Shown: positions 1 through 53,328 of the stretch, piece after piece
How positions within the stretch are numbered: position 1 is the stretch's first letter
Layout: the number at the start of each line of letters is the position of its first letter
From: an uncultured Gammaproteobacteria bacterium
GTDB taxonomy: Bacteria > Patescibacteriota > Microgenomatia > Levybacterales > UBA12049
Direction: 5' to 3'
Assembly: GCA_965230895.1 (NCBI GenBank)
Contig: OZ246394.1
Location: 778,627 to 831,954 of the forward strand
DNA: 53,328 bases
Notes under the pieces: model-generated
Databases searched by the model: none
What the model saw: the letters and a program-made list of their open reading frames with translations, nothing else
What the model was told of the DNA's origin: nothing
Position numbers and translations under genes: made by a program

Positions 1-513
1 TTTCCCTTTATGGACAGAACCCAAAGACTCGCAATTATCTTCAACCAGAATAATTTTCTTTTCGTCACAAATTTTCTTAACCTTTTCTAAATCATCACAA
101 AAACCAAGCAGATTTGTCAGAAATAACATTTTTATATTATTTTTTTCTAAACTTTCTATTAATTTATCACTTGAAACATTTAAGGTATCTATCTCAACAT
201 CGATTGGCACAGCTTCTAAACCTAACTGAATCAATGGCATAACATTTGTAGACCAGGTAAGTGCTGAAAACCCAACTTTGTCTCCAATCTTTATCTTTCC
301 AAGATTAAGTAAGGCTTGGATTATAGCTAAGTTTGCAGAGCTTCCACTATTGAGGAAAATACAATGCTTACGACCTTGCCATTTAGCAAACTTTCTTTCA
401 AATTTTTCGCATTCAGGTCCGAAACTGAGGATATCTGTGTTTTTAATAAAAGCTTCTAGTTCTTTTTTTGTTTGTTTTTCGTTATGAAATGTAGATTTGA
501 TTAGCCTAATCAT
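1..513 (-). CDS. DegT/DnrJ/EryC1/StrS-family PLP-dependent sugar aminotransferase, N-terminal 171 codons (3' end runs off window)
   Basis: Absent from the ORF track because it is open at the window edge. My translation from ATG 513-511 reads MIRLIKSTFHNEKQTKKELEAFIKNTDILSFGPECEKFERKFAKWQG..FLNSGSSANLAIIQAL..LTWSTNVMPLIQLG..VEDNCESLGS, the typical N-terminal pattern of this family. Confidence 0.65.
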   Translation of the reverse strand, partial: MIRLIKSTFHNEKQTKKELEAFIKNTDILSFGPECEKFERKFAKWQGRKHCIFLNSGSSANLAIIQALLNLGKIKIGDKVGFSALTWSTNVMPLIQLGLEAVPIDVEIDTLNVSSDKLIESLEKNNIKMLFLTNLLGFCDDLEKVKKICDEKKIILVEDNCESLGSVHKGK

Positions 514-596
514 ACAAGTAATTTAATCAATATAAAATATTTTACTTGTTTTGTAAAGCAATAAAACACAACAACACTTTCTCAATACAAGTTATT

Positions 597-1406
597 TCAA
601 CTTTTCCTTACATTAATATTTGGATCAGTGGCGGTAATATCTTTCTGATGCTTTGTATAGTAATGAACAATGTGAAGTCTATAAAATACTGTAACGGTCT
701 CCCATAACATCATTATGATAATCTTCCATAGCCTCCGAGAAGATATTGTTGATGCTCCAGTTTTAAAATCAATTTCTACTGGGGCTTCATATATTCTTGT
801 ATATCCGAGTGCATATGCAACAGCAAGAATTTCAATATCAAATGCATATGTTTTTACTAATAATCTTGGTAGCACTGCTTTTATAACATCGCGTTTAAAA
901 AATTTTAAGCCAACCTGTGTATCTCTGACTTTAAAACCAAATAACATTCTTGTGAAGAATCGATATCCCCATGATAAAATTTTCCTGTAGAATGGATAAT
1001 TGACTTTCGAAGCTGAATGCAGCTTAGAGCCAACAATGACATCCGCGTTATACCATTGCATATGGTTAAGTAACATCGAAAATCCGATTGGATCTATGTC
1101 CATTCCTGCATCAATAAATCCGACTACATCACCTTTTGCGTGAATCATTCCATATCGTATAGCATGACCTTTCCCTTGGTTTTCTTTATATGCGAGTACT
1201 TTTACGTTTGAAGATTTTGCTTTTAATGCATTTTCGTAAGTGTTATCTGAGATTCCATCAACAACAACAATAAGTTCATAGTTTATTTCTAAAGCATTTA
1301 GCGCTTTCATTATATTCTTAATATCTTGAGTAATTGTTTTTTCTTGCTTGTACGCGGGGACTACTACTGAGAGAAGTTTTATACCAAAATTACTTTTTTG
1401 TTGCAT
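597..1406 (-). CDS. GT2 glycosyltransferase, polyprenyl-phosphate (DPM1/GtrB-like) type with C-terminal TM segment
   Basis: LSVVVPAYKQE..VVVDGISDNT..NQGKGHAIRYG..GFIDAGMD (DxD-type), with a hydrophobic C-terminus WKIIIMMLWETVTVFY. Confidence 0.8.
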   Translation of the reverse strand: MQQKSNFGIKLLSVVVPAYKQEKTITQDIKNIMKALNALEINYELIVVVDGISDNTYENALKAKSSNVKVLAYKENQGKGHAIRYGMIHAKGDVVGFIDAGMDIDPIGFSMLLNHMQWYNADVIVGSKLHSASKVNYPFYRKILSWGYRFFTRMLFGFKVRDTQVGLKFFKRDVIKAVLPRLLVKTYAFDIEILAVAYALGYTRIYEAPVEIDFKTGASTISSRRLWKIIIMMLWETVTVFYRLHIVHYYTKHQKDITATDPNINVRKS

Positions 1407-2646
1407 GGGGATAGTATAACAAAAGACCTAAAACAAGTAAAAGCACTATAACAAAAGAAATCATCACTATTTGATGAAAGCTATCATGGAATAAGTAGAT
1501 GAGCACTCCTTGCAATAACGCTGCAAGCAATATGGGAATATAAACTATTGTCTTTTTTATCGATAGATAAAAATTAACTATAATAGCAAGGACACAATAG
1601 ATAGACACAAAAAGCCCAAATAAACCGAGGAGCGGAGCAAGGCTTAAGTATTCAACCTTTTTAAGGAAAAATAAAATAGTAAAGTTAGGGAAAAGAAAAT
1701 AAAACAAAGTGAGAAGCAGAGAAAAACTTAGAACTAAGATCAACGATAGAATAAATGTACTGGTGAAATTCTCATTTTTACTATGCTTTTGTACAATGAG
1801 TGGAAACATTACTGAACTTATCGGAGACGAAATATAAAAAATAACTTTCGCAACAAGAGCAACGCCTGCATAAACACCTGCTTGTTCGGGATTAAATAAA
1901 TGTTTTACCAATAGCAAGTCTGTAGATAGAAGCGAAGTTAATCCAAAAAATGCCAGTGCGGAAGGAACTCCATATGAGTATAATTCCTTGGTATCTATAT
2001 GCGGTGTTTTCAAACTCTTTTCAAAAATTGTTCGAAGCGGATAGAATCCCAGGAGATAGAATGCAAAGACTGTAACAAAAAGTGCAATGACAGCTCCACC
2101 TACGGCATATCCTAGGTATACTAAGACAATACCGATTAACAACTTTAGTATTGCTGTAACAATGTTAAGGACAACTTGAGAAGTAAATGCTAATTTTGCT
2201 TGAAGAAAAGCAATATTTATTACCGATAATAAATTAAAGAAAATTGTTGCCGCCGCAATAGCCAAAAGAGATTCATCCTTAATATGAAAAAATGCGCCGA
2301 CTTGTTCAACATAGATAAATAGTAGTGCGGTAACAACTGCTCCTACAATTAATAAAGGTTTTACTATCTTTAAATATAAACCCTTCACCATAGCAAGTTG
2401 ATTTTTTGCAAAATATGTTCCAGCAAACCGTACGACCATAGGAATCAATGCTGTTCCAACTAAAGCTGGATATCCTACCAATGTTGTAATACTTGCAAGG
2501 ATGCCATAATCAGCAACCGACAAATTACGACTCATAAAAAGGTTGAAAAGAAAATTAAAGAAATTTGCACCGACATTACCAACAACTACGATTGTGCTTC
2601 CATAAATGAGGGGATGTTTAATAAGTTTTAATGCCTTTTCTTTCAT
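1390..2646 (-). CDS. Wzx-like polysaccharide flippase (polytopic membrane protein)
   Basis: 418 aa, about 12 hydrophobic helices. The N-terminus (IKHPLIYGSTIVVVGNVGANFFNFLFNLFMSRNLS..DYG) is typical of the polysaccharide-biosynthesis/MOP flippase family. Sits in a glycan operon. Confidence 0.7.
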   Translation of the reverse strand: MKEKALKLIKHPLIYGSTIVVVGNVGANFFNFLFNLFMSRNLSVADYGILASITTLVGYPALVGTALIPMVVRFAGTYFAKNQLAMVKGLYLKIVKPLLIVGAVVTALLFIYVEQVGAFFHIKDESLLAIAAATIFFNLLSVINIAFLQAKLAFTSQVVLNIVTAILKLLIGIVLVYLGYAVGGAVIALFVTVFAFYLLGFYPLRTIFEKSLKTPHIDTKELYSYGVPSALAFFGLTSLLSTDLLLVKHLFNPEQAGVYAGVALVAKVIFYISSPISSVMFPLIVQKHSKNENFTSTFILSLILVLSFSLLLTLFYFLFPNFTILFFLKKVEYLSLAPLLGLFGLFVSIYCVLAIIVNFYLSIKKTIVYIPILLAALLQGVLIYLFHDSFHQIVMISFVIVLLLVLGLLLYYPHATKK

Positions 2647-2647
2647 A

Positions 2648-3688
2648 CTATTTTAAAACACTATTATATACTGCAATAGTCTGCTCTGCTGTCTTTTTCC
2701 AATTAAACTTTTCCGCCTGTTTCAAACTTTTTTTTGAAAGTTCTTTCTGAAGGTTTTTATCGTAAAATACTTTTTCTAATCCAGAAGCAATATTATCGAT
2801 GTCATTTTTATCGACATAATACGCAGCATCTCCTGCGACTTCGGGAAGAGATCCTTCTTCTGTTGTAACGACTGGGCAGCCAGATTGCATTGCTTCTACA
2901 ACAGGTAATCCGAACCCTTCATAGATTGATGGCATCACAAAAACAGTTGCATTATTATAAAGGACGACCAAATCTTCTGTTGGTACAAAACCTAAGATAT
3001 AAATATTTGAATCGTCAGCAGCAAGTTGCTGTACCTCGACAAGATCTCTATTCCATAGATTTGTTCTATCAAAATCTTTTTGTGCTAAACTTTTACCTAC
3101 CATTACAAGCGGTAAATCTTTCTGCTTAACTGCTTTGACAAAATTAGGTAAATTCTTATTCCACGTTACATCTCCAACATACAGTACAAACTTTTCTGGA
3201 AGAGAATATTTATGAATGACCTTTTCTGTCAGCTTATTTATCTGCTTAAATTCCTCACCTGCTGCTAAATAAGTAACGGATACTTTCTTCTCTGGGATTT
3301 TGATGATTTCTACAATATCTTTTTTAGAAGAATTCGAATCGGTAATTATGGCATCTACTTTTTTAAGATTCATTTTTTGCATTTGCCAACGTAGTCCACC
3401 TTTTACTCCAACAGGAAAATGTTCCGGGAAAATAATTGGAGTCAGATCATGTACTGTCACAATCGTTTTATACTTTTTTATTAATGGTAGCGATAAGAAG
3501 AATGGATCAAAATACGGATAGTGGACTATATCGATAGATCCATCTAACTCTTTCTCGTTTGTAAAATATATATATTCGTGTTCGGGGTAATATTTTTGGA
3601 GAGAATTTTTGAGGTGTTCAAGATAGAAGCCAACGCCTCGTATCTTATGTCCTGTATGTAAAGGGGATACATCTAATGCAACTCTCAT
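2648..3688 (-). CDS. GT4 (GT-B fold) glycosyltransferase
   Basis: C-terminal EGFGLPVVEAMQSGCPVVTT motif (EX7E region) and an N-terminal hexose-acceptor domain. Confidence 0.85.
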   Translation of the reverse strand: MRVALDVSPLHTGHKIRGVGFYLEHLKNSLQKYYPEHEYIYFTNEKELDGSIDIVHYPYFDPFFLSLPLIKKYKTIVTVHDLTPIIFPEHFPVGVKGGLRWQMQKMNLKKVDAIITDSNSSKKDIVEIIKIPEKKVSVTYLAAGEEFKQINKLTEKVIHKYSLPEKFVLYVGDVTWNKNLPNFVKAVKQKDLPLVMVGKSLAQKDFDRTNLWNRDLVEVQQLAADDSNIYILGFVPTEDLVVLYNNATVFVMPSIYEGFGLPVVEAMQSGCPVVTTEEGSLPEVAGDAAYYVDKNDIDNIASGLEKVFYDKNLQKELSKKSLKQAEKFNWKKTAEQTIAVYNSVLK

Positions 3689-3706
3689 CTTTCATTACAA
3701 TTCTAC

Positions 3707-4687
3707 TTAACTCTTCAGCTTTTTGTGCCATTCCCATGCTGTTTTAACAATTGTCTCAAGATCTGAATATTTCGGACTAAATCCAAGTTCTGATTTGATT
3801 TTAGTTGCATCGGCTATCAACTGATCAGGATCCCCTGGTCTCTTCTCTACAATTTCTGTTGGGATATCTTTACCGCTAACTTTTTTAACCATCTCAACTA
3901 TCTCTTTATTTGAAAATCCGCTCCCCGTTCCAACATTGTAATACGCCGCACCTCCTGACTTCCAAAGCTTTTCAAGAGACAACATATGAGCTTCACAGAG
4001 ATCTAGGACATGTATATAATCTCTAACGCATGTTCCATCAGGAGTATTATATGTATCTCCAAATAGTTTAAACGTCCGATCTTCCAAAGCAGCTAGAATG
4101 ACATTTGGAATAATATGCGTTTCAGGATCATGACGCTCACCAATACTTGTATCAGTTGATGCTCCTGAGGCATTAAAATAGCGGAGTACAACAAAATTTA
4201 GATCATACATCCTGTGGTACCATTGTAATATCTTCTCTACCATCAATTTGCTTTCACCATATGGACTTTCCGGGTTCTTTGGATGATCTTCATCAATTGG
4301 GAGTTTCGTAGGATTTCCATATACTGCTGCTGTTGACGAGAAAATGAAATTGTTAATATTCTTTTTCTTCATCGCTTCGAGAACATTTAGTGCACCATCA
4401 ATATTGTTCTCAAAATATTTGTTTGGGTGTTGCATTGACTCACCGACTGCAATATAGGCTGCGAAATGGATTACGCCATCAAACTTATGTTCAGAAAAGA
4501 TTTGGGAAACAAAAGATTTTTCCAGTAAGTTCCCTTGGTAAAATGTAGCGCGTGGATCTAATGCATCATGAAAACCCTTCTCAAGACTATCAGCCACTAC
4601 CACTTCGTGTCCGTGTTCAAGAAGAACTTTTACCATGTGGCTACCGATATAGCCGGCTCCACCAGTTACGAGTATTTTCATAGGCAT
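3707..4687 (-). CDS. galE: UDP-glucose 4-epimerase
   Basis: MKILVTGGAGYIGSH Rossmann motif, catalytic SPYGESK (YxxxK), and DGTCVRDYIHV. Confidence 0.9.
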   Translation of the reverse strand: MPMKILVTGGAGYIGSHMVKVLLEHGHEVVVADSLEKGFHDALDPRATFYQGNLLEKSFVSQIFSEHKFDGVIHFAAYIAVGESMQHPNKYFENNIDGALNVLEAMKKKNINNFIFSSTAAVYGNPTKLPIDEDHPKNPESPYGESKLMVEKILQWYHRMYDLNFVVLRYFNASGASTDTSIGERHDPETHIIPNVILAALEDRTFKLFGDTYNTPDGTCVRDYIHVLDLCEAHMLSLEKLWKSGGAAYYNVGTGSGFSNKEIVEMVKKVSGKDIPTEIVEKRPGDPDQLIADATKIKSELGFSPKYSDLETIVKTAWEWHKKLKS

Positions 4688-4738
4688 CTGTATTCTAGCA
4701 AAAACTCAGTCCAAAAGGCTACCTAATTCATGAATTTA

Positions 4739-5608
4739 TTATTTGCCTTTTTTTGAGCGCATGTAGGCTCGAGGAAAACGAAGGGCAGAAAACAGAGAAA
4801 AGATAAATCCTTGATACCCATCTAAAAATCCTTTATGACGGATATAAGTAAGCAAAAACCAATTCGCGGGTTTTAAAAATAGATAATTGAAAGACGATAT
4901 TAGGCTTTTGTTATGACCTTTCTCTCCGAGATCTTTCGCTATTAAATCTATATACCGACTATTTCTTTGCAAATATCGTGCGAATGTTGGTGAATCAACA
5001 TGGTACAGATCATTTTCTAACCAACCTACTCGTCCATCAACAACCATTTGCTCATGAACGTCCTTACAAGGAAGATATGCTTTGTTTTTACGTATTAATC
5101 GTATAACACCATCCGGGTATACTCCACCAAATCGCAAATATCTTCCTAGGAAATAGTTAAGTCGAGGTATAAAAAAAGCAGCATAAGGTCCAGTTACCGT
5201 ACCTATTCTGCCGTCTCTTTTCTCCAATAATTCTTGATGTCGAAGAAATAATGTGCGTTTTGGAAGAGACTTTTGATATTCTTCAATTTCCTCATCAGTC
5301 ATTTCAGAAATTTTTACTATTTCAGATCCAAGTTCAGGGCTTACTCTCTCGTCAGCATCTAATTGGAGAATCCATTCAAATTTTGCCATATCGATAGCTT
5401 TTTGTTTATTAATATGAAAAATTGGGGGATTGTCGGTGACAACAATTCTTGCATCAAAATTCTTTGCAAGAGAAACTGTCTTGTCTGAAGACGAACCATC
5501 AACAATAATGATCTCGTCCGCAAAGCTTTTTACAGAATCTAAACATGCTTTTATATTCTTCTCTTCGTTATATGTAGCGAGTACTACGGATATTTTGCCT
5601 TTACTCAT
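4739..5608 (-). CDS. GT2 glycosyltransferase (WaaE/KdtX-like architecture)
   Basis: Start moved to MSKGKISVVLATYNEE (ATG 5608-5606, 8-nt overlap with the upstream stop). DGSSSDKT, LDADE motif, C-terminal YHV..F..YLQRNSRY helix domain. Confidence 0.75.
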   Translation of the reverse strand: MSKGKISVVLATYNEEKNIKACLDSVKSFADEIIIVDGSSSDKTVSLAKNFDARIVVTDNPPIFHINKQKAIDMAKFEWILQLDADERVSPELGSEIVKISEMTDEEIEEYQKSLPKRTLFLRHQELLEKRDGRIGTVTGPYAAFFIPRLNYFLGRYLRFGGVYPDGVIRLIRKNKAYLPCKDVHEQMVVDGRVGWLENDLYHVDSPTFARYLQRNSRYIDLIAKDLGEKGHNKSLISSFNYLFLKPANWFLLTYIRHKGFLDGYQGFIFSLFSALRFPRAYMRSKKGK

Positions 5609-7241
5609 ATTTATAAATTGCTGTGGCAGTTTCACCATTCGCATAATTGAATTGCTTCATTTTTTGTCCTTTAGATATATTTTCATTACCAACAGTTATA
5701 TAAAGATCTCCACTTTTTAACTGCTCAATACAATCTCCGAAATAGGCATTGTCTATTGTATAACATTTTTCACTTATACGGGCAGACCCGCCACTATTTA
5801 TGTATTTTTGAGGATCATACTGTTTATAAAATAGATAGAATATATATGGCTGTTCAAAACTTTTTGAGAAAATAACTTTATGACTATCTTGAGGGAGGAA
5901 TTCAATTGCTTCTTTGTAGCCATATTGCCAATCTTTTTGATGATCAGTATTTGTATGTACAAAATATTGATGGAGATAGTACACAAAATTGAACAGGAAT
6001 AATCCAACAAAGACAGAAAGAACAAGTTTAAGCAACCAACGCTTTCTAATCATTTGTATTAAAAAGAGTACGCCTGCCGCTTCAAAGATGTGCCATGTTG
6101 GCAAGAATATCAAACTACGCAATGAGTGCGGTGCTTCAAAAGTAAGTGCTGAAGCAATTGGCGCTATTAGAAACCATACAAATAACGGCCATGCTATAGA
6201 AAAATGTCTTGAAAGGAGAAAGTAGATTCCTAAAAGAAGTAGTGGCAAAGTTGCCAAATAAAGCAATCCAAATCCAGGTGCATGATGACGTTTTACTTCA
6301 TCTCCATGTACATAAATCCATAATGGATTGAAATGTGAAAGATAATTAGTAATTAATGTTTGTGCATAAACAATTCTTCTATTGTGAAATAATGCGCCGA
6401 GTGAATCTCCGTTGCTCTGATCTGTTTGCATTTGTTTAATAGGTGAATCAAGGAGCTGCGTTTGCTGATTAGCAAAGAATACACCTTGTCCTCGAGCAAC
6501 GCTATTGGTATTGAAAAGCCATAGTGAGCTCATTAGAACAAAAAAGAAAATAAGTATTGTTGTAAATACTTTTCGTTTTTTTAAATAGGTCCATCCATAA
6601 ATGAGCAAAGCGATAAATATGAAAGGAATTGTGACCTTTTGACTAATATATGTATATGAACTTAATGAAATCAAGAAAGCAGATAAAAAGAAATACCACG
6701 GCTTTTTTACAAATAGCCCTCTGAGGAACAACCATGCACCACTGATGACAAGAAATAAAGAAACATTCGCTTCAAATGCTCCCCTGCTAAATTGAATTGA
6801 CCAGGGAGAGATGGCAAAGAAAAACATTGAAAGCAGTGCTAACTCTGTTGTATATTTATATTTTCTAAATAATTCCAAAACGAATAAGAAAACAAAAACT
6901 ATACTGGCTGTTCCAAAAAATGCGGACGGGAAGCGCACTGCAAAAGGAGTTGGACCAAATATTGCAACAGCAGCTGTATCAAGGTACATATACACTGGTT
7001 GTTTATAATCTCCAAATGCTCGGAACGTAGCAGGTAAACTTTCTCCATATTCGTCTTTCCCTGTGTGCAGTAATGAATAGGCATTGTAGCCAAATGATAC
7101 TTCGTCCCAATCAAGAGAATTTGGAATTGCACCCAATTGATAGAAACGTAGAACAGCGCCTAAAAAAAGAATTACGAAGAATAAAAGTAAGAATAATTTT
7201 CTATTGAGTTTCATAAATCCAGAATATCTCTTCCTTTCCAA
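5601..7241 (-). CDS. GT-C fold membrane glycosyltransferase (ArnT/PMT_2-like)
   Basis: Polytopic. First-loop motif DWDEVSFGYNAYSLLHTGKDEYGESLP..FGDYKQPVYMY. Paralog of 7201-8856. Confidence 0.75.
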   Translation of the reverse strand: MERKRYSGFMKLNRKLFLLLFFVILFLGAVLRFYQLGAIPNSLDWDEVSFGYNAYSLLHTGKDEYGESLPATFRAFGDYKQPVYMYLDTAAVAIFGPTPFAVRFPSAFFGTASIVFVFLFVLELFRKYKYTTELALLSMFFFAISPWSIQFSRGAFEANVSLFLVISGAWLFLRGLFVKKPWYFFLSAFLISLSSYTYISQKVTIPFIFIALLIYGWTYLKKRKVFTTILIFFFVLMSSLWLFNTNSVARGQGVFFANQQTQLLDSPIKQMQTDQSNGDSLGALFHNRRIVYAQTLITNYLSHFNPLWIYVHGDEVKRHHAPGFGLLYLATLPLLLLGIYFLLSRHFSIAWPLFVWFLIAPIASALTFEAPHSLRSLIFLPTWHIFEAAGVLFLIQMIRKRWLLKLVLSVFVGLFLFNFVYYLHQYFVHTNTDHQKDWQYGYKEAIEFLPQDSHKVIFSKSFEQPYIFYLFYKQYDPQKYINSGGSARISEKCYTIDNAYFGDCIEQLKSGDLYITVGNENISKGQKMKQFNYANGETATAIYKYE

Positions 7242-8856
7242 TTATAATCTTTTTTATCCTATTTGTATCTATATTTCTGAATTGGAAATCATCCGGGTAT
7301 CCAATGATAGATACATTTTTCTCTTTAAAAGCGCTGTCAGGTGTACTAAAGATGTATTTATCAAATCGTTCAATTTGACCGAAACCATACTCGTCAGCGG
7401 CAGTCAAGAGAGCCTGTTTCTGATATTTTTCTGGTGGATACTGTAAGTAGAAAAGAAGAAAAATATACGGCTCACCATTCTTCTGCGTTATATAAAACTT
7501 ACTTTTATTGTTGTTATCCTTAATATATTTAGTTACTTCTGCATATCCACATTGCCAAGCGCGAATATTTGTTGGACGTTTTGGATAGTGATTAAAGTAA
7601 AAATCCCATGAATAAAATAGAAAGATAAATTCTGCAACAATTAATAAAGAGACGACTGGGAAGAGTAATTTATTCTTACGTGCTTTCTTTAGGACATGAT
7701 AGACCCCATAAGAGATTACACAAATTAAAGGTACTATAAGAAAGAGTGTTCTGGTGAGTGATTCACCATTCCAAGAAAGCGCAGCGGCCAATGGTGAAAC
7801 AAGAACAATACTTAGTAGAAAGTATCTCCATCGTTGTTTATTTTTAAATAAATAGTAGAACCCGATGACTATGAATATATATTCCACAAGAGTCATCGGA
7901 GACAATGATTTGTATCCAAATCGGAGGTTGCTATCTCCATTAAGTGCAAGAAATTGCGGAGAAAAATATGTAACTTCGTTCGTAAGAATATCTCTGACTC
8001 CAACCGTTAATTTATTGTAGAATATCTGAGATCCACCCTCATTACGCAGTTCAATAATTTTTAGTTTAAAGCCAAGATTATTAAATAAGAGTAAATTCTC
8101 AACTCTTGTAGGCTTGTATATAAAGTCTGCAATGGAACCAATAGCAATTGTAACGACGATAAGCCCAATTACCAAAAGCTTACTTTTAAGCTTTTTCTTG
8201 TAGATAAAATACCCAAAAGCAAAAACAAGGAAAAAGATAGCAAAAAGTCTACTCGATTGGTACGCAAAAAGTGAAAGCAACAAACTACCACTGAAAAATA
8301 AAGCATCTCTTAAATATTCTCGCTTAATGAACTTTATAAAGAAATACGAGCTCAAACTAATTAAAAATGCTGCTAGTAGCGCTTCATGTGCGTGCCTGCC
8401 AACAATACCTTTTGCAACAGAGACACTAACGAGTAAAGCACCAATTGCAGCGATCTCATTTTTTTCAAATAGCTCTTTTATCAGGAAATACACTACAAAT
8501 GGGAAAAGCAATGAAATGAAAATATTTAAAGATCGAACACCTACTTCATTTAAACCAAGCGTTGCAATAAATGGAACTGAAAGGTAAGAATATAATGGCA
8601 TTTTATAGTCACCAAACGACTTGAGTCTTACCGGTAACGTATTTCCGTATTCGTCAGCGCCTGTTTTTAATAGAGAATATGCATTGTATCCAAAAGCCGC
8701 TTCATCAGCATTAATACAAGGAGGTGATTCATTAAATTTAAATAAAGAGAAGAACAGAGATAAACAAAGAGAGATACATAATAGAAAAAGTACTGACTTT
8801 TTTGTAGAGATACGGTCAAGTATTGAACTAGATGGTCGAGACATCTTCTTTTTCAT
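7201..8856 (-). CDS. GT-C fold membrane glycosyltransferase (ArnT/PMT_2-like), tandem paralog
   Basis: NADEAAFGYNAYSLLKTGADEYGNTLP..FGDYKMPLYSY. The C-terminal soluble domain is alignable to 5601-7241 (EPYIFLLFYLQYPPEKY vs QPYIFYLFYKQYDPQKY). Confidence 0.75.
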   Translation of the reverse strand: MKKKMSRPSSSILDRISTKKSVLFLLCISLCLSLFFSLFKFNESPPCINADEAAFGYNAYSLLKTGADEYGNTLPVRLKSFGDYKMPLYSYLSVPFIATLGLNEVGVRSLNIFISLLFPFVVYFLIKELFEKNEIAAIGALLVSVSVAKGIVGRHAHEALLAAFLISLSSYFFIKFIKREYLRDALFFSGSLLLSLFAYQSSRLFAIFFLVFAFGYFIYKKKLKSKLLVIGLIVVTIAIGSIADFIYKPTRVENLLLFNNLGFKLKIIELRNEGGSQIFYNKLTVGVRDILTNEVTYFSPQFLALNGDSNLRFGYKSLSPMTLVEYIFIVIGFYYLFKNKQRWRYFLLSIVLVSPLAAALSWNGESLTRTLFLIVPLICVISYGVYHVLKKARKNKLLFPVVSLLIVAEFIFLFYSWDFYFNHYPKRPTNIRAWQCGYAEVTKYIKDNNNKSKFYITQKNGEPYIFLLFYLQYPPEKYQKQALLTAADEYGFGQIERFDKYIFSTPDSAFKEKNVSIIGYPDDFQFRNIDTNRIKKIIIGKEEIFWIYETQ

Positions 8857-8876
8857 GTATATGTTCTCTATTAATA

Positions 8877-9593
8877 CTAATTAATAAAACGATATTTTAC
8901 TAGGGTCCAAACAGCTTTCACACCATCTCGGACTGTATTTAATTTTTTGCCTTCTTCATAGCCTCGAGGATTTGTGGAAATAGGCACTTCTTTTATTTTA
9001 TGCCCTTGCTTAAGGAGTTTTGCGGTAATCTCTGGTTCTAGCTCAAATCCTCTTGCTTTTAAAGTAATATTTTTTAGCGCTTTTTTAGGAAAAAGTTTAT
9101 AACAACATTCCATGTCAGTTAACCAATTCCCAAAGAATACACTGGTAATAAGACTTAATGCCTTATTACCCATATAATGAGCAAAAAAGCGCAGAGTTCT
9201 CTCATCTTTTGAAAAATCCGGCATTCGATTTAAACGGGTTCCATAAACAACTTGTGCATCTCCACTCGCAACGAGTGCTATCAGTTTTTTAATATCTTGA
9301 GGATCATATTCTAAGTCTGCGTCTTGAATAATTATGTAGCTGCCTTTTGCTTTTTTAATTCCTGTTCTTACTGCAGCTCCTTTTCCTTGATTTAGTTTAT
9401 GATGAATTATTTTATAATTTGATTTTGTACTTCTAATTTTTGAAAGGGCTTTTGCGGTCCCATCAGTTGATCCATCGTTTACAATAATTATTTCTTTAGT
9501 TTTTACTGGAAGTTTTACTGCAAATACTTTTCGGACAACTTGGGCAATAGTTTTTTCTTCATTGAAAACAGGGATTATAATTGTTAGGTCCAT
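8877..9593 (-). CDS. GT2 polyprenyl-phosphate glycosyltransferase (DPM1-like)
   Basis: LTIIIPVFNEE..VNDGSTDGT..NQGKGAAVRTG..IIIQDADLEYDP. Confidence 0.8.
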   Translation of the reverse strand: MDLTIIIPVFNEEKTIAQVVRKVFAVKLPVKTKEIIIVNDGSTDGTAKALSKIRSTKSNYKIIHHKLNQGKGAAVRTGIKKAKGSYIIIQDADLEYDPQDIKKLIALVASGDAQVVYGTRLNRMPDFSKDERTLRFFAHYMGNKALSLITSVFFGNWLTDMECCYKLFPKKALKNITLKARGFELEPEITAKLLKQGHKIKEVPISTNPRGYEEGKKLNTVRDGVKAVWTLVKYRFIN

Positions 9594-9640
9594 TAGCGAA
9601 TTATACTTTTGACAATTGTATCATTGATAAGACAATAACT

Positions 9641-10720
9641 CTAGATGTTTCCTTGAAGAATAGTATTAAGACTTTTACAAAAAGATTCAGCGCTAAAATC
9701 CAATGCTCTTTTTTCAGCATTTTCAGACAATTTTTTTCGTAGTTTTTCGTTCTTTATAAGTTTTAACGTTTTCTCTTTAAATTCCGCTTTTGAATTCCAC
9801 AATAATCCGCTTAATCCATCAGTAACAATCTCCGTTTGTCCCCCAGCATTAATAACAACTGGAACCGATCCTGAACCCATTGCTTCAACAGTTGATATTC
9901 CAAAATGTTCAGCAAGCTCAGGCTTTTTCTGTAGATCTTCACCAAAACCAGATGCATGCCAATAAATTTTTGATCTATGATAAATTTCAAAAAGTTTTTC
10001 ATTGGAAATATTGATGAGAAATTTAATTGGATAACCTGTAGCTTCTTTTTGTAGCGTGTCAAACGACTCTTCATCTTCTTTACGTACACCAGCGGCAATA
10101 ATAAATTCCCAACCTTTCAAACCATCATTAATCAATTCTTTAAAAGTATTTACCATAAAATGTTGCTTCTTATAGTCATCCTTAATACCTTCAATTTCTC
10201 TATATCTCCCAACATGTATAATCATATTTTCTTTTGATGTCTTTTTATTATGAAGCTTCACTGGCGGGTACAAGATAGCATCTCTTATGTTTGGGAAAAG
10301 TTTTTTATTATATTGCTTAGTAAAGTTTGAATTATAAAATACTCCTGCAATTCTTTGTCGTTTAAATTGTGATAGTATGCTATTTGGTTCTATTGCTTCA
10401 AGAGGTTGTTGTATATGCAAAAATAGCTTCGATGAAAGTGTTAGAGGGATACTACCATCGCTTAAAACTATAATAACATCGAATTGATGTGTTGCTTTAA
10501 GACGCTGCCATTGGCTTACAGTAGTAGAGAAAATATTTGTATGAAGTTTCACTTTATCAAGATTTAAAGAGAATCTTTTTGCAACAGCCTCTAAATCTTC
10601 CTTTGAATCCCAAAATACAAAAACTTCATTTTCAGAGGCTAAACATGATGCGATAGACATCATGTACTTCTCACCACCACCAAGATCATCAAGATACGGA
10701 TCGTAAATACCTATTCTCAT
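9641..10720 (-). CDS. GT4 (GT-B fold) glycosyltransferase
   Basis: EHFGISTVEAMGSGSVPVVINAGGQTEIV motif. Confidence 0.8.
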   Translation of the reverse strand: MRIGIYDPYLDDLGGGEKYMMSIASCLASENEVFVFWDSKEDLEAVAKRFSLNLDKVKLHTNIFSTTVSQWQRLKATHQFDVIIVLSDGSIPLTLSSKLFLHIQQPLEAIEPNSILSQFKRQRIAGVFYNSNFTKQYNKKLFPNIRDAILYPPVKLHNKKTSKENMIIHVGRYREIEGIKDDYKKQHFMVNTFKELINDGLKGWEFIIAAGVRKEDEESFDTLQKEATGYPIKFLINISNEKLFEIYHRSKIYWHASGFGEDLQKKPELAEHFGISTVEAMGSGSVPVVINAGGQTEIVTDGLSGLLWNSKAEFKEKTLKLIKNEKLRKKLSENAEKRALDFSAESFCKSLNTILQGNI

Positions 10721-10768
10721 TCCTAGATTGTAACAATTTTTGAATCTCTTGCATACTCATAAGCCCCC

Positions 10769-11041
10769 ATGTTAGTATTAGATACATCTATGGAAGCTGC
10801 ATGGCAGAATGCCTTAATTTATATTCTCTATATCTGGTCATTAATTTGGAAAGGGATAGCACTTTGGCGCGCAGCTCATTATAAACAAAGAAACTGGTTC
10901 GTTGTAATTTTAGTAGTCAATACAATTGGTCTTTTGGAGATTCTATATCTCCTGCGCTTTTCAAAGAAAAAGCTTACAATAGAAGAAATGAAAGGCTGGA
11001 GAAACAACTTCGTAAAACGGGTACCTGAATCTGATAAATAA
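10769..11041 (+). CDS. Small 2-TM membrane protein (DUF5652-like)
   Basis: WKGIALWRAAHYKQRNWFVVILVVNTIGLLEILYL pattern. It is the only plus-strand gene inside the glycan array. The start may be MEAAW at 10790. Confidence 0.5.
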   Translation: MLVLDTSMEAAWQNALIYILYIWSLIWKGIALWRAAHYKQRNWFVVILVVNTIGLLEILYLLRFSKKKLTIEEMKGWRNNFVKRVPESDK

Positions 11042-11806
11042 CTATCTTAGATCTTTCTGTTGCATTTCCCAAAGTCGAGCATATGTAATGAACATACTAT
11101 ATGACTGAAAAATACTTTCAATCAATCCTGCTGTACCGAGCTTATATCCTTTCTGCTTCACAAATGAATCATAAAATGCAGTTGTCATAACTCGAAAAAA
11201 TCTCCACCAACTCATTTTAGGATGCGCAGCTTTATATCGTAACTCCGCTTCAATTTTTGACCAATGGATTGTTTTATTAAGCATGCTTGTAAGATCCTGA
11301 TGTGTATAGTGTTTAATAACTCCTTGCTCTATATCACCAATTGGACCATCCACACGAGGTGATTCATGAACGTCTCCATACCATTCAAGTAACTTTGCTT
11401 TTTTAAAAAGTCTCTCTAGCTTTTCGAAATTAGGCCAAGGATTATTACCCAGATAATAGTTCTGTCTCAGCAAACGATATGCGGAATTGAGGTCTCTTTT
11501 ACTCTCTACTATTTCTTTAATAGATTCAATAAGCTCTGCAGATAAGCGTTCATCTACATCCAGATAAAGCACCCATTTCCCTTTTGCCTTTTTAAGACCA
11601 AGATTTCTTTTTTTTGCAAAACTTTCCGAGACATACGGGTAAACGGATGCACCCATATGCTTCGCAATTTCCGGAGTACGATCTGACGAATTATCATCGA
11701 TAACAAGGATTTCGTCACAGAACGAGACTGAATCAATACAGTCTGCGATCAGGTTTTCTGCGTTCTTGGCTAATATTACTGCTGATATCTTCATATTCTT
11801 AGTCAT
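11042..11806 (-). CDS. GT2 glycosyltransferase (WaaE/KdtX-like)
   Basis: ISAVILAKNAE..VIDDNSSDRT..YLDVDE..IKHYTHQDLTSMLNKT. Confidence 0.75.
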   Translation of the reverse strand: MTKNMKISAVILAKNAENLIADCIDSVSFCDEILVIDDNSSDRTPEIAKHMGASVYPYVSESFAKKRNLGLKKAKGKWVLYLDVDERLSAELIESIKEIVESKRDLNSAYRLLRQNYYLGNNPWPNFEKLERLFKKAKLLEWYGDVHESPRVDGPIGDIEQGVIKHYTHQDLTSMLNKTIHWSKIEAELRYKAAHPKMSWWRFFRVMTTAFYDSFVKQKGYKLGTAGLIESIFQSYSMFITYARLWEMQQKDLR

Positions 11807-11813
11807 CTTTATA

Positions 11814-12728
11814 TCATATTTTGAGTTTTCTTTTTGTCTTTAAAATATTCTTTTTTAAAGGACTCGACTCTTCTTCAATTTTTTTATTATAAAGCCAATA
11901 TTGTATCTCCTTTTGCGATTTATAAATATTCTCGAGCCCGTCTGTGACTTCCTTTTCATCGACTTGCGTAAATCCTTCTTTCTCCCAAATTTTTAGATAG
12001 ATTGTAAATTCATAAAATGCCATAAGCACGGAGAGTACTAATCCATGAAGACCATCTTTATATCCTTTTCGAGCAAAAAACCTACTGAGGAATTCTTGAA
12101 ACGGTGCAGAAAAAAGCTTGTGCCAAGAAAAAGAGACTTTTGCAGCTATTCTTTCATTTGCAGTTACAGTTGTGTAGTTATCCAGCTTTTGTAAAAATTG
12201 TGATATCGACTCGTAATTATCATGAGTAATTGCATACTCCTCCTGAGGTCCAAGATCGAGTATTGGACCATTTATTTTAGGCTGGCTATGTATTTCGTCT
12301 GACCAGATGACAGAGCCCTTTTTGAAGAAACGCATATTGTAGTCTGGCCACCAGCCAGTATGCATTATCCACTTCTTAAATATAAAATTCTTTCTCGGGA
12401 TGCGGATACATGTCGCTAATGTCCCGCTTTCAACATGTGATTGTAGTTTTGCCGCAAGTGTCTCAGGTATTTGCTCATCTGCATCAAGAATTAGCACCCA
12501 ATCATTTGAAGCTTTTTGTATTGCAAAATTACGACTTGGCTCTACAAATCCTTGGCTCTTGTGAGGATAAATTTTGTCAGTAAATTTTTTAGCAATTGCG
12601 ACAGTATTATCTGTTGAGCCATCGTCTACAACAACAACTTCGTTAGCCCATGCGACTGATTCTAATGTTTTTTTAATTGTCTTTTCGCCATTAAGAACAG
12701 TAATGACAACCGATATTTTATTTTTCAT
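11814..12728 (-). CDS. GT2 glycosyltransferase (WaaE/KdtX-like), tandem paralog
   Basis: ISVVITVLNGE..VVDDGSTDNT..ILDADE..ITHDNYESISQFLQKLDNYT. Confidence 0.75.
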   Translation of the reverse strand: MKNKISVVITVLNGEKTIKKTLESVAWANEVVVVDDGSTDNTVAIAKKFTDKIYPHKSQGFVEPSRNFAIQKASNDWVLILDADEQIPETLAAKLQSHVESGTLATCIRIPRKNFIFKKWIMHTGWWPDYNMRFFKKGSVIWSDEIHSQPKINGPILDLGPQEEYAITHDNYESISQFLQKLDNYTTVTANERIAAKVSFSWHKLFSAPFQEFLSRFFARKGYKDGLHGLVLSVLMAFYEFTIYLKIWEKEGFTQVDEKEVTDGLENIYKSQKEIQYWLYNKKIEEESSPLKKNILKTKRKLKI

Positions 12729-14167
12729 TTCTTTAATAGAAATCTTTTAATTTCAAAAAGCTCTTTCTTCGCTACGAGATAAAAGCTTGCAGTATAGCTA
12801 ATTGCACCAAGGAAGATTACTACGCCAAGGGTAATAAAGTCTGTAACAAACCATTTAGCTGCTCCAAAAACAATTATACCCATTACAACAGAGCAAAGGA
12901 ATGGTTTGTAGACATTTTTAATAAATTCAAATGTAATTTTTCTTTTGACGAGATAGACGGTATAAAGAATTGTAAGCGAGATAAGAAAAGACGCAGCTGC
13001 AACACCATTGTATCCATATGAGTATATGAGAAGCGGTGTCAGTATCCAAGTTCCGATTGTCCATATAACCATTAACGATAATGTCGTTTTAACTCTTCCA
13101 GTTGCATCAAGAACGTTTATTAATATTCCAGACAGTGAAGATATAGCGGCGTTAAGACAGAAAAATACCAAACTTATAATTGCTGGTTCCCATTTATGCC
13201 ATTGAGGAATGAATTTAATGAAGTAAGGCCCTGTAACAATAATACCGATAAGAACTGGAAACATAAGGCTTGATACAAAAAATAATGATTTTTCAATTGC
13301 TTTTTTCATAACTTCTGTATTCTCTTGAATACGTGAATATGTTGAAAATGTAACTTTGGTGACACTATCGACAATATATCTATAGGCGAGAAAAGCAATT
13401 CTCTGGGCAAATCCGATGTACCCTATTTCAGTGAAAGAGAGAAATTTGGTTAAAATAACAGTAAGTAGATCATCTTTAACTGTTGCAAGAATATTCTTTG
13501 CCTGGAATTGTGCGCCAAACTTCAGATGGCTGAGCGACTCTCTATTTATTCCTAAACCAATCTTCCATGGCGATATGTAGTAATATAATGGCACTGTTGC
13601 AATACTTGAAGCTAAGAATGCATATGTATAACTTTCAAGGCGGTAACCTTGAAGTATTAGAACTATTAAGAGGACATTGAAAATAAGTGATTCTGCAATT
13701 TGAGGAATTACTAACTTTTGGAATTGAATCTTTCTCTCCAAAAGAATCGATGGGATAGTTTTAAATGATGAAATAAATATCGTTGCAACTAATGCTACTA
13801 GAAGACCTTCACCTGCTTCTCCAAGTTTAAAGTATGTACTTATATAATCTTTAAAAGCAAAAACAATTAAGAATATTAAAAATGTAATACTAGCTTGCAA
13901 TGTAAAACTTGTTTTTAAATCTTCTTGTGTCAATGCTTCCTTCTTTTGGACTAATGCAGCACCCAAACCAAAATCAGTAAAGAAACTAATAATTCGTTGG
14001 ATAGCTATAACTGCGACATAAATACCAACATCTGCTGGAACAAGGATACTTAATATAATTAACGAAGCTGCCGTTTGAATTATCTGAAGAATAAATGTAC
14101 GAGAAACTAGAGCGATAATTGAACGCATTGATGCCCGCCCAAGTTGTTTAAGATTAAGCTCTTCCAT
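12725..14167 (-). CDS. Wzx-like polysaccharide flippase
   Basis: Polytopic, with SRTFILQIIQTAASLIILSIL..DVGIY..GLGAALVQKK typical of the O-unit flippase family. Start chosen at MEELNLKQ (ATG 14167-14165) rather than the track's upstream ATG. Confidence 0.7.
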   Translation of the reverse strand: MEELNLKQLGRASMRSIIALVSRTFILQIIQTAASLIILSILVPADVGIYVAVIAIQRIISFFTDFGLGAALVQKKEALTQEDLKTSFTLQASITFLIFLIVFAFKDYISTYFKLGEAGEGLLVALVATIFISSFKTIPSILLERKIQFQKLVIPQIAESLIFNVLLIVLILQGYRLESYTYAFLASSIATVPLYYYISPWKIGLGINRESLSHLKFGAQFQAKNILATVKDDLLTVILTKFLSFTEIGYIGFAQRIAFLAYRYIVDSVTKVTFSTYSRIQENTEVMKKAIEKSLFFVSSLMFPVLIGIIVTGPYFIKFIPQWHKWEPAIISLVFFCLNAAISSLSGILINVLDATGRVKTTLSLMVIWTIGTWILTPLLIYSYGYNGVAAASFLISLTILYTVYLVKRKITFEFIKNVYKPFLCSVVMGIIVFGAAKWFVTDFITLGVVIFLGAISYTASFYLVAKKELFEIKRFLLKK

Positions 14168-14885
14168 ATCGAAGATCGTACCATAAAGAAAAACTTTCAA
14201 TAATCGCCCGGATGATAACACGTACATTGCCACCACTTTGGTCTCCATGTTTTCTTGGATAATGGGTTACTTTAACTTGGGCAATCTTCAAATTATATTT
14301 TTTTGCTTTTGCTAATATTTCTGTCGTTAACATAGCCCCTTCTGATTTCAGCGGTGAGATGGCATCTACCGCTTCTTTCTTAAATAGTTTAAACCCGCAA
14401 TCAATATCTCTGAAATAAAACCTAAAGAAAATAAAATCCCAAACCTTTAATAAGTTCATAAGTATATGTCGAAACGGATGATCAATTCTTTTATCTCGGT
14501 AACCAATAACAATATCATTGTCGCTAATCTTATCAATAAACTTATCTACTTCAGAAAAATCAAATTGGCCATCACCATCGTTAAAAACGATATATTTATA
14601 TTTAGAATTTTTGAACCCCTCACGAAGAGCGGCACCATATCCCCTATTTGGCTGATGAGAAACAACGCGTAATCTCTTATCCTTCGCTGCTAACTTCTTA
14701 GCATACTGAAGAGTTTTATCTGTTGATCCATCATCTACCATGATTATCTCCCATTTATCTGCAACAGCGTCTGCAACGGTACTTGCATTTTTAACTACTC
14801 GATTGATATTTAATTCTTCATTCCAAAATGGGAAAAATATTGATAGTGAAGGCAATTTACTTCTTTTTTGTTTTTCCTTTTTCAT
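14154..14885 (-). CDS. GT2 polyprenyl-phosphate glycosyltransferase (ArnC/DPM1-like)
   Basis: LSIFFPFWNEE..MVDDGSTDKT..NRGYGAALREG..VFNDGDGQFD. Start chosen at MKKEKQ (14885). Confidence 0.75.
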   Translation of the reverse strand: MKKEKQKRSKLPSLSIFFPFWNEELNINRVVKNASTVADAVADKWEIIMVDDGSTDKTLQYAKKLAAKDKRLRVVSHQPNRGYGAALREGFKNSKYKYIVFNDGDGQFDFSEVDKFIDKISDNDIVIGYRDKRIDHPFRHILMNLLKVWDFIFFRFYFRDIDCGFKLFKKEAVDAISPLKSEGAMLTTEILAKAKKYNLKIAQVKVTHYPRKHGDQSGGNVRVIIRAIIESFSLWYDLRYGRA

Positions 14886-16593
14886 CCTTGCGCTTGGCCT
14901 TTCCACTTGAGATTATACCAGCTACAAGTACCAGAACTCCAGTAAGAGTTGCTGCGTTTGCGGTCTTTTCTATCGGTGTCTCAATAAAATCTGCATCAAT
15001 TGTATGTTCGCCCTTTGGTACGGTTACTTGTAGTCCTGTCGATGTATTTTTAAACGGAATAACTTTATTATCTACTTTGATTTGCCAGGCTGGGAAATAA
15101 GCAATATTTAATCGAACGTTCTCTTCCTTCTTCATAGATACCTTTGCACTGATATGCTGAGATGTTGATTGAAGAGAGGTAACTTTCCCCAAATCAGTAT
15201 TAACTTCAATTTTATTCTTAGGAAATTGCTCTTTAGTTTGGGGCTTTTGAAAACCTGCTGGCATGTATTCATCAGATATCTTTGCCGTCTCCCATTGAAG
15301 AAAAGAAGTTTCAGTATAGTGTTGTGATGATTTCTGAATGGAGGAAGAAGGTTTAAAGACATCAACGTTTACATAAATAATTGCCACAATAAGAACCATG
15401 CAAATAGCTATCCTTTTTTTGCCAGAGAGAAGTAATACTGTTGCACCACCAATGAAAGAAGCAAAAAAGCTCACAAGAAGAAGGAACCTCCAAGGGAATT
15501 GGAAAAACGACATCAATGAAATCGTATCCCAAATAAATTTAGAATATTCAAGGGTAAGAAAAATTGTGATGAAAAAGCCAATGAACCCAACGAGAATTGA
15601 GTTGAAAACTCTTTTATTTTTTCTAAACAAAAAGAGAGGAATCAGTGATAATAGTGCAAGAGCAATATGCACTTTACCAATTTTGAAAGACATACCATCA
15701 ATGCATCCAGGCACAGAGCCACCATATGCCCATGGGCTATTCAAAAGTTGAGAAAAACATACAAAATGATCTGAGTAATCAGAACCTCCTCCAATGACAG
15801 ATAATACATTTGTGTACTGCATTTCAAAAGGAACAGGCAACCAATAAAAAGCGGAAAGAAGTAACCCTAACAGTATACTGAAAATAAGATAAGACCCCCC
15901 CACAAATTTCCTCTGCGTACGAATGATGAGTATTAAAATGAACAGTATCACAAACGGCGTCACCATCATTGCTGTCAAATTATGAGAAAGTACTATGCAA
16001 CCATATGCAATTGCAGATATACAAACCCACATCCAACGGGTTCTCTTTAGAGCCATTTTTGTATCTGTGTCTTTTTCTTGAGAAGATAATGTATTATTTT
16101 GAAAAAGTTTATAGAGTCCTAAAAAGATGAGGGGAACAAACGCATACGCCCACAGCTCTGCAATAGCACCTCGAACATAGATATTTAAAGCATGATATGG
16201 TGCATAAATATAAAGAACGCCAGAAACGAGCGCTCCAAGCTTCCCCCAAAATTCTCGAGCGAGCAAATACATAAAAACCCCTGCAAGGATTGTTCCCAAT
16301 CCAATCATAACTTTGGTAGCAATTAAACTATCAAACCCTACAACGTTAATCAGTCCCCCCACATAATAAGCAAAAGGCGCGTAGAAATTGAATATTGGAT
16401 ATCCATAACCATATCCTAAATTCTCGACCCAACGTACGGGGAATACTCCATCCGAAAGTGCGTTTTTCATTTCAGAGACTCGTGCAACTTGCGTATCATC
16501 ATGCATTGGGTAAAAGCCTGATGAGAATAAAGGTAAAACTGCAGGGATGCTAAGAACTAGCAAAAGAATCAATAAAAGCGTATTCTTTTTCAT
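14857..16593 (-). CDS. Large polytopic membrane protein, GT-C-like (COG5617/YfhO-style)
   Basis: N-terminal loop YPMHDDTQVARVSEM..GYGYGYPIFNFYAP, more than 10 TM helices, C-terminal extracytoplasmic beta-rich domain. Confidence 0.55.
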   Translation of the reverse strand: MKKNTLLLILLLVLSIPAVLPLFSSGFYPMHDDTQVARVSEMKNALSDGVFPVRWVENLGYGYGYPIFNFYAPFAYYVGGLINVVGFDSLIATKVMIGLGTILAGVFMYLLAREFWGKLGALVSGVLYIYAPYHALNIYVRGAIAELWAYAFVPLIFLGLYKLFQNNTLSSQEKDTDTKMALKRTRWMWVCISAIAYGCIVLSHNLTAMMVTPFVILFILILIIRTQRKFVGGSYLIFSILLGLLLSAFYWLPVPFEMQYTNVLSVIGGGSDYSDHFVCFSQLLNSPWAYGGSVPGCIDGMSFKIGKVHIALALLSLIPLFLFRKNKRVFNSILVGFIGFFITIFLTLEYSKFIWDTISLMSFFQFPWRFLLLVSFFASFIGGATVLLLSGKKRIAICMVLIVAIIYVNVDVFKPSSSIQKSSQHYTETSFLQWETAKISDEYMPAGFQKPQTKEQFPKNKIEVNTDLGKVTSLQSTSQHISAKVSMKKEENVRLNIAYFPAWQIKVDNKVIPFKNTSTGLQVTVPKGEHTIDADFIETPIEKTANAATLTGVLVLVAGIISSGKAKRKDEKGKTKKK

Positions 16594-16594
16594 G

Positions 16595-18115
16595 TTATTG
16601 CTGCTGTAATTCGTAGAGGGTATAGAACGAATCTTTATCTTCCTTTTGGACTTGTATTACCTTTTTGAGAGGCCATGTCTTTGGGGCAAGCCCTATGCCT
16701 TCACAAGAGCCGCACGGTTGATAAAATACAACATACGTTGGCATGGTTTTACTGACATCTAATAATTCCTGAGGAGGTGTGCTATCTAATGGCCAATACC
16801 CCTGAACTTTAATATTTGGATTATCTTTTAGATATACTTCCAAAGCATATGGCATTAAGCCAAAGGTCCCTTGTGTTGCAACATAGATCTTTTCTGTTTT
16901 TGCTTTTTCTTCAAGGAATTTTACAGTCTCTTTTACACCATATCCAGATGGCCAATCAGTTACAAACTGCTCTCTATCACCTTGCGGAATTGCTGCTTTA
17001 GGGAAATTGGTCATGATATGGAAATCAGTGACAACCCACATACCGATAAAGACAACTGCAATAAGTACCTTTAACCAACCAGTCTTCACATATGTTATTA
17101 ATGTGTATAGTGAAAATGCTCCAAGCAGAAGTAATGGCATGGTCATAAAAAGAATAAACCGTGGATAAATAACTTTTCCAAAAAAAGCTAAAGCCATAAA
17201 TGGCACAATAAACCAAACGAGAAGAAGGAGCTTTTCTTTTGTAAATTTACGCGTGACAAAGAATGAGGAAATTGCCAAGATGAAAAAAGGAATTGTCATG
17301 TAACCCAGAAGCCAGCCACCAAGTCCGTTCAAGTTCCCAAACACATATGCAAATGGACTTTGGAACCATTCGCTAAAGGAGTAAATAAATGTTAAGTTTT
17401 TCTCACCAATAATATGATAAAACGGAGAAAGTCGTAGGATAGAATAAATTGCCTGTGCAAGAATAAAAGCGACGATAGCAAAACCGAACCATTTAAAGAG
17501 CTTTTTACGGTCGAACTTTTCCTTGAATGGAAAAAGTAAGAGTGAAAAAGGGAGCAAAATAAATCCAAAGTTAGCACTTGTTTTGGTGAGCATTCCTCCT
17601 CCGACAATCATTCCAAGAAGCAAAGCCAAATCTAAACGGACATATCTCGCGAGTAAAACTGAGAAGTACAGTGACCATATAATAAACATAGCCACCATAG
17701 AATCATACAACGCCATTCTGTCGTAAACGAGCGAAAACGGATAAAGGACATAGAGGATACTTGCGGTAATCCCAATAAACTTATTTTTGAATAATTCTCG
17801 ACCAAGAAGAAATATTCCTATCATCGAAGCAAACCCTGCAAAGACTGAAACGAGTCTACCAGCGACGACAGGATCTTTTACAAATTCAATAAGGATCATT
17901 GCCGCCCAAATAAATGAAGGCTGCTTGCCATCAGTTAATGAGATAAATCTCCATGTTGCATCAGCATTGGCAATCTGCGCCCAGCGAATATAAATTGCTT
18001 CGTCTGTAAAAATAGGGAGAGCATTAAGATGATAGAGACGGGTAAAAAAATACAAACCAGCCAGTAAAACAAAGAATGCACTGAGATAGAGATGTTTTCT
18101 TATATAACGCATCAT
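16595..18115 (-). CDS. GT-C fold membrane glycosyltransferase (ArnT-like)
   Basis: FTDEAIYIRWAQ first-loop motif, polytopic, C-terminal soluble domain. Confidence 0.7.
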   Translation of the reverse strand: MMRYIRKHLYLSAFFVLLAGLYFFTRLYHLNALPIFTDEAIYIRWAQIANADATWRFISLTDGKQPSFIWAAMILIEFVKDPVVAGRLVSVFAGFASMIGIFLLGRELFKNKFIGITASILYVLYPFSLVYDRMALYDSMVAMFIIWSLYFSVLLARYVRLDLALLLGMIVGGGMLTKTSANFGFILLPFSLLLFPFKEKFDRKKLFKWFGFAIVAFILAQAIYSILRLSPFYHIIGEKNLTFIYSFSEWFQSPFAYVFGNLNGLGGWLLGYMTIPFFILAISSFFVTRKFTKEKLLLLVWFIVPFMALAFFGKVIYPRFILFMTMPLLLLGAFSLYTLITYVKTGWLKVLIAVVFIGMWVVTDFHIMTNFPKAAIPQGDREQFVTDWPSGYGVKETVKFLEEKAKTEKIYVATQGTFGLMPYALEVYLKDNPNIKVQGYWPLDSTPPQELLDVSKTMPTYVVFYQPCGSCEGIGLAPKTWPLKKVIQVQKEDKDSFYTLYELQQQ

Positions 18116-18132
18116 GATTATTATACTTAAAA

Positions 18133-19602
18133 CTATGCCTTTTCAGCAATTAGGTGATTGAGCTTCAATTTCTTAAGAATAGTACTAATATAATCTTCTT
18201 TGTATGTGTATAAAAGATACAATTTTATTGATGGAATAAAAATAAAGATATATGTAATGATGGGCCAAATGATTGATGGTGTATTAATACGATAAATAAC
18301 CCACAGTAAAGGATAAGCGAATAACGAAGTAAAAGTTAGAAGCATAGTTGCCAAAGAAAGCTTTTTATCAGATATGAACGGTATAAGCGGCAAGATCCAA
18401 AGAACATACCAATTCCAATAAGCGGCACTTACAAATAAAAGATAAACAAAAAGCACAAATGCATACGCATGCATTGGATCGATTTTCTTTTTCCAGACGT
18501 ACCAAACAAAAAGTATAACCCACAACAAAAATATCACAAATATATACTGAACAAGTTGTGGTTGGAGTTGCATTATAACTGTCGGAAGAGATTGCCAATA
18601 AACTCCACCGTTATATGCGACTCGTTGAAGGAACTCGAAGATATTAACTTGCATAAGCACAAAGAAGAGAACATTCATAATAATGAAACTACCCGCAAAG
18701 AGTACTGATCCAGCATAATTTCTTTGTCTGAAAAGAGATAATAAGAAAAAGAATAATAAGACAATAGGAATAAGTTTTATTTGGACAGCTAATGATAAAA
18801 CAATGCCTGATAATATCCAGACCTTTTGACGGAATAATAAAAAGCTCAATAAGGTAAAGAAGATCATCATACTATCGTTATGGCCCGAACCAAATATTTC
18901 GAGTACAAAGAGAGGATTCCAAAAGACAAAAATCAGTCCCCAATTAATAGAATGTCGTTTATCTTTTCTGAGCAAAAGGTATAAAACATAAAAAATTCCA
19001 ATAGCAAATATTGCAGGTACTATTTTATAAAGAATAACAAGTGTCGCCAGATCGTTTTGTCCTACATATGATGGAATGATGTACAGAAGAAAATGCATAC
19101 CACCATAGACACTCGTGGTATCTTTCCAATCTGCCAGTACTCCAAATTGATCATCAGGGAAAGCTGCGGGTTTTGTATGCCATATATTCTCATTATGTAC
19201 AGTCGCTACACGCTCCGAGAAGATATATGAAAATATATCTGTAGAAAGAATGGGAAAGGAAACAAACGTTATTACTTGAAATATCGCAGCAAAAAGAATT
19301 ACCTGTTTTAGCGTAAACTTGGTTCTTAGAGCTACTATATAAAGTATAATTGCGACTGTAGAAACTACAGCAAATAGAATAGTAGGGATAGAATTTAGAC
19401 CATATCCAGCAAGTAATGTTTGTGTTGCGAACAATGGTTCTTTAAGTTCAGGATATAAATTACCTATTCCGATAATCGCACGGGGGTCACGGAATAATAA
19501 TATCCATGACAATAATGTATACACAAGAAAACAACAACTTAATAATATACCTATCTTAAATGGTGAGAAAAAACTAGCGTGTCTCATGTTTTTTAAGTAC
19601 AT
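18133..19602 (-). CDS. Polytopic membrane protein, DUF2029/GT87-like putative glycosyltransferase
   Basis: TDIFSYIFSERV..WHTKPAAFPDD motif. Paralogous to 20656-21891 (YDIFNYIFDAKIV). Confidence 0.5.
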   Translation of the reverse strand: MYLKNMRHASFFSPFKIGILLSCCFLVYTLLSWILLFRDPRAIIGIGNLYPELKEPLFATQTLLAGYGLNSIPTILFAVVSTVAIILYIVALRTKFTLKQVILFAAIFQVITFVSFPILSTDIFSYIFSERVATVHNENIWHTKPAAFPDDQFGVLADWKDTTSVYGGMHFLLYIIPSYVGQNDLATLVILYKIVPAIFAIGIFYVLYLLLRKDKRHSINWGLIFVFWNPLFVLEIFGSGHNDSMMIFFTLLSFLLFRQKVWILSGIVLSLAVQIKLIPIVLLFFFLLSLFRQRNYAGSVLFAGSFIIMNVLFFVLMQVNIFEFLQRVAYNGGVYWQSLPTVIMQLQPQLVQYIFVIFLLWVILFVWYVWKKKIDPMHAYAFVLFVYLLFVSAAYWNWYVLWILPLIPFISDKKLSLATMLLTFTSLFAYPLLWVIYRINTPSIIWPIITYIFIFIPSIKLYLLYTYKEDYISTILKKLKLNHLIAEKA

Positions 19603-20659
19603 AAAGAATAAACCAAAAGCTTAGAGCATACGTAAACGGTAACAATAAAAGGAAATATCTCGACCACACAGGAACAAACGAAAGGAATAACGTATACAAA
19701 AGCATCCATATGCTAACTAATACCCATGCACTTTTACGGTACTTTCTCAATATAAAAAATGATGCTAGCAATGCAAGAAGAACTGACAATAGCCACCCAA
19801 TATGCCATTCGCTTACTATAGAGACTTGGCCCCACCAGTTGGCATATTTCCCAGTAAAGAGTATTTCCCAAGGCGCGGTTAATGTTCCTTTTGCCCCACC
19901 TGCATAAAAATCTATAATCCATTTTTGAACGGAGAGAAATTCCATTACTGATTTTCCGTGAAGGAAAAATTGAAAATATGTAAGTACAAAAACAATTCCA
20001 GCAATTGGCAGTGTAATAAGATATTTTCTAAGCGGTATAAACTGCTTTGTAAATAATAGATATAATCCTGACGTTCCGATAACGAGTGGTAACGTAGATG
20101 CTGTAGATTTTGTGGCTGCCATAAGACCTAAGAATATAGCTGAACCAATAAATTTCTTTTTCAAGAAGAAATAGAAAGTCATAAGCAATAATCCAAGATA
20201 CAGTAAATCAAGGAAAGGAGCACGAAGCTGCGTATAAAAGAGAGGTTCGAGAGAAAAGATAAAAACTGGTATTAGTGCAAATAGCTTATTTTTAAATAAA
20301 AGCGTATTTACAAGATAAAAAGAAACGAGCACAAAGATACCTGAAAGCAATGCGAAGATATTTTGATTTTTAAAAAGTAGCTCTGATAATCCAATGAGGT
20401 ACTTCCCAAACGGAGGTAGCTCAGCATTTAATGTCGTAGGATCACGTCCTTGCATATATTCCCATGCTGCATGGGTGTACAGCCCATCATCTCCAATTGG
20501 TTCCTCGGAATCTACTTTAGCCCATTGAGAGTTATTATATTTTTGTTCCCAATATTTAGCATTAAACGGTGTTGTATATTCAGTACGATATTCAAATACT
20601 CGAAAGAGAAAATGCGCAACAACAAGAACAATTAATACTATGAATAACTTATTTTTCAT
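19574..20659 (-). CDS. PMT-like (GT39-type) membrane glycosyltransferase
   Basis: DDGLYTHAAWEY..ELPPFGKYLIGL resembles the PMT loop-1 DE/HPPLGK motif. Confidence 0.6.
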   Translation of the reverse strand: MKNKLFIVLIVLVVAHFLFRVFEYRTEYTTPFNAKYWEQKYNNSQWAKVDSEEPIGDDGLYTHAAWEYMQGRDPTTLNAELPPFGKYLIGLSELLFKNQNIFALLSGIFVLVSFYLVNTLLFKNKLFALIPVFIFSLEPLFYTQLRAPFLDLLYLGLLLMTFYFFLKKKFIGSAIFLGLMAATKSTASTLPLVIGTSGLYLLFTKQFIPLRKYLITLPIAGIVFVLTYFQFFLHGKSVMEFLSVQKWIIDFYAGGAKGTLTAPWEILFTGKYANWWGQVSIVSEWHIGWLLSVLLALLASFFILRKYRKSAWVLVSIWMLLYTLFLSFVPVWSRYFLLLLPFTYALSFWFILYVLKKHETR

Positions 20660-21891
20660 TTTTTCTTTTTCTTCTTTTTAACATTAATTGCAAATAAAAC
20701 TTGTTTATAAAAGAAGTATGCAGTGATGACTAAGAAAGCCGCACTATAACTTAAAAAATTCATATCAGAAATTATTTGAGGTACGGGTTTATCCCAATTC
20801 CCAAGAAACAAAAAAGGTGTGTAATTCATAAGCGCAACAAATGAGACAATAACTACAGGAATTAAGACATAATACCTATATGCTATAAGTGCGGCAAAAG
20901 CAAAGACATCAATAAGATACCATGGTTGAAAGTTACCTCTATATGATTGAGCAATTACTCCACCTATTAAAAGGACTACAGCCATACCAATCAAAAATCC
21001 CCATCGTCTACTGATTCTTTCTGCTTTCATCCTTTGAATAATAACGAAGAGCGGCAAAAGTACTGCAGTCGCGAATTTAATTCCTATGGAAAGTAGTAAT
21101 ACTCCATATGCTTTACCATATTTTTCTCCAACCAACATGTAAAATGCAAACAAGGCAAAAAACATCATAACAATATCAATATGGGCACTCACAACACTTT
21201 CAATAAGAACTAACGGATTTAAACCAAAGAAGATGATTCCCATTACTTCACGATCTGGCGTGACAGCTTTCAATATTTTCCCAATAAAATACACCGAACC
21301 TACAAAACTAGCTACCATGAGTAATTTAAAGAGAATGAATGTCGGCAGGAAAAATTGAAATCCAATAAAAGACAATGGAACTGTTAAAACCAACCAAAAA
21401 GGTCCGTATGGATACTCTCTATGTGTCCATCGCATGAAAGAAAGCATAGGATCTTGAGGATAATCAAGTGCTTTTTGAACATACGGATTGTCTCCATAAT
21501 GAGTAACTATTTTTGCGTCAAAGATGTAATTAAAAATATCATATGAGAAAGCATTATATGAAAAGGTTAAAATAATTGTTGCGGCACCGATGAGTATCCA
21601 CGCAAAGTTTTTCCTTATTTTCCCTTTTGCTGCTAATGTCAAAAATGTAATATAGAAACCAAAAAGGATAACTACAATTGCGATAAAAAGTGCAGCTGAA
21701 AGTGGACGTTCAAAATATCCAATTTGCTGAAATGACCTGACAATTTCCTGAAGCGCAGCATTTCGAGAGAGCGCGAGACTGAGGTCTATCTGAGTAAAAC
21801 TATAAAGAAATAATCCAATTAATGGAATACAAAAGCAGAAAAGCAGGATATAGTCCTTTAAAGATACATTTTGAAAAAGTTTTTTTACCAT
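20656..21891 (-). CDS. Polytopic membrane protein, DUF2029/GT87-like putative glycosyltransferase
   Basis: YDIFNYIFDAKIVTHYGDNPY..YPYGPFW, about 10 TM helices. Confidence 0.5.
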   Translation of the reverse strand: MVKKLFQNVSLKDYILLFCFCIPLIGLFLYSFTQIDLSLALSRNAALQEIVRSFQQIGYFERPLSAALFIAIVVILFGFYITFLTLAAKGKIRKNFAWILIGAATIILTFSYNAFSYDIFNYIFDAKIVTHYGDNPYVQKALDYPQDPMLSFMRWTHREYPYGPFWLVLTVPLSFIGFQFFLPTFILFKLLMVASFVGSVYFIGKILKAVTPDREVMGIIFFGLNPLVLIESVVSAHIDIVMMFFALFAFYMLVGEKYGKAYGVLLLSIGIKFATAVLLPLFVIIQRMKAERISRRWGFLIGMAVVLLIGGVIAQSYRGNFQPWYLIDVFAFAALIAYRYYVLIPVVIVSFVALMNYTPFLFLGNWDKPVPQIISDMNFLSYSAAFLVITAYFFYKQVLFAINVKKKKKKK

Positions 21892-22649
21892 TAATTATAT
21901 CTTCCTGCCAACACATTTCTCTTAATTTTTATCAGATCTTTTACACCCTGAATAGCATCTCGTACAGGATTCACACGACGTGTCTCTACATGCAGCCAAT
22001 GGACAGGAACTTCCTTTATCTTATATCCACTTCTACGGGCTATATAAAGAAGCTCTATATCAGAACCAAAAGTTATAGCTGTTCCTTTTACTTTTTCAAA
22101 ACCATTCTTTAACTTTTTCAATTTTGTAAAGACCTCATCAGCTGCTTTTGCGGTAAACATCTTAAAACCACATTGCGTATCTGTTATATCATTAATACCT
22201 ATGACCATTTTCCGCATAATAATTGCACTTCTTGAGATAAATAATCGAATGCCTGGTGCTCCTTTTCTCTGCGTGCTTCTTGAACCAATTGCGATATCGT
22301 AATCTCCACTTTCCAAGTATGGAAGCAGATTATCAACTTCTTCAATAGGAGTTGCCTGATCCATATCGGTAAAAAGTCGATATTGTCCTGATGCACGAAG
22401 CATGCCAGTTGTAACAGCTCCAGCTTTTCCATAATGTGGATTTTTAATAAGAATGAAGTGAGGGTTTTCTTTTATAAACTTCTCTATAAATTCGACACTA
22501 CCGTCCTTGGACCCGTCGTCCGCGATAATAACTTCGTAGGAAATCTTTTTCTTTTCGAGGAAATGCTGTACTTTCTCAAGCACACCTTTCTGGAGATTAG
22601 CCATCTCGTCATAGCAAGGGATAACTACTGAAAGGAATATTTTATTCAC
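21891..22649 (-). CDS. GT2 polyprenyl-phosphate glycosyltransferase
   Basis: LSVVIPCYDE..IADDGSKDGS..GKAGAVTTG..LFTDMDQATP. Confidence 0.8.
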   Translation of the reverse strand: MNKIFLSVVIPCYDEMANLQKGVLEKVQHFLEKKKISYEVIIADDGSKDGSVEFIEKFIKENPHFILIKNPHYGKAGAVTTGMLRASGQYRLFTDMDQATPIEEVDNLLPYLESGDYDIAIGSRSTQRKGAPGIRLFISRSAIIMRKMVIGINDITDTQCGFKMFTAKAADEVFTKLKKLKNGFEKVKGTAITFGSDIELLYIARRSGYKIKEVPVHWLHVETRRVNPVRDAIQGVKDLIKIKRNVLAGRYN

Positions 22650-22697
22650 TCTAGAATTATACCACTATTAAGCTGGTTCAGGAATGCATATCACAAA

Positions 22698-22706
22698 TGA
22701 TATACT
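22698..22706 (+). promoter_or_regulatory. Candidate extended -10 (TGaTATACT) giving a near-leaderless transcript for 22713-24257
   Basis: TGATATACT lies 6 nt upstream of ATG 22713. No convincing -35 and no SD. Confidence 0.3.
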
Positions 22707-22712
22707 TAACCA

Positions 22713-24257
22713 ATGAGGAAGTATTCTTCAATTTTATCTAGTATTCTTATTCTTTTCTTCCTACTCGCCTTCTATTTTTTCCTTTATAAGATGTATGTCC
22801 CCTTTATTAATTCGTTTGGATGTTTTGATGAATGTATGAACATTGGTGGGGGTTATTTCATGACGCAAGGAAAGGCACTCTTCTCACAAGTATGGTTCAA
22901 TCATCAACCATTCATGGGATATCTTAGCTACATAATCCAGACAATCTTTCAACCAATTAACATCTACGAACTACTTCTACGCCATTTCCAATTCCTGATG
23001 GTATTTAGCTTCATAGCAAGTTTCTTTATTATAAAACGATTTGGATGGGCAGGTCTGGGATTTGTAGTTGTATATGAGCTTTCAAAGTTTTATATATTTG
23101 GAAATCGATTTCTTGGCGAATCTTTGGTAGCATATGTGCTTGTCTACATGGTAGGTTTAATCTGGCTCAAATACTCTGATAAGCCTATTTATAAGGTAGA
23201 ATATATAGCAAGTGCAATAATGCTTTGGTTTGTTCTTTTTACGAGAGAACCATTTTCCCTTACAGCCTTAGCCGCTTACGCCATATTATTATGGAAACCC
23301 AAAGAAATATATAAGAAGATCTCTTTGGCAGTTCTTGCGGCGCTTACGAGCATTACGTTATTATTGCAACCTTTTCAAGAATACTTTTACAATCTTTTTG
23401 TAGTCACAAGCAATGCAACTACAGGAAATGAATTACAAAATAATTTAGCAGGAGAAGGAGTCCTTAAGGTCTTCTTTTATCCACTTTTCGTAATCTTCGA
23501 TGCATTTACAAAACAGTTTAACGAATTTTGGATGCTGTTGACTGGACTCTGCGTACTTTTTATTATTGCATCAATATATGTTCTCGTTGTACGAAAAAAA
23601 TATTGGTTTATTGCTGTTTTGTACCTATTACTTGGTTTAACAAATTTGCGTTATTTGCCGTTTGGAGAAACATATTATAGTGCGTTCCACATTATCCCAT
23701 GGTTTGCTATGGTCGTATTTTCAACGTGGCTTGTCATCTTGGATAAATTTGGTCAATATAAAAAATTTTGTATTCCATTGGTAACCATTTTTATTGGAGT
23801 ATTCATACTCTATATGACTCAACCAAATACCTTTTTTAAGCACCCTGCAGACCCGCAACGAGATCTTTTAGTTAATTATGGAGAAGTAATGAATGTAGGA
23901 TCTATTGTGAATACGCTTTCCGCACCTCAGAATACACTTTTTATAGATAGAGCCGGAGCAAATGATTCAATGGCATTAGCTTACTTTACAGCACAAAGGC
24001 CTTCCTCTTATGCATACTCATGGTATGTATATTTCGCCCCAGGCTATCCTCGATACACTCAAGCAAGAGGAAAAATGTTTCAAGTGTCTCCACCAGATTT
24101 CTACTATTCAGGAGCTATTGATAAAGATGTGAAGAAGAATTACCAACAGCTTTTTATTAATAACAAGCCTAGTAAACTGTATGTAAAAAAAGCTGTTTAT
24201 CAGAAAATCTCCCAGGATCGTTTTCAAAAAGCCAAAGAACATGGGCTTACGAAATAA
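22713..24257 (+). CDS. Polytopic membrane protein, GT-C-like
   Basis: FGCFDECMNIGGGYF loop motif, more than 10 TM helices, C-terminal soluble domain. Divergent from the main array. Confidence 0.5.
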   Translation: MRKYSSILSSILILFFLLAFYFFLYKMYVPFINSFGCFDECMNIGGGYFMTQGKALFSQVWFNHQPFMGYLSYIIQTIFQPINIYELLLRHFQFLMVFSFIASFFIIKRFGWAGLGFVVVYELSKFYIFGNRFLGESLVAYVLVYMVGLIWLKYSDKPIYKVEYIASAIMLWFVLFTREPFSLTALAAYAILLWKPKEIYKKISLAVLAALTSITLLLQPFQEYFYNLFVVTSNATTGNELQNNLAGEGVLKVFFYPLFVIFDAFTKQFNEFWMLLTGLCVLFIIASIYVLVVRKKYWFIAVLYLLLGLTNLRYLPFGETYYSAFHIIPWFAMVVFSTWLVILDKFGQYKKFCIPLVTIFIGVFILYMTQPNTFFKHPADPQRDLLVNYGEVMNVGSIVNTLSAPQNTLFIDRAGANDSMALAYFTAQRPSSYAYSWYVYFAPGYPRYTQARGKMFQVSPPDFYYSGAIDKDVKKNYQQLFINNKPSKLYVKKAVYQKISQDRFQKAKEHGLTK

Positions 24258-24273
24258 ATTGTTCATTGAAACT

Positions 24274-24678
24274 ATGAAGAAAAAGTATATTGATAAGCTC
24301 ACCTATATCCTCATTAGACATCGACGTGTCCTGGCTACTTTAAGCCAAGGGAAAGATACGTGGATGCTCCCTGGTGGAAAAAGAGAAGGAAACGAGACAG
24401 ATATCGCAGCACTCTCTCGTGAAGTCAAAGAAGAACTCACAGTCGACCTTATTGAAGATACGATTAAACCATACGGAGTTTTTGAAGCTCAAGCGCATGG
24501 TAAACCCAAAGGTACAATTGTACGAATGACCTGTTATACCGGAAATTGCAGTGGACTTTTAAAGGCAAATGCAGAAATAGAAAGAATTGATTTTCATTCT
24601 TATGCAGAACGAGAGATATGCTCTGAGGCAAGTAAGCTTATTTATGATGATCTTAAGAAGAAAGATCTCATCGATTAG
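24274..24678 (+). CDS. NUDIX hydrolase
   Basis: Nudix box GGKREGNETDIAALSREVKEELTV. Start uncertain (24241 or 24274). Confidence 0.8.
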   Translation: MKKKYIDKLTYILIRHRRVLATLSQGKDTWMLPGGKREGNETDIAALSREVKEELTVDLIEDTIKPYGVFEAQAHGKPKGTIVRMTCYTGNCSGLLKANAEIERIDFHSYAEREICSEASKLIYDDLKKKDLID

Positions 24679-25354
24679 TATGTGCAATCTTGCTGCCAAA
24701 TTTTCTTTTTGTTGCTTGGAAGAGAACGTTTTTCGTCGCCCCTGAACCTGAAACATCAACATATCCTGCCACATGCTTCTTATCTGCAAATGTATCTCTT
24801 GAATCAAAGAAGACCACGCCTGAATCAGGATGAATCGCTACTGGAGAGACATCAAAACTTGGTCTTCCAACCACGTCTCGAAGGTATCTGCTATGGATCA
24901 TCGCTGTATGGTAATCAGTTGAAAGTGGTGAAAGAATTCCGACATTTGGATTTAATAAGTCATCACCGAATATGGTTATTTCATTACCATTATTATAAAA
25001 GCTTTGAACTGCAATTGCCCAATCCCTATCAAAACTATCAACTGAATCAAGCATCACCATAGCTGATATATCAGGTGGAAGGTTCTTCTTTGCAAGTGGC
25101 GGATAAGAATCATATCGTTCTTGCATGAACTCTAATTCCCTATCAAGCCGATCTCTCGTCTTAGCAGCTTCTAACTGGGATTTGGGAGCAATTACAAGCT
25201 GAGAAGAAGTAGTTATCAATTGTTCTGCATCAAAAAGAGGATCAATCGCTTCATCACCTTCGAGACTATAAAACGCAGCATTGCGCATTCGTCGACTGAC
25301 TAAGAGTGTCTCCTCAATGCGTTGAGTATCTTTGTTTGAAAGCTCTACTGGCAT
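24668..25354 (-). CDS. Hypothetical protein
   Basis: 228-aa ORF with no motif I recognise. Confidence 0.45.
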   Translation of the reverse strand: MPVELSNKDTQRIEETLLVSRRMRNAAFYSLEGDEAIDPLFDAEQLITTSSQLVIAPKSQLEAAKTRDRLDRELEFMQERYDSYPPLAKKNLPPDISAMVMLDSVDSFDRDWAIAVQSFYNNGNEITIFGDDLLNPNVGILSPLSTDYHTAMIHSRYLRDVVGRPSFDVSPVAIHPDSGVVFFDSRDTFADKKHVAGYVDVSGSGATKNVLFQATKRKFGSKIAHTNR

Positions 25355-25410
25355 AAGGCTGGCATTATAACAATTTTCATTATAATTTTCAATATTATAG
25401 GATCATGTTA

Positions 25411-25439
25411 TTGCTTAGTTTGCCTCCATAAGGTAAAAT
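25411..25439 (+). promoter_or_regulatory. Candidate sigma70-type promoter of tRNA-Glu
   Basis: TTGCTT (25411-16), 17-nt spacer, TAAAAT (25434-39), 14 nt before the tRNA 5' end. Confidence 0.45.
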
Positions 25440-25453
25440 AGAGCCTAGTGATC

Positions 25454-25530
25454 GGCCCCATCGTCTAGCGGCCTAGGACGTCAGGTTCTCATCCTGAAGA
25501 TCGCGGGTTCGATTCCCGCTGGGGTCACCA
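25454..25530 (+). tRNA. tRNA-Glu (anticodon CTC), CCA encoded
   Basis: Hand-folded. Acceptor GGCCCCA/TGGGGTC, D stem GTCT/GGAC, anticodon stem TCAGG/CCTGA with loop TTCTCAT, 5-nt variable loop, T stem GCGGG/CCCGC with loop TTCGATT, discriminator A plus CCA. Confidence 0.9.
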
Positions 25531-27044
25531 AACGCGACGCTTGTGTCATTAAGTGATCGAATATATTGATATAATGGGCTAATCGTGGTGTTCGAAATGC
25601 CTGGATAGCTCCATGACAGTTTTGAGGCAAATATCGAACTCAGCAAGATTTTTTGTAAAGTTAGGTTCGAATTCGTATATGTTTGCCCCAAGTTTTCGAA
25701 ATACTCTTTTATAAAAGATATAATATCTTCAAGATTATATTTTCTAAGTAGTACATCACTTTTAGCTACCTGTAACGCCGTTATTTTCTCTTCTAGAAAT
25801 TTATTTTGTTCTCTGAATATTTCGTCCGAATATATGCCACTGAGGTTTTTTTCAATCAAGGCTTGTCGTAATGCATAGAGCTTGGTAAGTTCTGTATCCG
25901 CTTCATCTTTTTTCTTCTGGAGTTGTGATAGCCTTTTTATATACGTTCGTCGTAACAGTGCTATAAAAAGCTTAAGACACTCTTCCGTAGGTGTTACTTC
26001 CTCCAATAGCTCTATTAGCTTTTTGTGAACATCTCCAACTGCAACAGAGGAAGCTCCGCATCTGTCTCTACAAAAATAGTAGGCATAACGACTTGTCTTC
26101 CCCTTTGACCATGCACCTGTAAAAACCATGCCGCATTTACCACAAGTCATAACTCTTCTTAAAGGAAAATCCGTATTGTCTTTATTTTTCTTGGCAAGAG
26201 GAGTTGCTATATTGGTATTCCTTCCGTCCAAGATGGCTTGTATTCGATAGAACTGTTGTTCTGTTACCATAGGAGGGTGTTGACCTCTAATCTCTTCAGG
26301 AGATTTTGTTGAAGTTAAAATTCCCATATAGAATTTATTTCTAAAAATTCTATTTACTGTTTGTTTAACAATCAGATTTTCTTTCCCTTTCAAGGTTATA
26401 CGAAGTCCTAAATCATTCATGATTTTTGCCATTTCAGCAAGAGTCTTGCTTCCTGTTGCCATTAATTCCCATGCTTGTTGCAATTTATCGAATGTTTGAG
26501 GGTCTTTTGTTACATAGCCATTTTGATTAAGGTAACCAAATGGTACAACTCCAGTGTGCAGTCCAGCAAGAAATCTTGCTCTCATACCGTTTTTTGTTCT
26601 TTCTGATCTAACATCATTATCAAGCTGTGCAAAACCTGCAAGCATTGTTTCAATAAGTTTTTCTGTTGGGCTATTTCCTGTAGGTTCGGTAGCTGAAAGT
26701 AAGGTAATTTCACATTCTGCTAATTTTTTTCTGATCGCTAAATAGTCAGCGGTTTGTCGCGAAATACGATCAAGTCTGTAAACAAAAACAGCACTGAAAG
26801 ACTGCTTATTTTTTCTACAATATTCAAGGAGTTTGATAAGAACAGGTCTGCCAAGAATAGTTTTTGCAGATCGACCTTCTTCTTTAAATACTTCTATTAT
26901 TTCAAACCCTCGTCGTAAAGCTTCTTTTCGACACAATTCCTCTTGTGTTCCAAGAGAGAAGTTATCTACCTGTTCTTCTGTGGAAACGCGTAAATATATT
27001 ATGGCTTTTTTGGGTTTTACATCATCTTTGTAGGCATTCATCAT
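25473..27044 (-). CDS. Large serine recombinase (integrase)
   Basis: AIIYLRVSTEEQ (catalytic Ser), VFVYRLDRISRQ, recombinase domain, zinc ribbon CGKCG..YYFCRDRC, long coiled coil. The last 19 codons plus the stop lie on the reverse complement of tRNA-Glu. Confidence 0.9.
   Translation of the reverse strand: MMNAYKDDVKPKKAIIYLRVSTEEQVDNFSLGTQEELCRKEALRRGFEIIEVFKEEGRSAKTILGRPVLIKLLEYCRKNKQSFSAVFVYRLDRISRQTADYLAIRKKLAECEITLLSATEPTGNSPTEKLIETMLAGFAQLDNDVRSERTKNGMRARFLAGLHTGVVPFGYLNQNGYVTKDPQTFDKLQQAWELMATGSKTLAEMAKIMNDLGLRITLKGKENLIVKQTVNRIFRNKFYMGILTSTKSPEEIRGQHPPMVTEQQFYRIQAILDGRNTNIATPLAKKNKDNTDFPLRRVMTCGKCGMVFTGAWSKGKTSRYAYYFCRDRCGASSVAVGDVHKKLIELLEEVTPTEECLKLFIALLRRTYIKRLSQLQKKKDEADTELTKLYALRQALIEKNLSGIYSDEIFREQNKFLEEKITALQVAKSDVLLRKYNLEDIISFIKEYFENLGQTYTNSNLTLQKILLSSIFASKLSWSYPGISNTTISPLYQYIRSLNDTSVAFGDPSGNRTRDLQDENLTS
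25521..25530 (+). repeat. Left copy of the 10-bp direct repeat GGGGTCACCA (candidate attL core, tRNA 3' end)
   Basis: Exact 10-mer also present at 52186-52195 in the same orientation. Confidence 0.5.
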
Positions 27045-27325
27045 TAGGTTGTTTTAAGTAATTCCTGTAACGTTTTTCCTTCAAATGTTTGCCTTTCAAA
27101 ATCATCAAGCCATGTGTCTGCAAGGTGTTCAAAGTCTGCAACAAGACACTCTAATTGTTCGTCTGTATATTGATTAGCAGTATCACCAAGAATTGTTCTT
27201 GCTTTGGCTGTCTTACTTTGTTGTTGAGGCTCAGAAATGAGGCTATTCAGTGCTTGAAATGATGTATTTGTTAAATCTAAAGTCTGCATACTATTACTAT
27301 CAATATATGGATAGTATATATCCAA
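27044..27325 (-). CDS. Small acidic hypothetical protein, translationally coupled to the recombinase (TAATG overlap)
   Basis: 93 aa; its stop overlaps the recombinase ATG by 1 nt. Confidence 0.5.
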   Translation of the reverse strand: MDIYYPYIDSNSMQTLDLTNTSFQALNSLISEPQQQSKTAKARTILGDTANQYTDEQLECLVADFEHLADTWLDDFERQTFEGKTLQELLKTT

Positions 27326-27399
27326 ATAGGGATAGTTGTCAAGAGGAAATTAGGCTTTTACCACGCAAAAGACATCGATAATAGCAAACACTATGAGGA

Positions 27400-28209
27400 T
27401 TAGTTATAGAAGACTATTTTGCCGCGCTGTACGGACTTTGTAGAGACTTTTTTATCTTCGGTACGTATTTCATAATAAGACTCTATTTTATTGTTTCTCA
27501 GGCTTTTGAAGGACGCCGCATACATTTTATTTTGCATAGGGTAAATTACGTTGATGAGGTCGTCAACAGATGAACTCATATTATTCACCATTATCGATGC
27601 CTTTTGCGTGGCAAAATCATATTCACCGACATACAAAGTATCTTTATCATAATAGATGGCTGTAATGACCTTTGATGATTTATAGACCTGCTCTTGAGAA
27701 AGCGTTTGGGTATTTATGACGAGTAGTTCATTGTCTTGTTTGTTTGTATCTGGGCGGGTAACACAGAAGATTTCTGTTGAAGATTTTATAAATGCTTGGT
27801 CACACAATATATTTAAATTCTTCTTATTATAATATGTTTCAAAACCTAGCTTATTATAAATTGAGTTTCCTTGGAAGTAGTCCAAAATAACTTCATTCAT
27901 GTCCTTTTCTTTCTTTTTGGTTTTCATATTGTATATCTCAGACTTCCAATCATTAGGATGTACGACAATGAGATAGGGATAATGAATTGATATACGATCC
28001 GGGTATAGAGACAATTGTTCTTTTAAAGAGAAAAAAGTTAATGTAGGTTGTGAAAAAACAACGATATTATCTACTGCTTTTTGTTGCTGTATTTTTGCAG
28101 GAATATATTTTAAATACATGACGATACCGTAGATAACGAAAAAAGCTATCACGATAAGCAATACTCCAATCTTTAACTTATTTCGTGTTTCAGTACTTAG
28201 ATCATTCAT
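27400..28209 (-). CDS. Bitopic membrane protein (T4SS-associated, VirB8/TcpC-position analog)
   Basis: Single N-terminal TM (IGVLLIVIAFFVIYGIVMYL) plus a ~220-aa outside domain. Function inferred from position only. Confidence 0.4.
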   Translation of the reverse strand: MNDLSTETRNKLKIGVLLIVIAFFVIYGIVMYLKYIPAKIQQQKAVDNIVVFSQPTLTFFSLKEQLSLYPDRISIHYPYLIVVHPNDWKSEIYNMKTKKKEKDMNEVILDYFQGNSIYNKLGFETYYNKKNLNILCDQAFIKSSTEIFCVTRPDTNKQDNELLVINTQTLSQEQVYKSSKVITAIYYDKDTLYVGEYDFATQKASIMVNNMSSSVDDLINVIYPMQNKMYAASFKSLRNNKIESYYEIRTEDKKVSTKSVQRGKIVFYN

Positions 28210-28681
28210 ACGTAACTTTCGTTGGTTTCTTTTTGAGCTTCGTTACCACAATATGCTCATCCTCTTGCCCGTTTCTTCGTGTATAAAACAGAGTTTGTGT
28301 CAATGACTTTATTCGTGTCACTTCGTTGCCATGGTCATCTACAAAAGATTGGTGATAGGTATTTTCTTTTATAAATAATTTTGATATGAGTGCAAGAGGA
28401 AGGAGAAATTGCGGAAAGAGCAATATGGCTATAAAACAATATCCAGATAAAACATGATTGGGAACATTATGCGCAAAAGAAAATTTATTCACAACCTTTA
28501 ATAGTGAATGCTCAAGGTACGGAAATATTTTCCAGAAAAAGAACACATAGACGGTACACGTAAAAAGCACAGTTAAAATATCACGTATCGACTTATCTGG
28601 TAAGTAATAACAATACCAAATGGCAAGTCCCGTAAAAAATAACAGATATGGTTTAAACAAGAGTTTTTTTAATATTTGCAT
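28202..28681 (-). CDS. Polytopic small membrane protein (T4SS operon)
   Basis: 3-4 hydrophobic helices; overlaps neighbours. Confidence 0.4.
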   Translation of the reverse strand: MQILKKLLFKPYLLFFTGLAIWYCYYLPDKSIRDILTVLFTCTVYVFFFWKIFPYLEHSLLKVVNKFSFAHNVPNHVLSGYCFIAILLFPQFLLPLALISKLFIKENTYHQSFVDDHGNEVTRIKSLTQTLFYTRRNGQEDEHIVVTKLKKKPTKVTYE

Positions 28682-28684
28682 AGC

Positions 28685-29440
28685 TTATTGTATATACCCT
28701 AACGGATTAACCGGTGTCCATACTCCATTATTATTGACTCGAATTTCATAATGTAAATGTTCACCAGTCGTAAATCCGGTATCACCCATCGTTCCAATTG
28801 GTTTGCCTGCCGTTAATGTCTCGCCACTGGTTACAAAGATTTTATTTAAATGCATATCTATTGTTTTAATCGAATTATCATTATTCAAAATCTCGACGGT
28901 ATGCGATCCATATTGGTCAACATAATAATTTACTTTTCCATTCATGGTTGCGTATACGGCAACATCACCAGTGGTCTTAAATGTTGCATTTGACTGATAA
29001 TACGCATCATCAGGTACAAAATCAACTCCTGTATGAACTCCACCAAAAAATGTATAGCTTGGATCCATAAACCCTGCTGTGATTTTAACAAATGTTAAAC
29101 CTGATCCACCTAAAGGATTTTGTATTGGAATATCTGTAGAGACAAAACTACCATCTGCAGGGAGTGAGATATTACTTGCGTTGGCATTTTTGGTAAAAGA
29201 TGGATTAGTGAATATACCAATAATCGCAATAAACAAAACTACAATGAGTACGACTCCGTTGAGTAAAATCGTCAAAACCATTCCTCGAAATTGCACCAGC
29301 AGTTCGGCAGCTAAAGGGAATGGGATAAAGATATAGGCAACAGCTCGAACTATCCAATCCAAAATCAACTCAAATGGATTATTTAGGAGAAGCTGTCCTT
29401 TATCCACTACGTTTTTTAGATTATAAATGTGCTTGACCAT
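28685..29440 (-). CDS. Membrane-anchored M23 peptidase (cell-wall hydrolase of the transfer apparatus)
   Basis: HTGVDF and GEHLHYEIR metal-ligand motifs, with N-terminal TM helices. Confidence 0.8.
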   Translation of the reverse strand: MVKHIYNLKNVVDKGQLLLNNPFELILDWIVRAVAYIFIPFPLAAELLVQFRGMVLTILLNGVVLIVVLFIAIIGIFTNPSFTKNANASNISLPADGSFVSTDIPIQNPLGGSGLTFVKITAGFMDPSYTFFGGVHTGVDFVPDDAYYQSNATFKTTGDVAVYATMNGKVNYYVDQYGSHTVEILNNDNSIKTIDMHLNKIFVTSGETLTAGKPIGTMGDTGFTTGEHLHYEIRVNNNGVWTPVNPLGYIQ

Positions 29441-29441
29441 C

Positions 29442-31607
29442 CTAGTTACTCTTCTTCATTTCAATCAGACTATCCTCATGGGGAAGAGACAAAATATCAA
29501 CACGCATATGTTCATTTTGTCGATAGAGAACAATCTCTCCAATCTCAAGTTCTCCCAATTGTCTTTTCTCCTCATCAGTCATTGGAAATATATTTTCCAT
29601 CAGCGGTATTGTTGCATAAGATTGTTTCAGAAGAATTTTTGTTTCCGAATTGGTAATAATTGCTTTGCCTAAATCATTATCAAGAAAGTCCTGAATGTCT
29701 TGCGTTATGGAGACAACTCCCATGTTTCGTTTTCTTGCTTGTTTGACAAGCTTTCTATAAAAGACTGCAACATCCGTATCAACCAGCAAATTGTGTGCCT
29801 CATCAATAAATAACATTTTCTTTCGTTTTGATCGTTGATTAGACAAACTCCAAATGAGTGAGGTAAGTAAATACATTGCTGGTGCTTTTTCTTCAGTTTC
29901 GCCAAGAGGAGAAAGATTGAAAACAATAAGATCATTATCTAAATGAATTTCTCGCTCTGCATTAAAAACACCTTGTAGACTTCCTTTGTCTAAAATCATT
30001 AAATCTGCATGCATCGGTGTTCCCTTTAACTCTTTTAAGAACATTGAGAATGTTGGTTTAACCTTTGGATACTTCTCGTAAAGCTTTACTAAGACATTAT
30101 CGAGAACCGCACCGTCATATCGTTCAGTACGAATAAAGAATTTGAAAAAGGTTTTGAGAACCCCAATGTGATCGAGAATATCATTTGGATCATCGGAGGC
30201 AATCGAAAAAGGATTAATGCCATTATCCCGTGAGAAATCGACAACTTCTCCACCCATTTCTTTTGCAAAGTGTATGTATTCTCCTTCAGGATCAATGATG
30301 ATGATTTGTGTATTTCGCATATAGAGTCGTGTAGCAAGTAGTTTTGCTGTCACCGATTTTCCCATACCGGATTGTCCGAAGATGTTAATGTTGCTATTAT
30401 TAATATTTCGTTCATCAATAGTGAAAGGATTTACAAACACTAAACTGTTATGGTATCGATTCACACCAAGAAAAATTCCTTTTGGATCGTGAATTTGTTT
30501 GGCGACGAATGGTGTGAGATAGGCAACTGCCGATGATTGTAATATCCTATTTTGATTCAGACGATCTTCATTAAATGGTAGCGTAGTTTCAAATGCCTTT
30601 TTCTGTCCATAGATATATTTAGTTAAGGTAAGTTCAAGTCCATCAGTAAAATTCTTTAACTCTTTGTGCAGTTGTTTTAATTCATTTTTATCTTGCGCTT
30701 GAATGGAGAGGTAGAACGAATAGATAAATCCTTTTTCATACTCATGCACAAGTTCATAAATAAATTGGCTTATCTCCTCAATACTTTTCTCGACCTGTTG
30801 ATCTTTGAGTTTTCCTTTCTGCTGCCGTTCTGATTGCTTGAGTTCTAGGACAGATAACCGCTCTTTTGCTTTTTTGATCAGCTCCTGGCTATTTGAAGGC
30901 TCAATAAACATACTGATCGTGAATGGTAAGTGAGATGTTGCAAGTTTGAAGAGAACATCATCAGTTAAAAACGCTGGTACATCGGTTAAATAATAGGTTG
31001 CAATTAACTTCTCATCCAAGGTAATATGCGTACTTTTCGCTTTTGTATTTTCTGGTTTGTACAATCGTGCGCCATTAGCATCCAGCCGAATACCATCTTG
31101 GATTTTGCCAAGGGTGATATTCATTTCTGATCCTTTTGCTTTCGTCAGTGCGTCTTTGTATTCTTGTTTTTCGTAACGATATAATCGTATATTTCTCATT
31201 AATGTCTTGGGAGAAATAGACCATAAGAGTTTAGGCTCTGTAAGTCCAATAATGGGATTATTAATGGCTTTGTCTACGATTTGCTCGCGATACTGTTCGA
31301 GTAACCCTTCCAAACGCTGAATTTCCTGTTTATATATTTTGAGTACTTTCTTCTCTGTTGTCGCAAGTGGATGGTTCTCTAATTTTTTCAATTCCTCAAG
31401 TCCACCATAAATTTCCTGATTATGAGAAGCGAGTGTTTGGATCTTTTGTAATGTTTTGTTTTCATATCCAATTTTTTCTTGCAATGCTTCTAACTTTTGA
31501 GCTGCAATTTTATTCTTGCTCTGCAGATCTGCATAGAGATGTACACCAAGATCAAATTGCAGTTTCTTCTTTTTCAATTTGGTAAGTAATGAATCTTTCT
31601 TTCTCAT
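29442..31607 (-). CDS. VirB4/TrbE-like T4SS ATPase with N-terminal coiled-coil extension
   Basis: Walker A GQSGMGKSV and Walker B MLFIDEAHNLL. About 190 N-terminal residues are heptad-like and K/E/L-rich. Confidence 0.85.
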   Translation of the reverse strand: MRKKDSLLTKLKKKKLQFDLGVHLYADLQSKNKIAAQKLEALQEKIGYENKTLQKIQTLASHNQEIYGGLEELKKLENHPLATTEKKVLKIYKQEIQRLEGLLEQYREQIVDKAINNPIIGLTEPKLLWSISPKTLMRNIRLYRYEKQEYKDALTKAKGSEMNITLGKIQDGIRLDANGARLYKPENTKAKSTHITLDEKLIATYYLTDVPAFLTDDVLFKLATSHLPFTISMFIEPSNSQELIKKAKERLSVLELKQSERQQKGKLKDQQVEKSIEEISQFIYELVHEYEKGFIYSFYLSIQAQDKNELKQLHKELKNFTDGLELTLTKYIYGQKKAFETTLPFNEDRLNQNRILQSSAVAYLTPFVAKQIHDPKGIFLGVNRYHNSLVFVNPFTIDERNINNSNINIFGQSGMGKSVTAKLLATRLYMRNTQIIIIDPEGEYIHFAKEMGGEVVDFSRDNGINPFSIASDDPNDILDHIGVLKTFFKFFIRTERYDGAVLDNVLVKLYEKYPKVKPTFSMFLKELKGTPMHADLMILDKGSLQGVFNAEREIHLDNDLIVFNLSPLGETEEKAPAMYLLTSLIWSLSNQRSKRKKMLFIDEAHNLLVDTDVAVFYRKLVKQARKRNMGVVSITQDIQDFLDNDLGKAIITNSETKILLKQSYATIPLMENIFPMTDEEKRQLGELEIGEIVLYRQNEHMRVDILSLPHEDSLIEMKKSN

Positions 31608-32422
31608 AGTGTATTTCGAAATTGACTTTGAAAATAAGTGATAAGCTGCTTTTCTGTTAATTGCATTGTTTGAATTCGTTCGAGTGCCAAGCTACTTGTA
31701 AACCGTCGTTGTGTATCATCCAGTTTCTGTGCTGCTTCCAGAAAATGTTTATCATCAGTTCCAAGAAGTGGTACTGAGAACACAGCATAGTATTTCATCA
31801 GTTGAAAAGTATTTTGCTCAACAAGCGCAGAAAGCTCTTTAATATAATTCTCAACTAATCCATTAACCTTCTCATTTGCAGTTTCGTAAAGTGAATAATA
31901 ATGTTCGTGATAGTCTTCAACAGTTGCTGTTTCTTTTCGTGAAATGAGCTGCACTTTCATTGGAAGTGTATGAAGCATCGTTTTTATATGATGATAATAT
32001 CGCTCCCGTTCTTCATCATTGAGAAGAGCGATATCAAATGGGCGTATTTCATAAACGGCAATAAGTTTTTTCTTACGAATTATATAATTACCTACCACCT
32101 TAAAATCTCCCGTTGTTTTCTCAAGCTCTCTCATTGTGAATTGCTTCTTTGCAAAGCTATATGATACTGCTCGAGGTATAATTTTATATAACGGTTGATG
32201 ATCAATCTTCAGTGTTGCCACGAGTGCATAAAAAAGTTCTACAAGAAAAATTGTTGCGATAATAAGACCCACTTGATCAACTCTGAGAACAACTTTATAC
32301 ATGAGTAGTGTGAGGAGTGCTAATGCTATACCTCCGATCAAAAAGACCACGGTATCGGTAAAGAACATTGTTCTAAAAATATGTTCTCGTAGATTATCTT
32401 TATAGACGCGTATTGTTCTCAT
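31604..32422 (-). CDS. VirB3-like membrane hairpin protein with cytoplasmic domain
   Basis: Two TM helices, then a domain resembling the VirB4 N-terminal region (IAVYEIRPFDIALLNDEERERYYHHIKTMLHTL). Lies directly upstream of VirB4 with a 4-nt overlap. Confidence 0.5.
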   Translation of the reverse strand: MRTIRVYKDNLREHIFRTMFFTDTVVFLIGGIALALLTLLMYKVVLRVDQVGLIIATIFLVELFYALVATLKIDHQPLYKIIPRAVSYSFAKKQFTMRELEKTTGDFKVVGNYIIRKKKLIAVYEIRPFDIALLNDEERERYYHHIKTMLHTLPMKVQLISRKETATVEDYHEHYYSLYETANEKVNGLVENYIKELSALVEQNTFQLMKYYAVFSVPLLGTDDKHFLEAAQKLDDTQRRFTSSLALERIQTMQLTEKQLITYFQSQFRNTL

Positions 32423-33957
32423 TTTTTAGTATTTCCTTTCTTCTCCTGTTGTATAGAGTGTTTAAATGGCTGTCTTACTCTTGGTTGCTCAGAACTAGGT
32501 TCATTCTTCATAGTGGGCTGGTTAGGAAAGTGAGAATTGTAACTGCCCCGTTTTATTGTTGAGAAATGTGTACGTGATTGTTTCGACTCTTTATCAGCTT
32601 TTGCAGATTGTATATTTGTACCCTGTGATTGTGGAGTAGCAGTTTCAGTCTGATTTTTTGTTGGTCTTTTCTGCATTGATTCTTTTCTCTCCTGCGTCGT
32701 GTTTTTTGTATAAGTTCGTGATGATTCAGTATGGGTGTTGTTTGTCGATTGTTTATTGGTATTTGCAGAGCGATACCCAGAATCTTTATATTCAGTCCCT
32801 GATGCATTTGGCATGTTTCTATCAGCAGTAGGCTTAGTACTTGGTTTTAAAAGTCCAATCTTGCGACCAATATATGTCCCAGCATAACTCCTTGCTCCAA
32901 CAGCGTGTCCTGTTATCGCACCACGTTTTATTTCTCGAACACTACCAGTTAATGCGCCGCTTCCCATCATACTTTGCGCATTGGCACTCATCATCGACCA
33001 CCCGTCACCGAAAATACGGCCGATAAAGATGTTAACCCCTCCTAGAAAAATCAGTGATCCCGAGAAAAGGAAAAGTGTTCCCATTGATCCACCATGTGAG
33101 GTAATAATACTGCCGAGGAGTGAGGAAACAATAGCAAAGCCTAAGACAAAAGCAGGTTGTTGAATGAGGAATGTAAACCATGTTTTAAAATATGTATTGG
33201 TAATATTTTCTGTTTTCTCGGAAAGTGCAAAGGGGAGCACAAGTGGAAAGATAACACTTAAGAAGAGGAGGGAGATAAAGCGAATCATTGCTTGGAAGAC
33301 AATGTAGAGAAAACCGATGAGAAAGAAGCCAATGGCAATAATGAGGACAATCATTTGAATAAGCGTATTGCCATTAACAATAAGCGTTGGGAATTGAGAT
33401 GACATTCCAGTTAGTCTTCGAAACTCCTCCGTATTGACATAAGCTTGAACAAAGGTTGCTATGTTATAAGCATTTTGCGCGATAATTTTTTCATTAAGGA
33501 GATTAATAAACTGAATGCTATATGAAAGAATAGAAGGGGTTACAATGAAAAGGACAACAACAAATACTAATCGTTTGAAGAAGTTTTTTAACTGCATCGT
33601 ATTATCGTGTGTAATATGTGAGAGCGCAGTATAGGAGACGATCAGCACAAAGATTGGAATTGCGATATCAGAAAAGATTGTTCGAAATTGACTGAGTCCT
33701 GATAATGCTGTTCCGTCTTTAAGAGTGATTGTATCTCCAAGTAATTCAGGTGTGTTAAAAATTAGTCCACTTGAAACCCAATCAAACCCAGAAAAGAAAC
33801 TGTTGAGTACACCACTTCCTGATGCCTGCGGTTCATTTGTAACATTTTGCTGGATAGATAACGTTGGAGAAAGTGCTTGAGCGTTAACTGGTTTTACCCC
33901 AAGAAGAAATACGATGAGAAGCAAAAAAATGCTAGACAATACTTTCATGGATAACAA
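32419..33957 (-). CDS. VirB6-like polytopic channel protein with long disordered C-terminal tail
   Basis: Signal peptide (..VKPVNAQA), about 6 TM helices, and ~150 aa of T/S/N/K/Q-rich low-complexity tail. Confidence 0.55.
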   Translation of the reverse strand: MLSMKVLSSIFLLLIVFLLGVKPVNAQALSPTLSIQQNVTNEPQASGSGVLNSFFSGFDWVSSGLIFNTPELLGDTITLKDGTALSGLSQFRTIFSDIAIPIFVLIVSYTALSHITHDNTMQLKNFFKRLVFVVVLFIVTPSILSYSIQFINLLNEKIIAQNAYNIATFVQAYVNTEEFRRLTGMSSQFPTLIVNGNTLIQMIVLIIAIGFFLIGFLYIVFQAMIRFISLLFLSVIFPLVLPFALSEKTENITNTYFKTWFTFLIQQPAFVLGFAIVSSLLGSIITSHGGSMGTLFLFSGSLIFLGGVNIFIGRIFGDGWSMMSANAQSMMGSGALTGSVREIKRGAITGHAVGARSYAGTYIGRKIGLLKPSTKPTADRNMPNASGTEYKDSGYRSANTNKQSTNNTHTESSRTYTKNTTQERKESMQKRPTKNQTETATPQSQGTNIQSAKADKESKQSRTHFSTIKRGSYNSHFPNQPTMKNEPSSEQPRVRQPFKHSIQQEKKGNTKK

Positions 33958-33977
33958 GATCTTTCAAAGGCAGAGGA

Positions 33978-34235
33978 TTATTGGCCACCAAGAAATGTTT
34001 TTAGTACATTTGCAATTGTTGTTGAACCAAAGACGAGGAGTCCACCAACAAGGATATTAAATATCCAATGTTTGAGTCGTGCTTTTCTTTCGATGTCATC
34101 TCCGCTTCCGACGAGTGCAATTCCAATACCTGCGATTGAAAGTGCCATTACTGGAAGGGAATAAAATTGAAGCGTTGCTACTAGCCCCCAAAGGAGTTGG
34201 TCGAGTCCAGCGAATTGTATTGGTGTTCCTTGCAT
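33978..34235 (-). CDS. VirB2/TrbC-like small 2-TM protein (pilin-like)
   Basis: 85 aa with two hydrophobic helices separated by a charged loop (DDIERKARLKH). First gene of the T4SS block. No SD, so the start is uncertain. Confidence 0.45.
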   Translation of the reverse strand: MQGTPIQFAGLDQLLWGLVATLQFYSLPVMALSIAGIGIALVGSGDDIERKARLKHWIFNILVGGLLVFGSTTIANVLKTFLGGQ

Positions 34236-34245
34236 ACGTTAGATA

Positions 34246-34282
34246 ATAAAAAAGCCCATGTATTGCGTTTGCAATAATGGGC
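34246..34282 (-). terminator. Intrinsic-terminator-like hairpin plus U-tract
   Basis: Minus strand reads GCCCATTATTGC-AAAC-GCAATAcATGGGC followed by TTTTTT. The hairpin is 34254-34282 and the T-run 34248-34253. It ends 12 nt before the ATG of 33978-34235. Confidence 0.6.
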
Positions 34283-34301
34283 AAGTTATTTGTTGAAGTA
34301 T

Positions 34302-34331
34302 TTTATACCAGAGAAACTAGATTGAAGTCAA
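34302..34331 (-). promoter_or_regulatory. Candidate promoter of the T4SS operon
   Basis: Minus strand: TTGACT (34331-26), 18-nt spacer, TGgTATAAA (-10 at 34307-02). Confidence 0.5.
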
Positions 34332-34388
34332 GAAGGAATATATAGAAATTCTAATAAACATCTTGTATTTACAGCATTTGAAAGGGAA

Positions 34389-35321
34389 TTAATTTATTTG
34401 AACAGTATAGTCTGCTGTTTGTACATTCCCCTCATGTTGGAACTGGGTAAATAACTTATATACTCCAGGATCAGGGAATGTTGTGGAGAAATTAATTTTT
34501 GGTCCTGTACTTGGTTCTCCTTGTTGCATAGCCATCATATTATGTCCTTTAGATGAAGTACTATCTGCCGTAGTCATTGCATGGGTATGGATGAAGTCGA
34601 GTGTGCCTTCTTTTAGGATAACAGTATGCCCAAGGGCTCCTAGATAATTTTCTAAGTTTGTGACGGGTTTTCCATTTTTGGAAACATTTACACTGTAAGT
34701 AAGTTCTTTCTGTGCTTTAGCATCCCCTGAAAGGCCTGAAGTTATTGTATATAAACCATATGATTTTGTCTGTTGTGCGTCTGGCCTTGCTTGTTTTGCC
34801 ACATAGCTATTCATATTGCCAACATTGATATCTTGATATACAGTAACTGGAAGTTTTTGTGGGTTATCATCACCAGGAGTAAAGTCAGGAAAAAGGCGGT
34901 ATGGACCATTCTCTGGAAAGGTAACATCAACACTAAATTCTCCAGTTGCTTCATTAAATGTTGGGTGAAGATGTTGAAAATCTTGTAAATCTTTTCTAAC
35001 TGTTATAAAGTGCATGATTTTTTCATGTACCATATCAAAGTTCTTTAACACCACACCTTTATCGTTTTTTATTTTATACGCAATAGTTGTTTTTTGCCCA
35101 GGCTTTACATTATTCGTGTCAGAGATAACCTCGAGCTCGTAGCCTCTATGTGACTGATCGGCAGGACCACGAGTCATATCTGACATATTATGCCCCATTG
35201 ATGAATTATCATCTATCATAGTTCTAGGAAAGAAATAGATTATACCGACTACAATAATCGCTACTATAATAATTGCTGGGATTAGAATTTTTTTATTCAT
35301 ATATTGTTGCTTCATACCCAA
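34389..35321 (-). CDS. Secreted/anchored His/Met-rich protein with an internally duplicated beta-sandwich-like domain (putative metal binding)
   Basis: N-terminal TM, MGHNMSDM and KGHNMMAMQQ stretches. Repeated pattern ..MHFITVRKDLQDFQHLHP..VTFPENGPYRLF / ..GHTVILKEGTLDFIHTHA..TTFPDPGVYKLF. Start uncertain (35321/35300). Confidence 0.5.
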   Translation of the reverse strand: MGMKQQYMNKKILIPAIIIVAIIVVGIIYFFPRTMIDDNSSMGHNMSDMTRGPADQSHRGYELEVISDTNNVKPGQKTTIAYKIKNDKGVVLKNFDMVHEKIMHFITVRKDLQDFQHLHPTFNEATGEFSVDVTFPENGPYRLFPDFTPGDDNPQKLPVTVYQDINVGNMNSYVAKQARPDAQQTKSYGLYTITSGLSGDAKAQKELTYSVNVSKNGKPVTNLENYLGALGHTVILKEGTLDFIHTHAMTTADSTSSKGHNMMAMQQGEPSTGPKINFSTTFPDPGVYKLFTQFQHEGNVQTADYTVQIN

Positions 35322-35508
35322 GTGTTTCTATAATTGTCATAAGTTTTTCTTCAGGAACTTTGTTGGGGTCAAAGGTAACTTCTGTTTGTTGCTTGGCATA
35401 GCTTGTGCTTGATTCTTTAACTCCATTGGTATCTTCAAGTCCCCCATCAATATTAAATGCACAACTTGTGCAATGCATTCCATTTATGTTAAATTTTATA
35501 GTTTTCAT
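35293..35508 (-). CDS. copZ: HMA-domain copper chaperone
   Basis: MKTIKFNINGMHCTSCAFNI (MxCxxC). Start moved to ATG 35508. Confidence 0.85.
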   Translation of the reverse strand: MKTIKFNINGMHCTSCAFNIDGGLEDTNGVKESSTSYAKQQTEVTFDPNKVPEEKLMTIIETLGYEATIYE

Positions 35509-35510
35509 AG

Positions 35511-36560
35511 TTATATTACATTTATTGTTCCACGAAACATTCCCATACTGCACATAAAAGCAAGCTCTCCTGGTTCTGTTGGAGCTGTAAAGGTAATTTT
35601 ATCTGATGAACCAATTGGAACAACTTTTTGGATATTCATTGAAGGAAGTGTAAATGATTGTGTACATCCTCCTCCACCTGTATTTTTAAGATTTAACGTA
35701 ACTTGAGAGCCTGCTTTAACCGTTATGTTATCTGGATTGTACCCGGACTCTTCAATGGTAATTGTAGCTTCGTTAACTGGTCGAGCTTTTGCATTACTTT
35801 GGGTGGCAGCGCTTGCTACGGAGGATGAAACTTCACAATAACTAATCGCACAGAAGAAGTTCTTGCTGATATTCTCAAGTGTTATCTTACTTCCTGTAAG
35901 TGCCAGAACATTATTGAGATTAAAGACAGCAAGAAGGATAAGTGCAAATGCCGCAAGTTTGGTAAATTTTTGCTGCATACTTTCTCCAAGCCGAGTTGCT
36001 AAGTAGCCAAATACGAAGAATAGTGGAGATGTTCCAAGTACAAATGCAAAGAGAATAGCTGCACCTGAAAGAGGGTTACCTGATGCAATTGCAAGCGCCA
36101 TCATTGCCTGTGTAGTGCCGCATGGGATAAATACAGTAAAGGCACCAACAATTGCTGGAGCTAATATACTATTACTTTTCGACTCTTTTCTAACTAATCG
36201 TGTCAAGAAACGGGGAGGTTGGATAATAAAATAACGGAATATTGGATGTACATTAAGTAAATTAAACGCTGTACCTAACATGAAAATGCCAACTGCAAAT
36301 TGTAGTACAATATTTGCAGTAAGAGATAATTGGAATAGAGAGCCAAACCATCCAAGTAAAAATCCAAGAATAGTATAAGCTGCAAGTTTAGCCGCTAAGA
36401 AAGAAAGTATAGGAAGTGCGTTCCCAGAACGCTTAGTATCTTCTTTTAGTTTTTGTTCATGACGTTGAGCTATTGTGGCAGCCAATAAGCCACCTTGTAC
36501 TGCAAGGCAGGTTAACGCGCCTGCAAATAATCCTGTTAAAAAAATAGTAATTAAGTTCAT
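35511..36560 (-). CDS. DsbD_2/TauE-like permease fused to a C-terminal cupredoxin-like domain
   Basis: TCLAVQGG and FIPCGTTQ membrane Cys motifs. C-terminal ITVKAGSQVTLNLKN..LAFMCSMGMFRGTINVI. Confidence 0.6.
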   Translation of the reverse strand: MNLITIFLTGLFAGALTCLAVQGGLLAATIAQRHEQKLKEDTKRSGNALPILSFLAAKLAAYTILGFLLGWFGSLFQLSLTANIVLQFAVGIFMLGTAFNLLNVHPIFRYFIIQPPRFLTRLVRKESKSNSILAPAIVGAFTVFIPCGTTQAMMALAIASGNPLSGAAILFAFVLGTSPLFFVFGYLATRLGESMQQKFTKLAAFALILLAVFNLNNVLALTGSKITLENISKNFFCAISYCEVSSSVASAATQSNAKARPVNEATITIEESGYNPDNITVKAGSQVTLNLKNTGGGGCTQSFTLPSMNIQKVVPIGSSDKITFTAPTEPGELAFMCSMGMFRGTINVI

Positions 36561-36562
36561 AG

Positions 36563-36991
36563 TTATTCTATAATTATTTTACCCGTCATCCCTAGTGCCT
36601 TATGATTTTTAACTGAACAGTAATATTCAAATGTGCCTATTTTGCTTGCTGCAAATTCAACTGTTTGTGTATCTTTTTCTTCAAGCAATTGAGTCGCCAC
36701 ATTTAATTCATCAATTCTAAAATCATGTAGACCTTCAATATTATGGAATATTATCTTTATTGTTTCTCCTTTTTTGACACGCATTAGACCGGGCTGAAAC
36801 ATATAGTTTGATCCAATAACATCAAACTCGCGCACATTGCCCATGAGTGTGCCAGTTACTGAACTCTGCTGAGTATTTTGTAACATATCCTCTTTGTTGT
36901 CCCAGCCAAATAAATCACTAAGTGGCTTATACATTGACAAAGCTAGGAAAAAAATAAGTATTCCTATGGTTATTTTCTTCCAAGTTGGCAT
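36563..36991 (-). CDS. Membrane-anchored type-1 cupredoxin (plastocyanin/amicyanin-like)
   Basis: EGLHDF ... YYCSVKNHKALGM (H, C-x4-H-x4-M ligand pattern). Confidence 0.75.
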   Translation of the reverse strand: MPTWKKITIGILIFFLALSMYKPLSDLFGWDNKEDMLQNTQQSSVTGTLMGNVREFDVIGSNYMFQPGLMRVKKGETIKIIFHNIEGLHDFRIDELNVATQLLEEKDTQTVEFAASKIGTFEYYCSVKNHKALGMTGKIIIE

Positions 36992-37058
36992 AATTTAAGT
37001 CTACGACTAATTGTAGTAGATCATTGTAAATATATCAACTTCTTTAATTACCATATTA

Positions 37059-37655
37059 TTATTGATCGAGCTGAGCATATACAACTAATCGTTCAGCATA
37101 AGTATTAGATTTGTCATTCCAAGTTCCCTGACAGGTAATAAGGTTAAGCATAGGTTTTTCAGAATCTCCAAACACTTCCTTTAAAGGAAAGTTATCATAA
37201 GGATATTTAGCTAGCTTAATCACTGAAAAAGTTTGTTTTTCCCCTTTATCATCAATTACTGTGATTTTATCTCCTTTTTGAAGTTTGTTTAAGTCCCAGA
37301 AGACAGCGGGAGAGCCATCCTTTTTATCATAATGACCTGCAAGCACTGCGTTTCCAGTCTGCCCTGGTAGAAACCCTGGTTTGTACCAGGCTGTGTTATC
37401 TGCGTCTTTTGGTACATCCATTCTACCTTCCTTGTCGTTTCCAACTTCTTCAATATTGGTGTCTACATTGATACTTGGTATTTGAACTTTTTGAGGTATA
37501 CTTGGCTGAGATTTCTTAATAGAATTAGCAGTTTGTTCTTTATTTATTTGGGCAGAAAGTACTAATTGTTTATCGGAATTTGAGAGATAAGCTCCAGCCC
37601 CTATTCCTACAGATATACCTATAATAATGATTAATGTTATTAATTTATTTTTCAT
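37059..37655 (-). CDS. Sortase-family transpeptidase (class E/F-like)
   Basis: N-terminal TM, LAGHYD, LNLITCQG (TLxTC), ERLVVYA (Arg). Confidence 0.8.
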   Translation of the reverse strand: MKNKLITLIIIIGISVGIGAGAYLSNSDKQLVLSAQINKEQTANSIKKSQPSIPQKVQIPSINVDTNIEEVGNDKEGRMDVPKDADNTAWYKPGFLPGQTGNAVLAGHYDKKDGSPAVFWDLNKLQKGDKITVIDDKGEKQTFSVIKLAKYPYDNFPLKEVFGDSEKPMLNLITCQGTWNDKSNTYAERLVVYAQLDQ

Positions 37656-37667
37656 AAATATTTTTTA

Positions 37668-37708
37668 GAACATGATGCGTTAATAATTTATTTTAACGCA
37701 TCATGTTC
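37668..37708 (-). promoter_or_regulatory. Perfect 16-bp stem hairpin between the small peptide gene and the sortase
   Basis: GAACATGATGCGTTAA (37668-83), 9-nt loop, TTAACGCATCATGTTC (37693-708). No U-tract on the transcribed strand. Confidence 0.6.
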
Positions 37709-37729
37709 CTTAGCTCTTATTAAACCAAT

Positions 37730-37900
37730 TTATTCAGCTCTACCCGTTGCTGGTGCTGAACTTGGCATCGCAGCACTGGTTGTTGGTGTTACTGTTGTCG
37801 TATTATTTGTCGTGTTTGCTGTTTGTGCAAATGTCATTGTTGCCGCTGCCATTGCTGAAATTGCAAATACTCCTGTTGCTATTGTTACTTTTTTAAACAT
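37730..37900 (-). CDS. Small secreted Thr-rich peptide (56 aa)
   Basis: Strong SD GAAAGGAGGTGATAAT before ATG 37900. Signal-like MFKKVTIATGVFAISAMAAATMTFA. Mature part QTANTTNNTTTVTPTTSAAMPSSAPATGRAE. Confidence 0.5.
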   Translation of the reverse strand: MFKKVTIATGVFAISAMAAATMTFAQTANTTNNTTTVTPTTSAAMPSSAPATGRAE

Positions 37901-37961
37901 ATTATCACCTCCTTTCAAATATTTCGTATTAATTAATTTCGACTACTGATGCATGCATTGA

Positions 37962-38816
37962 CTATTTAAGCTGTTGATCTATAACCGTTTTGAATGAACT
38001 CAACGGTTGTGCACCGATAAGTGGCGTACCGATAATTGTACCGTTAGAAGAGGACTTACCGATAAAAAATGATGGGGTTCCAGATGCGCCAACACTTCCT
38101 GCATTCGCTATATCTTTATCTACTTCAGCTTTATATTTACCTCCATCAAGGCAAGCTTGCAGATCATTACCATTGAGTCCTAAGTCATCAGCTATAATTG
38201 GAAGTTGATCAAGCGCAAGTCCCGTTCCATTAGATGTGGTTCGCTTAAATATCTCGTCATGATATTTGAAATATATTTCGTCTCCGCCTTGTTCTCTAGC
38301 ACATTCTGCTGCCTCAGCTTCCTTAGGTGCATTTTGATGGAAAGAAAGGGGCAGATCACGATACACAAGTTTTACTTTCCCTGTATCGATATATTCCTTT
38401 TTTAGCTGTGATAATGTATCGTCGTAAAATTGTTTGCAAAATGGGCACTCATAATCAGAAAATTCAATAATTGTTACTTTTGCATTTTTATCTCCCAAAA
38501 TAGGATCATCATCGATTGATACTTTTTTAGGGCTTAAATCTTCAGTAGGAACAGCTTGTGGTGCTTGAGCATTGTTTGCTGCTTGAACAGTAGAAGGACT
38601 AGTTGTGTTTGCTTTTTGAGCACCCTCTAAGTACAGTACTTTATTTGTTAACATTCCTAGCATAAATGCAAAAATAATTAATACGATAGTAAGAAAGCCA
38701 TTGGTGGTACGAAGAAAAGCAAATTTTGGAATTGCTATATTTACATAACCTGAAGATTTTTCTTTTTCTACCTGGGTTAATTCTTGATTTTTTACTAGAG
38801 AAGAATTTTTTGGCAT
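37962..38816 (-). CDS. Membrane-anchored DsbA-family thiol:disulfide oxidoreductase
   Basis: FSDYECPFCKQFY (CxxC) thioredoxin fold, with an N-terminal TM. Confidence 0.8.
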   Translation of the reverse strand: MPKNSSLVKNQELTQVEKEKSSGYVNIAIPKFAFLRTTNGFLTIVLIIFAFMLGMLTNKVLYLEGAQKANTTSPSTVQAANNAQAPQAVPTEDLSPKKVSIDDDPILGDKNAKVTIIEFSDYECPFCKQFYDDTLSQLKKEYIDTGKVKLVYRDLPLSFHQNAPKEAEAAECAREQGGDEIYFKYHDEIFKRTTSNGTGLALDQLPIIADDLGLNGNDLQACLDGGKYKAEVDKDIANAGSVGASGTPSFFIGKSSSNGTIIGTPLIGAQPLSSFKTVIDQQLK

Positions 38817-38828
38817 AACGAGTTTATC

Positions 38829-38866
38829 TACTACACAGTGTAGTAATAGATGATGGCCTATGTCAA
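38829..38866 (-). promoter_or_regulatory. Candidate promoter with a 17-bp perfect palindromic operator (BlaI/CopY-type TACA..TGTA box)
   Basis: Minus strand: TTGACA (38866-61), 18 nt, TACACT (38842-37). Palindrome TACTACAC-A-GTGTAGTA (38829-38845) covers the -10. Confidence 0.55.
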
Positions 38867-38884
38867 GTGTAAGTTTACTACGGG

Positions 38885-39898
38885 TTAATGCTTAACAGGA
38901 GAATACATATGCGAAGCCTTTTGTATTGGTTGCTCTTTACTGCTTGATGTTGAAGGAAGTGCATTTAAATTTTGCTCGCTTTTACATGAGTTCATGCATG
39001 CTCCATCTGTGCAGAGCATAACGACATCATGGTCTACATGATGGACTTCTTCTGCGTATATAGGACTTACCATAACAACTCCAACAAGGAATGTCGAGAA
39101 AAGGGTAATAAGCAAATGCTTTACTCTAAATAGCCTACGTCCATAATCCTTATCTAGTAAGAAATATATTCTTGGTTCAAGTGTGTCATAATCCGCAATT
39201 GATGCAAGTGCGACATTCTTCATAGATGGAAATGCAAGAAGTTTTTTCAGTGCTGAGACGAGAGGATATTGAGAACCTACTTTGTTGATTGCAAATGTAT
39301 CAGCTTTTATTTCCCTATCTATACGATATTTTTTAATAAAATCTCCGAGTAATGGAAAAAATGGGAGAAGCGAATACGCTACCGAAGCGATTATCATAGT
39401 AAAGGTATCATGATTTTCGAGATGGTACTGCTCGTGTCGTAATACAGCTTCGAGTTCTTTTTGATTAAGTTTTGCCACTATACCTGTCGATATATAAATC
39501 TTTGGACTTTTTATTCCAAGGCAATAAGCAAAGGGCTTATCAGATTTAATAATAATTGTCTCTTGCTCTAATCCCAAATGTGTTAATAGCGTAAACAAAT
39601 TTTTATGAACAATTTTTTTATCATGTAATTTTCGTCGCAGTATAATTACTTTAATACTTAAAACAATAAATTTTAGAAATGAGACAGCGACGAGTAAAAA
39701 AAGTATAACAAGAGGTGTAATGCTTAAAAAATAGGGGATAGGTTCTATGTATGTTGTAATAAATGATTGACAATAATAGACTGCATGATTAAGCAATGGA
39801 GTAAGCTTTTGAGCAATGATAAATAACAGACTGCTTGCTGTCAAAACTAATCCAGAAAAAAAAACAAGATTTTTATTTACGTTTATCATACTCATCAA
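38885..39898 (-). CDS. BlaR1/MecR1-family M56 membrane metalloprotease without a penicillin-binding sensor domain
   Basis: RHEQYHLENHD (HExxH) in a polytopic protein. Tail after the last TM: EEVHHVDHDVVMLCTDGACMNSCKSE. Overlaps the BlaI-like gene. Confidence 0.8.
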   Translation of the reverse strand: MMSMINVNKNLVFFSGLVLTASSLLFIIAQKLTPLLNHAVYYCQSFITTYIEPIPYFLSITPLVILFLLVAVSFLKFIVLSIKVIILRRKLHDKKIVHKNLFTLLTHLGLEQETIIIKSDKPFAYCLGIKSPKIYISTGIVAKLNQKELEAVLRHEQYHLENHDTFTMIIASVAYSLLPFFPLLGDFIKKYRIDREIKADTFAINKVGSQYPLVSALKKLLAFPSMKNVALASIADYDTLEPRIYFLLDKDYGRRLFRVKHLLITLFSTFLVGVVMVSPIYAEEVHHVDHDVVMLCTDGACMNSCKSEQNLNALPSTSSSKEQPIQKASHMYSPVKH

Positions 39899-40259
39899 GC
39901 ATGTCCAAAAAATATTGTCGTTTTTTTTCTGGTAAATTGTCTACACTCTCTGCAAAAGAAGCGATAGCTGTATCGCCATATGAATTTATAAATTTTCTTA
40001 AAAATGATTGGGCGATACTCTTACTATATTTTTCCTTCGTAATTTTTGGTGAATATAGATATCCGTTCTTATCTTCTTTTCGGTCTAGCAAACCTTTATC
40101 AAATAGCCGTTGTAGTATAGTTGCTACTGTTGTATAAGCAAGCTTTTTGTCTTTTTCAAGTACTTTAAGAACATCTCTCCCTGAACAACTTTTATTTTCC
40201 CAAAGTATATCCATGATCTTTTGTTCTAATTCTCCCAAGGTAGTTGATTTCATGTCCAT
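39873..40259 (-). CDS. BlaI/MecI/CopY-family winged-helix repressor
   Basis: LGELEQKIMDILWE..AYTTVATILQRLFDKGLLDR. No C-terminal CxCxxxxCxC copper motif. Confidence 0.85.
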   Translation of the reverse strand: MDMKSTTLGELEQKIMDILWENKSCSGRDVLKVLEKDKKLAYTTVATILQRLFDKGLLDRKEDKNGYLYSPKITKEKYSKSIAQSFLRKFINSYGDTAIASFAESVDNLPEKKRQYFLDMLDEYDKRK

Positions 40260-40309
40260 ATAATACCAGACATGCTATAAGATTTACAATCATGACAGAA
40301 AATTATTGG

Positions 40310-41299
40310 TCATTTCAAGTATTTGTTAAATACTTCTTTAGTTCTTTCAGCAATTAGATCCCAACCTAAGTTTCTAAAGTTGTGATCCTGTCCTTCGTAT
40401 TCAAAGTATTCAACTTGTTTACCTTCTTTTTTGAGTGCCGTATTAAGTTCCCGTGACCACTCAGGGTTTACTTCTGTATCCTCAAGTCCTTGGTGGATGC
40501 TTATTGGTGCAGTAAGATATGTGAGGTAATTAATAGGAGAAACACTCTTTAAGCTTGGATTAATTGAGACAGAACCTTTGTTAGTTCTTCCATAGAATCC
40601 TAAATTATCTGCTGCATCAGCACTTGTAGGTGCCCACAGAACAATTGCTTTAACTTTATCTGTTACTTCAGCAGTTCTTAAAGATACCTCTCCTCCCATA
40701 CTATGTCCCCACATGCCAATTCTATTTGTATCCGCTTGTGGAATGTTTTTTATTGAAGCAATAAGATTCAAAACATCAATAGCATATTCTGGACGATGTC
40801 CACCTCTATTGCCTGAATCGTTCTCTGAATTACCATGCCCTCTGTAATCTGAGGCAAGAGTAATATAGCCTTCTGGTACTAGTATATCTGCAATATTTCG
40901 AGTGCCATCACCGCTTTTAAATTCAGTTGGAGAATAATAACCATGATTAAGAACTATAATTGGAAACGGTCCTTCTCCTTGTGGGATATTCATCACTCCA
41001 TAGATTTTTAAATTATCGGAGGGATAGGAGATTAAATAACTAGTATAAGGATCCGATTGAGCAAGCGTTTTTTCAATTTTGATATCTCCACCTGTAAAGT
41101 TTCTCTTGCGTAAATCTTCAATAAAATTTGGAGAACTTCCGATTGTATTTTCAAGTGAATGATCTGTCTCCAGTGCATTATCTTGTGATTTACTATCTGG
41201 TTGTTTAGGGTTAGCAATTTTAAAACCTTGCCATAATACAAATACTCCCAAACATAAAAGTACAAGTAATGCGATAGTTGACGTTTTTTTTAATTTCAT
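40310..41299 (-). CDS. Secreted alpha/beta hydrolase (S9/dienelactone-hydrolase-like)
   Basis: GMWGHSMGG nucleophile elbow. Start chosen at MKLKKTST (41299). Confidence 0.7.
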   Translation of the reverse strand: MKLKKTSTIALLVLLCLGVFVLWQGFKIANPKQPDSKSQDNALETDHSLENTIGSSPNFIEDLRKRNFTGGDIKIEKTLAQSDPYTSYLISYPSDNLKIYGVMNIPQGEGPFPIIVLNHGYYSPTEFKSGDGTRNIADILVPEGYITLASDYRGHGNSENDSGNRGGHRPEYAIDVLNLIASIKNIPQADTNRIGMWGHSMGGEVSLRTAEVTDKVKAIVLWAPTSADAADNLGFYGRTNKGSVSINPSLKSVSPINYLTYLTAPISIHQGLEDTEVNPEWSRELNTALKKEGKQVEYFEYEGQDHNFRNLGWDLIAERTKEVFNKYLK

Positions 41300-41316
41300 A
41301 GTGGATTTAATAGTTG

Positions 41317-42021
41317 TTAATGCGTAGACCAAGAAATTATTTCGTTTAGGTTTTCATTTTTCTTTATTTTACTGATTACTTTATTAGTATTGGTTGCTAT
41401 TACATAGATATCACTATCTTTTGAGTTTCTTGTATATAGTTTTGTTGCATCTTTCGATAGTGCTACTTCATGAGGTAGGCTTTCAGGTTGTAACTGTATC
41501 ATTTGTTCAACTTTATAATTTGAAGTATTTATTTTATAGATAGCATTCCCTGTCTCAGCTGCTATATAAGCAGACTTATTATCTGGCGTAAAGACAAGAT
41601 CACCCAGATGTATGTTATTTCCCATTTGTATCCTTTCTTTAACAGTATTTGTACTGAGATCAATTACTAGTACTTGGTCGCTTGTCATCATCAGATGCAG
41701 GTGTTCTTTGGCATTTCTATGAAATGCGCTTAGCTGATCCTGAGAAGCACTTGCTGTTACCCAAACATATTGTTTACTTGGTGCCATTTGAATATCATGA
41801 GGGGAAAGTTCTACCGTAATGTTTTCCTCCTTAGAAGAAAGACTAATTGAAGTAATTTCTTTATTTGTCTTTGCATCCTCAATAATAACTTGGTTTCCCA
41901 CAGCCTTAAAAACAAGTTCTTCCGAGTTTGACTTTAACCTATCGGAAAATATAAATGAGATTGCACCAATTGCAATAATGACTACAAGAATAATTCCAAT
42001 TAATATTTTTTTCTTATGCAT
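41317..42021 (-). CDS. Membrane-anchored YVTN-type beta-propeller repeat protein
   Basis: N-terminal TM. Repeated ..YVWVTASAS.., ..AYIAAETGNAIYKINTSNYKV.., ..LYTRNSKDSDIYVIATNTNKV. Confidence 0.55.
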   Translation of the reverse strand: MHKKKILIGIILVVIIAIGAISFIFSDRLKSNSEELVFKAVGNQVIIEDAKTNKEITSISLSSKEENITVELSPHDIQMAPSKQYVWVTASASQDQLSAFHRNAKEHLHLMMTSDQVLVIDLSTNTVKERIQMGNNIHLGDLVFTPDNKSAYIAAETGNAIYKINTSNYKVEQMIQLQPESLPHEVALSKDATKLYTRNSKDSDIYVIATNTNKVISKIKKNENLNEIISWSTH

Positions 42022-42039
42022 AGGGTTTGATGTTCCTAA

Positions 42040-44265
42040 TTAAATTTTCACTCGCTTTAGAAGTAGCGAATTTGTAACTACAGATATTGAACTACTTGCC
42101 ATAGCTACAGAGGCAAAAATAGGATTAAGGAGAGGTCCTCCAAATGGAAAGAGAACCCCCATAGCAACGGGAATGAGCACGATATTATACCCAAATGCCC
42201 AGAACAGATTCAGTTTTATTGTTCGCATTGTCTTTTTAGACAGTTCAAACGCTGCTGCTACACTTCGCAAATCTTTATTAATAAGTGTTATATCAGCAGC
42301 TTCAATGGCAATATCAGTTCCTGTTCCCATAGCTATACCCACATCAGCAGCCGCAATTGCAGGAGCATCATTAATTCCATCACCAACCATTGCTACTTGT
42401 TTGCCTTCTGCTTGTAATTTTCGTACTTCTGCTTCTTTCTGATCAGGTAAGACTTCAGCGAGTATTCGTTTAATTCCAAGTTGCGAAGCGATAGCCTTTG
42501 CTGCTCTTTCGTTATCACCAGTGATCATAATAACTTCTATGCCTCGTTTTACAAGCCGAGCAACGCCCTCTTTGGCTGTATCCTTAATCGTATCTGCAAC
42601 GGCAATCAGCCCAAGGAGCTTTCCCTCAGATGCAAGAAGCATAACTGTTTTGCCTTCATTCTCAAGTTTCTCAATGTCATACTGAACTTGTTTCAGGATC
42701 TCTATTTTCTCTCTATCCATTAATCGCTTATTGCCAAAGAATACTTTTCTCTTTCCGATAGTTCCTTCAACCCCATGTCCAGCAATACCATTAAACTTTG
42801 TTACAGGGAAGACTTTTACTTTCTGAGTTTCAGCATATTTTACAATTGCTTCAGCTAGTGAATGCTCTGAGCCTTTTTCGATAGATGCAGCAAGTTCTAA
42901 TACATCATCCTTTTTAGCTTTATTGAGTGGAATAATATCCGTTACTTCAGGTTTACCTTTGGTAAGCGTGCCAGTTTTATCAAACACAATTGCAGTTATC
43001 TTATTAGCAATTTCCAAACTGGATGCTTCTTTGAAAAGTATCCCATGTTCCGCACCTTTTCCAGTACCCACCATAATCGCTGTTGGAGTAGCCAATCCCA
43101 TTGCACAAGGACATGCAATGATAAGAACTGCTACTGTATTAAGTAGAGCAAAAAGAAATGCAGGGTTTGGACCAAATATATACCAGATACCAAATGTTAA
43201 AAAGGCAAGCATAATAACTATTGGGACAAAGTAGGATGAGACAACATCTGCAAGCTTTTGGATTGGTGCTTTACTGCCTTGTGCTTCTTCGACGAGCTTT
43301 ATAATTTGAGCAAGCATAGTATCTGAACCTACTTTAGTCGCTTTATAGGTAAAGGATCCGGTTTTGTTGATCGTTGCCCCAATGACCGTGTCTCCTTTTG
43401 CAATATCGACAGGTATACTTTCTCCTGTAACAACCGATTGATCGATACTTGATTCACCATCAATGACCGTTCCATCAACTGGGATTTTCTCACCTGGTCT
43501 TACTCGAAGAACATCACCAATTTGTACCTCTTCAAATGGAATATCCACTTCTTTGCCCTCTCGTATTACTCGGGCTGTTTTTGCTTGCAGTCCAATGAGT
43601 TTTTTAATCGCCTGAGAAGTTCCTGATTTCGCTTGGGCTTCAAAATACCTCCCTAAGAGAATAAGTCCAATGACGATCACAGAAACATCGAAATAGGGCA
43701 TATGTTCTATACCTAAGTTCATGACCACTTCAGGGAAAAATGTAACAAATACTGAATATGCAAAAGCCACTGTTGTTCCAAGTGCCACCAATGTATCCAT
43801 GTTTGCTGTGCGATGTTTTAAAGCAGGTATTGTTGCCTTATAAAATTCTAGTCCTGCCCAAAATTGAATTGGTATAGCAAGCAATAATTGTGTGAAAGGA
43901 TTTTGCAAGATTGCTGGTGCTGTATTCATCAAACCGGGAAAACTTCCCCAAAGTAAAAACGCTCCAGAGGTCAGACTAGCAATAACCTTTACTTTGAGAT
44001 TGGCCAGCTCTTTTTTCTTTTCTTCTTCTCTCAGTTCTTCATTTTTTTCTTTGAGATCTAATGTATATCCTGTTTGAGAAACTGATTCAGCAAGCTGCTC
44101 TGGAGTGCAGTTATTTTCATCATAGGTGACAGTTGCTTTTGTTGTTGCTAAATTCACTACAGCATCTGTAACCCCAGGTGTTTTCTTCAACGCCCGTTCT
44201 GTAACTCTAACACATGAAGCACAATGCATGCCTTTAATTGGAAATGATTTTTTAACTTCACTCAT
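42040..44265 (-). CDS. copA: Cu(I)-translocating P1B-type ATPase
   Basis: HMA GMHCASC, CPC in the TM region, [15 protein letters not shown]. Confidence 0.95.
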
Positions 44266-44267
44266 AT

Positions 44268-44627
44268 TTATGTAACTATGATTTTCCCATGGAACATATT
44301 CATACCACAGGCAAAACCAAATTCTCCTTTCTCTTTTGGCGTTACTTCAATCGTAACTTTTTTATTGAGCGGCAAATATTTTTTGATGCGGAAATCTCCT
44401 AATACAACTTCTTCCAAACAACTTGAAGGGTCTTTTCTCGTGAATGAAATTCTTGTAGTTTTATTTACGGGTATAGAAATAGTATTGGGAGAGTAACCAC
44501 CTTCAACTGTAATATCTACAGAGTCAGTAACAGAAAAAACTTCTTCTTTTTTCATGAGGAAGAACCAATAAGTAAAGGTCATTCCTGCTAGCATAAATAG
44601 TGCGACTAAAATTTTATCAAGTTCCAT
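44268..44627 (-). CDS. Membrane-anchored cupredoxin-like domain protein
   Basis: Start moved to MELDKIL (SD AAGGAGGT upstream). [17 protein letters not shown], the same C-x-M-x-M-F-x-G motif as the tail of 35511-36560. Confidence 0.6.
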
Positions 44628-44680
44628 AATTTGTGTTACCTCCTTGGAAGAAGCGCAGATTTGCACCTCTTCTAAAAAGA

Positions 44681-45103
44681 TTACTGGGTAAATCCCCAAT
44701 CTTTTTGCCATTGTTGCATTTGGCTAATTTCACTTTCTTGTGCAGAAATAATGTTTTTGGATAGATCTTTTATTTCTTGATGACCTGCATTTGCTTCAGC
44801 TGCTTTTGCCATCTCAATAGCACCTTGATGATGAGCAATCATTCCTTCAATAAATGCTTTATCAAAATCATCACCAGACTTACCTTCTAAAGCAGTCTTC
44901 ATATCTGCCATACTCATTTGATCCATTGTCGTACTACCATGAGTCATTCCTTCCATTGAGTCATTTGATGGAACCATCGCTGATGGTGTTGTATTAGTTG
45001 TTGCTAATTTTGAAGCGGCCGTCATTTGGCTTGCTACAACTGTTCCAGAAATTACAGCTCCTACAATTAAACCAACAATTCCATATGTTAATGTTTTTTT
45101 CAT
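44681..45103 (-). CDS. DUF305-family (ferritin-like four-helix) metal-resistance protein
   Basis: DKAFIEGMIAHHQGAIEMAKAA and ISAQESEISQMQQW. Confidence 0.75.
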   Translation of the reverse strand: MKKTLTYGIVGLIVGAVISGTVVASQMTAASKLATTNTTPSAMVPSNDSMEGMTHGSTTMDQMSMADMKTALEGKSGDDFDKAFIEGMIAHHQGAIEMAKAAEANAGHQEIKDLSKNIISAQESEISQMQQWQKDWGFTQ

Positions 45104-45122
45104 ATATTCACCTCCTTTACTT

Positions 45123-45911
45123 TTATTTTACCGTTACTATTCCCCCGATACTTGCGTTAATGTGATCGTGATATGTCCATACACCTTTTTTATCAAAGAC
45201 ATATCGATATATACTGCCTTTTTTCGTTGGCTTGAACTGGTCAAATGTTGGTAAATCTGTATGGGATGGATGGGGAGCTGAAGCAACCCACATATCAGTA
45301 CTACTTTCGTTAACAAATTCAACCATACTACCTTGAGTGACTTCAATTTTCTCTGGTATAAAACCTTTGTCAGTATATTTCACTTTTATCATACTTTGCA
45401 TACCAGCCATATTGTGGCCCAACATTGCTGAAGAATCACCTTCGGTAATAGTAGCGGGGAGTGATTTGCCTGTTTTAACATAATTAGCTGTCATCGTCCC
45501 GTTTTCGTCTAACATCGGACGGTCAAAATCATTAAATACCCCATCATCTCCATAATCCTCGTAAATCATCACAATAAGTTTTTTATTAGAAATATCTGCA
45601 TTTCCTAACGGTATAGTTATATTTGCGTATGTTCCTTTATCTAAAGGTTTACTTATCTCCACAACTTGACTTAGCTTATCTCCTTCCATCTCACGTACAA
45701 CAAGAAATCCTTTTTTTGATAAAGTTACGCTTTTAACGAGTACTTTATCTTTTGGTTCTTGAGGAAATACTTGTAATGTCTCTTGTTTTGTAGTCTTATT
45801 TCCTGATGCGTTCTTCTCATGTTTATCTGTCTGTTGATTAAAATAAAGGTAGAGTCCAAAAGCTACCATTAAAAATAGTACAAATGTAATTAGTATTTTT
45901 TGTATCTTCAT
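45123..45911 (-). CDS. Membrane-anchored protein with a C-terminal cupredoxin-like domain
   Basis: N-terminal TM. C-terminus FIPEKIEVTQGSMVEFVNES..HPSH..WTYHDHINASIGGIVTVK. Confidence 0.5.
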   Translation of the reverse strand: MKIQKILITFVLFLMVAFGLYLYFNQQTDKHEKNASGNKTTKQETLQVFPQEPKDKVLVKSVTLSKKGFLVVREMEGDKLSQVVEISKPLDKGTYANITIPLGNADISNKKLIVMIYEDYGDDGVFNDFDRPMLDENGTMTANYVKTGKSLPATITEGDSSAMLGHNMAGMQSMIKVKYTDKGFIPEKIEVTQGSMVEFVNESSTDMWVASAPHPSHTDLPTFDQFKPTKKGSIYRYVFDKKGVWTYHDHINASIGGIVTVK

Positions 45912-45913
45912 AT

Positions 45914-46186
45914 CTAACTTTTTTTCTTAAATACTTGCATTACTTCATTTATTGTTTCTTCTTTATTTCCTTTGCTAATCGCGTCCGCAACACAAGTCTT
46001 TAAATGGTTTTCTAGAATGACATTTCCAGTTTCCTTTAATCCGCTTTGCACTGCCTGCAATTGATGCATAACATCAATGCAATACGTGTCAGTCTCGACC
46101 ATGGAAATAACTTTATCAATGTGTCCTCGAGCAATCTTTAATCTGTGAAGAATTCGTTCTTGTTGATCTTTTGGTCTATAAGCCAT
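45914..46186 (-). CDS. csoR: CsoR/RcnR-family metal-sensing repressor
   Basis: RLKIARGHIDKV..DTYCIDVMHQLQAV..HLKTCV (C-H-C ligands). Start at ATG 46186-84. Confidence 0.85.
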   Translation of the reverse strand: MAYRPKDQQERILHRLKIARGHIDKVISMVETDTYCIDVMHQLQAVQSGLKETGNVILENHLKTCVADAISKGNKEETINEVMQVFKKKS

Positions 46187-46235
46187 ATATCCCCCCAATA
46201 GGGATATATTACTACACCCTGTAGGAGATTGTCAA
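46185..46235 (-). promoter_or_regulatory. Candidate cargo-operon promoter carrying two operator-like boxes
   Basis: Minus strand: TTGACA (46235-30), 18 nt, TAATAT (46211-06). The spacer holds TACTACAC-c-cTGTAGgA (46210-26, plus-strand reading). ATATATCCC-N7-GGGATATAT (46185-46209) overlaps the csoR ATG. Confidence 0.55.
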
Positions 46236-46415
46236 TATGTTTAATGAAGCATCTAAAATGCACTATCGGAAATAAAAAAAACATTTCGGAGGATACTGTA
46301 CAAAGTTTTTTATAGTCTGTGGAATATATAAGAAGCAATTCACGTTATCAGTTCTTCTAGAACATCATTAAAGGTACTATTGATACTATCCGTGTCATTT
46401 TTTGCTATCTCTCCT

Positions 46416-46667
46416 TTATCTATTTTTTTTTTCAAGTTTTAATATCTTTTCTGTCGCAATCATAAGATTGTTTTCTATTTGAACATGTTTTTGATTATGA
46501 ATGGCGTGAGTTACCCCAAATACAATATCCAACGATTCGTCTTCGTCTAAAAAGAGTAAAATTTTTGTCATAAGCAGGGTGTGCATATTATCGCTCGAAA
46601 AAAGATCATTCTGCCAACCTTTATCTTGCAATTGCTTTTTTAGCTCTTCTGTAGTATTCATAATCAT
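46416..46667 (-). CDS. Hypothetical small protein, divergent from the XRE gene
   Basis: 83-aa ORF with no recognised motif. Confidence 0.4.
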   Translation of the reverse strand: MIMNTTEELKKQLQDKGWQNDLFSSDNMHTLLMTKILLFLDEDESLDIVFGVTHAIHNQKHVQIENNLMIATEKILKLEKKNR

Positions 46668-46709
46668 TAACTAATGACTTAATAAAATAGTCATTTTTAA
46701 TCTTAAATA

Positions 46710-46725
46710 TTAAGTTATAACTTAA
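46710..46725. promoter_or_regulatory. Perfect 16-bp palindrome TTAAGTTATAACTTAA in the divergent intergenic region (operator candidate)
   Basis: Self-complementary, 35 nt upstream of the XRE ORF. AT-rich, so chance occurrence is plausible. Confidence 0.3.
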
Positions 46726-46760
46726 TAAACTTTTTGTCAAGTTCCTGCTACGTTTAAGGA

Positions 46761-46988
46761 GTGAATACGAAAAAAAAGATTTCCCAAAAAGACTATAAAT
46801 TTGCACGATATCTTCAAAAAATTAGGCAATCAAAAAATGTCACGCAAGAAGAATTAGCTGAAAAGATTGGCGTGTCACAAACGTGGATTGCTTATATTGA
46901 AACTGGCAGGAATAAACCTAACTTAAAAATGCTTGAAAAGATAGGAAAAGCCTTAGGTGTGAAAGTAAAAGATTTAATTCCTTTTTAA
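46761..46988 (+). CDS. XRE-family HTH regulator
   Basis: QKIRQSKNVTQEELAEKIGVSQTWIAYIETGRNKP. The GTG start overlaps the SD-like AAGGAG, so the start is uncertain. Confidence 0.75.
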   Translation: MNTKKKISQKDYKFARYLQKIRQSKNVTQEELAEKIGVSQTWIAYIETGRNKPNLKMLEKIGKALGVKVKDLIPF

Positions 46989-47119
46989 TTTCATAATACG
47001 GATTATACAATATATATATTATATACCTGTTATAGCAACTGTACTCTCTTAAAATTTTCTGTTATTATACTTTTTCTAATCAAGCCTCTGTCCACTTAAA
47101 TATTCTGCCTCAGAATGCC

Positions 47120-49606
47120 GTGTACAATTATCAATTATTTACCAATTTAGATAGTATTCCTAATCTCTTGTTTTTTACTTTTCTTTTTTGTTTCATGATT
47201 GCTCTCATTTGTAAGCTAATATATATCTGGCTAAAAATTCGCTCAAATTACTCATTGCTTGAAGTTATTCCACCACATACAGCCAAACAAAGTCCTTTTG
47301 CGACTGAACAGTTTTTTACGACATTGCATTCGCTAATACAACAAAGGTCAACTATTGAAAAACTTCTTGGAACAAAAAAACTCATTGCACTTGAGATTGT
47401 CTCGAGTAAAAATAGTGGTATAAGATTTTTAGTACGAGTAGTACATGAAGATGCAGCAGTTATCAAGAAATATATACTCTCGTTACTTCCCGGCGCACAA
47501 ATTGCTGTTGTTAATGATTACCTACCAATATCAACACAAGATAACTGGCGTACAGTTACGCTCAAATTAGCAAAACATTTTTCTCATTCTCTTCAGGAGC
47601 AAATACATCTCACTCAGCATGATCCAATGACATATATTACCGGACAAATGACCAACCTTGAGAAAGATGAACTTATTGCTGTGCAATATATTCTCACACC
47701 GGCAACGAAGCAAAGTATTCGACCTGAACTACTTCTTAATCTAATTGCATTTATCATCCTTACACCAACAACACTTGTGAGTTGGCTTATATCCCATGAT
47801 AAGAAAACAGAAGCACTTCCATTTTGGCTGTTTGCTACAAAGAAACATGATAAGAAAGATATTAACGAAAAAGTACAGAAAGAACTCTTTACAGCGACCA
47901 TCAGACTGTATGTGACGCAAACGGCCAGACAGCACGTAACAACTCGTCTCAAAGGGCTTGTTACATCCTTTGCAAGTTTCCGAAGTGCGAACCAACAGGC
48001 ATTGCGTGTAAAGAAACTTTTGTCAATGTTTGCAGAGACTTCTTTGCTGAAAACAGTATTCTTTCTGCAACTGAAATATCGACTGCTTTCTCTAACAAAT
48101 AATCCTGTCCTTTCCACTTCAGAAGTTGCTGGGCTGTTTCATTTCCCAACAGCTTTGAATCAAACAGAAGATATTGTTAAAAGTAAATCCACTATTCTAC
48201 CTGCACCACTTAGTCTGAAAAGGACTGATAAACCATACGATATATTTTTTGCTCAGAATATTTTTGCTGAGACAGTAACTCCAATAGGTCTTACTAAAGA
48301 TGAAAGACGACGACATGTTTATGTTTTAGGAGCTACTGGAATGGGGAAGACAACACTTCTTGCAACAATGATCCGAGAAGATATTAAGAATGGTAAAGGT
48401 GTCTGTGTTATAGATCCTCATGGGAATTTAATTGAACAGATATTACCACTTATTCCAAAAGAGCGAGCAAAAGATGTCATTCTTTTTGACCCAGATGATA
48501 CTGAATTTCCTATTGGTCTCAATTTGCTTGCACTTCCAAAAAATCTTTCGAGTCAGGAGCTTCTACGCCAAAAAGAGCATGTCACGAGTAATCTCATTTC
48601 GGTTATTACAAAAATGTATGCTGCCCGCTTTACTGGGCCAAGAATGGAATATATTCTTCGAAATACGATTCTCACAGCACTTGAAACAGAGCAGCCAACA
48701 CTTTTTACTATCCAACAACTTCTTGTTGATGCCCCATATCGAAAAAAGGTTGTAGCAACACTCAAGAGCCCGATGCTAAAACTCTTCTGGACCAAAGAAT
48801 TTGCCCAAATGGGATCGTTCCAAAAAGCAGATGCAGTCGCACCAATTACGAACAAAATTGGTAAGTTTCTCACATCCTCCCTTGCAGCTAATATCCTCGG
48901 ACAAAAAGAAACAAAGCTTAATTTCTCAGATATTATGGATTCAAATAAAATCCTGTTGTGTGATCTCACAAAGGGGAATATAGGGGAGGATATGAGTACT
49001 ATGTTTGGTTCTCTCATTATTGCAGGAGTCCAACTTGCCGCACAGCGCAGGGCAAGAATTCCTGAAAAGCAAAGAGTGGATTTTTACTTATATATCGATG
49101 AATTCCAAAACTTCGCAACGAGCTCGTTTGCACAAATTATGAGTGAAGCAAGAAAGTATCGGCTCAATGCTATTTTGGCACATCAAACGATTGCCCAAAT
49201 AGAAGATCATGACTTGGTAAAAGTGATTCTTGCCAATACCGGAAGTATTATTAGTTTCCGAACTGGTGGACCACTTGATGAAGAATTTATCCTGCCATTC
49301 TTTGCACCCAATGTCGCCAAAAATGAAATCACCAATCTAACGCCATACCATTTTTATATGAAGATCAATAATGATACGCCGCAAGAGTGTTTTTCAGGAG
49401 AAACAATCTATCAAGAGATTCCAGAAAAGAGAGCATTCATCGACCAAATGAAAACCCACTCAAAAGAACAATACGCAAGTAATAAGAAACAAGTTGAACA
49501 AGAAATTCAGGAAACATTTCTGAATCAGACATCCATACCCAAACGATCAAAAGAGATAAAAAATACCATGAAAAAAGACTTACCAGAAGAGCAAATTCCA
49601 TACTAA
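47120..49606 (+). CDS. VirD4/TraG/TraD-like type IV coupling protein with a long N-terminal membrane extension
   Basis: Walker A GATGMGKTT, Walker B YLYIDEFQNF, RKYRLNAILAHQTIAQ. N-terminal ~370 aa with TM helices. GTG start as in the track is uncertain. Confidence 0.8.
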   Translation: MYNYQLFTNLDSIPNLLFFTFLFCFMIALICKLIYIWLKIRSNYSLLEVIPPHTAKQSPFATEQFFTTLHSLIQQRSTIEKLLGTKKLIALEIVSSKNSGIRFLVRVVHEDAAVIKKYILSLLPGAQIAVVNDYLPISTQDNWRTVTLKLAKHFSHSLQEQIHLTQHDPMTYITGQMTNLEKDELIAVQYILTPATKQSIRPELLLNLIAFIILTPTTLVSWLISHDKKTEALPFWLFATKKHDKKDINEKVQKELFTATIRLYVTQTARQHVTTRLKGLVTSFASFRSANQQALRVKKLLSMFAETSLLKTVFFLQLKYRLLSLTNNPVLSTSEVAGLFHFPTALNQTEDIVKSKSTILPAPLSLKRTDKPYDIFFAQNIFAETVTPIGLTKDERRRHVYVLGATGMGKTTLLATMIREDIKNGKGVCVIDPHGNLIEQILPLIPKERAKDVILFDPDDTEFPIGLNLLALPKNLSSQELLRQKEHVTSNLISVITKMYAARFTGPRMEYILRNTILTALETEQPTLFTIQQLLVDAPYRKKVVATLKSPMLKLFWTKEFAQMGSFQKADAVAPITNKIGKFLTSSLAANILGQKETKLNFSDIMDSNKILLCDLTKGNIGEDMSTMFGSLIIAGVQLAAQRRARIPEKQRVDFYLYIDEFQNFATSSFAQIMSEARKYRLNAILAHQTIAQIEDHDLVKVILANTGSIISFRTGGPLDEEFILPFFAPNVAKNEITNLTPYHFYMKINNDTPQECFSGETIYQEIPEKRAFIDQMKTHSKEQYASNKKQVEQEIQETFLNQTSIPKRSKEIKNTMKKDLPEEQIPY

Positions 49607-49707
49607 AAAGTGTCTATAACGTTACACACAAATAATGGTTAATATTGAGGCTATTATTTAAAAAAGTCTGTCACCCTATCCCTATAAAGAGAGATGAAAT
49701 AATATTT

Positions 49708-50478
49708 ATGCAAAATAAAGATATCACCAAAACGCAAAACAGCATCTTCTTCCTACTCTATAAATTCCGTTTCCTTCATACCAATCAAATCCAAAAACTA
49801 CTCAATCACAAATATAATACACGCATCAATACATGGCTTAACGACCTCACAAAACAAGAATACCTCCAAAGACAGTATGATACACGAACCATTATTAAAA
49901 AACCGGCAGTCTATACATTAACCAAAAAAGCCCGAACACTCTTAAAATCGAATAACAGCTATTCACTGGCAGCCTTAAATAAAATCTATCGTGAAAAACA
50001 CCGATCACAAACCTTTATTACTCATTGCCTGCTTATTGCAGATATCTATTTAACACTGCTATCAAAAAACGGGAAAGACGAAACTATCACGTTTGAGACA
50101 AAAAATACTCTCTCGGACTATGACTATTTCCCCCAAGACATACTTGACGCCTATATCGCCATCAAAAGCCCAACGAGCATCAATCGCTACTTCACAACCG
50201 TAATTGATCCTACTCCTCGTCTGTATATCGCAAAAGGCATTGTACGGCAGTATTTTACCTATTGGCAAAGTAGCAATTGGGAAGAGAACACCGATAAGCC
50301 CTTTCCTGCAATTCTTCTCATTTGCCCTGATGAAAAAGTGCAACGAATGCTGGGTTATTACATTGCCAAAACACTCCATGAAGAACAATCAGATATACAT
50401 TTTTACCTTTCAACATTCGAGGAGGTAAAAAAGAGAGGATTTGTCAATATAACCACCGCTGTAGTATCTTTGGGATAG
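49708..50478 (+). CDS. Replication-relaxation (Replic_Relax-like) family protein
   Basis: N-terminal winged-helix-like IFFLLYKFRFLHTNQIQKLL and the general layout of this family. Lies directly after the coupling protein. Family call from memory of the pattern, not from a search. Confidence 0.55.
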   Translation: MQNKDITKTQNSIFFLLYKFRFLHTNQIQKLLNHKYNTRINTWLNDLTKQEYLQRQYDTRTIIKKPAVYTLTKKARTLLKSNNSYSLAALNKIYREKHRSQTFITHCLLIADIYLTLLSKNGKDETITFETKNTLSDYDYFPQDILDAYIAIKSPTSINRYFTTVIDPTPRLYIAKGIVRQYFTYWQSSNWEENTDKPFPAILLICPDEKVQRMLGYYIAKTLHEEQSDIHFYLSTFEEVKKRGFVNITTAVVSLG

Positions 50479-50504
50479 TGGGGCATATAATCCATGCCCC
50501 ACTA
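50476..50504. terminator. Hairpin between convergent genes (11-bp stem)
   Basis: TAGTGGGGCAT-ataatcc-ATGCCCCACTA, starting at the stop codon of 49708-50478. Confidence 0.55.
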
Positions 50505-50520
50505 TTTCCACTATCCCTAG

Positions 50521-50955
50521 TTATCCTGTGTACGTTATTATATCGTCATAAATCTTACGTATGACGTAATCCATGCTTATGTCCTGTCCTTGTGTACACC
50601 GTCCCCACCAAATGCCATACTTGTTATCCAGAACCGGCTCACCTTCCGCTAACAGCTTTTTACTCAGCCAAGGTGAAACTAATCTCCATTCACAGATTTC
50701 CTGCGGCTGCTGATTTTCTTCGTAACATGCCTGACATTGGCCATTCTCACTATCTAAGCAGCTAAATTCACCTGAACAAATAACACATACTGCAGGAGAA
50801 AGTAATTGCCCATCAAATGGACGATAGAAATTTGAAACGTCATCAAGAAAAAATAGCTGCGTCCGAAACGCCTCTTCAACTAAAGCAGTCTGACAAACAC
50901 ATACTTCTCGCTCAAGCAATGCATATAAACTTTTCTCATGTTCCTTTATTGTCAT
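50521..50955 (-). CDS. Cys-rich hypothetical protein (zinc-ribbon-like CxxC..CxxC)
   Basis: Start at MTIKEHEK with SD GAAGGAGGTGAG. CVICSGEFSCLDSENGQCQAC. Visibly GC-richer than the surroundings. Confidence 0.5.
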   Translation of the reverse strand: MTIKEHEKSLYALLEREVCVCQTALVEEAFRTQLFFLDDVSNFYRPFDGQLLSPAVCVICSGEFSCLDSENGQCQACYEENQQPQEICEWRLVSPWLSKKLLAEGEPVLDNKYGIWWGRCTQGQDISMDYVIRKIYDDIITYTG

Positions 50956-51020
50956 ATTCTCACCTCCTTCCTTTTTAGTATTTAGGTATTGATACATGGG
51001 GAGCTTTCACTCCCCATGAG

Positions 51021-51365
51021 TTACATCTGAGTTCCATGCTCCCGAATATGCTGCCTTTTTACTTCTGAAAGCCTGCAGGGAGTAAAGTAGATATCCCGTT
51101 CTATTGGTAATCCTCTTATACCGATTGCTCCTTGTTTTGCTGTTTCTAACTGGCTGAGAGTGAAATAACCCAGTTCATCCTCAAAACCGACCACATAGCC
51201 ATAAAACAGAAAGTCATTATTATCTGTTTCCTCACCCTCCATCGCGTACCATGTCCATGACCCGACTGGATCAAAAAATTTACATATGACCATTGGATCT
51301 GCTTCATTTTCTTGCGAGTAGAGAGTCGGCATAGCGCTTATCATTTCTTCTGTAAGTAATTTCAT
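51021..51365 (-). CDS. DUF2958-like protein (typical of conjugative-element leading regions)
   Basis: Start at MKLLTEEM with SD AAAGGAGGTG. PTLYSQENEADPMVICKFFDPVGSWTWYAMEGE..FYGYVVGFEDELGYFTLSQLE pattern. Confidence 0.6.
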   Translation of the reverse strand: MKLLTEEMISAMPTLYSQENEADPMVICKFFDPVGSWTWYAMEGEETDNNDFLFYGYVVGFEDELGYFTLSQLETAKQGAIGIRGLPIERDIYFTPCRLSEVKRQHIREHGTQM

Positions 51366-51402
51366 TAATTCACCTCCTTTCTGCGTACCCATAATTTTTT
51401 GT

Positions 51403-51518
51403 CGTTGGGCGCCCGCGCCCGACGTACATGACAGCAGTCCAAGCGGGAAGTGAATTTGCAAGGGCGGCGTCTAGAGACGCCGTGCATTTACCCTTGCAAA
51501 GAGAAACCGAAGAGGTTT
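51403..51518 (-). other. GC-rich structured region (three hairpins) upstream of the DUF2958 gene
   Basis: 9-bp stem 51403-51424. Composite 17-bp stem 51455-51500 (TTTGCAAGGG/CCCTTGCAAA plus CGGCGTC/GACGCCG with an 8-nt bulge). 5-bp stem 51504-51518. Confidence 0.45.
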
Positions 51519-51603
51519 TTGAAAGATGCTTAATAAGAGTAAGATTGGCTAAATAAAAAAAGAAGAGTATAATGACGATTAAGTCTTAAAGCAGCCTAAA
51601 ACT

Positions 51604-51864
51604 ATGCCTAATACATCAATCAAGAATAAAGGATCTGAATGGAGAAAAGTGGATCTTCATGTTCACACACCCTCAACTAAACTTAATAATCAATACAAGC
51701 CAAATGGTGTTGATGTATGGGATAAATTCAGTGAAGAAATTGAAAAATCTGACGTAGCATGTATAGGCATAACCGATTACTATTCGGTAGATAACTACTT
51801 TACATTTATAGAAAAATTTAAAAGCAAATTCCCAACTTGCCTGCTTTTAATAACAGGCGATTAA
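51604..51864 (+). pseudogene. Truncated N-terminal PHP-domain fragment (of a large PHP-ATPase-type gene)
   Basis: WRKVDLHVHTPSTK..IGITDYYSV is the start of a PHP phosphoesterase domain. The ORF stops after 86 aa and no continuation exists in any frame. Confidence 0.5.
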
Positions 51865-51897
51865 AATATCATAAATAAAGTGATATACTATACACAT

Positions 51898-52110
51898 ATG
51901 GATAGCAAAGTTCAGAGAGAAGTTGGCAAAAAGCTTAAAGCAGTACGAGAAAAGAAGGATTTGACGCAAGTGGAAGTAGCAACGAAGGCAGACGTAAATG
52001 TAAATTATTACGCACGTATTGAACGGGGAGAAGAAAATCCCTCTCTTGATATCCTTCAGAGAATTATTAAAGCATTAAAAGTGAAGTCGTCCGAGATTTT
52101 ACCATTTTGA
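51898..52110 (+). CDS. XRE-family HTH regulator
   Basis: LKAVREKKDLTQVEVATKADVNVNYYARIERGEENP. The C-terminus ..EILPF parallels ..DLIPF of 46761-46988. Confidence 0.75.
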   Translation: MDSKVQREVGKKLKAVREKKDLTQVEVATKADVNVNYYARIERGEENPSLDILQRIIKALKVKSSEILPF

Positions 52111-52185
52111 GCGGGATTAATTTTGGTTATATTTCTCCATAAGATTGGTAACCCACTCTAAAAAGAGTTCGAAATAAAACTCATC

Positions 52186-52195
52186 GGGGTCACCA
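52186..52195 (+). repeat. Right copy of the 10-bp direct repeat GGGGTCACCA (candidate attR core)
   Basis: Exact match to the tRNA 3' end at 25521-25530. Confidence 0.5.
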
Positions 52196-52208
52196 GGAGT
52201 TCTAATTT

Positions 52209-52391
52209 CTACATGTATGCCTTAAATTTGTTGGCTATACCGCGTATCCCGATAATTAAGAAGAGAATACTTGCTACGAAACAGACAGCCATTTGTTCAG
52301 CTGTGCCTTGGTTATTACTTAAAATAAGTACCAGAACATCCAATAATGCGCCAATAATTGTCAAAATTATATAAAATCTTAATAAATTCAT
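52209..52391 (-). CDS. Small 2-TM membrane protein
   Basis: 60 aa with two hydrophobic helices. Confidence 0.4.
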   Translation of the reverse strand: MNLLRFYIILTIIGALLDVLVLILSNNQGTAEQMAVCFVASILFLIIGIRGIANKFKAYM

Positions 52392-52490
52392 ATGTAGTAT
52401 CTCGACATTTTATCAAAAAAATCTATTTTAGAGAATAAATATGAACTGAACTTGCAAAAGCTTAAATCACATCTATATGGCAAGATTTAT

Positions 52491-53328
52491 TTACAGAGGA
52501 TACGTGGTAATCCACAATTTACTGCCAGACCAGAGCTTGAGAGTATCACCGCTTCTGAACGGATACTGGTCCATCTTCACGCCAAAGGTATGCGATCCTG
52601 CTGAAAGATTTGGAATACAAAGATTCCTTCCAACTTCATAAGTTATACCTGCTGCAGAGAAAGGAGCGACAACTCCCCGAATTTGATAATCAGTACCATC
52701 AACAACCATACTATAAAGCATACCGGTAATTGCACTGACGGTGTCATTTTCCATCATAAGAGAGCTTTTAATACAGACATCGCTTGCCGTGGGGAGAGTC
52801 ACACTTCCAAAGTTTGCAATCGTACTTGTCGTTGTTGTTGTATCTGAACTAAGAGACAATTCAGTTACAGGTTTTGCCATAACCCACAATTTACTGCCAA
52901 CCCTAATCTTTATAGTGTCTCCACTTCTAAATGGAAACTGGTCAATATTTACACCAAATGTATGCGATCCTGCTGATAAATTTGGAATACAAAGATATCG
53001 AGGAACATCATTTGCGATACCTAGGTCAGAGAAAGACGCAGCAACTCCTCGAATTTGATATGATGTACCATCAACAACCATACTATAAAGCAAGCCTTTG
53101 CTATAGCTATCATTTTCTAAGCCCAGTGAGGCCATGATGCAGACATCACTTGCTGCAGGGAGAGTCACACTTCCAAAGTTCGCAGTTGTACTCGTTGTTG
53201 TTGTTGTGTCTGTACCAAGCGTTAACTCAGTAACAGGGTCTGTGGTAACCCAAAGTTTACTGTCCGCCCACATCTTGAGTGTATCACCAGTCCTGAAAGG
53301 ATACTGATCTATGTTGACTCCAAATGTA
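52491..53328 (-). CDS. Tandem-repeat beta-rich surface-type protein, C-terminal part (5' end beyond window)
   Basis: Units of about 122-124 aa: KLWV..PVTEL.L..DTTTTTST.ANFGSVTLP.ASDVCI..LYSMVVDGT.YQIRGV..CIPNLSAGSHTFGV..D.FPFRSGDT.K. The frame stays open to the window end. Confidence 0.6.
   Translation of the reverse strand, partial: TFGVNIDQYPFRTGDTLKMWADSKLWVTTDPVTELTLGTDTTTTTSTTANFGSVTLPAASDVCIMASLGLENDSYSKGLLYSMVVDGTSYQIRGVAASFSDLGIANDVPRYLCIPNLSAGSHTFGVNIDQFPFRSGDTIKIRVGSKLWVMAKPVTELSLSSDTTTTTSTIANFGSVTLPTASDVCIKSSLMMENDTVSAITGMLYSMVVDGTDYQIRGVVAPFSAAGITYEVGRNLCIPNLSAGSHTFGVKMDQYPFRSGDTLKLWSGSKLWITTYPL
52509..53328 (-). repeat. DNA-level tandem repeat, period 372/366 nt, at least 2.2 copies
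   Basis: Unit starts AA(T/C)CCA(C/A)A(A/G)(T/T)TTTACTG at 52509, 52881 and 53247. Confidence 0.7.

Follow-up and report, generated by a model that had tools for sequence, protein, structure and literature searches.

This locus raised the question of whether a 10-bp repeat of the end of a tRNA-Glu gene marks the two ends of a mobile element, and what integration does to the recombinase gene that runs across one of them. The window, by which we mean the whole stretch of 53,328 nucleotides analyzed, is part of a chromosome of Patescibacteria (candidate phyla radiation), and contigs identical to its DNA occur in the SRR142713xx runs. Large DNA is inserted mainly with the help of serine integrases, and the control of their directionality is an active structural question. 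The large serine recombinases cleave with a 2-bp stagger at a central dinucleotide, and their excision reaction depends on a directionality factor. Insertion at the ends of tRNA genes has been attributed to tyrosine integrases.

ARAGORN called a tRNA-Glu(CTC) gene at 25454–25530 on the plus strand. The 10-mer GGGGTCACCA at 25521–25530 therefore represented the terminal 10 nt of this gene, including CCA, and an exact search found it exactly twice in the window, both times on the plus strand, with the second copy at 52186–52195. The sequence-only reading had reported this recurrence in the same orientation and had judged it unlikely by chance, expecting about 0.1 copies or fewer; both statements held, as the expected number was 0.01 and none of 100 dinucleotide-preserving shuffles contained two or more copies. 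The identity extended over exactly 10 bp, with different bases beyond it on either side, and no longer direct repeat bracketing the region was found. These results supported the assignment of the two copies as the attL and attR cores, respectively, of a 26,665-bp integrative conjugative element at the 3' end of tRNA-Glu(CTC), the T arm and acceptor 3' strand of which would serve as the B arm in both attB and attL. Envelope-glycosylation genes of the host were present on both flanks, those on the right being seen on longer contigs.

The DNA between the repeats had been read as mobile, and Pfam searches bore this out. A small acidic ORF of 81–93 aa (27044–27325, minus strand), which overlaps the start of the recombinase gene (int) and is a candidate directionality factor, had no match in Pfam or PHROG; tblastn showed it to be a conserved partner of the recombinase, placed immediately before int in 80 of the 81 loci. 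Mating-pore genes, together with unknown ORFs, occupied 27400–35321 on the minus strand and encoded an M23 peptidase (28685–29440), a VirB4-like ATPase (29442–31607), TrbL/VirB6 (32419–33957), and a TrbC/VirB2 pilin (33978–34235). On the same strand, a cargo of copper-resistance and redox genes (35511–46198) comprised DsbD-cupredoxin, cupredoxins, a sortase, DsbA, a BlaR/BlaI-like pair, a hydrolase, DUF305, a CsoR-type repressor, and a CopA-type P-type ATPase (42040–44265). The plus-strand segment at 47120–50478 carried a type IV coupling protein (47120–49606) and a Replic_Relax-domain protein (49645–50478), which is a putative relaxase by domain only (E=5e-11). Thus, the features by which an integrative conjugative element is recognized (an integrase, att repeats, a VirB4-type ATPase, a coupling protein, and a putative relaxase) were found in one bounded element. 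The published view is that type IV secretion systems of Patescibacteria are mostly chromosomal and not conjugative (PMC12102498). The present element bears on that view, as at least some of these clusters belong to elements that are bounded by att sites and also encode a coupling protein and a putative relaxase.

The int ORF of the integrated state (25473–27044, minus strand; 523 aa) crosses the left repeat copy into the antisense of the tRNA, which supplies its final 15 codons, and its translation ends ..AFGDPSGNRTRDLQDENLTS. Pfam detected Resolvase (PF00239) at residues 14–161 (E=1.5e-31), Recombinase (PF07508), and Zn_ribbon_recom (PF13408). Tyr17, Arg19, and the catalytic Ser21 of a YxRVS motif were invariant across the family alignments, and the zinc-ribbon cysteines Cys301, Cys304, Cys325, and Cys329 were conserved. 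In PDB sequence and fold searches the catalytic domain matched TP901-1 and Sin, and the best Foldseek matches were the SPbeta, Bxb1, phiC31, and LI integrases (E=1e-18 to 4e-11), which were also matched by sequence in the PDB. In the AlphaFold2 model, long helices at residues 354–401 and 407–428 formed a coiled coil inserted in the zinc ribbon. The protein is therefore a large serine recombinase by Pfam, PDB sequence, and fold, and its family has an extra conserved C-terminal domain at approximately residues 438–496. Joining the two repeat copies in silico gave a predicted attP junction, CTCATCGGGGTCACCAAACGCGAC, in which int became a 530-aa ORF ending ..AFGDPDEFYFELFLEWVTNLMEKYNQN. The 22 codons gained (DEFYFELFLEWVTNLMEKYNQN) and their stop lie at 52117–52185 on the minus strand, and would rejoin int only in the excised circle. 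Across the predicted attP, this tail converges with an XRE-family HTH gene (51880–52110, plus strand), in a layout identical to that of the related locus L001. The alternative in-frame C-terminus of 22 codons with a stop at 52119–52117 was thus as the sequence-only reading had described it, except that the stop of the XRE gene (52108–52110) is 6 nt away rather than 7. AlphaFold2 predicted a helix at residues 513–528 of the 530-aa form (pLDDT approximately 77–80), while residues 502–510, the linker encoded by the core, had pLDDT below 50.

An open frame of 22 codons has, by our own estimate, a probability of approximately 0.2 in such AT-rich sequence and is weak evidence by itself; the weight therefore came from comparison with relatives. 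The predicted tail (FELFLEWVTNLMEKY) matched a conserved helix motif, FE(P)xLxWxxxLMxxY, which was present in the uninterrupted recombinase genes of loci L001, L122, and L064. In L017 (on tRNA-Glu) and L032 (on tRNA-Pro), for which both element ends were in hand, the far repeat copy was followed by the motif in frame, and the reconstructed junctions yielded FEPFLPWIQKIMLAY and FEPILLWLTNLMQAY, respectively. These findings supported the earlier placement of attP within the 3' end of int, and all of the refuting conditions from the sequence-only reading that could be checked came out in its favor. The motif was common to six independent attP-form tails and 39 metagenome tails, and approximately 30 orphan attR ends bore it. 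The 39 tails came from a search with the P-arm DNA pattern; they were in frame and lay mostly at attR ends with unrelated upstream DNA; since the pattern fixes TTCGAAC and TGG, conservation there is circular and only the other positions count. All 39 were open throughout the helix. In tail codons 11–22, which lie beyond the DNA motif, pN/pS was 0.51 (pS 0.68), whereas spacer codons 4–7 had pN/pS above 1. One subfamily kept a second motif, LPSRSLPxYYIxxIN, 30–45 codons out (90–135 nt from the core). As had been anticipated for homologues, every uninterrupted copy (L001/P0010, L122/P0128, L064, and L162/P0007) ended in a DEFYFEL-like tail and had no tRNA at the int 3' end, and the proteins annotated from integrated copies ended in antisense-tRNA sequence (GxRTxD...). 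One recombinase was recorded in both states: P0029, integrated and with a tRNA-encoded tail, and P0128, uninterrupted and with the native tail, were 100% identical over 509 residues and differed only past the core. The tails of integrated forms were arbitrary in sequence and 0–60 residues long, and no ssrA-like degradation tag was present in the tails. Most database proteins of the family have a spurious tRNA-encoded tail.

A tRNA gene on the opposite strand overlapped the recombinase 3' end in 70 of 80 homologous genome loci, apparently all from Patescibacteria, and seven of the 10 loci lacking such an overlap were cut by contig ends. The tRNA was read in one and the same frame in every case (71 of 71, including the window). 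The targets were Glu (20 loci), Pro (13), Leu (12), Gly (7), Phe (5), Arg (4), Lys (3), Ser (3), Ala (2), and Asp (1). More than 100 loci, from other uncultured bacteria, shared the anatomy. They used at least 10 tRNA species, among which the family has moved while its members remained approximately 60% identical. In another sample, a 96%-identical Int with the same neighboring genes was located at tRNA-Lys(CTT). The family is large and previously uncharacterized, and it brings serine integrases to tRNA gene ends, an area credited to tyrosine integrases. It also changes its own C-terminus on integration. Together with recognition of the T loop and movement among tRNA species, these traits let nature itself test how such enzymes recognize sites, are retargeted, and acquire directionality.

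To describe the sites, we counted positions (x) from the tRNA 3' end. The T-loop motif GTTCGA of tRNA-Glu (25507–25512) lies at x=18–23, and a T-loop-like motif, TTCGAAC, the candidate zinc-ribbon-domain motif of the P arm, lies at x=22–28 (52167–52173, minus strand). TCGAAC occupied x=23–28 in six P arms (the window element, L001, L017, L032, L052, and L064), compared with x=18–23 in the tRNA B arm. In large serine integrases the zinc-ribbon motif is 5 bp further out in attP than in attB (PMC3783163). The displacement found here agreed with that rule in the P and B arms; no clear mirror-image motif was seen in P' or B', and the site model therefore rests on one arm per site. The attP-form relative L162, whose P arm has no TCGAAC, counted against our explanation. 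L001 had its DNA motif (ATCGAACC, x=22) apart from the protein motif FESILLW, seven codons later, and kept both. Ala was always encoded by GCA at x=14–16, and Ser usually by AGC in the P' arm at x=−11 to −9. The identity cores of the window element, L017, and L032 overlapped at x=2–9, which bounded the crossover and placed it within the attL core. Recombination looks canonical for large serine recombinases, although catalysis and the exact crossover dinucleotide are inferred. For Int, the T loop and T stem of the tRNA (TCGAAC) would be the B-arm zinc-ribbon-domain motif, so that the conserved T loop serves for recognition with the textbook 5-bp attP/attB offset; the P arm would be a copy read 5 bp further out. 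Exchange would occur in the acceptor-stem and discriminator bases, and the tRNA would be regenerated because the crossover falls within x=2–9. Very probably, then, integration into tRNA-Glu by a serine recombinase with attP inside its own ORF swaps the last 22 residues of the enzyme for 15 encoded by the tRNA. In the circle the 22 residues would form an amphipathic helix. A disordered linker (GDP), itself encoded by the crossover core, would tie this helix to the rest of the protein; after integration the 22 codons would lie at the opposite end of the element.

No published description of attP within int was found for a serine integrase, in agreement with the sequence-only reading, which knew of none. 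The nearest precedents are tyrosine integrases, those of SSV and, closer, Mx8 (IntP/IntX). In the archaeal fusellovirus SSV, attP lies within the integrase ORF, a tRNA gene is the target, and the gene is partitioned on integration. The earlier comparison with SSV stood in these respects but not for the protein: the SSV enzyme is cut into two non-functional parts, whereas here the 523-aa ORF keeps all catalytic and DNA-binding domains and loses no more than 22 codons. An SSV-type split integrase was rejected on these grounds and by enzyme class. The Myxococcus phage Mx8 also targets a tRNA gene. Its attP lies toward the 3' end within the coding sequence of int, and the prophage integrase gains a new C-terminus that alters the properties of the enzyme and does not destroy it (PMC6070905, citing Tojo 1996 and Magrini 1999). 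The window system shares this replacement; however, the Mx8 enzyme is a phage tyrosine recombinase, whereas a conjugative element encodes ours, a large serine recombinase that uses short sites typical of its class with a 10-bp core and has an anatomy common to a large family rather than one phage. It is therefore an analogue of Mx8 and not a member of the same group. With the LI/A118, Bxb1, phiC31, and SPbeta integrases the family shares the resolvase, recombinase, and zinc-ribbon domains with the inserted coiled coil, in the same order, and the outer motif 5 bp further from the center in the attP arm. Those phage enzymes mostly use protein-coding or intergenic targets and have attP outside int; in contrast, the present family uses tRNA 3' ends, the T loop as site motif, and attP in its own ORF, and has the extra C-terminal domain and the detachable tail. 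Broussard et al. are said to have described in 2013 mycobacteriophages with attP inside the repressor gene, in which integration alters the repressor C-terminus. There, too, the form of a protein depends on the integration state, but the repressor rather than the recombinase is truncated, the integrases are of the tyrosine type, and the tails of our family have no ssrA-like tag.

Two other accounts of the locus concern the element itself. That the repeat recurred by chance and the real boundary lies elsewhere is extremely improbable. The repeat is short and the window holds only 1.1 kb of right flank, but, besides the low expected number of copies, the P-arm motif at its exact spacing and then the in-frame conserved tail lie beyond the right copy, the XRE gene points toward the int tail as it does in L001, and the glycosylation genes past the right end on longer contigs match the left flank. 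It is also quite unlikely that the element is a fixed, non-mobile island, with the repeat and tail as relics and the chromosomal int decaying. This account would fit the metagenome contigs, protein records, and flank contigs, in which neither the attP junction nor the empty attB of the window element was found, and the Logan contigs of this population, which were all occupied wherever they spanned either end. The lack of a junction and of an empty site also counted against our own explanation, in which mobility today is a prediction; as contigs are a poor proxy for reads, it is weak negative evidence. Against a fixed island, int, the small ORF, the T4SS genes, the coupling protein gene, and the Replic_Relax gene are intact ORFs, the orphan tail is intact, and the 96%-identical Int at a different tRNA implies recent movement of the lineage. 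One contig began exactly at the core, a weak sign of possible site heterogeneity.

The third account accepts the split and denies it regulatory meaning: the tail ORF would be a by-product of P-arm DNA conservation, 22 tolerated residues with no function, and the recombinase would effectively end at approximately residue 505. Several observations fit. TTCGAA, which codes for the F-E of the motif, is itself the site motif; the fixed GCA and usual AGC codons suggest a DNA-level constraint; and the spacer pN/pS, the arbitrary tails of integrated forms, the disordered linker, and the chance probability of the open frame point the same way. However, W, L/I, M/R, and Y are conserved to x of approximately 66, far past the 25-bp half-site of large serine recombinases, pN/pS at the far codons is low with pS near saturation, LPSRSLPxYYIxxIN is kept still further out, L001 keeps its DNA and protein motifs though separate, and no motif-bearing tail is interrupted within the helix. 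We consider this account unlikely. The role of the tail that we infer instead, and hold as possible at somewhat below even confidence, is that it tunes activity or directionality. Full-length Int, made solely from the circle, would serve integration, and the tail-less chromosomal form, probably with the small acidic protein, would act in excision or keep the element where it is. This role was modelled on Mx8 IntP/IntX. If the elements move, excision must still be possible for integrated copies whose tails are arbitrary, and the tail is thus not essential for catalysis.

A joint reading, which we offer only tentatively, combines the detachable helix as a built-in sensor of integration state, a T-arm-reading family that is naturally retargetable, and tandem tail completion. 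In the sensor part, circle-only full-length Int would drive attP × attB, the tail-less Int with its conserved small acidic partner would be the excision-competent or quiescent form, and directionality would be partly written into the topology of the gene. In the retargeting part, the universal T arm would be the zinc-ribbon motif and a few core bases would largely set the target tRNA; if true, the family would provide a naturally retargetable set of integrases. The near-identical Int on tRNA-Lys instead of tRNA-Glu is the case cited for this part. In tandem arrays, the tail of a newcomer would complete the truncated int of the resident, as the layout of L064 suggests.

The window contained two forward-strand copies of the 10-bp sequence GGGGTCACCA, one at 25521-25530 and the other at 52186-52195, against 0.01 copies expected by chance in dinucleotide-preserving shuffles of the window. 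The identity covered exactly 10 bp, and a search of the window found no longer direct repeat bracketing the element. Because ARAGORN located tRNA-Glu(CTC) at 25454-25530 on the forward strand, the left copy of the repeat is the last 10 nt of the tRNA, CCA included. In its integrated form the gene of the large serine recombinase (LSR), int, was an ORF of 523 aa on the reverse strand (25473-27044) with the C-terminus AFGDP-SGNRTRDLQDENLTS, and translation of the window showed that its final 15 codons were antisense tRNA. Joining of the two repeat copies, as predicted for the circle form, gave an ORF of 530 aa with the C-terminus AFGDP-DEFYFELFLEWVTNLMEKYNQN, whose alternative tail is coded at 52117-52185 on the reverse strand. 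The predicted junctions of the element were CTCATCGGGGTCACCAAACGCGAC for attP and GATTCCCGCTGGGGTCACCAGGAGTTCTAAT for attB. A sequence-only reading had held that the repeat was unlikely to recur by chance, that the recombinase frame ran into the antisense tRNA, and that the predicted circle junction supplied another in-frame C-terminus; each of these claims was confirmed, and every coordinate that it gave was reproduced. attP lies within the int ORF, and the C-terminus of the recombinase is exchanged on integration.

More than 1000 homologues of Int were found at 60-87% identity, the sole named one being from Candidatus Woykebacteria. Nearly all of them terminated in ...G(D/E)PxGxRTxD..., the antisense translation of the tRNA T arm, in which GIRTRD corresponds to GGGATTCGAACCCGCGAT. 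Scanning of genomes yielded 266 relatives, of which the best 80 were taken for locus analysis. In 70 of these 80 loci, int overlapped at its 3' end with an opposite-strand tRNA gene; contig ends interrupted 7 further loci, L003 and L063 had a degenerate or uncalled tRNA-like sequence at this position, and L064 contained an uninterrupted int. The targets among these best 80 loci were tRNAs for Glu (20), Pro (13), Leu (12), Gly (7), Phe (5), Arg (4), Lys (3), Ser (3), Ala (2), and Asp (1). The reading frame on the tRNA was constant, with xxT GGN over CCA in 71 of 71 cases including the window; therefore, reading into the tRNA is a fixed trait of the family and not an accident of the window. The informative record titles of the best 80 relatives named Patescibacteria lineages, and the remaining titles were generic or probably mislabeled. 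The int-tRNA module was also seen in many records under the titles 'uncultured Gammaproteobacteria', 'Pseudomonadales', 'Flavobacteriales', and 'Brocadiaceae' (L002, L007, L008, L013, L015, and others); these labels, on MAG records with an otherwise Patescibacteria-specific module, are probably wrong.

The alternative tail was compared with the C-termini of homologous recombinases. In L001 (recombinase P0010), a locus without a tRNA, the int ORF continued via TGGTGACC into ...FESILLWIFKLMDAY... and was followed by a convergent XRE gene, which is the layout predicted for the circle of the window element. In L017 (tRNA-Glu, 11-nt repeat) and L032 (tRNA-Pro, 10-nt repeat), in-frame translation past a repeat copy located 7-8 kb upstream of int gave FEPFLPWIQKIMLAY and FEPILLWLTNLMQAY, respectively. 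L052 was considered as a third reconstructed element and rejected, since its upstream copy was an int 3' fragment with a tail, that is, a remnant attP; it was counted as an example of a tail and P arm, not as attR. A protein search with the tail profile gave only five short matches, and the two useful ones, P0121 and P0122, were likewise tail-bearing int 3' fragments. A metagenome search with a Glu-type P-arm pattern, GGTGACCC-N13-TTCGAAC-N11-TGG, returned 67 loci, and the tail motif was in frame in 39 matches, most of which are attR ends because the upstream DNA was unrelated. The int of L122 was complete, encoding a 537-aa protein (P0128) with a native tail. P0128 was 100% identical to P0029 for 509 residues and then diverged, P0029 ending in a tRNA tail; the two are one enzyme in its uninterrupted and integrated states. 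The int-tRNA geometry extends across the family, and both states are on record for one relative. The consensus of the tails was FE(P)xLxWxxx(L/I)(M/R)xxY, to which FELFLEWVTNLMEKY of the window conformed, and the motif was shared by uninterrupted genes, reconstructed junctions and metagenome tails. As TTCGAAC and TGG were fixed by the search pattern, only the other positions served as evidence of conservation. These comparisons identify the alternative tail as the native C-terminus of the recombinase.

According to the main rival explanation, conservation of the P arm produces the tail as a by-product that is tolerated. This is opposed by the reach of tail conservation, which goes far outside a 25-bp half-site, and by L001, in which the protein motif is set apart from the DNA motif. 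Codons 11-22 of the tail, beyond the DNA motif, had a pN/pS of 0.51 (pS 0.68), and a second motif, LPSRSLPxYYIxxIN, was kept 30-45 codons out in one subfamily. AlphaFold2 modeling of the circle form (530 aa; 33 sequences; mean pLDDT 77.9) predicted the LSR domains, a coiled coil at residues 354-428, an extra conserved domain at 438-496, and a helix at 513-528 within the tail (pLDDT approximately 77-80). The core-encoded residues 502-510 had a pLDDT below 50, so the crossover falls in a disordered linker, and the core can therefore vary with the tRNA target while the protein is unharmed. The core-encoded residues were GDP in the window and GEP, GRG, GAE, and others with other tRNAs. It is possible, if somewhat doubtful, that the tail helix has a modulating effect on activity or directionality, with full-length Int existing only when attP exists. 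A small acidic ORF of 81-93 aa (27044-27325 on the reverse strand in the window), which overlapped the int start codon, was conserved immediately before int in 80 of the 81 loci; neither this nor the other unannotated ORFs had a Pfam or PHROG match. The small ORF is an obvious candidate for a recombination directionality factor or partner.

Several other loci carried tails or P arms. At 1-1746 of L102, a distant LSR with Resolvase and Recombinase domains and 19% identity to Int of the window had the same GDP core followed by a FEHFLPWIHKLMLAY...PSRSLSRHYIKKLN tail; the tail/attP module is therefore common to very different recombinase lineages. L117 had two attR-like tail segments at 2337 and 5117, in the same orientation and 2.8 kb apart (GDPTAKQFERTLSWLN[HK]LMLIYQKKDEE...), which are probably leftovers of successive insertions. 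In L064 (3533-5203 and 7605-9458 in locus coordinates), the uninterrupted family int (attP form) was located 4 kb upstream of a tRNA-Pro(TGG) that was overlapped by a different LSR of 617 aa. This looks like a tandem array and would fit insertion of a newcomer between the resident int and this tRNA, the tail of the newcomer completing the resident gene. Thirteen matches of the P-arm pattern without the tail motif (L085, L095, L104, L110, L126, L133, L136, L137, L139, L140, L142, L143, and L145) translated as GFP/GLP/RFP-GDP-stop and represented a recurrent unrelated sequence.

For the anatomy of the attachment sites, the complement of the 3'-terminal A of the tRNA was set as x=0, with x rising into the tRNA. 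The identity cores were x=0-9 in the window, x=0-10 in L017, and x=2-11 in L032, which places a common crossover within x=2-9 (discriminator and acceptor 3' strand). TCGAAC of the T-loop/T-stem was located at x=18-23 in the tRNA, the B arm (25507-25512 in the window), and at x=23-28 in six independently found P arms, those of the window (52167-52173), L001, L017, L032, L052, and L064. The same 5-bp outward shift is known for LI integrase, in which the zinc-ribbon-domain motif is 5 bp farther out in attP than in attB (Rutherford et al., PMC3783163). One attP-form relative, L162 (P0007), had no TCGAAC motif in its P arm. By analogy with other LSRs, Int dimers would bind attP and the tRNA attB, the T arm would act as the zinc-ribbon motif of the B arm, and strand exchange at a dinucleotide within x=2-9 would regenerate the tRNA. 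There was no clear mirror-image motif in 71 P' arm or 26 B' arm sequences. ATTCG at x=-32 to -27 of the P' arm was rejected as such a motif, since the implied center would fall outside the identity core, and for this reason was taken as coding (I-R of YQxIR). At x=-11 to -6 of the P' arm and x=13-16 of the P arm, the Ser just upstream of the core was usually AGC and the Ala of the tail spacer always GCA despite the AT-rich genomes, suggesting a DNA-level (binding-site) constraint atop the coding sequence.

A search of metagenome contigs with a degenerate pattern gave no match to the attP, attB, attL or attR junctions of the window element, and the 530-aa attP-form protein was absent from a collection of 15 billion proteins by exact-sequence look-up. 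In a flank-gene search for the empty site, the 260-aa and XRE proteins had no record, and contigs with the left-flank 228-aa or right-flank 60-aa gene contained no empty site, all being occupied or broken inside the tRNA. Contigs identical to the window were found in SRR14271353, SRR14271359, SRR14271360, SRR14271366, SRR14271372, and SRR13076504. One contig of the left host flank (L157, Logan SRR13076504) started exactly at core position x=1, and four others broke inside the tRNA; the start of L157 may, as a weak indication, mark an assembly-graph branch at which occupied sites coexist with empty or differently occupied ones. In L149 (JGI Ga0613619_010709, 2895-4490), from another sample, Int was 96% identical to that of the window (490/512) and the order of the upstream genes was the same, whereas its gene overlapped tRNA-Lys(CTT) instead of tRNA-Glu(CTC). 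The DNA showed no difference as far as x=-1; the core of L149, TTGGGTGAGCCCC, had two differences from TTTGGTGACCCC of the window (x=0 T to G and x=6 C to G). The near-identical Int on a different tRNA indicated recent movement of the lineage and implies that the target was recently switched or is chosen with little stringency; the choice of target may depend on very few bases.

To our knowledge, attP lies outside int in the serine integrases known so far, and we know of none with tRNA targets. The sequence-only reading had regarded the arrangement as not known to be described for LSRs, and in a full-text search of the literature outside subscription-only papers, neither an LSR whose attP is inside int nor tRNA-targeting LSRs of Patescibacteria were found to be described. 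Its comparison with SSV-type integrases held only in part, since these are tyrosine enzymes that integration splits into inactive halves, and Mx8 is the closer analogue. In Mx8, attP is inside int and int receives a new 3' end on integration (PMC6070905). The window family shares both features, but the Mx8 integrase is of the tyrosine type and belongs to a single phage.

The int product had the Resolvase, Recombinase and Zn_ribbon_recom domains of LSRs (Pfam). Its sequence matches in the PDB were the TP901-1, A118/LI, SPbeta and Bxb1 integrases, and the best Foldseek matches of its fold were the SPbeta, Bxb1, phiC31 and LI integrases. Between the repeats, Pfam also identified mating-pore genes (M23 peptidase, VirB4-like ATPase, TrbL/VirB6, and TrbC/VirB2 pilin), a coupling protein, a Replic_Relax protein, DUF2958, and an XRE repressor. 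The copper/redox cargo at 35511-46198 consisted of a CopA-type P-type ATPase, a CsoR repressor, DsbD, DsbA, a sortase, DUF305, four cupredoxin-domain proteins, and a BlaR1/BlaI-like sensor-repressor pair. The DNA between the repeats, which had been thought mobile from its gene content, constitutes a 26,665-bp integrative conjugative element. Its T4SS genes at 29442-34235 (VirB4, VirB6, and VirB2) are on an att-bounded element of a Patescibacteria genome, together with the coupling protein and Replic_Relax protein at 47120-50478. A 2025 survey found most T4SS of Patescibacteria to be without relaxases and not conjugative, and made no mention of recombinases or tRNA (PMC12102498); Replic_Relax-type proteins may have been overlooked there by MOB typing. 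Genes for envelope glycosylation were present in both host flanks: GT87, PMT, and GT2 in the left one and, in longer contigs, PMT_2 and an acyltransferase in the right one. An ORF of the right flank (52508-53328 in the window) contained tandem repeats of approximately 370 nt with 74-79% identity, and in longer contigs (L159) it encoded a 653-aa protein without a Pfam match.

Follow-up and report, generated by a model that had tools for sequence, protein, structure and literature searches.

ARAGORN found one tRNA gene in the window (the whole stretch of 53,328 nucleotides analyzed here), an intact tRNA-Glu(CTC) that scores 61.3 bits against the Rfam tRNA model (gathering score, 29). On the opposite strand, the gene for a large serine recombinase (LSR; int) ends inside this tRNA gene. 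The tRNA predictions and the ORF translation place 58 nt in common (25473-25530), which confirms the overlap reported by an earlier, sequence-only reading. That reading was also right that the tail of the protein is the tRNA in reverse complement: the final 18 residues of the 523-residue product, which ends in ...FGDPSGNRTRDLQDENLTS before the stop codon, are antisense to the stretch of tRNA-Glu that lies between the CCA and the D-loop, both included. Residues 1 to 508 come from a mobile element, and residues 509 to 523 come from the antisense host tRNA.

The same arrangement recurs among relatives. In 71 of 81 related loci from Patescibacteria, an opposite-strand tRNA begins 38 to 41 nt past the same conserved codon, and the tRNAs in this register comprise 10 isotypes and 25 anticodons. 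At the protein level, an R-T dipeptide derived from the T-loop occupies the same register in 91 of 119 homologs. Both regularities argue that the overlap is not due to chance.

The 10-bp sequence GGGGTCACCA at the tRNA 3′ end occurs a second time as a direct repeat, and the two copies bound an element of 26,665 bp (Table 1). All element-type genes sit between the repeats, and int adjoins the left junction, attL. Within the element, a TrbC-like pilin match is weak, and the sole relaxase candidate is the Replic_Relax protein (PF13814; E = 5e-11), whose nicking activity is putative. Of 80 loci, 63 have homologs of this protein and of the coupling protein upstream of int, and none has them on the tRNA side. 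The small ORF that precedes int has no Pfam or PHROG match, but a homolog of it ends immediately ahead of int in 79 of 80 loci. Flanked by direct repeats and carrying a terminal integrase, the block is, as far as its gene content and boundaries can tell, a 26.7-kb integrative conjugative element.

Table 1. Features of the element, its integrase gene, and its predicted attachment sites (positions in the window)
Feature	Position	Strand	Basis
Intact host gene for tRNA-Glu(CTC), whose 3′ part (T-arm to CCA) forms the predicted B arm of attL	25454..25530	+	ARAGORN, Rfam 61.3 bits
LSR gene (int), integrated form, 523 aa	25473..27044	-	
Direct repeat GGGGTCACCA, left copy, forming the identity block of attL; inferred crossover at ~25528-25529	25521..25530	.	
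Body of the 26,665-bp putative integrative conjugative element	25531..52195	.	Pfam scans
Predicted P′ arm of attL, within int coding sequence (codons ~497-505)	25531..25556	.	Family profile
Small ORF (81-93 aa), 1-base stop/start overlap with int; candidate directionality factor or accessory protein	27044..27325	-	
M23 peptidase	28685-29440		Pfam
VirB4-like protein	29442-31607		Pfam
VirB6/TrbL	32419-33957		Pfam
Copper-resistance cargo (DsbD, cupredoxins, CopA-type ATPase, CsoR)	~35511-46198		Pfam
CopA-type ATPase	42040-44265		Pfam
CsoR	45914-46198		Pfam
Coupling protein	47120-49606		Pfam
Replic_Relax protein	49645-50478		Pfam
DUF2958 protein	51021-51461		Pfam
HTH regulator	51880-52110		Pfam
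3′ segment separated from the int ORF, residues 509-530 of the excised form	52117..52185	-	Reconstruction
Predicted P arm of attR	52146..52185	.	
Right copy of direct repeat GGGGTCACCA; host DNA again from 52196	52186..52195	.	

The integrase C-terminus in the integrated and excised states

Pfam domains of the 523-residue protein follow in the order Resolvase (residues 14 to 161; E = 1.5e-31), Recombinase (PF07508, residues 194 to 275; E = 4e-10), and Zn_ribbon_recom (PF13408, residues 294 to 328), the last with a score of 23.9 bits, slightly below the cut-off of 25.3. Residues R19, V20, and S21 of the R-x-S catalytic motif are invariant among 34 homologs, the zinc-ribbon cysteines C301, C304, C325, and C329 are likewise invariant, and the AF2 model has helices at 354 to 401 and 407 to 428 that correspond to the coiled-coil insertion of the zinc ribbon. 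Sequence similarity to solved structures is distant (E = 1e-5 to 1e-13, with partial coverage). With catalytic domain, recombinase domain, and coiled-coil-bearing zinc ribbon all present, the protein is, judged by its predicted domains, a large serine recombinase.

Homolog conservation and the AF2 fold both run out at about residue 497, and pLDDT is below 50 over residues 502 to 523. In related integrated copies, the position of the ORF stop ranges from only 20 nt inside the tRNA to far past its other end. Since the stops vary this widely next to 10 tRNA isotypes, the integrated tail (509 to 523) is arbitrary, and the suggestion in the sequence-only reading that the enzyme tolerates such a tail stands for the tRNA-encoded residues.

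The alternative offered in the same reading, a modified enzyme as the product of the integrated gene, has structural support. The attP site lies within the last ~13 codons of int, so that the ORF spans the crossover in every state, and a detached 3′ piece of the ORF (DEFYFELFLEWVTNLMEKYNQN, followed by a stop codon) rejoins int in the circular form only. The reconstructed excised-form integrase has 530 residues, versus 523 in the integrated form, and the two sequences part at residue 509. In contigs L081 and L022, int is followed directly by the P arm. The excised tail carries the motif [FLI]-E-x-x-L-x-W-[ILV]-x-x-[LI]-x-x-[AV]-[YF] and then an acidic stretch; the motif, known from 18 independent examples, is predicted to form an amphipathic helix. 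An AF2 model of one attP-form protein (P0008) has a helix at residues 512 to 526, with pLDDT of about 50 and on flexible linkers.

We consider it highly probable that the ORF/tRNA overlap is the attL of a 26.7-kb element placed by its LSR at the discriminator-CCA of tRNA-Glu and that integration swaps a conserved tail of the integrase. In the integrated state, the ORF enters host DNA and reads the tRNA backwards to a chance stop, 15 residues on in the present case and after a highly variable number of residues in relatives. In the excised circle, the same ORF would enter the other end of the element and gain the conserved helix motif. Integration would then detach a conserved C-terminal segment and substitute junk, leaving the catalytic, recombinase, zinc-ribbon, and coiled-coil parts untouched.

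The exchange could also be neutral read-through, in which attP and int overlap for compactness, the enzyme needs neither tail, and its two forms do not differ in behavior. The end of fold and strong conservation at about residue 497, the differences in length and sequence among integrated tails, and the low model confidence of the helix on its flexible linkers are all compatible with neutrality, as are the short tail without the full motif at the attP-type junction of L022 and the fact that tail conservation is partly due to the DNA-binding motif itself (TTC GAA CAC). We nevertheless find neutrality rather unlikely, since the peptide motif recurs in independent sequences whose codons have turned over synonymously (5 different codons are used for the invariant Leu and 4 for a conserved Ala) and runs 30 to 45 nt past the expected ±26-bp span of attP. 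Protein P0013 retains the peptide motif even though a 21-nt insertion separates it from the DNA motif, and a stop codon interrupts the 13-codon linker ahead of the crossover in no locus.

A different possibility is that integration inactivates the enzyme, with excision left to the enzyme of other copies or never taking place. In the so-called suicidal archaeal tyrosine integrases of the SSV type, the site of recombination is likewise part of the ORF, and insertion into a tRNA gene rearranges the integrase gene (PMC7253208). Integration takes away a conserved segment from the LSR as well, but the exchange is confined to its last ~22 residues and every recognized domain stays, whereas the SSV integrase, which belongs to another enzyme family and another domain of life, is left in two non-functional parts. 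Self-disabling also fits poorly with the integrated int genes, which are intact and full length in 80 of 80 species-level loci, at 55 to 87% identity and with no decay, as expected of genes still in use; repeated integration cycles are evident, in addition, from tandem arrays and remnants. We therefore regard inactivation as improbable. Given the intactness of int, the helix cannot be essential for long-term survival of the element in the integrated state.

Returning to the tail exchange, loss of the predicted helix may alter the activity or stability of the integrase or its response to the small upstream protein, and if it does, the form in which the enzyme is produced would be determined by the state of the DNA. 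We tentatively propose, as a possibility rather than a probability, that the topology of its own gene sets the directionality or activity of the LSR, in addition to recognition of a universal target composed of T-loop and CCA. The circular element would make the full-length enzyme with its C-terminal helix, tuned to integrate, while the helix-less integrated enzyme would be tuned to excise (for example, through a binding site exposed for the co-translated small protein) or would be restrained. Serine integrase directionality is currently ascribed to a separate directionality factor; a C-terminus rewritten by the enzyme's own reaction would, if the proposal is true, be a second, self-contained layer of this control.

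Attachment sites and target recognition

In attL, the P′ arm has TTAA at 25549-25552, and in attR, the P arm has TCGA at 52169-52172, each 22.5 bp from the site center, whereas the TCGA of the tRNA T-loop, in the attB-type arm, is centered 17.5 bp from it. In a profile of the P′ arm over the family, TTGA occupies -22..-19, the mirror position of the P-arm motif, in 59 to 84% of 71 loci. TCGAAC of the T-loop lies at +16-21 from TGG in 57 of 71 tRNA arms, while in all attP-type arms found (9 attR sites, L081, L022, and the L063 junction), TCGAAC with at most one mismatch lies at exactly +21-26. The spacing of 17.5 versus 22.5 bp, which holds for the window and 12 other attP-type arms, amounts to a 5-bp register shift between attP and attB, and such a shift of the outer zinc-ribbon motif is known from LSR structures. 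On these spacings, the site geometry of the element is that of a textbook LSR (attP, ~50 bp; attB, ~40 bp).

The right junction was located by the 10-bp repeat together with the offset TCGAAC motif, upon which the idea that attR lay outside the window was dropped. A search for the P arm as an inverted repeat of the P′ arm found none, the two arms having the outer motif alone in common. The host-side B′ arm has no recognizable motif here, nor was one seen downstream of 86 unoccupied tRNAs. From comparison and symmetry, with the 10-bp identity block as the limit of resolution, we infer that crossover occurs at the CCA end of the tRNA and that the tRNA body is host DNA. The predicted attB reads ...CGATTCCCGCTGGGGTCACCA followed by GGAGTTCTAATTTCTACATG, and the predicted attP, on the int strand, reads ...ACACAAGCGTCGCGTT followed by TGGTGACCCC and then GATGAGTTTTATTTCGAACTC.

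In the attB half-site, the universally conserved T-loop (GTTCGA) probably takes the role of the zinc-ribbon-domain motif, and its recognition would explain how integrases 80 to 97% identical at the nucleotide level use different tRNAs. In four pairs of related elements that lie beside different tRNAs (nucleotide identity of 96.7%, 87%, 86%, and 80%), similarity breaks off exactly at the tRNA 3′ end. Classical tRNA-restoring integration, with crossover within the tRNA (anticodon or T-loop) and an element that brings a tRNA 3′ half overlapped by int, would equally predict the fixed family-wide distance from the conserved protein end to the tRNA 3′ end, but we judge it very improbable. Between the 96.7%-identical elements, the neighboring tRNAs show an abrupt change of acceptor- and T-stem bases, no displaced tRNA 3′ fragment is present at the opposite end of the element, and attP-type contigs depart from the tRNA sequence after its first 6 to 9 bases. 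A scan of the window for a second tRNA 3′ half, with up to 3 mismatches allowed, also found none. The likeness to classical tyrosine integrases, to which the sequence-only reading alluded, does not extend to a replacement tRNA 3′ half, only 10 bp at the CCA end being common to both ends. Orphan tRNA 5′ fragments past the tRNA in several related loci had prompted a separate model, with a whole tRNA as part of the element and the D-loop as the place of crossover; this was rejected, because no such fragment occurs in the window and the tRNA body is not the same from one related element to another.

That int is a resident chromosomal gene overlapping the tRNA by happenstance, with no mobile-element junction, is scarcely credible given the direct repeats around a block of conjugation and cargo genes and the related integrases, which adjoin tRNAs of 10 isotypes and have unrelated flanks solely on the side of the tRNA, even though neither an empty attB nor an excised circle of this element was directly observed in the reads and contigs examined. 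Assembled contigs from 8 public runs contained occupied junctions only, and breaks inside the tRNA in these contigs trace to tRNA-Glu genes of other organisms. An exact scan of JGI metagenome contigs with the P arm gave 0 matches, and the host flank protein has no homologs except itself.

Relation to known integration systems

Like the LSRs of phages and integrative conjugative elements (A118/LI, SPbeta SprA, phiC31, Bxb1, TP901-1), the enzyme has the domain order resolvase, recombinase, and coiled-coil-inserted zinc ribbon, and it shares with them a quasi-palindromic attP of ~50 bp and an outer motif 5 bp nearer the center in the attB-type arm. Unlike in those systems, integration is directed at many different tRNA genes, at their CCA ends, and not at one protein-coding gene, the outer motif of the target half-site appears to be the tRNA T-loop, and attP lies inside the integrase ORF, with the C-terminus altered on integration. 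We found no published account of a serine integrase with this ORF/att architecture.

Among tyrosine integrases, the Myxococcus phage Mx8 reportedly exchanges more than 100 residues on integration, compared with ~22 here, and its target is said, in work by Magrini et al. from 1999, to be a tRNA gene. In Mx8 IntP/IntX, attP lies within the integrase gene, and integration gives the gene a different 3′ terminus and alters its product (PMC6070905). Both enzymes therefore have att inside their own ORF, one in the tyrosine and the other in the serine family; for Mx8, altered activity has been measured. The likeness of its att-inside-ORF arrangement to Mx8 IntP and to the SSV type is an architectural analogy only.

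Serine recombinases that integrate into tRNA genes are rare, examples being phiRSM1 in tRNA-Ser and Mycobacterium AICEs in tRNA-Leu (PMC3218068). The sequence-only reading, which had called such targets uncommon for serine integrases, agrees with this literature, but for the present LSR family in Patescibacteria they are routine. Each of the known examples uses one specific tRNA, in contrast to 10 isotypes here, and the phiRSM1 enzyme is a small resolvase-like recombinase. To our knowledge, neither ORF/att overlap nor T-loop-based recognition has been described for phiRSM1 or the Mycobacterium AICEs. Recognition of T-loop and CCA, as proposed above, would point to serine integrases with a target in every genome, and a universal target of this kind would be attractive for the engineering of organisms in which no landing pad has been installed.

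Type IV secretion clusters of Patescibacteria (MPF-FATA-like, with VirB4, VirB6, pilin-like, and M23 genes) have been surveyed (PMC12102498); most lack a relaxase, a non-conjugative role was suggested, and an integrase is not mentioned. The cluster described here differs from these in lying within an att-bounded element that also encodes an integrase, a coupling protein, and a protein with a Replic_Relax domain. Where such clusters have been argued to be non-conjugative for want of relaxases, this one sits in a cleanly bounded integrative element with a candidate relaxase. The linkage of coupling and Replic_Relax proteins to int across 63 of 80 genomes suggests that Patescibacteria harbor a family of conjugative or mobilizable elements that is widespread and has been overlooked.

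The integrase reading frame and its tRNA

The sole tRNA gene in the window, a tRNA-Glu, scores 61.3 bits against the Rfam tRNA model (gathering score, 29), and the gene for a large serine recombinase (LSR), int, overlaps it by 58 nt and reads it antisense, exactly as a sequence-only reading had stated. The LSR carries three Pfam domains (Resolvase, residues 14-161; Recombinase, 194-275; Zn_ribbon_recom, 294-328), and solved serine integrases such as A118, SPbeta SprA, and TP901-1 are distant relatives. That reading had left the end of the conserved C terminus to be located; homolog alignment and a predicted structure (AF2) agree that the folded, conserved part ends at about residue 497, with a helix at 490-496, and residues 502-523 have pLDDT of <50.

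A database search returned 956 homologs. The best 120 listed have identities of 59-87%, and those few with a source name or taxon are Patescibacteria. An R-T dipeptide, the tRNA T-loop translated antisense, occurs at constant spacing past the last conserved helix in 91 of 119 homologs, though their C-terminal tails differ; 24 further homologs end before this position. Species-representative genomes, almost without exception Patescibacteria MAGs and some with evidently wrong taxon labels, also supplied 80 genomic loci. With the window counted, an opposite-strand tRNA starts 38-41 nt past the same conserved codon in 71 of 81 loci, and contig ends truncate 6 of the other 10. These 71 tRNAs span 10 isotypes and 25 anticodons, and the ORF stops at places ranging from 20 nt inside the tRNA to far past its 5' end, reading through the whole tRNA in 26 loci. 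Given these variable stops and tails, and a fold and conservation that end at about residue 497, the tRNA-encoded residues are no conserved part of the protein; as judged from sequence, the tail of the integrated-form enzyme is arbitrary and host encoded. In two loci (L002:11490-11560 and L062:11505-11580), the tRNA after int is degenerate or halved: acceptor end and T-arm stand at attB-type spacing, the remainder is unrecognizable, and the whole is possibly a decayed target or pseudo-site.

Features of the window (distances are counted from tRNA position C74, 25528 in attL and 52193 in attR)
Feature	Position	Strand	Remarks
tRNA-Glu(CTC)	25454-25530	+	ARAGORN
LSR ORF (int)	25473-27044	-	523 aa; C terminus ...VAFGDPSGNRTRDLQDENLTS
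Direct repeat GGGGTCACCA	25521-25530; 52186-52195		left and right copies
T-loop TCGA (tRNA arm)			centre 17.5 bp from C74
P'-arm TTAA	25549-25552		centre 22.5 bp from C74, other side; TTGA in most relatives
P-arm TCGA	52169-52172		centre 22.5 bp from C74
Detached coding piece of int	52117-52185	-	from reconstruction of joined ends
Small ORF	27044-27325		stop overlaps int start
Inverted repeat, 47 nt	27351-27397; 27575-27621		81% complementary; 177-nt spacer
Copper/redox cargo	35511-46198		DsbD-cupredoxin, plastocyanin-like proteins, sortase, DsbA-like thioredoxin, BlaR1/BlaI-like sensor-repressor pair, alpha/beta hydrolase, CopA-type P-type ATPase, DUF305, CsoR
Coupling protein and PF13814 Replic_Relax protein	47120-50478		linked to the integrase family-wide
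260-aa ORF	52491-53273		host side of attR; two ~120-aa internal repeats

Predicted crossover at the tRNA CCA end

All-against-all locus comparison yielded four pairs of close elements adjoining different tRNAs: L006/L010 (96.7% identity; tRNA-Ser CGA versus GGA), L007/L008 (87%; Asp versus Ser), L019/L024 (86%; Gly versus Phe), and L033/L036 (80%; Arg versus Leu). In every pair, nucleotide similarity continues through the end of int and breaks off at the first few bases of the 3' end of the tRNA, past which the universal T-loop is the sole match. This places the junction at the discriminator-CCA end and makes the tRNA body host DNA. Elsewhere (L081, which encodes homolog P0013; L022; the left end of the L051 element; L063), int is followed by other element DNA instead of a tRNA, and every such arm of attP type (attP being the joined element ends) carries TCGAAC or a one-mismatch variant exactly 21-26 nt past TGG (that is, CCA); the T-loop TCGAAC of tRNA arms is closer, at 16-21 nt.

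Searching for tRNA-end bases with TCGAAC after them at the spacing of attP arms located the right element-host junction, attR, in eight loci and in the window. Here GTTCGA lies at the predicted distance ahead of the right repeat copy, and the DNA beyond that copy is unrelated; the element is 26,665 bp long. The half-site centres differ by 5 bp, the shift in register between attP and attB (the empty host site) that is typical of serine integrases and established from the A118 and phiC31 structures; a phiC31 integrase paper also mentions it. By sequence and site geometry alike, the window enzyme is a large serine integrase. The symmetry centre falls on the first C's of CCA, so that the tRNA stays intact on integration. 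CCA is encoded by 50 of 71 occupied tRNAs (70%) versus 37 of 86 unoccupied tRNAs of the same loci (43%), an excess that fits a crossover within CCA or a CCA supplied by the element.

By sequence, an LSR-borne element of predicted conjugative character sits at the CCA end of tRNA-Glu. Geometry and target switching among near-identical enzymes suggest that the T-loop and acceptor end would be the attB half-site that the integrase recognizes. Comparison with the 86 unoccupied tRNAs revealed no motif downstream of the tRNA, and elements also integrate beside remnants of earlier ones, so the downstream half-site may be of little importance. Integration into tRNA genes by serine recombinases has been described as rare, with phiRSM1 and a group of Mycobacterium AICEs as cited cases (PMC3218068), in line with the sequence-only reading. 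Assembled contigs from public runs and a scan of metagenome contigs showed neither an empty site nor a circular junction of the window element, which carries little weight either way, as assemblies drop rare variants.

Orphan copies of the first 16-22 nt of the tRNA lie past the 5' end of the occupied tRNA in several loci (L030:11583-11706, L021:11565-11656, L070:11579-11641, L006, L020, and L041), each preceded by a promoter-like spacer copy, with two tandem 62-nt units in L030. The present model does not explain them, since the LSR acts on the opposite side of the tRNA.

Integrated and excised forms of the integrase

Because the crossover lies 15-18 codons ahead of the stop, the C termini of the integrated and excised forms differ. 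Joining the ends of the window element yields a 530-aa protein that matches the integrated form through P508, past which the excised form reads DEFYFELFLEWVTNLMEKYNQN and the integrated form SGNRTRDLQDENLTS. The sequence-only reading had proposed either an arbitrary tail or a modified enzyme in the integrated state; the arbitrary tail holds, and the second proposal holds as far as the ORF sequence differs between states. In-frame stops precede the detached piece at attR, and its expression is therefore predicted only once it is joined to int.

Excised-form tails rebuilt in eight other loci need no gaps in alignment and have in common [FLI]-E-x-x-L-x-W-[ILV]-x-x-[LI]-x-x-[AV]-[YF] and, after it, acidic residues; some also end in YYTxKxN. 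A profile search with these tails, plus P0008 and P0013, gave 18 independent examples. The opening codons of the peptide motif, TTC GAA CAC, double as the DNA motif and so provide no independent evidence. Farther out, the invariant Leu uses five codons, a conserved Ala four, and hydrophobic positions up to seven, and this codon-variable part lies outside the usual attP span of ±26 bp. P0013 keeps the peptide motif even though 21 nt are inserted between it and the DNA motif, which is still at +21-26. This synonymous turnover and the retention in P0013 argue for selection on the excised-form peptide. In P0008, an attP-form protein, AF2 places a low-confidence helix (pLDDT, ~50) at residues 512-526, carried by flexible linkers. 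At the level of sequence, attP is embedded in the int ORF and the excised form bears a conserved, predicted helix.

Loss of this helix on integration may alter the enzyme. If the small ORF encodes a directionality factor, it would be coexpressed with int, and a state-dependent C terminus would then be a plausible direction-setter; the acidic extreme C terminus of phiC31 integrase contacts its directionality factor, and by analogy a similar contact is conceivable here. A real functional switch between the two forms, though less likely than not, is our tentative reading. Neutral read-through, with which the arbitrary integrated tail would agree and against which the apparent selection on the excised tail would speak, is nearly as likely; self-inactivation of the integrase by integration, which would likewise draw on the helix loss, is improbable.

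An att site within the integrase ORF, with the protein rewritten on integration, is known for the tyrosine integrases Mx8 IntP (PMC6070905) and the "suicidal" SSV type (PMC7253208), whereas the window enzyme is a serine integrase. A full-text literature search turned up neither this architecture in a serine integrase nor any description of this Patescibacteria family, although its limited coverage makes this no proof of absence.

Short int 3'-end remnants (~20 codons) are fused to the P arm, the element-side half-site at attR, at the far end of integrated elements (e.g., L051:1335-1400) and are called as 60- to 100-aa ORFs in several genomes (P0128, P0129, P0130, P0132, and P0134); they look like leftovers of earlier elements and later landing sites. 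In L063, a second, 4.2-kb element (5060-9458) sits between the family integrase and a tRNA-Pro. It encodes a different, 617-aa LSR (7605-9458) whose tail, GDRTRT..., likewise runs antisense into the tRNA and whose tail in the excised form contains a similar helix, LELFIIL. The architecture is thus shared by at least two LSR lineages, and elements stack in tandem.

Gene content of the element

Between the repeats lie genes for an M23 peptidase, VirB4-like and VirB6/TrbL proteins, a copper-resistance block (DsbD, cupredoxins, CopA-type ATPase, and CsoR), a coupling protein, a Replic_Relax-domain protein, a DUF2958 protein, and HTH regulators. Of the 80 loci, 63 have coupling-protein and Replic_Relax homologs upstream of int, and no locus has them on the tRNA side. 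Few relaxases are reported, and integrases go unmentioned, in a 2025 survey of type IV secretion systems in Patescibacteria (PMC12102498); the "missing" relaxase of conjugation clusters in this phylum may be the Replic_Relax protein. In 79 of the 80 loci a small ORF ends just ahead of int, and the inverted repeat a short distance upstream of this ORF in the window may be a regulatory site. The DNA repeats of the 260-aa ORF are ~75-79% identical and extend to the window end, and a variant repeat copy occurs on contigs of three runs.

Follow-up and report, generated by a model that had tools for sequence, protein, structure and literature searches.

A putative integrative and conjugative element of a Patescibacteria-specific family at the tRNA-Glu(CTC) gene of a Candidatus Levybacteria chromosome

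The stretch of DNA analysed here, referred to as the window (53,328 nucleotides), probably carries an integrative and conjugative element (ICE), located at the 3' end of the tRNA-Glu(CTC) gene of a Candidatus Levybacteria chromosome and belonging to a family specific to Patescibacteria. Four hallmarks of an ICE are found in a single block: a VirB4 ATPase, a VirD4-type coupling protein (T4CP), a Replic_Relax protein of the MOBC class, and a serine integrase (Table 1). The recombinase and the T4CP-relaxase pair lie at opposite ends of this block, with a type IV secretion system (T4SS) between them, so any excision that takes both must also take the T4SS.

The host is placed in Candidatus Levybacteria (Microgenomates, Patescibacteria) by homologues of the genes that flank the element. 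The closest named homologues of the flanking GalE come from Candidatus Levybacteria/Levyibacteriota (73-77% identity), and the order of the flank genes is shared syntenically with relatives. The original prediction of a Patescibacteria (CPR) host is therefore borne out. A 228-aa flank protein gave no match in a scan of genome contigs.

Table 1. Features of the element and of its surroundings in the window
Feature	Position	Strand	Basis or remark
tRNA-Glu(CTC), target site of integration, forming the left junction (attL)	25454-25530	plus	ARAGORN; sole copy in window
Large serine recombinase (integrase)	25473-27044	minus	Pfam Resolvase and Recombinase above cut-off
Small conserved recombinase partner, candidate directionality factor	27044-27325	minus	Inference only
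Bitopic membrane protein of 269 aa, product of the conserved final gene of the T4SS module	27400-28209	minus	
159-aa membrane protein of T4SS module	28202-28681	minus	
M23 peptidoglycan hydrolase (VirB1 analogue)	28685-29440	minus	Pfam Peptidase_M23, 62.9 bits
VirB4 ATPase, 721 aa	29442-31607	minus	Pfam P-loop_TraG, AAA_10 and DUF87 above cut-off
TrsD-like protein, 272 aa, split-off VirB4 N-terminal domain	31604-32422	minus	Two N-terminal TM helices
VirB6/TrbL polytopic channel protein	32419-33957	minus	Pfam TrbL, 33.9 bits; long hydrophilic C-terminal tail
VirB2/TrbC-like pilin, 85 aa	33978-34235	minus	Pfam TrbC 25.8 bits, below 27.9 cut-off
Cargo genes for copper/metal resistance and envelope redox functions	34389-46198	minus	Pfam
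CopA P-type ATPase, 741 aa	42040-44265	minus	Translation and Pfam HMA/E1-E2_ATPase/Hydrolase
Divergent regulatory unit	46416-46988		83-aa ORF (minus), repeats, XRE (plus)
Repeat-rich intergenic region	46655-46760		Between 83-aa ORF and XRE
XRE repressor	46761-46988	plus	Pfam HTH_3
VirD4-type coupling protein (T4CP), long N-terminal extension	47120-49606	plus	TrwB_AAD_bind 44.7 bits, TraG-D_C 25.9 bits
Replic_Relax protein, candidate MOBC-class relaxase	49708-50478 (ORF 49645-50478)	plus	256 aa from internal ATG
Backbone genes for a 158-aa unknown protein and a DUF2958 protein	50521-51461	minus	Pfam DUF2958
Right end, with a truncated PHP-like ORF, a second XRE and a 10-nt tRNA 3'-end copy	51604-52195	plus	
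Second XRE	51898-52110	plus	In right-end region
Candidate attR: 10-nt copy of tRNA 3' end	52186-52195		

The large serine recombinase carries the motifs YLRVSTEEQ and RLDRISRQ, and its catalytic serine motif reads as intact in the translation. In addition to the Resolvase catalytic domain and the Recombinase domain it has a Zn_ribbon_recom match slightly short of the cut-off (23.9 bits against 25.3), as well as XisF/CcrB-like matches in NCBIfam. Its final 18 codons and stop are antisense to the tRNA-Glu gene, the two convergent genes overlapping by 57 nt. Six related loci likewise have a recombinase gene whose 3' end runs into the 3' end of a tRNA gene converging on it: tRNA-Glu in L011 (49 nt), tRNA-Leu in L014 (20 nt), tRNA-Pro in L034 (22 nt), tRNA-Ala in L026 (17 nt) and L050 (about 5 nt), and tRNA-Glu(TTC) in L104, the last read off tblastn and ARAGORN coordinates. 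The left junction (attL) at tRNA-Glu is well supported, because the recombinase ORF ends inside the convergent tRNA and related recombinases do likewise at other tRNAs. The integrase thus lies at one end of the block, beside the integration site, and the 32 nt upstream of the tRNA are conserved relative to the orthologous tRNA-Glu of a relative, L051. Both the recombinase and the tRNA are found to the left of position 27400, where the interval of the original prediction began. The 93-aa protein encoded directly upstream of the recombinase has no Pfam match even at E up to 1, and its homologues hold the same place in L011, L014, L034, L104 and L069.

The T4SS module occupies positions 27400-34235 of the minus strand. 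All the genes that had been listed for the element were found in place, and the VirB4 and VirD4 assignments are supported by profile-HMM search, with Pfam matches above the curated cut-offs. The VirB4, recognised as an ICE hallmark by its Pfam domains, has Walker A (GQSGMGKS) and Walker B (LFIDEAH) motifs, and scores 252 bits against the NCBIfam model conju_CD1110 (cut-off 325) and 251 bits against VirB4_plasma (cut-off 590). It is 49-94% identical to all of the 120 homologues listed, the named ones among them being mostly from Patescibacteria (labelled Levy-, Roizman- or Saccharimonadales). In 3,650 plasmid records, VirB4 identity is 23-28%, with a maximum of 28%, and the nearest plasmid proteins come from Firmicutes and Actinobacteria (Bacillus, Lactobacillales, Enterococcus, Streptomyces), in keeping with the predicted Gram-positive style of the module. 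By identity alone, rather than by a tree, the protein appears to cluster with the VirB4 of Patescibacteria and not with that of plasmids and ICEs.

The 272-aa protein had been described as VirB3-like, and is instead a split-off N-terminal part of VirB4, a TrsD-like protein and not a plain VirB3. This reading comes from the fact that the 272-aa and 721-aa proteins match different stretches of the VirB4_plasma model, which represents the VirB4 of Mycoplasma ICEs: positions 12-237 (E 5e-14) for the former and 177-660 for the latter. No homology between the two families was detected by hhalign, as expected if they are complementary parts and not paralogues. The 272-aa protein has no Pfam match at E up to 1, and a weak precomputed match to PF26593 (TraC-like) is on record.

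Among the remaining components, the M23 hydrolase keeps intact the HxxxD and HxH motifs that provide its metal ligands. The VirB2-like pilin is 91-94% identical in relatives, and its homologue in a Roizmanbacteria genome has a recorded Pfam TrbC match that does not bear the mark "weak". Both this pilin and VirB6 give faint matches to the Mbov_0396 and pLS20_p028 models of NCBIfam. The 159-aa membrane protein is positionally conserved in L010-L013, L055, L057 and L113 (42-63% identical where measured, in L010-L013), and the 269-aa protein is 68-71% identical across all close relatives. Neither has a Pfam match at E up to 1, and no VirB8/PrgL-like component could be recognised. The 269-aa protein was considered as a VirB8 candidate, and its single-sequence AF2 model (pLDDT 41) was unusable and was discarded. 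No scanned ORF of the element matches the outer-membrane core proteins VirB7/9/10 in Pfam or NCBIfam, and no adhesin is recognisable in the element.

The region between the pilin gene and the XRE and T4CP genes serves as a variable cargo bay. In the window it holds families such as YtkA-like, HMA, DsbD_2-cupredoxin, cupredoxins, sortase, DsbA, BlaR1/BlaI-type sensor and repressor, alpha/beta hydrolase, DUF305, DUF7282-cupredoxin and CsoR. This cargo spans about 12 kb of the interval that the original prediction described, and copper or metal genes were absent from that description. It is missing in the two relatives with the VirB4 proteins of 94% and 85% identity, and similar cargo is found at the same place in L055. 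Elsewhere the bay contains a Fic gene (L014), a Tat segment of 48% GC (L011), or SOS-polymerase genes (L113).

Beyond the cargo, direct and inverted repeats carrying ACTTAATAAA are found in the divergent regulatory unit. The AT-rich repeats at 46655-47025 are the sole oriT candidates. The protein of the 83-aa ORF has no Pfam match at E up to 1, and an XRE gene is found upstream of the T4CP gene in many related loci. The T4CP qualifies as an ICE hallmark with TrwB_AAD_bind and TraG-D_C both above cut-off. It has the Walker A (GATGMGKT) and Walker B (YIDEFQ) motifs, and its N-terminal extension is annotated as DUF8128 in precomputed records.

The gene next to that of the T4CP encodes a Replic_Relax protein (Pfam PF13814, 43.4 bits against a cut-off of 25.3), whose alignment covers only positions 3-114 of the 191 in the profile. 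CONJscan uses PF13814 for the relaxases of class MOBC (PMC5357655), and the protein is a candidate non-HUH relaxase of that class on the grounds of its family. The original remark that no classical HUH (MOB-type) relaxase is visible is therefore wrong in substance if taken as the lack of any relaxase. The AF2 model (pLDDT 87) predicts a winged helix followed by an alpha-beta-beta-beta-alpha-beta core, with FokI as the top PDB match (E 1e-3, TM 0.34). In its subfamily D112 never varies and E96 hardly does. The position corresponding to (D/E)xK is occupied by T, V or D, the residue expected at the third nuclease motif not being conserved, and the catalytic triad could not be confidently assigned. 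A tblastn search of 72,556 plasmids (PLSDB) gave no match to this protein.

Related T4CP loci were found in 37 cases in GTDB genomes, mostly labelled as Patescibacteria (Saccharibacteria, Berkelbacteria, Woesebacteria), with T4CPs 34-43% identical to that of the window except for one relative at 78%. About 25 of them have a relaxase homologue nearby, but only 6 have a nearby VirB4 homologue that covers the greater part of the protein. These proportions favour a composite, in which a mobilizable unit of T4CP, MOBC protein and recombinase, as in many Saccharibacteria loci, would have landed beside a resident chromosomal T4SS without forming one transmissible unit with it. The class 8 of streptococcal integrative and mobilizable elements (IMEs) provides a precedent, with exactly a VirD4, a PF13814 relaxase and a serine integrase, and no T4SS. 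Such a composite is nevertheless very improbable here, as the recombinase and the T4CP-relaxase pair of the window flank the T4SS and cannot excise without it, and the close relatives keep the same association. On the contig of the 94% VirB4 relative (P0001), about 16 kb carries genes for a relaxase, a T4CP, three further proteins, a 7-gene T4SS, the small protein and the recombinase. This gene set recurs, with the Fic gene added, in the 85% relative (L010/L014, Levyibacteriota), where the cassette of small gene and recombinase is inverted and so adjoins tRNA-Leu(GAG) on the relaxase side. The T4SS thus remains between or beside the same genes despite changes of cargo and the inversion of the cassette. 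Likewise, L026, L034 and L050 group recombinase, T4CP, relaxase homologue, VirB4 and M23 hydrolase within 12-14 kb.

The right end of the element is less sharply defined than the left. The 158-aa protein has no Pfam match at E up to 1, and its gene and the DUF2958 gene are both kept beside the relaxase gene in L014, the latter also in L015. In the P0001 contig genes of 141 and 177 aa occupy their position, according to the gene table. Both backbone genes, together with the truncated PHP ORF and the second XRE, are located to the right of 50478, where the interval of the original prediction ended. The sole repeat found is the 10-nt tRNA 3' terminus GGGGTCACCA, present at 25521-25530 and 52186-52195, and it is not significant, as 33% of shuffles equal or exceed the best local alignment score. 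Of the complete ICE of about 27 kb bounded by an att repeat that had been proposed, the gene set stands, but the size is unsupported because the repeat that defines it is not significant. Long tRNA-derived direct repeats were also not found in L011, L014, L026, L034, L048 and L050.

A relative without the element, L051, offers another view of the insertion. Its flank proteins are 60-92% identical to those of the window, and its orthologous tRNA-Glu is directly followed by a 148-aa gene, whose 84% homologue is found about 31.8 kb further downstream in the genome of the window. The block inserted relative to L051 thus measures about 31.8 kb and runs past the end of the window, which makes the right boundary ambiguous: it may be at about 52.19 kb, with a second segment of 5 kb to its right, or it may fall outside the window. 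In JGI metagenomes, an exact 51-nt tRNA pattern recovered no excised-circle or empty-site junction, and a 25-nt pattern matched chiefly unrelated bacteria, plus four useful loci. Five Logan contigs break off inside tRNA-Glu. Taking these ends as evidence of excision was rejected, since tRNAs routinely break metagenome assemblies.

The absence of a significant attR and the truncated PHP ORF near the right end would also suit a domesticated or decaying ICE, an old integration that has lost transfer and whose T4SS serves epibiotic life through attachment to, or exchange with, a host bacterium, a role that has been proposed for most T4SSs of Patescibacteria. The recombinase, T4CP and relaxase genes would then be leftovers or reused, a reading that is considered unlikely. 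The T4SS of this phylum is essential for the epibiotic growth of Southlakia epibionticum (Wang et al. 2023, as cited in PMC12102498) and is regarded as exapted (PMC12102498, PMC12857230); the T4SSs of Patescibacteria are, moreover, mostly found without a relaxase. Several related loci point in the same direction. In L011, L012/L013, L055 and L113, whose VirB4 is at least 80% identical, the T4SS module is accompanied by no T4CP or relaxase gene in the visible 7-10 kb. The syntenic L011 has the element at the same tRNA-Glu, and most element proteins are 58-82% identical between it and the window (42-94% overall), against 53-67% for clear flank orthologues. This similar divergence of element and flank would fit vertical inheritance of long standing at tRNA-Glu. 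Against domestication or decay stand the intact catalytic motifs, the backbone identity of 75-94% in relatives with other cargo and at a different tRNA site, and the lack of the element at the tRNA-Glu of the close relative L051. Turnover of the cargo, with copper genes here and in L055 and other genes in L014, L011 and L113, is also ongoing.

Whether the family crosses class borders was considered from the labels "Saccharimonadales" and "Limnocylindrales", as VirB4 is 80% identical between metagenome-assembled genomes labelled Levybacteria and Saccharimonadales. This argument was not retained. The labels are unreliable, since the flank of the "Limnocylindrales" contig is Levybacteria-like and partly in the gene order of the window, and GC content does not settle the matter.

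In the mechanism proposed for the ICE, the large serine recombinase would excise the element as a circle and re-integrate it, as suggested by its anatomy and by its recurrence at five tRNA species. As this ORF extends 57 nt into the tRNA gene, attP is expected to overlap the 3' end of the recombinase gene itself, and the small conserved protein encoded upstream may assist in excision or integration. Judging by its protein family, the Replic_Relax protein would nick an oriT, probably located among the AT-rich repeats found from 46.2 to 47.1 kb. The adjacent coupling protein would then pass the DNA to a minimal monoderm T4SS, predicted to consist of VirB4 and the TrsD-like N-domain split off from it, VirB6, the M23 wall hydrolase, the two membrane proteins and the VirB2-like pilin. 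The sequences show the genes present, their intact catalytic motifs, the left junction and a backbone conserved around changing cargo, while excision, nicking and transfer are inferred.

This locus and its relatives bear on the function of the near-universal T4SS of Patescibacteria, as the combination, within a delimitable integrative element, of T4SS core, T4CP, MOBC-class protein and tRNA-targeting integrase provides a testable case for continued DNA transfer by at least one branch. It is conceivable, if rather doubtful, that this branch has remained the channel through which a self-transmissible ICE family mates and moves cargo such as copper resistance. With similar reserve, such a family might be distinguished by a T4CP of the DUF8128 type, a MOBC-like relaxase of high divergence and a serine integrase with its C terminus encoded antisense to its tRNA target. 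Equally tentatively, its cargo may move between ultra-small bacteria, possibly across classes. If so, a natural conjugation-and-integration toolkit for CPR genetics would be at hand, in which the integrase with its tRNA att site, the oriT with its relaxase, and the T4SS could serve as engineering parts for largely intractable hosts, and a route for the spread of metal resistance among bacteria with tiny genomes would be revealed.

ICEs combining an MPF_FATA-like T4SS, a MOBC relaxase and a serine integrase are well known from Firmicutes. The MPF_FATA ICEs and plasmids of Firmicutes and Tenericutes, such as the CD1110 family of Clostridioides conjugative transposons, the Mbov_0397 Mycoplasma ICE, pCF10 and pGO1, resemble the window in being monoderm and having no VirB7/9/10, and their models conju_CD1110 and VirB4_plasma are the best NCBIfam matches of its VirB4. 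However, the identity to their VirB4 is only 23-28%, with scores below every curated cut-off, and in the window the protein is divided in two, an N-domain protein of 272 aa and an ATPase of 721 aa. The window also differs in having a VirB2-like pilin, which to our knowledge is absent from canonical Gram-positive T4SSs, and in lacking a recognisable VirB8/PrgL-like protein or adhesin.

MOBC relaxases, such as TraX of pAD1 and MobC of CloDF13, are PD-(D/E)XK restriction-endonuclease-like proteins. The candidate relaxase shares with them its Pfam family, its adjacency to a T4CP gene and a predicted winged helix with an alpha/beta nuclease-like core, FokI being the top structural match, but it has no tblastn-detectable similarity to plasmid MOBC proteins, and its catalytic triad is not confidently assigned. 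The class 8 of streptococcal IMEs (Coluzzi et al. 2017, PMC5357655) has no T4SS and combines VirD4, a PF13814/MOBC relaxase and a serine integrase. The three-way association of families is the same, with T4CP and relaxase genes adjacent, but those elements are only mobilizable, whereas the window has a full T4SS between the integrase and the T4CP-relaxase pair, and a relaxase so divergent that no plasmid was matched by tblastn.

The closest known systems are the T4SSs of Patescibacteria themselves, which were surveyed in 3,035 genomes in 2025 (Quinonero-Coronel et al., PMC12102498). The view that such elements are poorly documented is therefore half true: the secretion systems have been surveyed, but the survey delimited no ICEs, integrases and element boundaries being outside its scope. 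It reports 109 relaxases, 58 of them MOBC, with 39 near t4cp and 15 near virB4, the latter out of 2,474 cases, and from the rarity of relaxases it concludes that the T4SSs of Patescibacteria are probably not conjugative (PMC12102498). The window shares with this clade the host phylum, its host being a member of Levybacteria, as well as VirB6, the TrsD-like protein and VirB4, the peptidase immediately downstream of virB4, and the VirB2-like pilin, an unusual feature among monoderm systems and a known peculiarity of those of Patescibacteria (PMC12102498, PMC12857230). Unlike them, it has a single pilin gene in place of an array, it lies away from dnaA as far as the window extends, its T4SS comes together with a T4CP and a MOBC-class protein, and the whole is placed within a block that has a tRNA-targeting serine recombinase at its border.

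The content and the context of the locus make it probable that the window holds an integrated ICE, with the integrase at one end, a pair of coupling protein (T4CP) and putative relaxase genes at the other, and a type IV secretion system (T4SS) in between. The gene inventory of the original prediction proved to be correct, with the genes assigned by Pfam and NCBIfam as listed in the table. To the right of the Replic_Relax gene follow a 158-aa protein, a DUF2958 protein, a truncated PHP-like ORF, and a second XRE gene. The G+C content is 33-40% across the entire window, and a sharp compositional island is absent.

Coordinates of the features discussed (window positions), with strand and basis of assignment
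Feature	Position	Strand	Basis or remark
Left flank	1-25400		glycosyltransferase/flippase/PMT_2/GT87 cluster
tRNA-Glu(CTC)	25454-25530	+	sole tRNA gene of the window
Large serine recombinase	25473-27044	-	Pfam/NCBIfam
93-aa protein	27044-27325	-	
269-aa membrane protein	27400-28209	-	
159-aa membrane protein	28202-28681	-	
M23 peptidase	28685-29440	-	Pfam/NCBIfam
VirB4 (721-aa ATPase)	29442-31607	-	Pfam/NCBIfam
272-aa protein, VirB4 N-terminal part/TrsD	31604-32422	-	NCBIfam
VirB6/TrbL	32419-33957	-	Pfam/NCBIfam
85-aa TrbC/VirB2-like protein	33978-34235	-	25.8 bits, slightly below cut-off
Cargo	34389-46198		
Repeat region	46655-46760		candidate operator or oriT
XRE	46761-46988	+	Pfam
AT-rich palindrome	47004-47025		candidate operator or oriT
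T4CP	47120-49606	+	TrwB_AAD_bind, TraG-D_C
Replic_Relax protein	49645-50478	+	Pfam
86-aa ORF	51604-51864		gene fragment
Terminal 10-mer	52186-52195		
260-aa ORF	52491-53328		at the window end

The 272-aa protein had been predicted as VirB3-like, but a plain VirB3 it is not: in the NCBIfam model for VirB4 of the Mycoplasma ICE (894 residues) it covers positions 12-237 (E 5e-14). Positions 177-660 of the same model are covered by the 721-aa ATPase, and profile-profile comparison found no mutual homology between the two families. By these alignments, the two proteins jointly behave like a split VirB4, the smaller part of which matches TrsD of the literature. As for non-coding sequences, a 32-nt unit occurs twice in the repeat region between a divergent 83-aa ORF and the XRE gene, alongside an inverted repeat that carries ACTTAATAAA, and the palindrome lies 5' of the T4CP gene.

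The recombinase ORF extends 57 nt into the convergent tRNA-Glu gene, and its last 18 residues (GDPSGNRTRDLQDENLTS) are encoded antisense to the 3' part of the tRNA. Related recombinases on other contigs end 49 nt within a tRNA-Glu(CTC) gene in L011 (16152-16200; recombinase 58% identical to that of the window), 20 nt within tRNA-Leu(GAG) in the Levyibacteriota contig L014 (GCA_013816255.1; 16926-16945), 22 nt within tRNA-Pro(TGG) in L034 (7080-7101), within tRNA-Glu(TTC) in L104, and within or abutting tRNA-Ala genes in L026 and L050. That recombinases of this kind sit at the 3' ends of five different tRNA species is strong comparative evidence for site-specific integration at tRNA 3' ends, where attP would overlap the 3' end of the integrase gene itself. 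Since the recombinase takes its C-terminal codons from the strand opposite the tRNA 3' end, its C terminus may change upon excision; if the crossover took place at the terminal 10-mer, the ORF of the excised form would gain 22 codons, into 52184-52116.

The tRNA gene itself also differs from its counterpart in L051, a close relative without the element at tRNA-Glu. The 32 nt 5' of the gene are nearly identical in both (tRNA at 1478-1550 in L051), whereas differences run through the entire tRNA, among them compensating changes in the acceptor stem, and only the window encodes the CCA. This excess of change over the non-coding flank hints that much or all of the tRNA-Glu may have been replaced by element-borne sequence. 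Another contig, L098, carries a full tRNA-Glu(TTC) (1-90) and, 13.9 kb further, a 50-nt tRNA 3' fragment (14021-14095) abutting a related recombinase, which looks like a tandem insertion at one tRNA hot spot; it has non-tRNA sequence 5' of the tRNA fragment in common with contig L069 (3645-3845). Logan contigs of five samples (L005-L009) all stop within the tRNA-Glu gene (25498-25529), a branch point in the assembly graph, which might stem from a heterogeneous population at the att site or simply from tRNA sequence common to several organisms.

Relatives of the element bear on whether the T4SS belongs to the mobile unit. The P0001 contig, the closest relative (VirB4 94%), carries within about 16 kb in total a relaxase gene, the T4CP, three genes, the same seven T4SS genes, a small gene, and the recombinase; copper genes are absent. 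The relative L010/L014 (VirB4 85%, T4CP 78%, relaxase 82%) has the same gene set plus a Fic gene between T4CP and relaxase, and its small-gene-plus-recombinase cassette is inverted and placed after DUF2958, abutting tRNA-Leu. Seen on a circular map, the integration cassette has simply been flipped between two unchanged neighbours; the element is thereby linearised the opposite way, with the T4SS inside in both arrangements. Against a single unit speaks that no T4CP or relaxase genes were seen in the 7-10 kb visible at L011, L012/L013, L055, and L113. A long residence at tRNA-Glu is also possible, because the element has diverged from that of L011 (most proteins 58-82%) about as much as the clear flank orthologues (53-67%). 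In Candidatus Roizmanbacteria (L057; CP065004.1, 1322668-1344776), two rve_3 transposase genes enclose the same T4SS module of seven genes (VirB4 52%), with a large methyltransferase/ResIII restriction system and a KAP NTPase close by, another mobile-looking context.

The ICE of about 27 kb originally predicted is indeed complete-looking; the part left unproven is its right end. The terminal 10-mer GGGGTCACCA is the only other copy of tRNA sequence within the window, and its match score is reached in 33% of shuffles; its position is suggestive, yet proves nothing. A Logan contig (L109) identical to window 41898-53328 runs 8.8 kb further right, through a 60-aa ORF and genes for a 653-aa repeat protein, a 422-aa protein, a PMT_2 protein, and a 147-aa protein. 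The last is 84% identical to the 148-aa gene directly after tRNA-Glu in L051, and just 5' of it lies what looks like a decayed 3' third of the L051-type tRNA, matching at about 18 of 28 positions; the insertion relative to L051 thus measures about 31.8 kb. It could be one larger block reaching past the window end. An ICE ending near 52.19 kb with a second 5-kb segment beyond it is favoured, since the DUF2958 remnant in L014 directly adjoins the integrase cassette, indicating that the backbone ends soon after DUF2958. Near this presumed right end, the 86-aa ORF opens with a sequence like that of a PHP-domain nuclease/ATPase (VDLHVHTP) and ends prematurely. The 260-aa ORF is part of the 653-aa protein, continued in L109 (10594-12555); with internal repeats about 370 nt long and 74-79% identical (families D1 and D2), the whole is probably a variable surface protein.

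Half of the span originally reported (about 12 kb) is filled by cargo rather than conjugation machinery. Its copper and metal genes encode a CopA-type P-type ATPase, CsoR, an HMA chaperone, a DsbD_2-cupredoxin fusion, DUF305, and three further cupredoxin-domain proteins. They are accompanied by a BlaI/BlaR1-type repressor and sensor pair and by the envelope genes sortase, DsbA, and alpha/beta hydrolase (envelope redox). The cargo beside the pilin gene varies in every relative: a copper/cation-efflux set similar to that of the window occupies the same place in L055, a Tat segment of 48% G+C in L011, and SOS-polymerase and Pif1 genes in L113.

No classical HUH relaxase had been noticed in the element, but a relaxase candidate does exist: the Replic_Relax family, PF13814, is named MOBC by CONJscan and, in streptococcal IMEs, accompanies a serine integrase and a VirD4 coupling protein (PMC5357655), and MOBC relaxases are PD-(D/E)XK-type, non-HUH enzymes (PMC12857230). 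Judged from homologues, the product has 256 aa with a start at 49708. It is highly divergent: a tblastn search of PLSDB gave zero matches, and only 39 homologues were found, of which the three with informative labels or hosts are all from Patescibacteria. A confident AlphaFold model built on these homologues (pLDDT 87) has a winged helix at the N terminus and, after it, an alpha-beta-beta-beta-alpha-beta core; its best PDB match is FokI (E 1e-3, TM 0.34), the remaining top matches being MarR/PadR-type winged helices. D112 is the same in all homologues, and E96 and Y94 in all or nearly all; at the third nuclease motif, the expected residue is unconserved. Given the MOBC mapping, the strong divergence, and this third motif, a MOBC-class relaxase is likely, not proven.

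The predicted CPR/Patescibacteria host was borne out, with no sign of flanks from Firmicutes. Universal marker genes are absent from the left flank. The best named homologues of its GalE are Candidatus Levybacteria/Levyibacteriota MAG proteins (73-77%; Microgenomates group, Patescibacteria), followed by "Patescibacteria group", and L051, a Logan contig of the same series of samples, has the same flank gene order with 60-92% protein identity. Window 1-24700 holds an unusually long series of envelope glycosylation genes: about ten GT2/GT4 glycosyltransferases, three PMT_2, three GT87/MptA-like, two flippases, a YfhO-like protein, and GalE; they resume beyond the element with PMT_2 and an acyltransferase in L109. 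The 280-kb contig L011 (GCA_035526025.1, DATLDE010000005.1) comes from a MAG labelled Candidatus Limnocylindrales (Chloroflexota). Its flank has GT2, MptA_B, and PMT_2 in the order of the window's Levybacteria-type flank, 53-67% identical; the label, or else the binning, is wrong.

Most likely the element works as a classical ICE: the serine recombinase would integrate and excise the element at the tRNA 3' end, the Replic_Relax protein would perform MOBC-type nicking, and VirD4-type coupling would lead to transfer through a pilin-bearing, minimal monoderm T4SS, the cargo bay carrying copper-resistance genes. That the element is self-transmissible at present and moves cargo among CPR bacteria is a more tentative proposal, somewhat doubtful. 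The original interpretation was mostly right, apart from the presence of a relaxase candidate, the unproven right end, and a T4SS already described in the phylum. The locus bears directly on the question of T4SS function in Patescibacteria.

A survey of 3,035 Patescibacteria genomes found VirB4 in 2,417, mostly as a clade nested in MPF_FATA, with TrsD, VirB3, VirB6, and VirB2-like genes as usual partners; of its 109 relaxases (58 MOBC), 39 lie near a t4cp gene and only 15 near virB4 (PMC12102498). Integrases and element boundaries were left out of that survey (PMC12102498), and literature searches brought up no paper delimiting an ICE in Patescibacteria. A T4CP search of genome contigs returned 37 related loci, most labelled Patescibacteria (Saccharibacteria, Berkelbacteria, Woesebacteria, Levyibacteriota) and a few with other or uninformative labels. 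A relaxase homologue lies within 10 kb in about 25 of them, a serine recombinase in about eight, and a VirB4 spanning most of the protein in six. This recurrence argues that integrative elements of both conjugative and mobilizable kind form a family in the phylum, of which the window element would be a complete-looking member with the native T4SS. This T4SS fits the Patescibacteria clade (PMC12102498) in its gene content and in the identity of its VirB4, 49-60% to most other homologues among the matches listed and at most 28% to plasmid VirB4.

Follow-up and report, generated by a model that had tools for sequence, protein, structure and literature searches.

A repeated 17-base palindrome as the very probable operator of a BlaI-like repressor that, paired with a membrane protease, controls copper- and disulfide-handling genes across a group of uncultured ultra-small Patescibacteria

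Does a palindrome repeated in front of copper and thiol-redox genes mark the regulon of a BlaI-like repressor? The question arises from the window, a 53,328-nt stretch of DNA from a CPR bacterium (Patescibacteria), in which a preliminary description had noted a common box at two promoters. Both boxes exist exactly as described, and a third operator and promoter had been missed. The window also contains a conjugative element with copper cargo.

All three boxes follow one 17-bp palindromic pattern, TACTAC-N5-GTAGTA (core CTACA-N3-TGTAG), and the genes behind them all lie on the minus strand. Site A (38829–38845; TACTACACAGTGTAGTA, minus strand TACTACACTGTGTAGTA) is a perfect 17-nt palindrome 3' of the blaR1 stop codon and 5' of dsbA (ATG at 38816). 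As had been proposed, it covers the −10 of the dsbA promoter on the minus strand (38837–38866; TTGACA at 38866–38861, 18-nt spacer, TACACT at 38842–38837), the hexamer occupying box positions 4–9. Site B (46210–46226; TACTACACCCTGTAGGA, minus strand TCCTACAGGGTGTAGTA) sits where it had been placed, between the −35 and −10 of the csoR promoter (46206–46235, minus strand; TTGACA at 46235–46230, 18-nt spacer, TAATAT at 46211–46206), and also extends two bases into the start of the −10. This box is imperfect, with a half-site reading TCCTAC and a G-rich centre, and unlike sites A and C does not enclose the −10. The newly found site C (37002–37018; TACGACTAATTGTAGTA, minus strand TACTACAATTAGTCGTA) lies 10 nt upstream of a cupredoxin ATG (36991), overlapping the −10 of a further minus-strand promoter (37010–37038; TTGATA at 37038–37033, 17-nt spacer, TACAAT at 37015–37010). 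The three sites fall on the −10 or spacer of the region's three best gene-facing minus-strand promoter matches.

Site C redraws the transcription units. The unit behind site A, thought to run on into the cupredoxin, permease, and copZ genes, keeps a membrane-anchored DsbA-like protein with a CPFC motif (37962–38816), a 56-aa Thr-rich secreted peptide (37730–37900), and a sortase (37059–37655); the remainder has its own promoter at site C, followed by the cupredoxin (36563–36991), a DsbD_2 membrane protein fused to a cupredoxin (35511–36560), an HMA/CopZ protein with MHCTSC (35293–35553), and a YtkA-like protein (34389–35321). Behind site B, csoR (45914–46186) is followed by genes for a DUF7282+cupredoxin protein (45123–45911), a DUF305 protein (44681–45103), a cupredoxin (44268–44711), CopA (42040–44265), a beta-propeller protein (41317–42021), and an alpha/beta hydrolase (40310–41332), with intergenic gaps of at most 19 nt from 40310 to 46186.

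With at most one mismatch, TACTAC-N5-GTAGTA occurs three times in the window against 0.067 expected, a count reached by none of 300 Markov shuffles. Matches with two mismatches (1362, 21082, 34559, and 36291) all fall within ORFs, and their number is near chance expectation. The 8-mer TACTACAC, said to be restricted to sites A and B, indeed turns up only three times, including once in each arm of site A, against 0.81 expected; 4 of 100 shuffles attained this count.

Scanning related loci, as the preliminary description had suggested, bore the motif out. Across 24 non-redundant Patescibacteria loci (386 kb), we found 34 perfect boxes versus none in shuffles, and 59 with at most one mismatch versus 0.45, with the consensus TACTACA[A/C]TNNGTAGTA and a 3-nt centre at every site, there as in the window. 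The box (at most one mismatch) lies 5' of blaI in 19 of the 24 loci and 3' of blaR1 in 22. Individual positions are also conserved: One locus (L014) carries a box identical to site A in the same place, between blaR1 and dsbA; the two closest relatives (L035 and L036) share site C, identical in sequence and position; and a syntenic locus (L003) has a perfect box at the csoR promoter position homologous to site B. Genes associated with the box in relatives include dsbA, dsbD2-cupredoxin, HMA, csoR, copA, cupredoxins, and DUF305.

Promoter geometry is equally constrained in these loci. The −10 hexamer occupies box positions 4–9, TTGACA lies 17–18 nt upstream of the −10, and most promoters follow a TTGACA-N15-box layout. 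At 18 of 19 loci, −1 to +6 nt separate the box from the blaI ATG; with the −10 inside the box, many of these promoters are predicted to produce leaderless or near-leaderless mRNAs. The −10, rather than the repressor, may account for the conservation of A[A/C]T in the box centre.

The proposal that the repressor controls its own gene stands only in part. Judging from the relatives, the ancestral layout is apparently a box abutting blaI, which has degraded in the window: Where relatives have a self-regulating box, the window retains an eroded copy and a promoter-like sequence adjoining blaI (40260–40289, minus strand; TTGTAA-18-TATTAT). Self-control would therefore be possible via site B only; it depends on co-transcription of blaI-blaR1 by read-through over ~6 kb from the csoR promoter, and has otherwise been lost.

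We also scanned metagenomes for TTGACA-N14-16-box, a pattern blind to neighbouring genes, and obtained 82 sites. A blaR1 homologue lies directly upstream at 43 of these, and 54 are upstream of homologues of the window's cluster genes. The first downstream gene most often encodes a DsbA (34 sites), followed by DsbD2-cupredoxin (10) and BlaI (5).

The candidate repressor (39873–40259, minus strand; 128 aa, probable start ATG 40253) has a winged-helix Penicillinase_R domain (PF03965; E 3.9e-27, 95.3 bits vs. a cutoff of 22.6). The solved structures nearest to it in the PDB are those of BlaI and MecI from S. aureus and BlaI from M. tuberculosis (1sd4, 1okr, and 2g9w), the mycobacterial protein (Rv1846c, with its BlaR Rv1845c) ranking second among solved relatives by profile search. 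The BlaR that partners M. tuberculosis BlaI has no sensor domain, and the regulon extends past beta-lactamase. Residues A98, A100, S101, F102, and A103 are invariant, and S101-F102 aligns with the scissile bond N101|F102 of BlaI (PMC9834060, PMC1935004). The repressor's C-terminal half has no Cys, and neither a CxC tail nor a CxCxxxxCxC metal site is present. On the CopY/TcrY equivalog model (TIGR02698), it scores 53.5 bits, below the cutoff of 121.95; curated BlaI, MecI, and BlaR1 models all score the repressor/protease pair far under cutoff, and NCBIfam offers no model matching a PetR/PetP-type pair. The relatives of the repressor are all Patescibacteria (CPR), the box tracks orthologues that retain an (L/I/V)AYTT recognition helix, and it was not found at actinobacterial homologues. 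On this evidence the three boxes are, with good probability, operators of the 128-aa repressor; since the palindrome accompanies blaI-blaR1 orthologues at like promoter positions, the regulon originally suggested for it is strongly supported, now with three promoters.

The partner gene, blaR1-like, overlaps the 3' end of blaI and encodes a 334-aa M56/M48 membrane zinc protease (38885–39889, minus strand). It combines PF05569 and PF01435 on a 4-TM frame, with an invariant HEQYH (HEXXH) motif; its predicted structure is closest to BlaR1 (8EXP, E 1.2e-5). The protein ends ~60 residues past the last TM helix, with no match to a beta-lactam sensor (transpeptidase, SXXK) domain and only 35 bits on NF000326 (cutoff 400). 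Conserved instead are an outer-loop YYCQ motif, with Cys40 invariant, and a tail bearing H283, D288, C293, C298, and C302; the structure model has low confidence for both segments (pLDDT <50). No conserved Met pair in the outer loop appears among the listed invariant or nearly invariant columns. Because a conserved His/Cys tail takes the place of a beta-lactam sensor, the protease is likely to respond to copper or thiol stress, an assignment guessed from gene content.

The most serious alternative concerns the signal. The operator and repressor would be as proposed, with disulfide/thiol (oxidative) stress or another thiophilic metal, sensed by the Cys-rich outer segments, in place of copper. 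We regard this as unlikely but worth weighing, given that a DsbA-like oxidoreductase is the commonest regulon member (34 of 82), followed by DsbD-like proteins, that many further members are Cys-rich without a Pfam family, and that three tail Cys and a loop Cys are conserved in the sensor. Copper is favoured by the strong, recurrent linkage to copA, csoR, HMA/CopZ, and cupredoxins, by the His and Asp conserved beside the Cys residues, and by the PetRP precedent; copper itself provokes disulfide stress, so that the two signals may be inseparable.

A different regulator, encoded elsewhere, could instead own the box, with the proximity of blaI-blaR1 reflecting a shared stress regulon. The presence of csoR within the cluster lends this some weight, as do metagenome boxes far from any visible blaI (14 at contig edges, 16 with an unrelated upstream gene). 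Yet CTACA/TGTAG is the half-site of the BlaI/MecI/CopY family, 19 of the 24 loci have the box directly against the start of blaI, a classic self-regulating layout, and loss of the box coincides with divergence of the BlaI recognition helix. CsoR, moreover, has a separate and different G/C-rich box: A CsoR-type operator (46187–46207, minus strand; ATATCCCTATTGGGGGGATAT) abuts the csoR ATG (46186), and the same G/C-rich palindrome precedes csoR in three related loci (L004, L011, and L003). Ownership by another regulator is thus improbable, and the presence of a CsoR-type operator at the site B promoter points to dual control there.

Less probable again is a special promoter core, combining an extended −10 with a start-site element, that an alternative sigma factor would recognise without any repressor. 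The box does include the −10 (TACAAT or TACACT) at a fixed distance from TTGACA and ATG, but promoters of the form TTGACA-17/18-TACAAT are of the housekeeping type, the GTAGTA arm is a mirror image of the arm upstream, a symmetry to be expected of a dimeric binding protein and not of sigma, and both at site B and in front of csoR in L003 the box occupies the spacer without providing the −10. That the palindrome is an RNA/DNA hairpin (a blaR1 terminator or RNA stability element) or a small repeated mobile element is barely credible: A 7-bp hairpin can form at site A, 3' of the blaR1 stop codon, but the three hairpins have little stability (−4.8, −2.8, and −0.2 kcal/mol) and lack a T-run after them, the predicted start point lies downstream of most of the box, no Rfam family matches, and there is no covariation, both arms being fixed in sequence beyond what pairing alone requires.

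Reading the palindrome as a BlaI-type operator invites comparison with characterised systems. By description, the closest analogue is cyanobacterial PetR/PetP (Synechocystis slr0240/slr0241). In both systems a BlaI-family repressor gene is followed by an overlapping M48/M56 protease gene, the protease is BlaR1-like without a beta-lactam sensor domain, and the regulon includes cupredoxins (plastocyanin in the case of PetR). The PetR operator GACA-N3-TGTC (core GAC-N5-GTC) has the geometry of the window's TAC-N5-GTA, with half-site bases TAC in place of GAC, and lies between −35 and −10 at a repressed promoter, as does site B. The systems differ in several ways: Two Met of the TM2-TM3 loop have been proposed to bind copper in PetP, and the window protease instead conserves the loop Cys and the His/Asp/Cys3 tail; PetR additionally activates petJ; and its regulon comprises four cofactor-switch genes, whereas the window's comprises resistance and redox genes. 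Copper-dependent repressor degradation has been shown for PetRP and is predicted for the window pair.

BlaI/BlaR1 and MecI/MecR1 (S. aureus, B. licheniformis) share with the window the PF03965 repressor, the M56 fold with HEXXH, the CTACA/TGTAG half-site, an operator overlapping the promoter, and self-regulation, which in the window would run through site B. BlaR1, however, has 585 aa and a penicillin-binding sensor domain that the 334-aa window protease lacks, and the targets are beta-lactam resistance genes rather than copper and thiol-redox genes. The preliminary description was right to single out the 3-nt spacing, TACA-N3-TGTA, which fits PetR; the operator centre in BlaI/MecI and CopY is 2 nt, with consensus TACANNTGTA for the CopY/BlaI group (PMC7253601, PMC1935004). 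CopY/CopR/TcrY of Firmicutes belong to the same family as the window repressor, control copper export genes, and use a TACA..TGTA box; they have a C-terminal CxCxxxxCxC copper/zinc site, and CopY is released from DNA by binding metal directly, without a partner protease. CsoR/RicR has a homologue encoded at the head of the site B operon and a palindrome at that promoter, where the two systems converge, but its fold and operator are unrelated to the BlaI type and do not account for the TACTAC-N5-GTAGTA boxes.

What is observed is the motif, where it lies, its enrichment, and its conservation alongside blaI-blaR1; that the repressor binds it, that the protease cleaves the repressor, what the signal is, and that blaI is co-transcribed with the csoR operon are inferred parts of one circuit. 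A repressor dimer would bind the palindrome, which at sites A and C covers the −10 and start point of sigma-70-type promoters. At site B the palindrome takes up the spacer and reaches the −10. Once bound, the repressor should therefore exclude RNA polymerase from csoR-cupredoxins-DUF305-copA...(blaI-blaR1), dsbA-peptide-sortase, and cupredoxin-dsbD2/cupredoxin-copZ. Derepression would follow the BlaR1/PetP scheme: The protease would respond to a signal from the envelope, with copper as the likeliest candidate ahead of thiol/disulfide stress, through its outward-facing loop Cys and His/Asp/Cys3 tail, and once activated would cut the repressor at Ser101-Phe102. CsoR, sensing Cu(I) in the cytoplasm, would provide a second check at the csoR promoter.

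More tentatively, at somewhat under even chances, this may be a phylum-wide envelope-stress circuit of Patescibacteria, which would then be among the first defined transcription regulons in CPR. In this reading a BlaR1-type protease has swapped its penicillin-binding sensor for a short extracytoplasmic tail, the tail and loop Cys form a new kind of copper or thiol-redox sensor, a BlaI-type repressor is destroyed, the operator lies within leaderless promoters, and conjugative copper cargo plugs into a resident regulator. The last element follows from the near invariance of recognition helix and box, which would let conjugative elements carry copper cargo that fits the resident regulator.

The predicted regulon is broader than copper handling, since 24 of the 82 metagenome first genes match no protein of the window's cluster; Pfam scans of seven of these assigned no family to five and identified the other two as DUF3105 and BNR/Sortilin-type proteins.

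Three promoters of the copper cluster, in which every gene lies on the minus strand, carry the same box. Site A (38829-38845; TACTACACAGTGTAGTA) is a perfect palindrome that spans the −10 of the dsbA promoter (TTGACA-18-TACACT) 21 nt upstream of the dsbA ATG, and site B (46210-46226; TACTACACCCTGTAGGA) fills the spacer of the csoR promoter (TTGACA-18-TAATAT). Both had been reported in the preliminary description, together with the absence of the 8-mer TACTACAC elsewhere in the window; a window search bore this out, and positions and sequences agree. The 17-bp palindrome TACTAC-N5-GTAGTA describes the motif better. With at most one mismatch it occurs three times in the window against 0.067 expected, and none of 300 shuffles reached three. 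The third copy, site C (37002-37018; TACTACAATTAGTCGTA on the minus strand), sits on the −10 of a TTGATA-17-TACAAT promoter, within the 67 nt that separate the sortase gene from the cupredoxin gene, and was overlooked earlier because its plus-strand reading begins TACGAC.

The box is conserved with blaI-blaR1. Repressor homologues with a source name and most related genome loci are labeled as Patescibacteria/CPR (Levy-, Woese-, Davies-, Gottesman-, and Roizmanbacteria, and WWE3); the best 120 repressor matches share 68-85% identity, with an invariant recognition helix (LAYTT..T.L.RL). In 386 kb of sequence from 24 nonredundant Patescibacteria loci that surround blaI orthologues, the palindrome is perfect at 34 sites and has at most one mismatch at 59 (0 and 0.45 in shuffles). 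At this threshold it precedes blaI in 19 of the 24 loci, ending −1 to +6 nt from the ATG in 18, and follows blaR1 in 22, where it is usually perfect and stands ahead of dsbA, dsbD2-cupredoxin, or HMA genes. Further boxes precede cupredoxin and DUF305 genes and, in the related locus L003, csoR and copA; the syntenic csoR promoter of L003 has a perfect box in the place of site B (TTGACA-N3-box), and site C recurs unchanged in sequence and position in L035 and L036, the closest relatives. In the consensus TACTACA[A/C]T-NN-GTAGTA, positions 4-9 (TACAAT or TACACT) form the −10, with TTGACA 17-18 nt upstream in related loci. At the blaI-proximal and many other promoters, transcripts would therefore have no leader or hardly any, the operator covering −10 to +1. 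The proposed BlaI-like regulon thus stands in its conserved link to blaI-blaR1 and grows from two promoters to three.

We also scanned metagenomes for TTGACA-N14-16-TACTACANTNNGTAGTA, leaving protein information aside. The scan yielded at least 120 stretches, and 82 sites in 80 loci were analyzed. Directly upstream of the box lay blaR1 at 43 of the 82 and a contig edge at 14. The first downstream gene among these listed sites was DsbA-like in 34 cases, DsbD2-cupredoxin in 10, BlaI in 5, DUF305 in 2, and csoR, cupredoxin, or copA once each; in 24 it matched no protein of the window cluster. Pfam scans of seven of these 24 genes assigned DUF3105 to one and a BNR/Sortilin-type family to another and found no family for five, which, like similar unscanned genes, mostly encode Cys-rich membrane or secreted proteins. 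Boxes in the listed sites are tied to blaI-blaR1 and one functional gene class; occurrence at many non-promoter positions, the pattern named beforehand as speaking against a regulon, was not seen.

Pfam and NCBIfam scans assigned the minus-strand gene units. Behind site B follow csoR, DUF7282+cupredoxin, DUF305, cupredoxin, copA, a beta-propeller protein, and an alpha/beta hydrolase, then the blaI-like (39873-40259; 128 aa) and blaR1-like (38885-39889; 334 aa) genes. The site A unit encodes a membrane-anchored DsbA-like protein (CPFC), a 56-aa Thr-rich secreted peptide, and a sortase; the site C unit a cupredoxin, a DsbD_2 membrane protein fused to cupredoxin, an HMA/CopZ protein (MHCTSC), and a YtkA-like protein. 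Compared with most relatives, the dsbA operon of the window is split by inserted peptide, sortase, and cupredoxin genes, the sortase being found in this window only, and site C appears to supply the second controlled promoter of the split operon. The 56-aa peptide (37730-37900 in the window; 9009-9176 in L035) is encoded 3' of dsbA, ends in PATGRAE, and has no Pfam family; in the window the sortase gene follows it, and the peptide could serve as a sortase substrate or be pilin-like.

The repressor belongs to PF03965, and its best solved relatives are Staphylococcus aureus BlaI, Mycobacterium tuberculosis BlaI, and S. aureus MecI. All NCBIfam scores fall far under cutoff, and assignment as a CopY, BlaI, MecI, or BlaR1 equivalog was rejected. 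BlaR1 cleaves BlaI after Asn101 and itself after Ser283, with Phe following each cut (PMC9834060); invariant A98, A100, S101, F102, and A103 of our repressor align to the BlaI N101|F102 scissile bond. It is paired with an M56/M48 membrane zinc protease (HEQYH), whose confident AlphaFold core has BlaR1 (8EXP) as closest fold. The protease ends ~60 residues beyond the last membrane helix and lacks the penicillin-binding domain. Conserved in it are Cys40, in the loop that precedes the second of the long N-terminal helices (presumably a membrane span), and E281, H283, D288, C293, C298, and C302 of the tail. By analogy with BlaR1 topology, loop and tail would face outward; both have pLDDT <50 in the AlphaFold model, where their geometry is unusable and a metal site cannot be claimed.

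In the mechanism we propose, a BlaI-like dimer bound to the box would block RNA polymerase at the three promoters until an envelope signal activates the protease and the repressor is cleaved. Such a system would work like BlaI/BlaR1 and, more closely, PetR/PetP, a copper-responsive system whose operator, GACA-N3-TGTC, shares the N3 geometry of the window box. Copper is the likeliest signal, since CopA, CopZ, CsoR, and cupredoxins abound in the regulon, the candidate sensor carries His, Asp, and Cys, and PetR/PetP, the only characterized sensor-less BlaR1-type system, responds to copper from the same operator geometry. Thiol/disulfide stress is a serious alternative, as DsbA/DsbD-like and Cys-rich proteins dominate the regulon. 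Copper itself causes such stress, and the two signals may therefore coincide. We infer repressor binding, proteolysis, and signal alike from sequence pattern and conservation. CopY identity was rejected: the repressor lacks the CxC tail and metal site of CopY, and its box has N3 rather than N2 spacing. A beta-lactam sensor was rejected because the protease has no sensor domain. An RNA element was dismissed after an Rfam scan of 34000-47200 returned only a sub-threshold chance match, and a hairpin or terminator for weak folding energies and the absence of a T-run.

The repressor had also been taken to control its own operon. No box with up to three mismatches adjoins blaI in the window, so self-control is possible only via site B and would need the compact nine-gene unit to be transcribed as one. 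Alignment with L003 reveals an eroded box remnant, TGGTATTATATGGAC, in the region 40260-40330 before the window blaI, in a 50-nt gap that also holds a promoter-like TTGTAA-18-TATTAT. The box before blaI is likewise eroded in locus L159 (340-440) and absent in L012. In the loci L001-L025, blaI-proximal boxes deviate at position 2 (TGC, TTC, TCC, or AAC) in 13 of 19 cases, and post-blaR1 boxes are mostly perfect; such deviations may keep repression of blaI itself milder than that of the target genes. Site B resembles this deviating blaI-proximal class. Its promoter also bears a CsoR-type G/C-rich palindrome, ATATCCCTATTGGGGGGATAT (46187-46207), which follows the −10 and abuts the csoR ATG; such an element also precedes csoR in L004, L011, and L003. 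The csoR promoter would thus answer to two repressors, one plausibly reporting copper outside the cell and the other cytoplasmic copper.

The cluster is flanked on one side by genes for a large serine recombinase (25473-27044), an M23 peptidase (28685-29440), a VirB4-like ATPase (29442-31607), VirB6/TrbL (32419-33957), and VirB2/TrbC (33978-34235), and on the other by a coupling protein (47120-49606) and a Replic_Relax relaxase (49645-50478). Given these conjugation genes, the stretch 25473-50478 appears to be an integrative conjugative element residing in a Patescibacteria genome, with the copper/BlaI cluster as its cargo, in keeping with what had been assumed. Megablast of 34300-46400 against a plasmid collection matched nothing, which fits a chromosomal element of a CPR bacterium and not a plasmid resembling any in the collection. 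L159 (2,786 bases), which apparently lies on the 1.61-Mb contig that contains the window, is a second copy of the blaI-blaR1-box-dsbA cluster with 78% DNA identity. The recognition helix it encodes is nearly the same as that of the window, and cross-regulation of the two copies is therefore expected. The system illustrates how the cargo of a conjugative element can be tied to a regulator also present in the host. The window sequence was detected in bioreactor metagenomes; transcript searches for the locus returned only DNA metagenomes (bioreactor, rhizosphere) and no RNA containing it.

No account of a BlaI/BlaR1 copper regulon in Patescibacteria emerged from full-text literature searches, and to our knowledge gene regulation in these mostly uncultured bacteria is almost wholly unexplored. 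Here, repressor, putative operator, promoter layout (an operator that contains the −10 and, in many cases, a start without leader), and regulon can be read from sequence across many CPR lineages, and the box could be used to annotate additional regulon members. If the proposed mechanism is true, BlaI/BlaR1-type signaling extends past beta-lactams and cyanobacterial PetRP, with a different candidate sensor module. Metagenomic BlaI/BlaR1 annotations should not be taken as markers of beta-lactam resistance.

Several Cys-rich families outside Pfam are now linked to copper or disulfide stress. Box-controlled Cys-rich membrane or secreted proteins occur in L039 (a 497-aa ORF right after the box, minus strand), L045, L078, L096, L051, L100, L107, and L086, and Pfam scans of those in L039, L051, and L086 found no family. 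Among their motifs are GCSVCSAF, YRPCCGNSTAFPDCNHGMA with a C-terminal GGGCGV, and SCE[FY]CCG..ACGCAHSQAMRG; the proteins represent uncharacterized families tied to the regulon. In L035, overlapping boxes (6051-6070) separate a divergent cation-efflux (CDF) gene from a 174-aa gene located immediately upstream of blaI, and a zinc/cadmium-type exporter may belong to the regulon there. The operator of M. tuberculosis BlaI is possibly an identical N5 palindrome. Upstream of distant Acidobacteriota BlaI homologue genes stand TGCTACAGCATGTAGCA and CGCTACAAGTTGTAGTG (L028, 9962-9978; L034, 9947-9963); the CTACA-N3-TGTAG geometry is therefore not unique to Patescibacteria and is used far beyond them.
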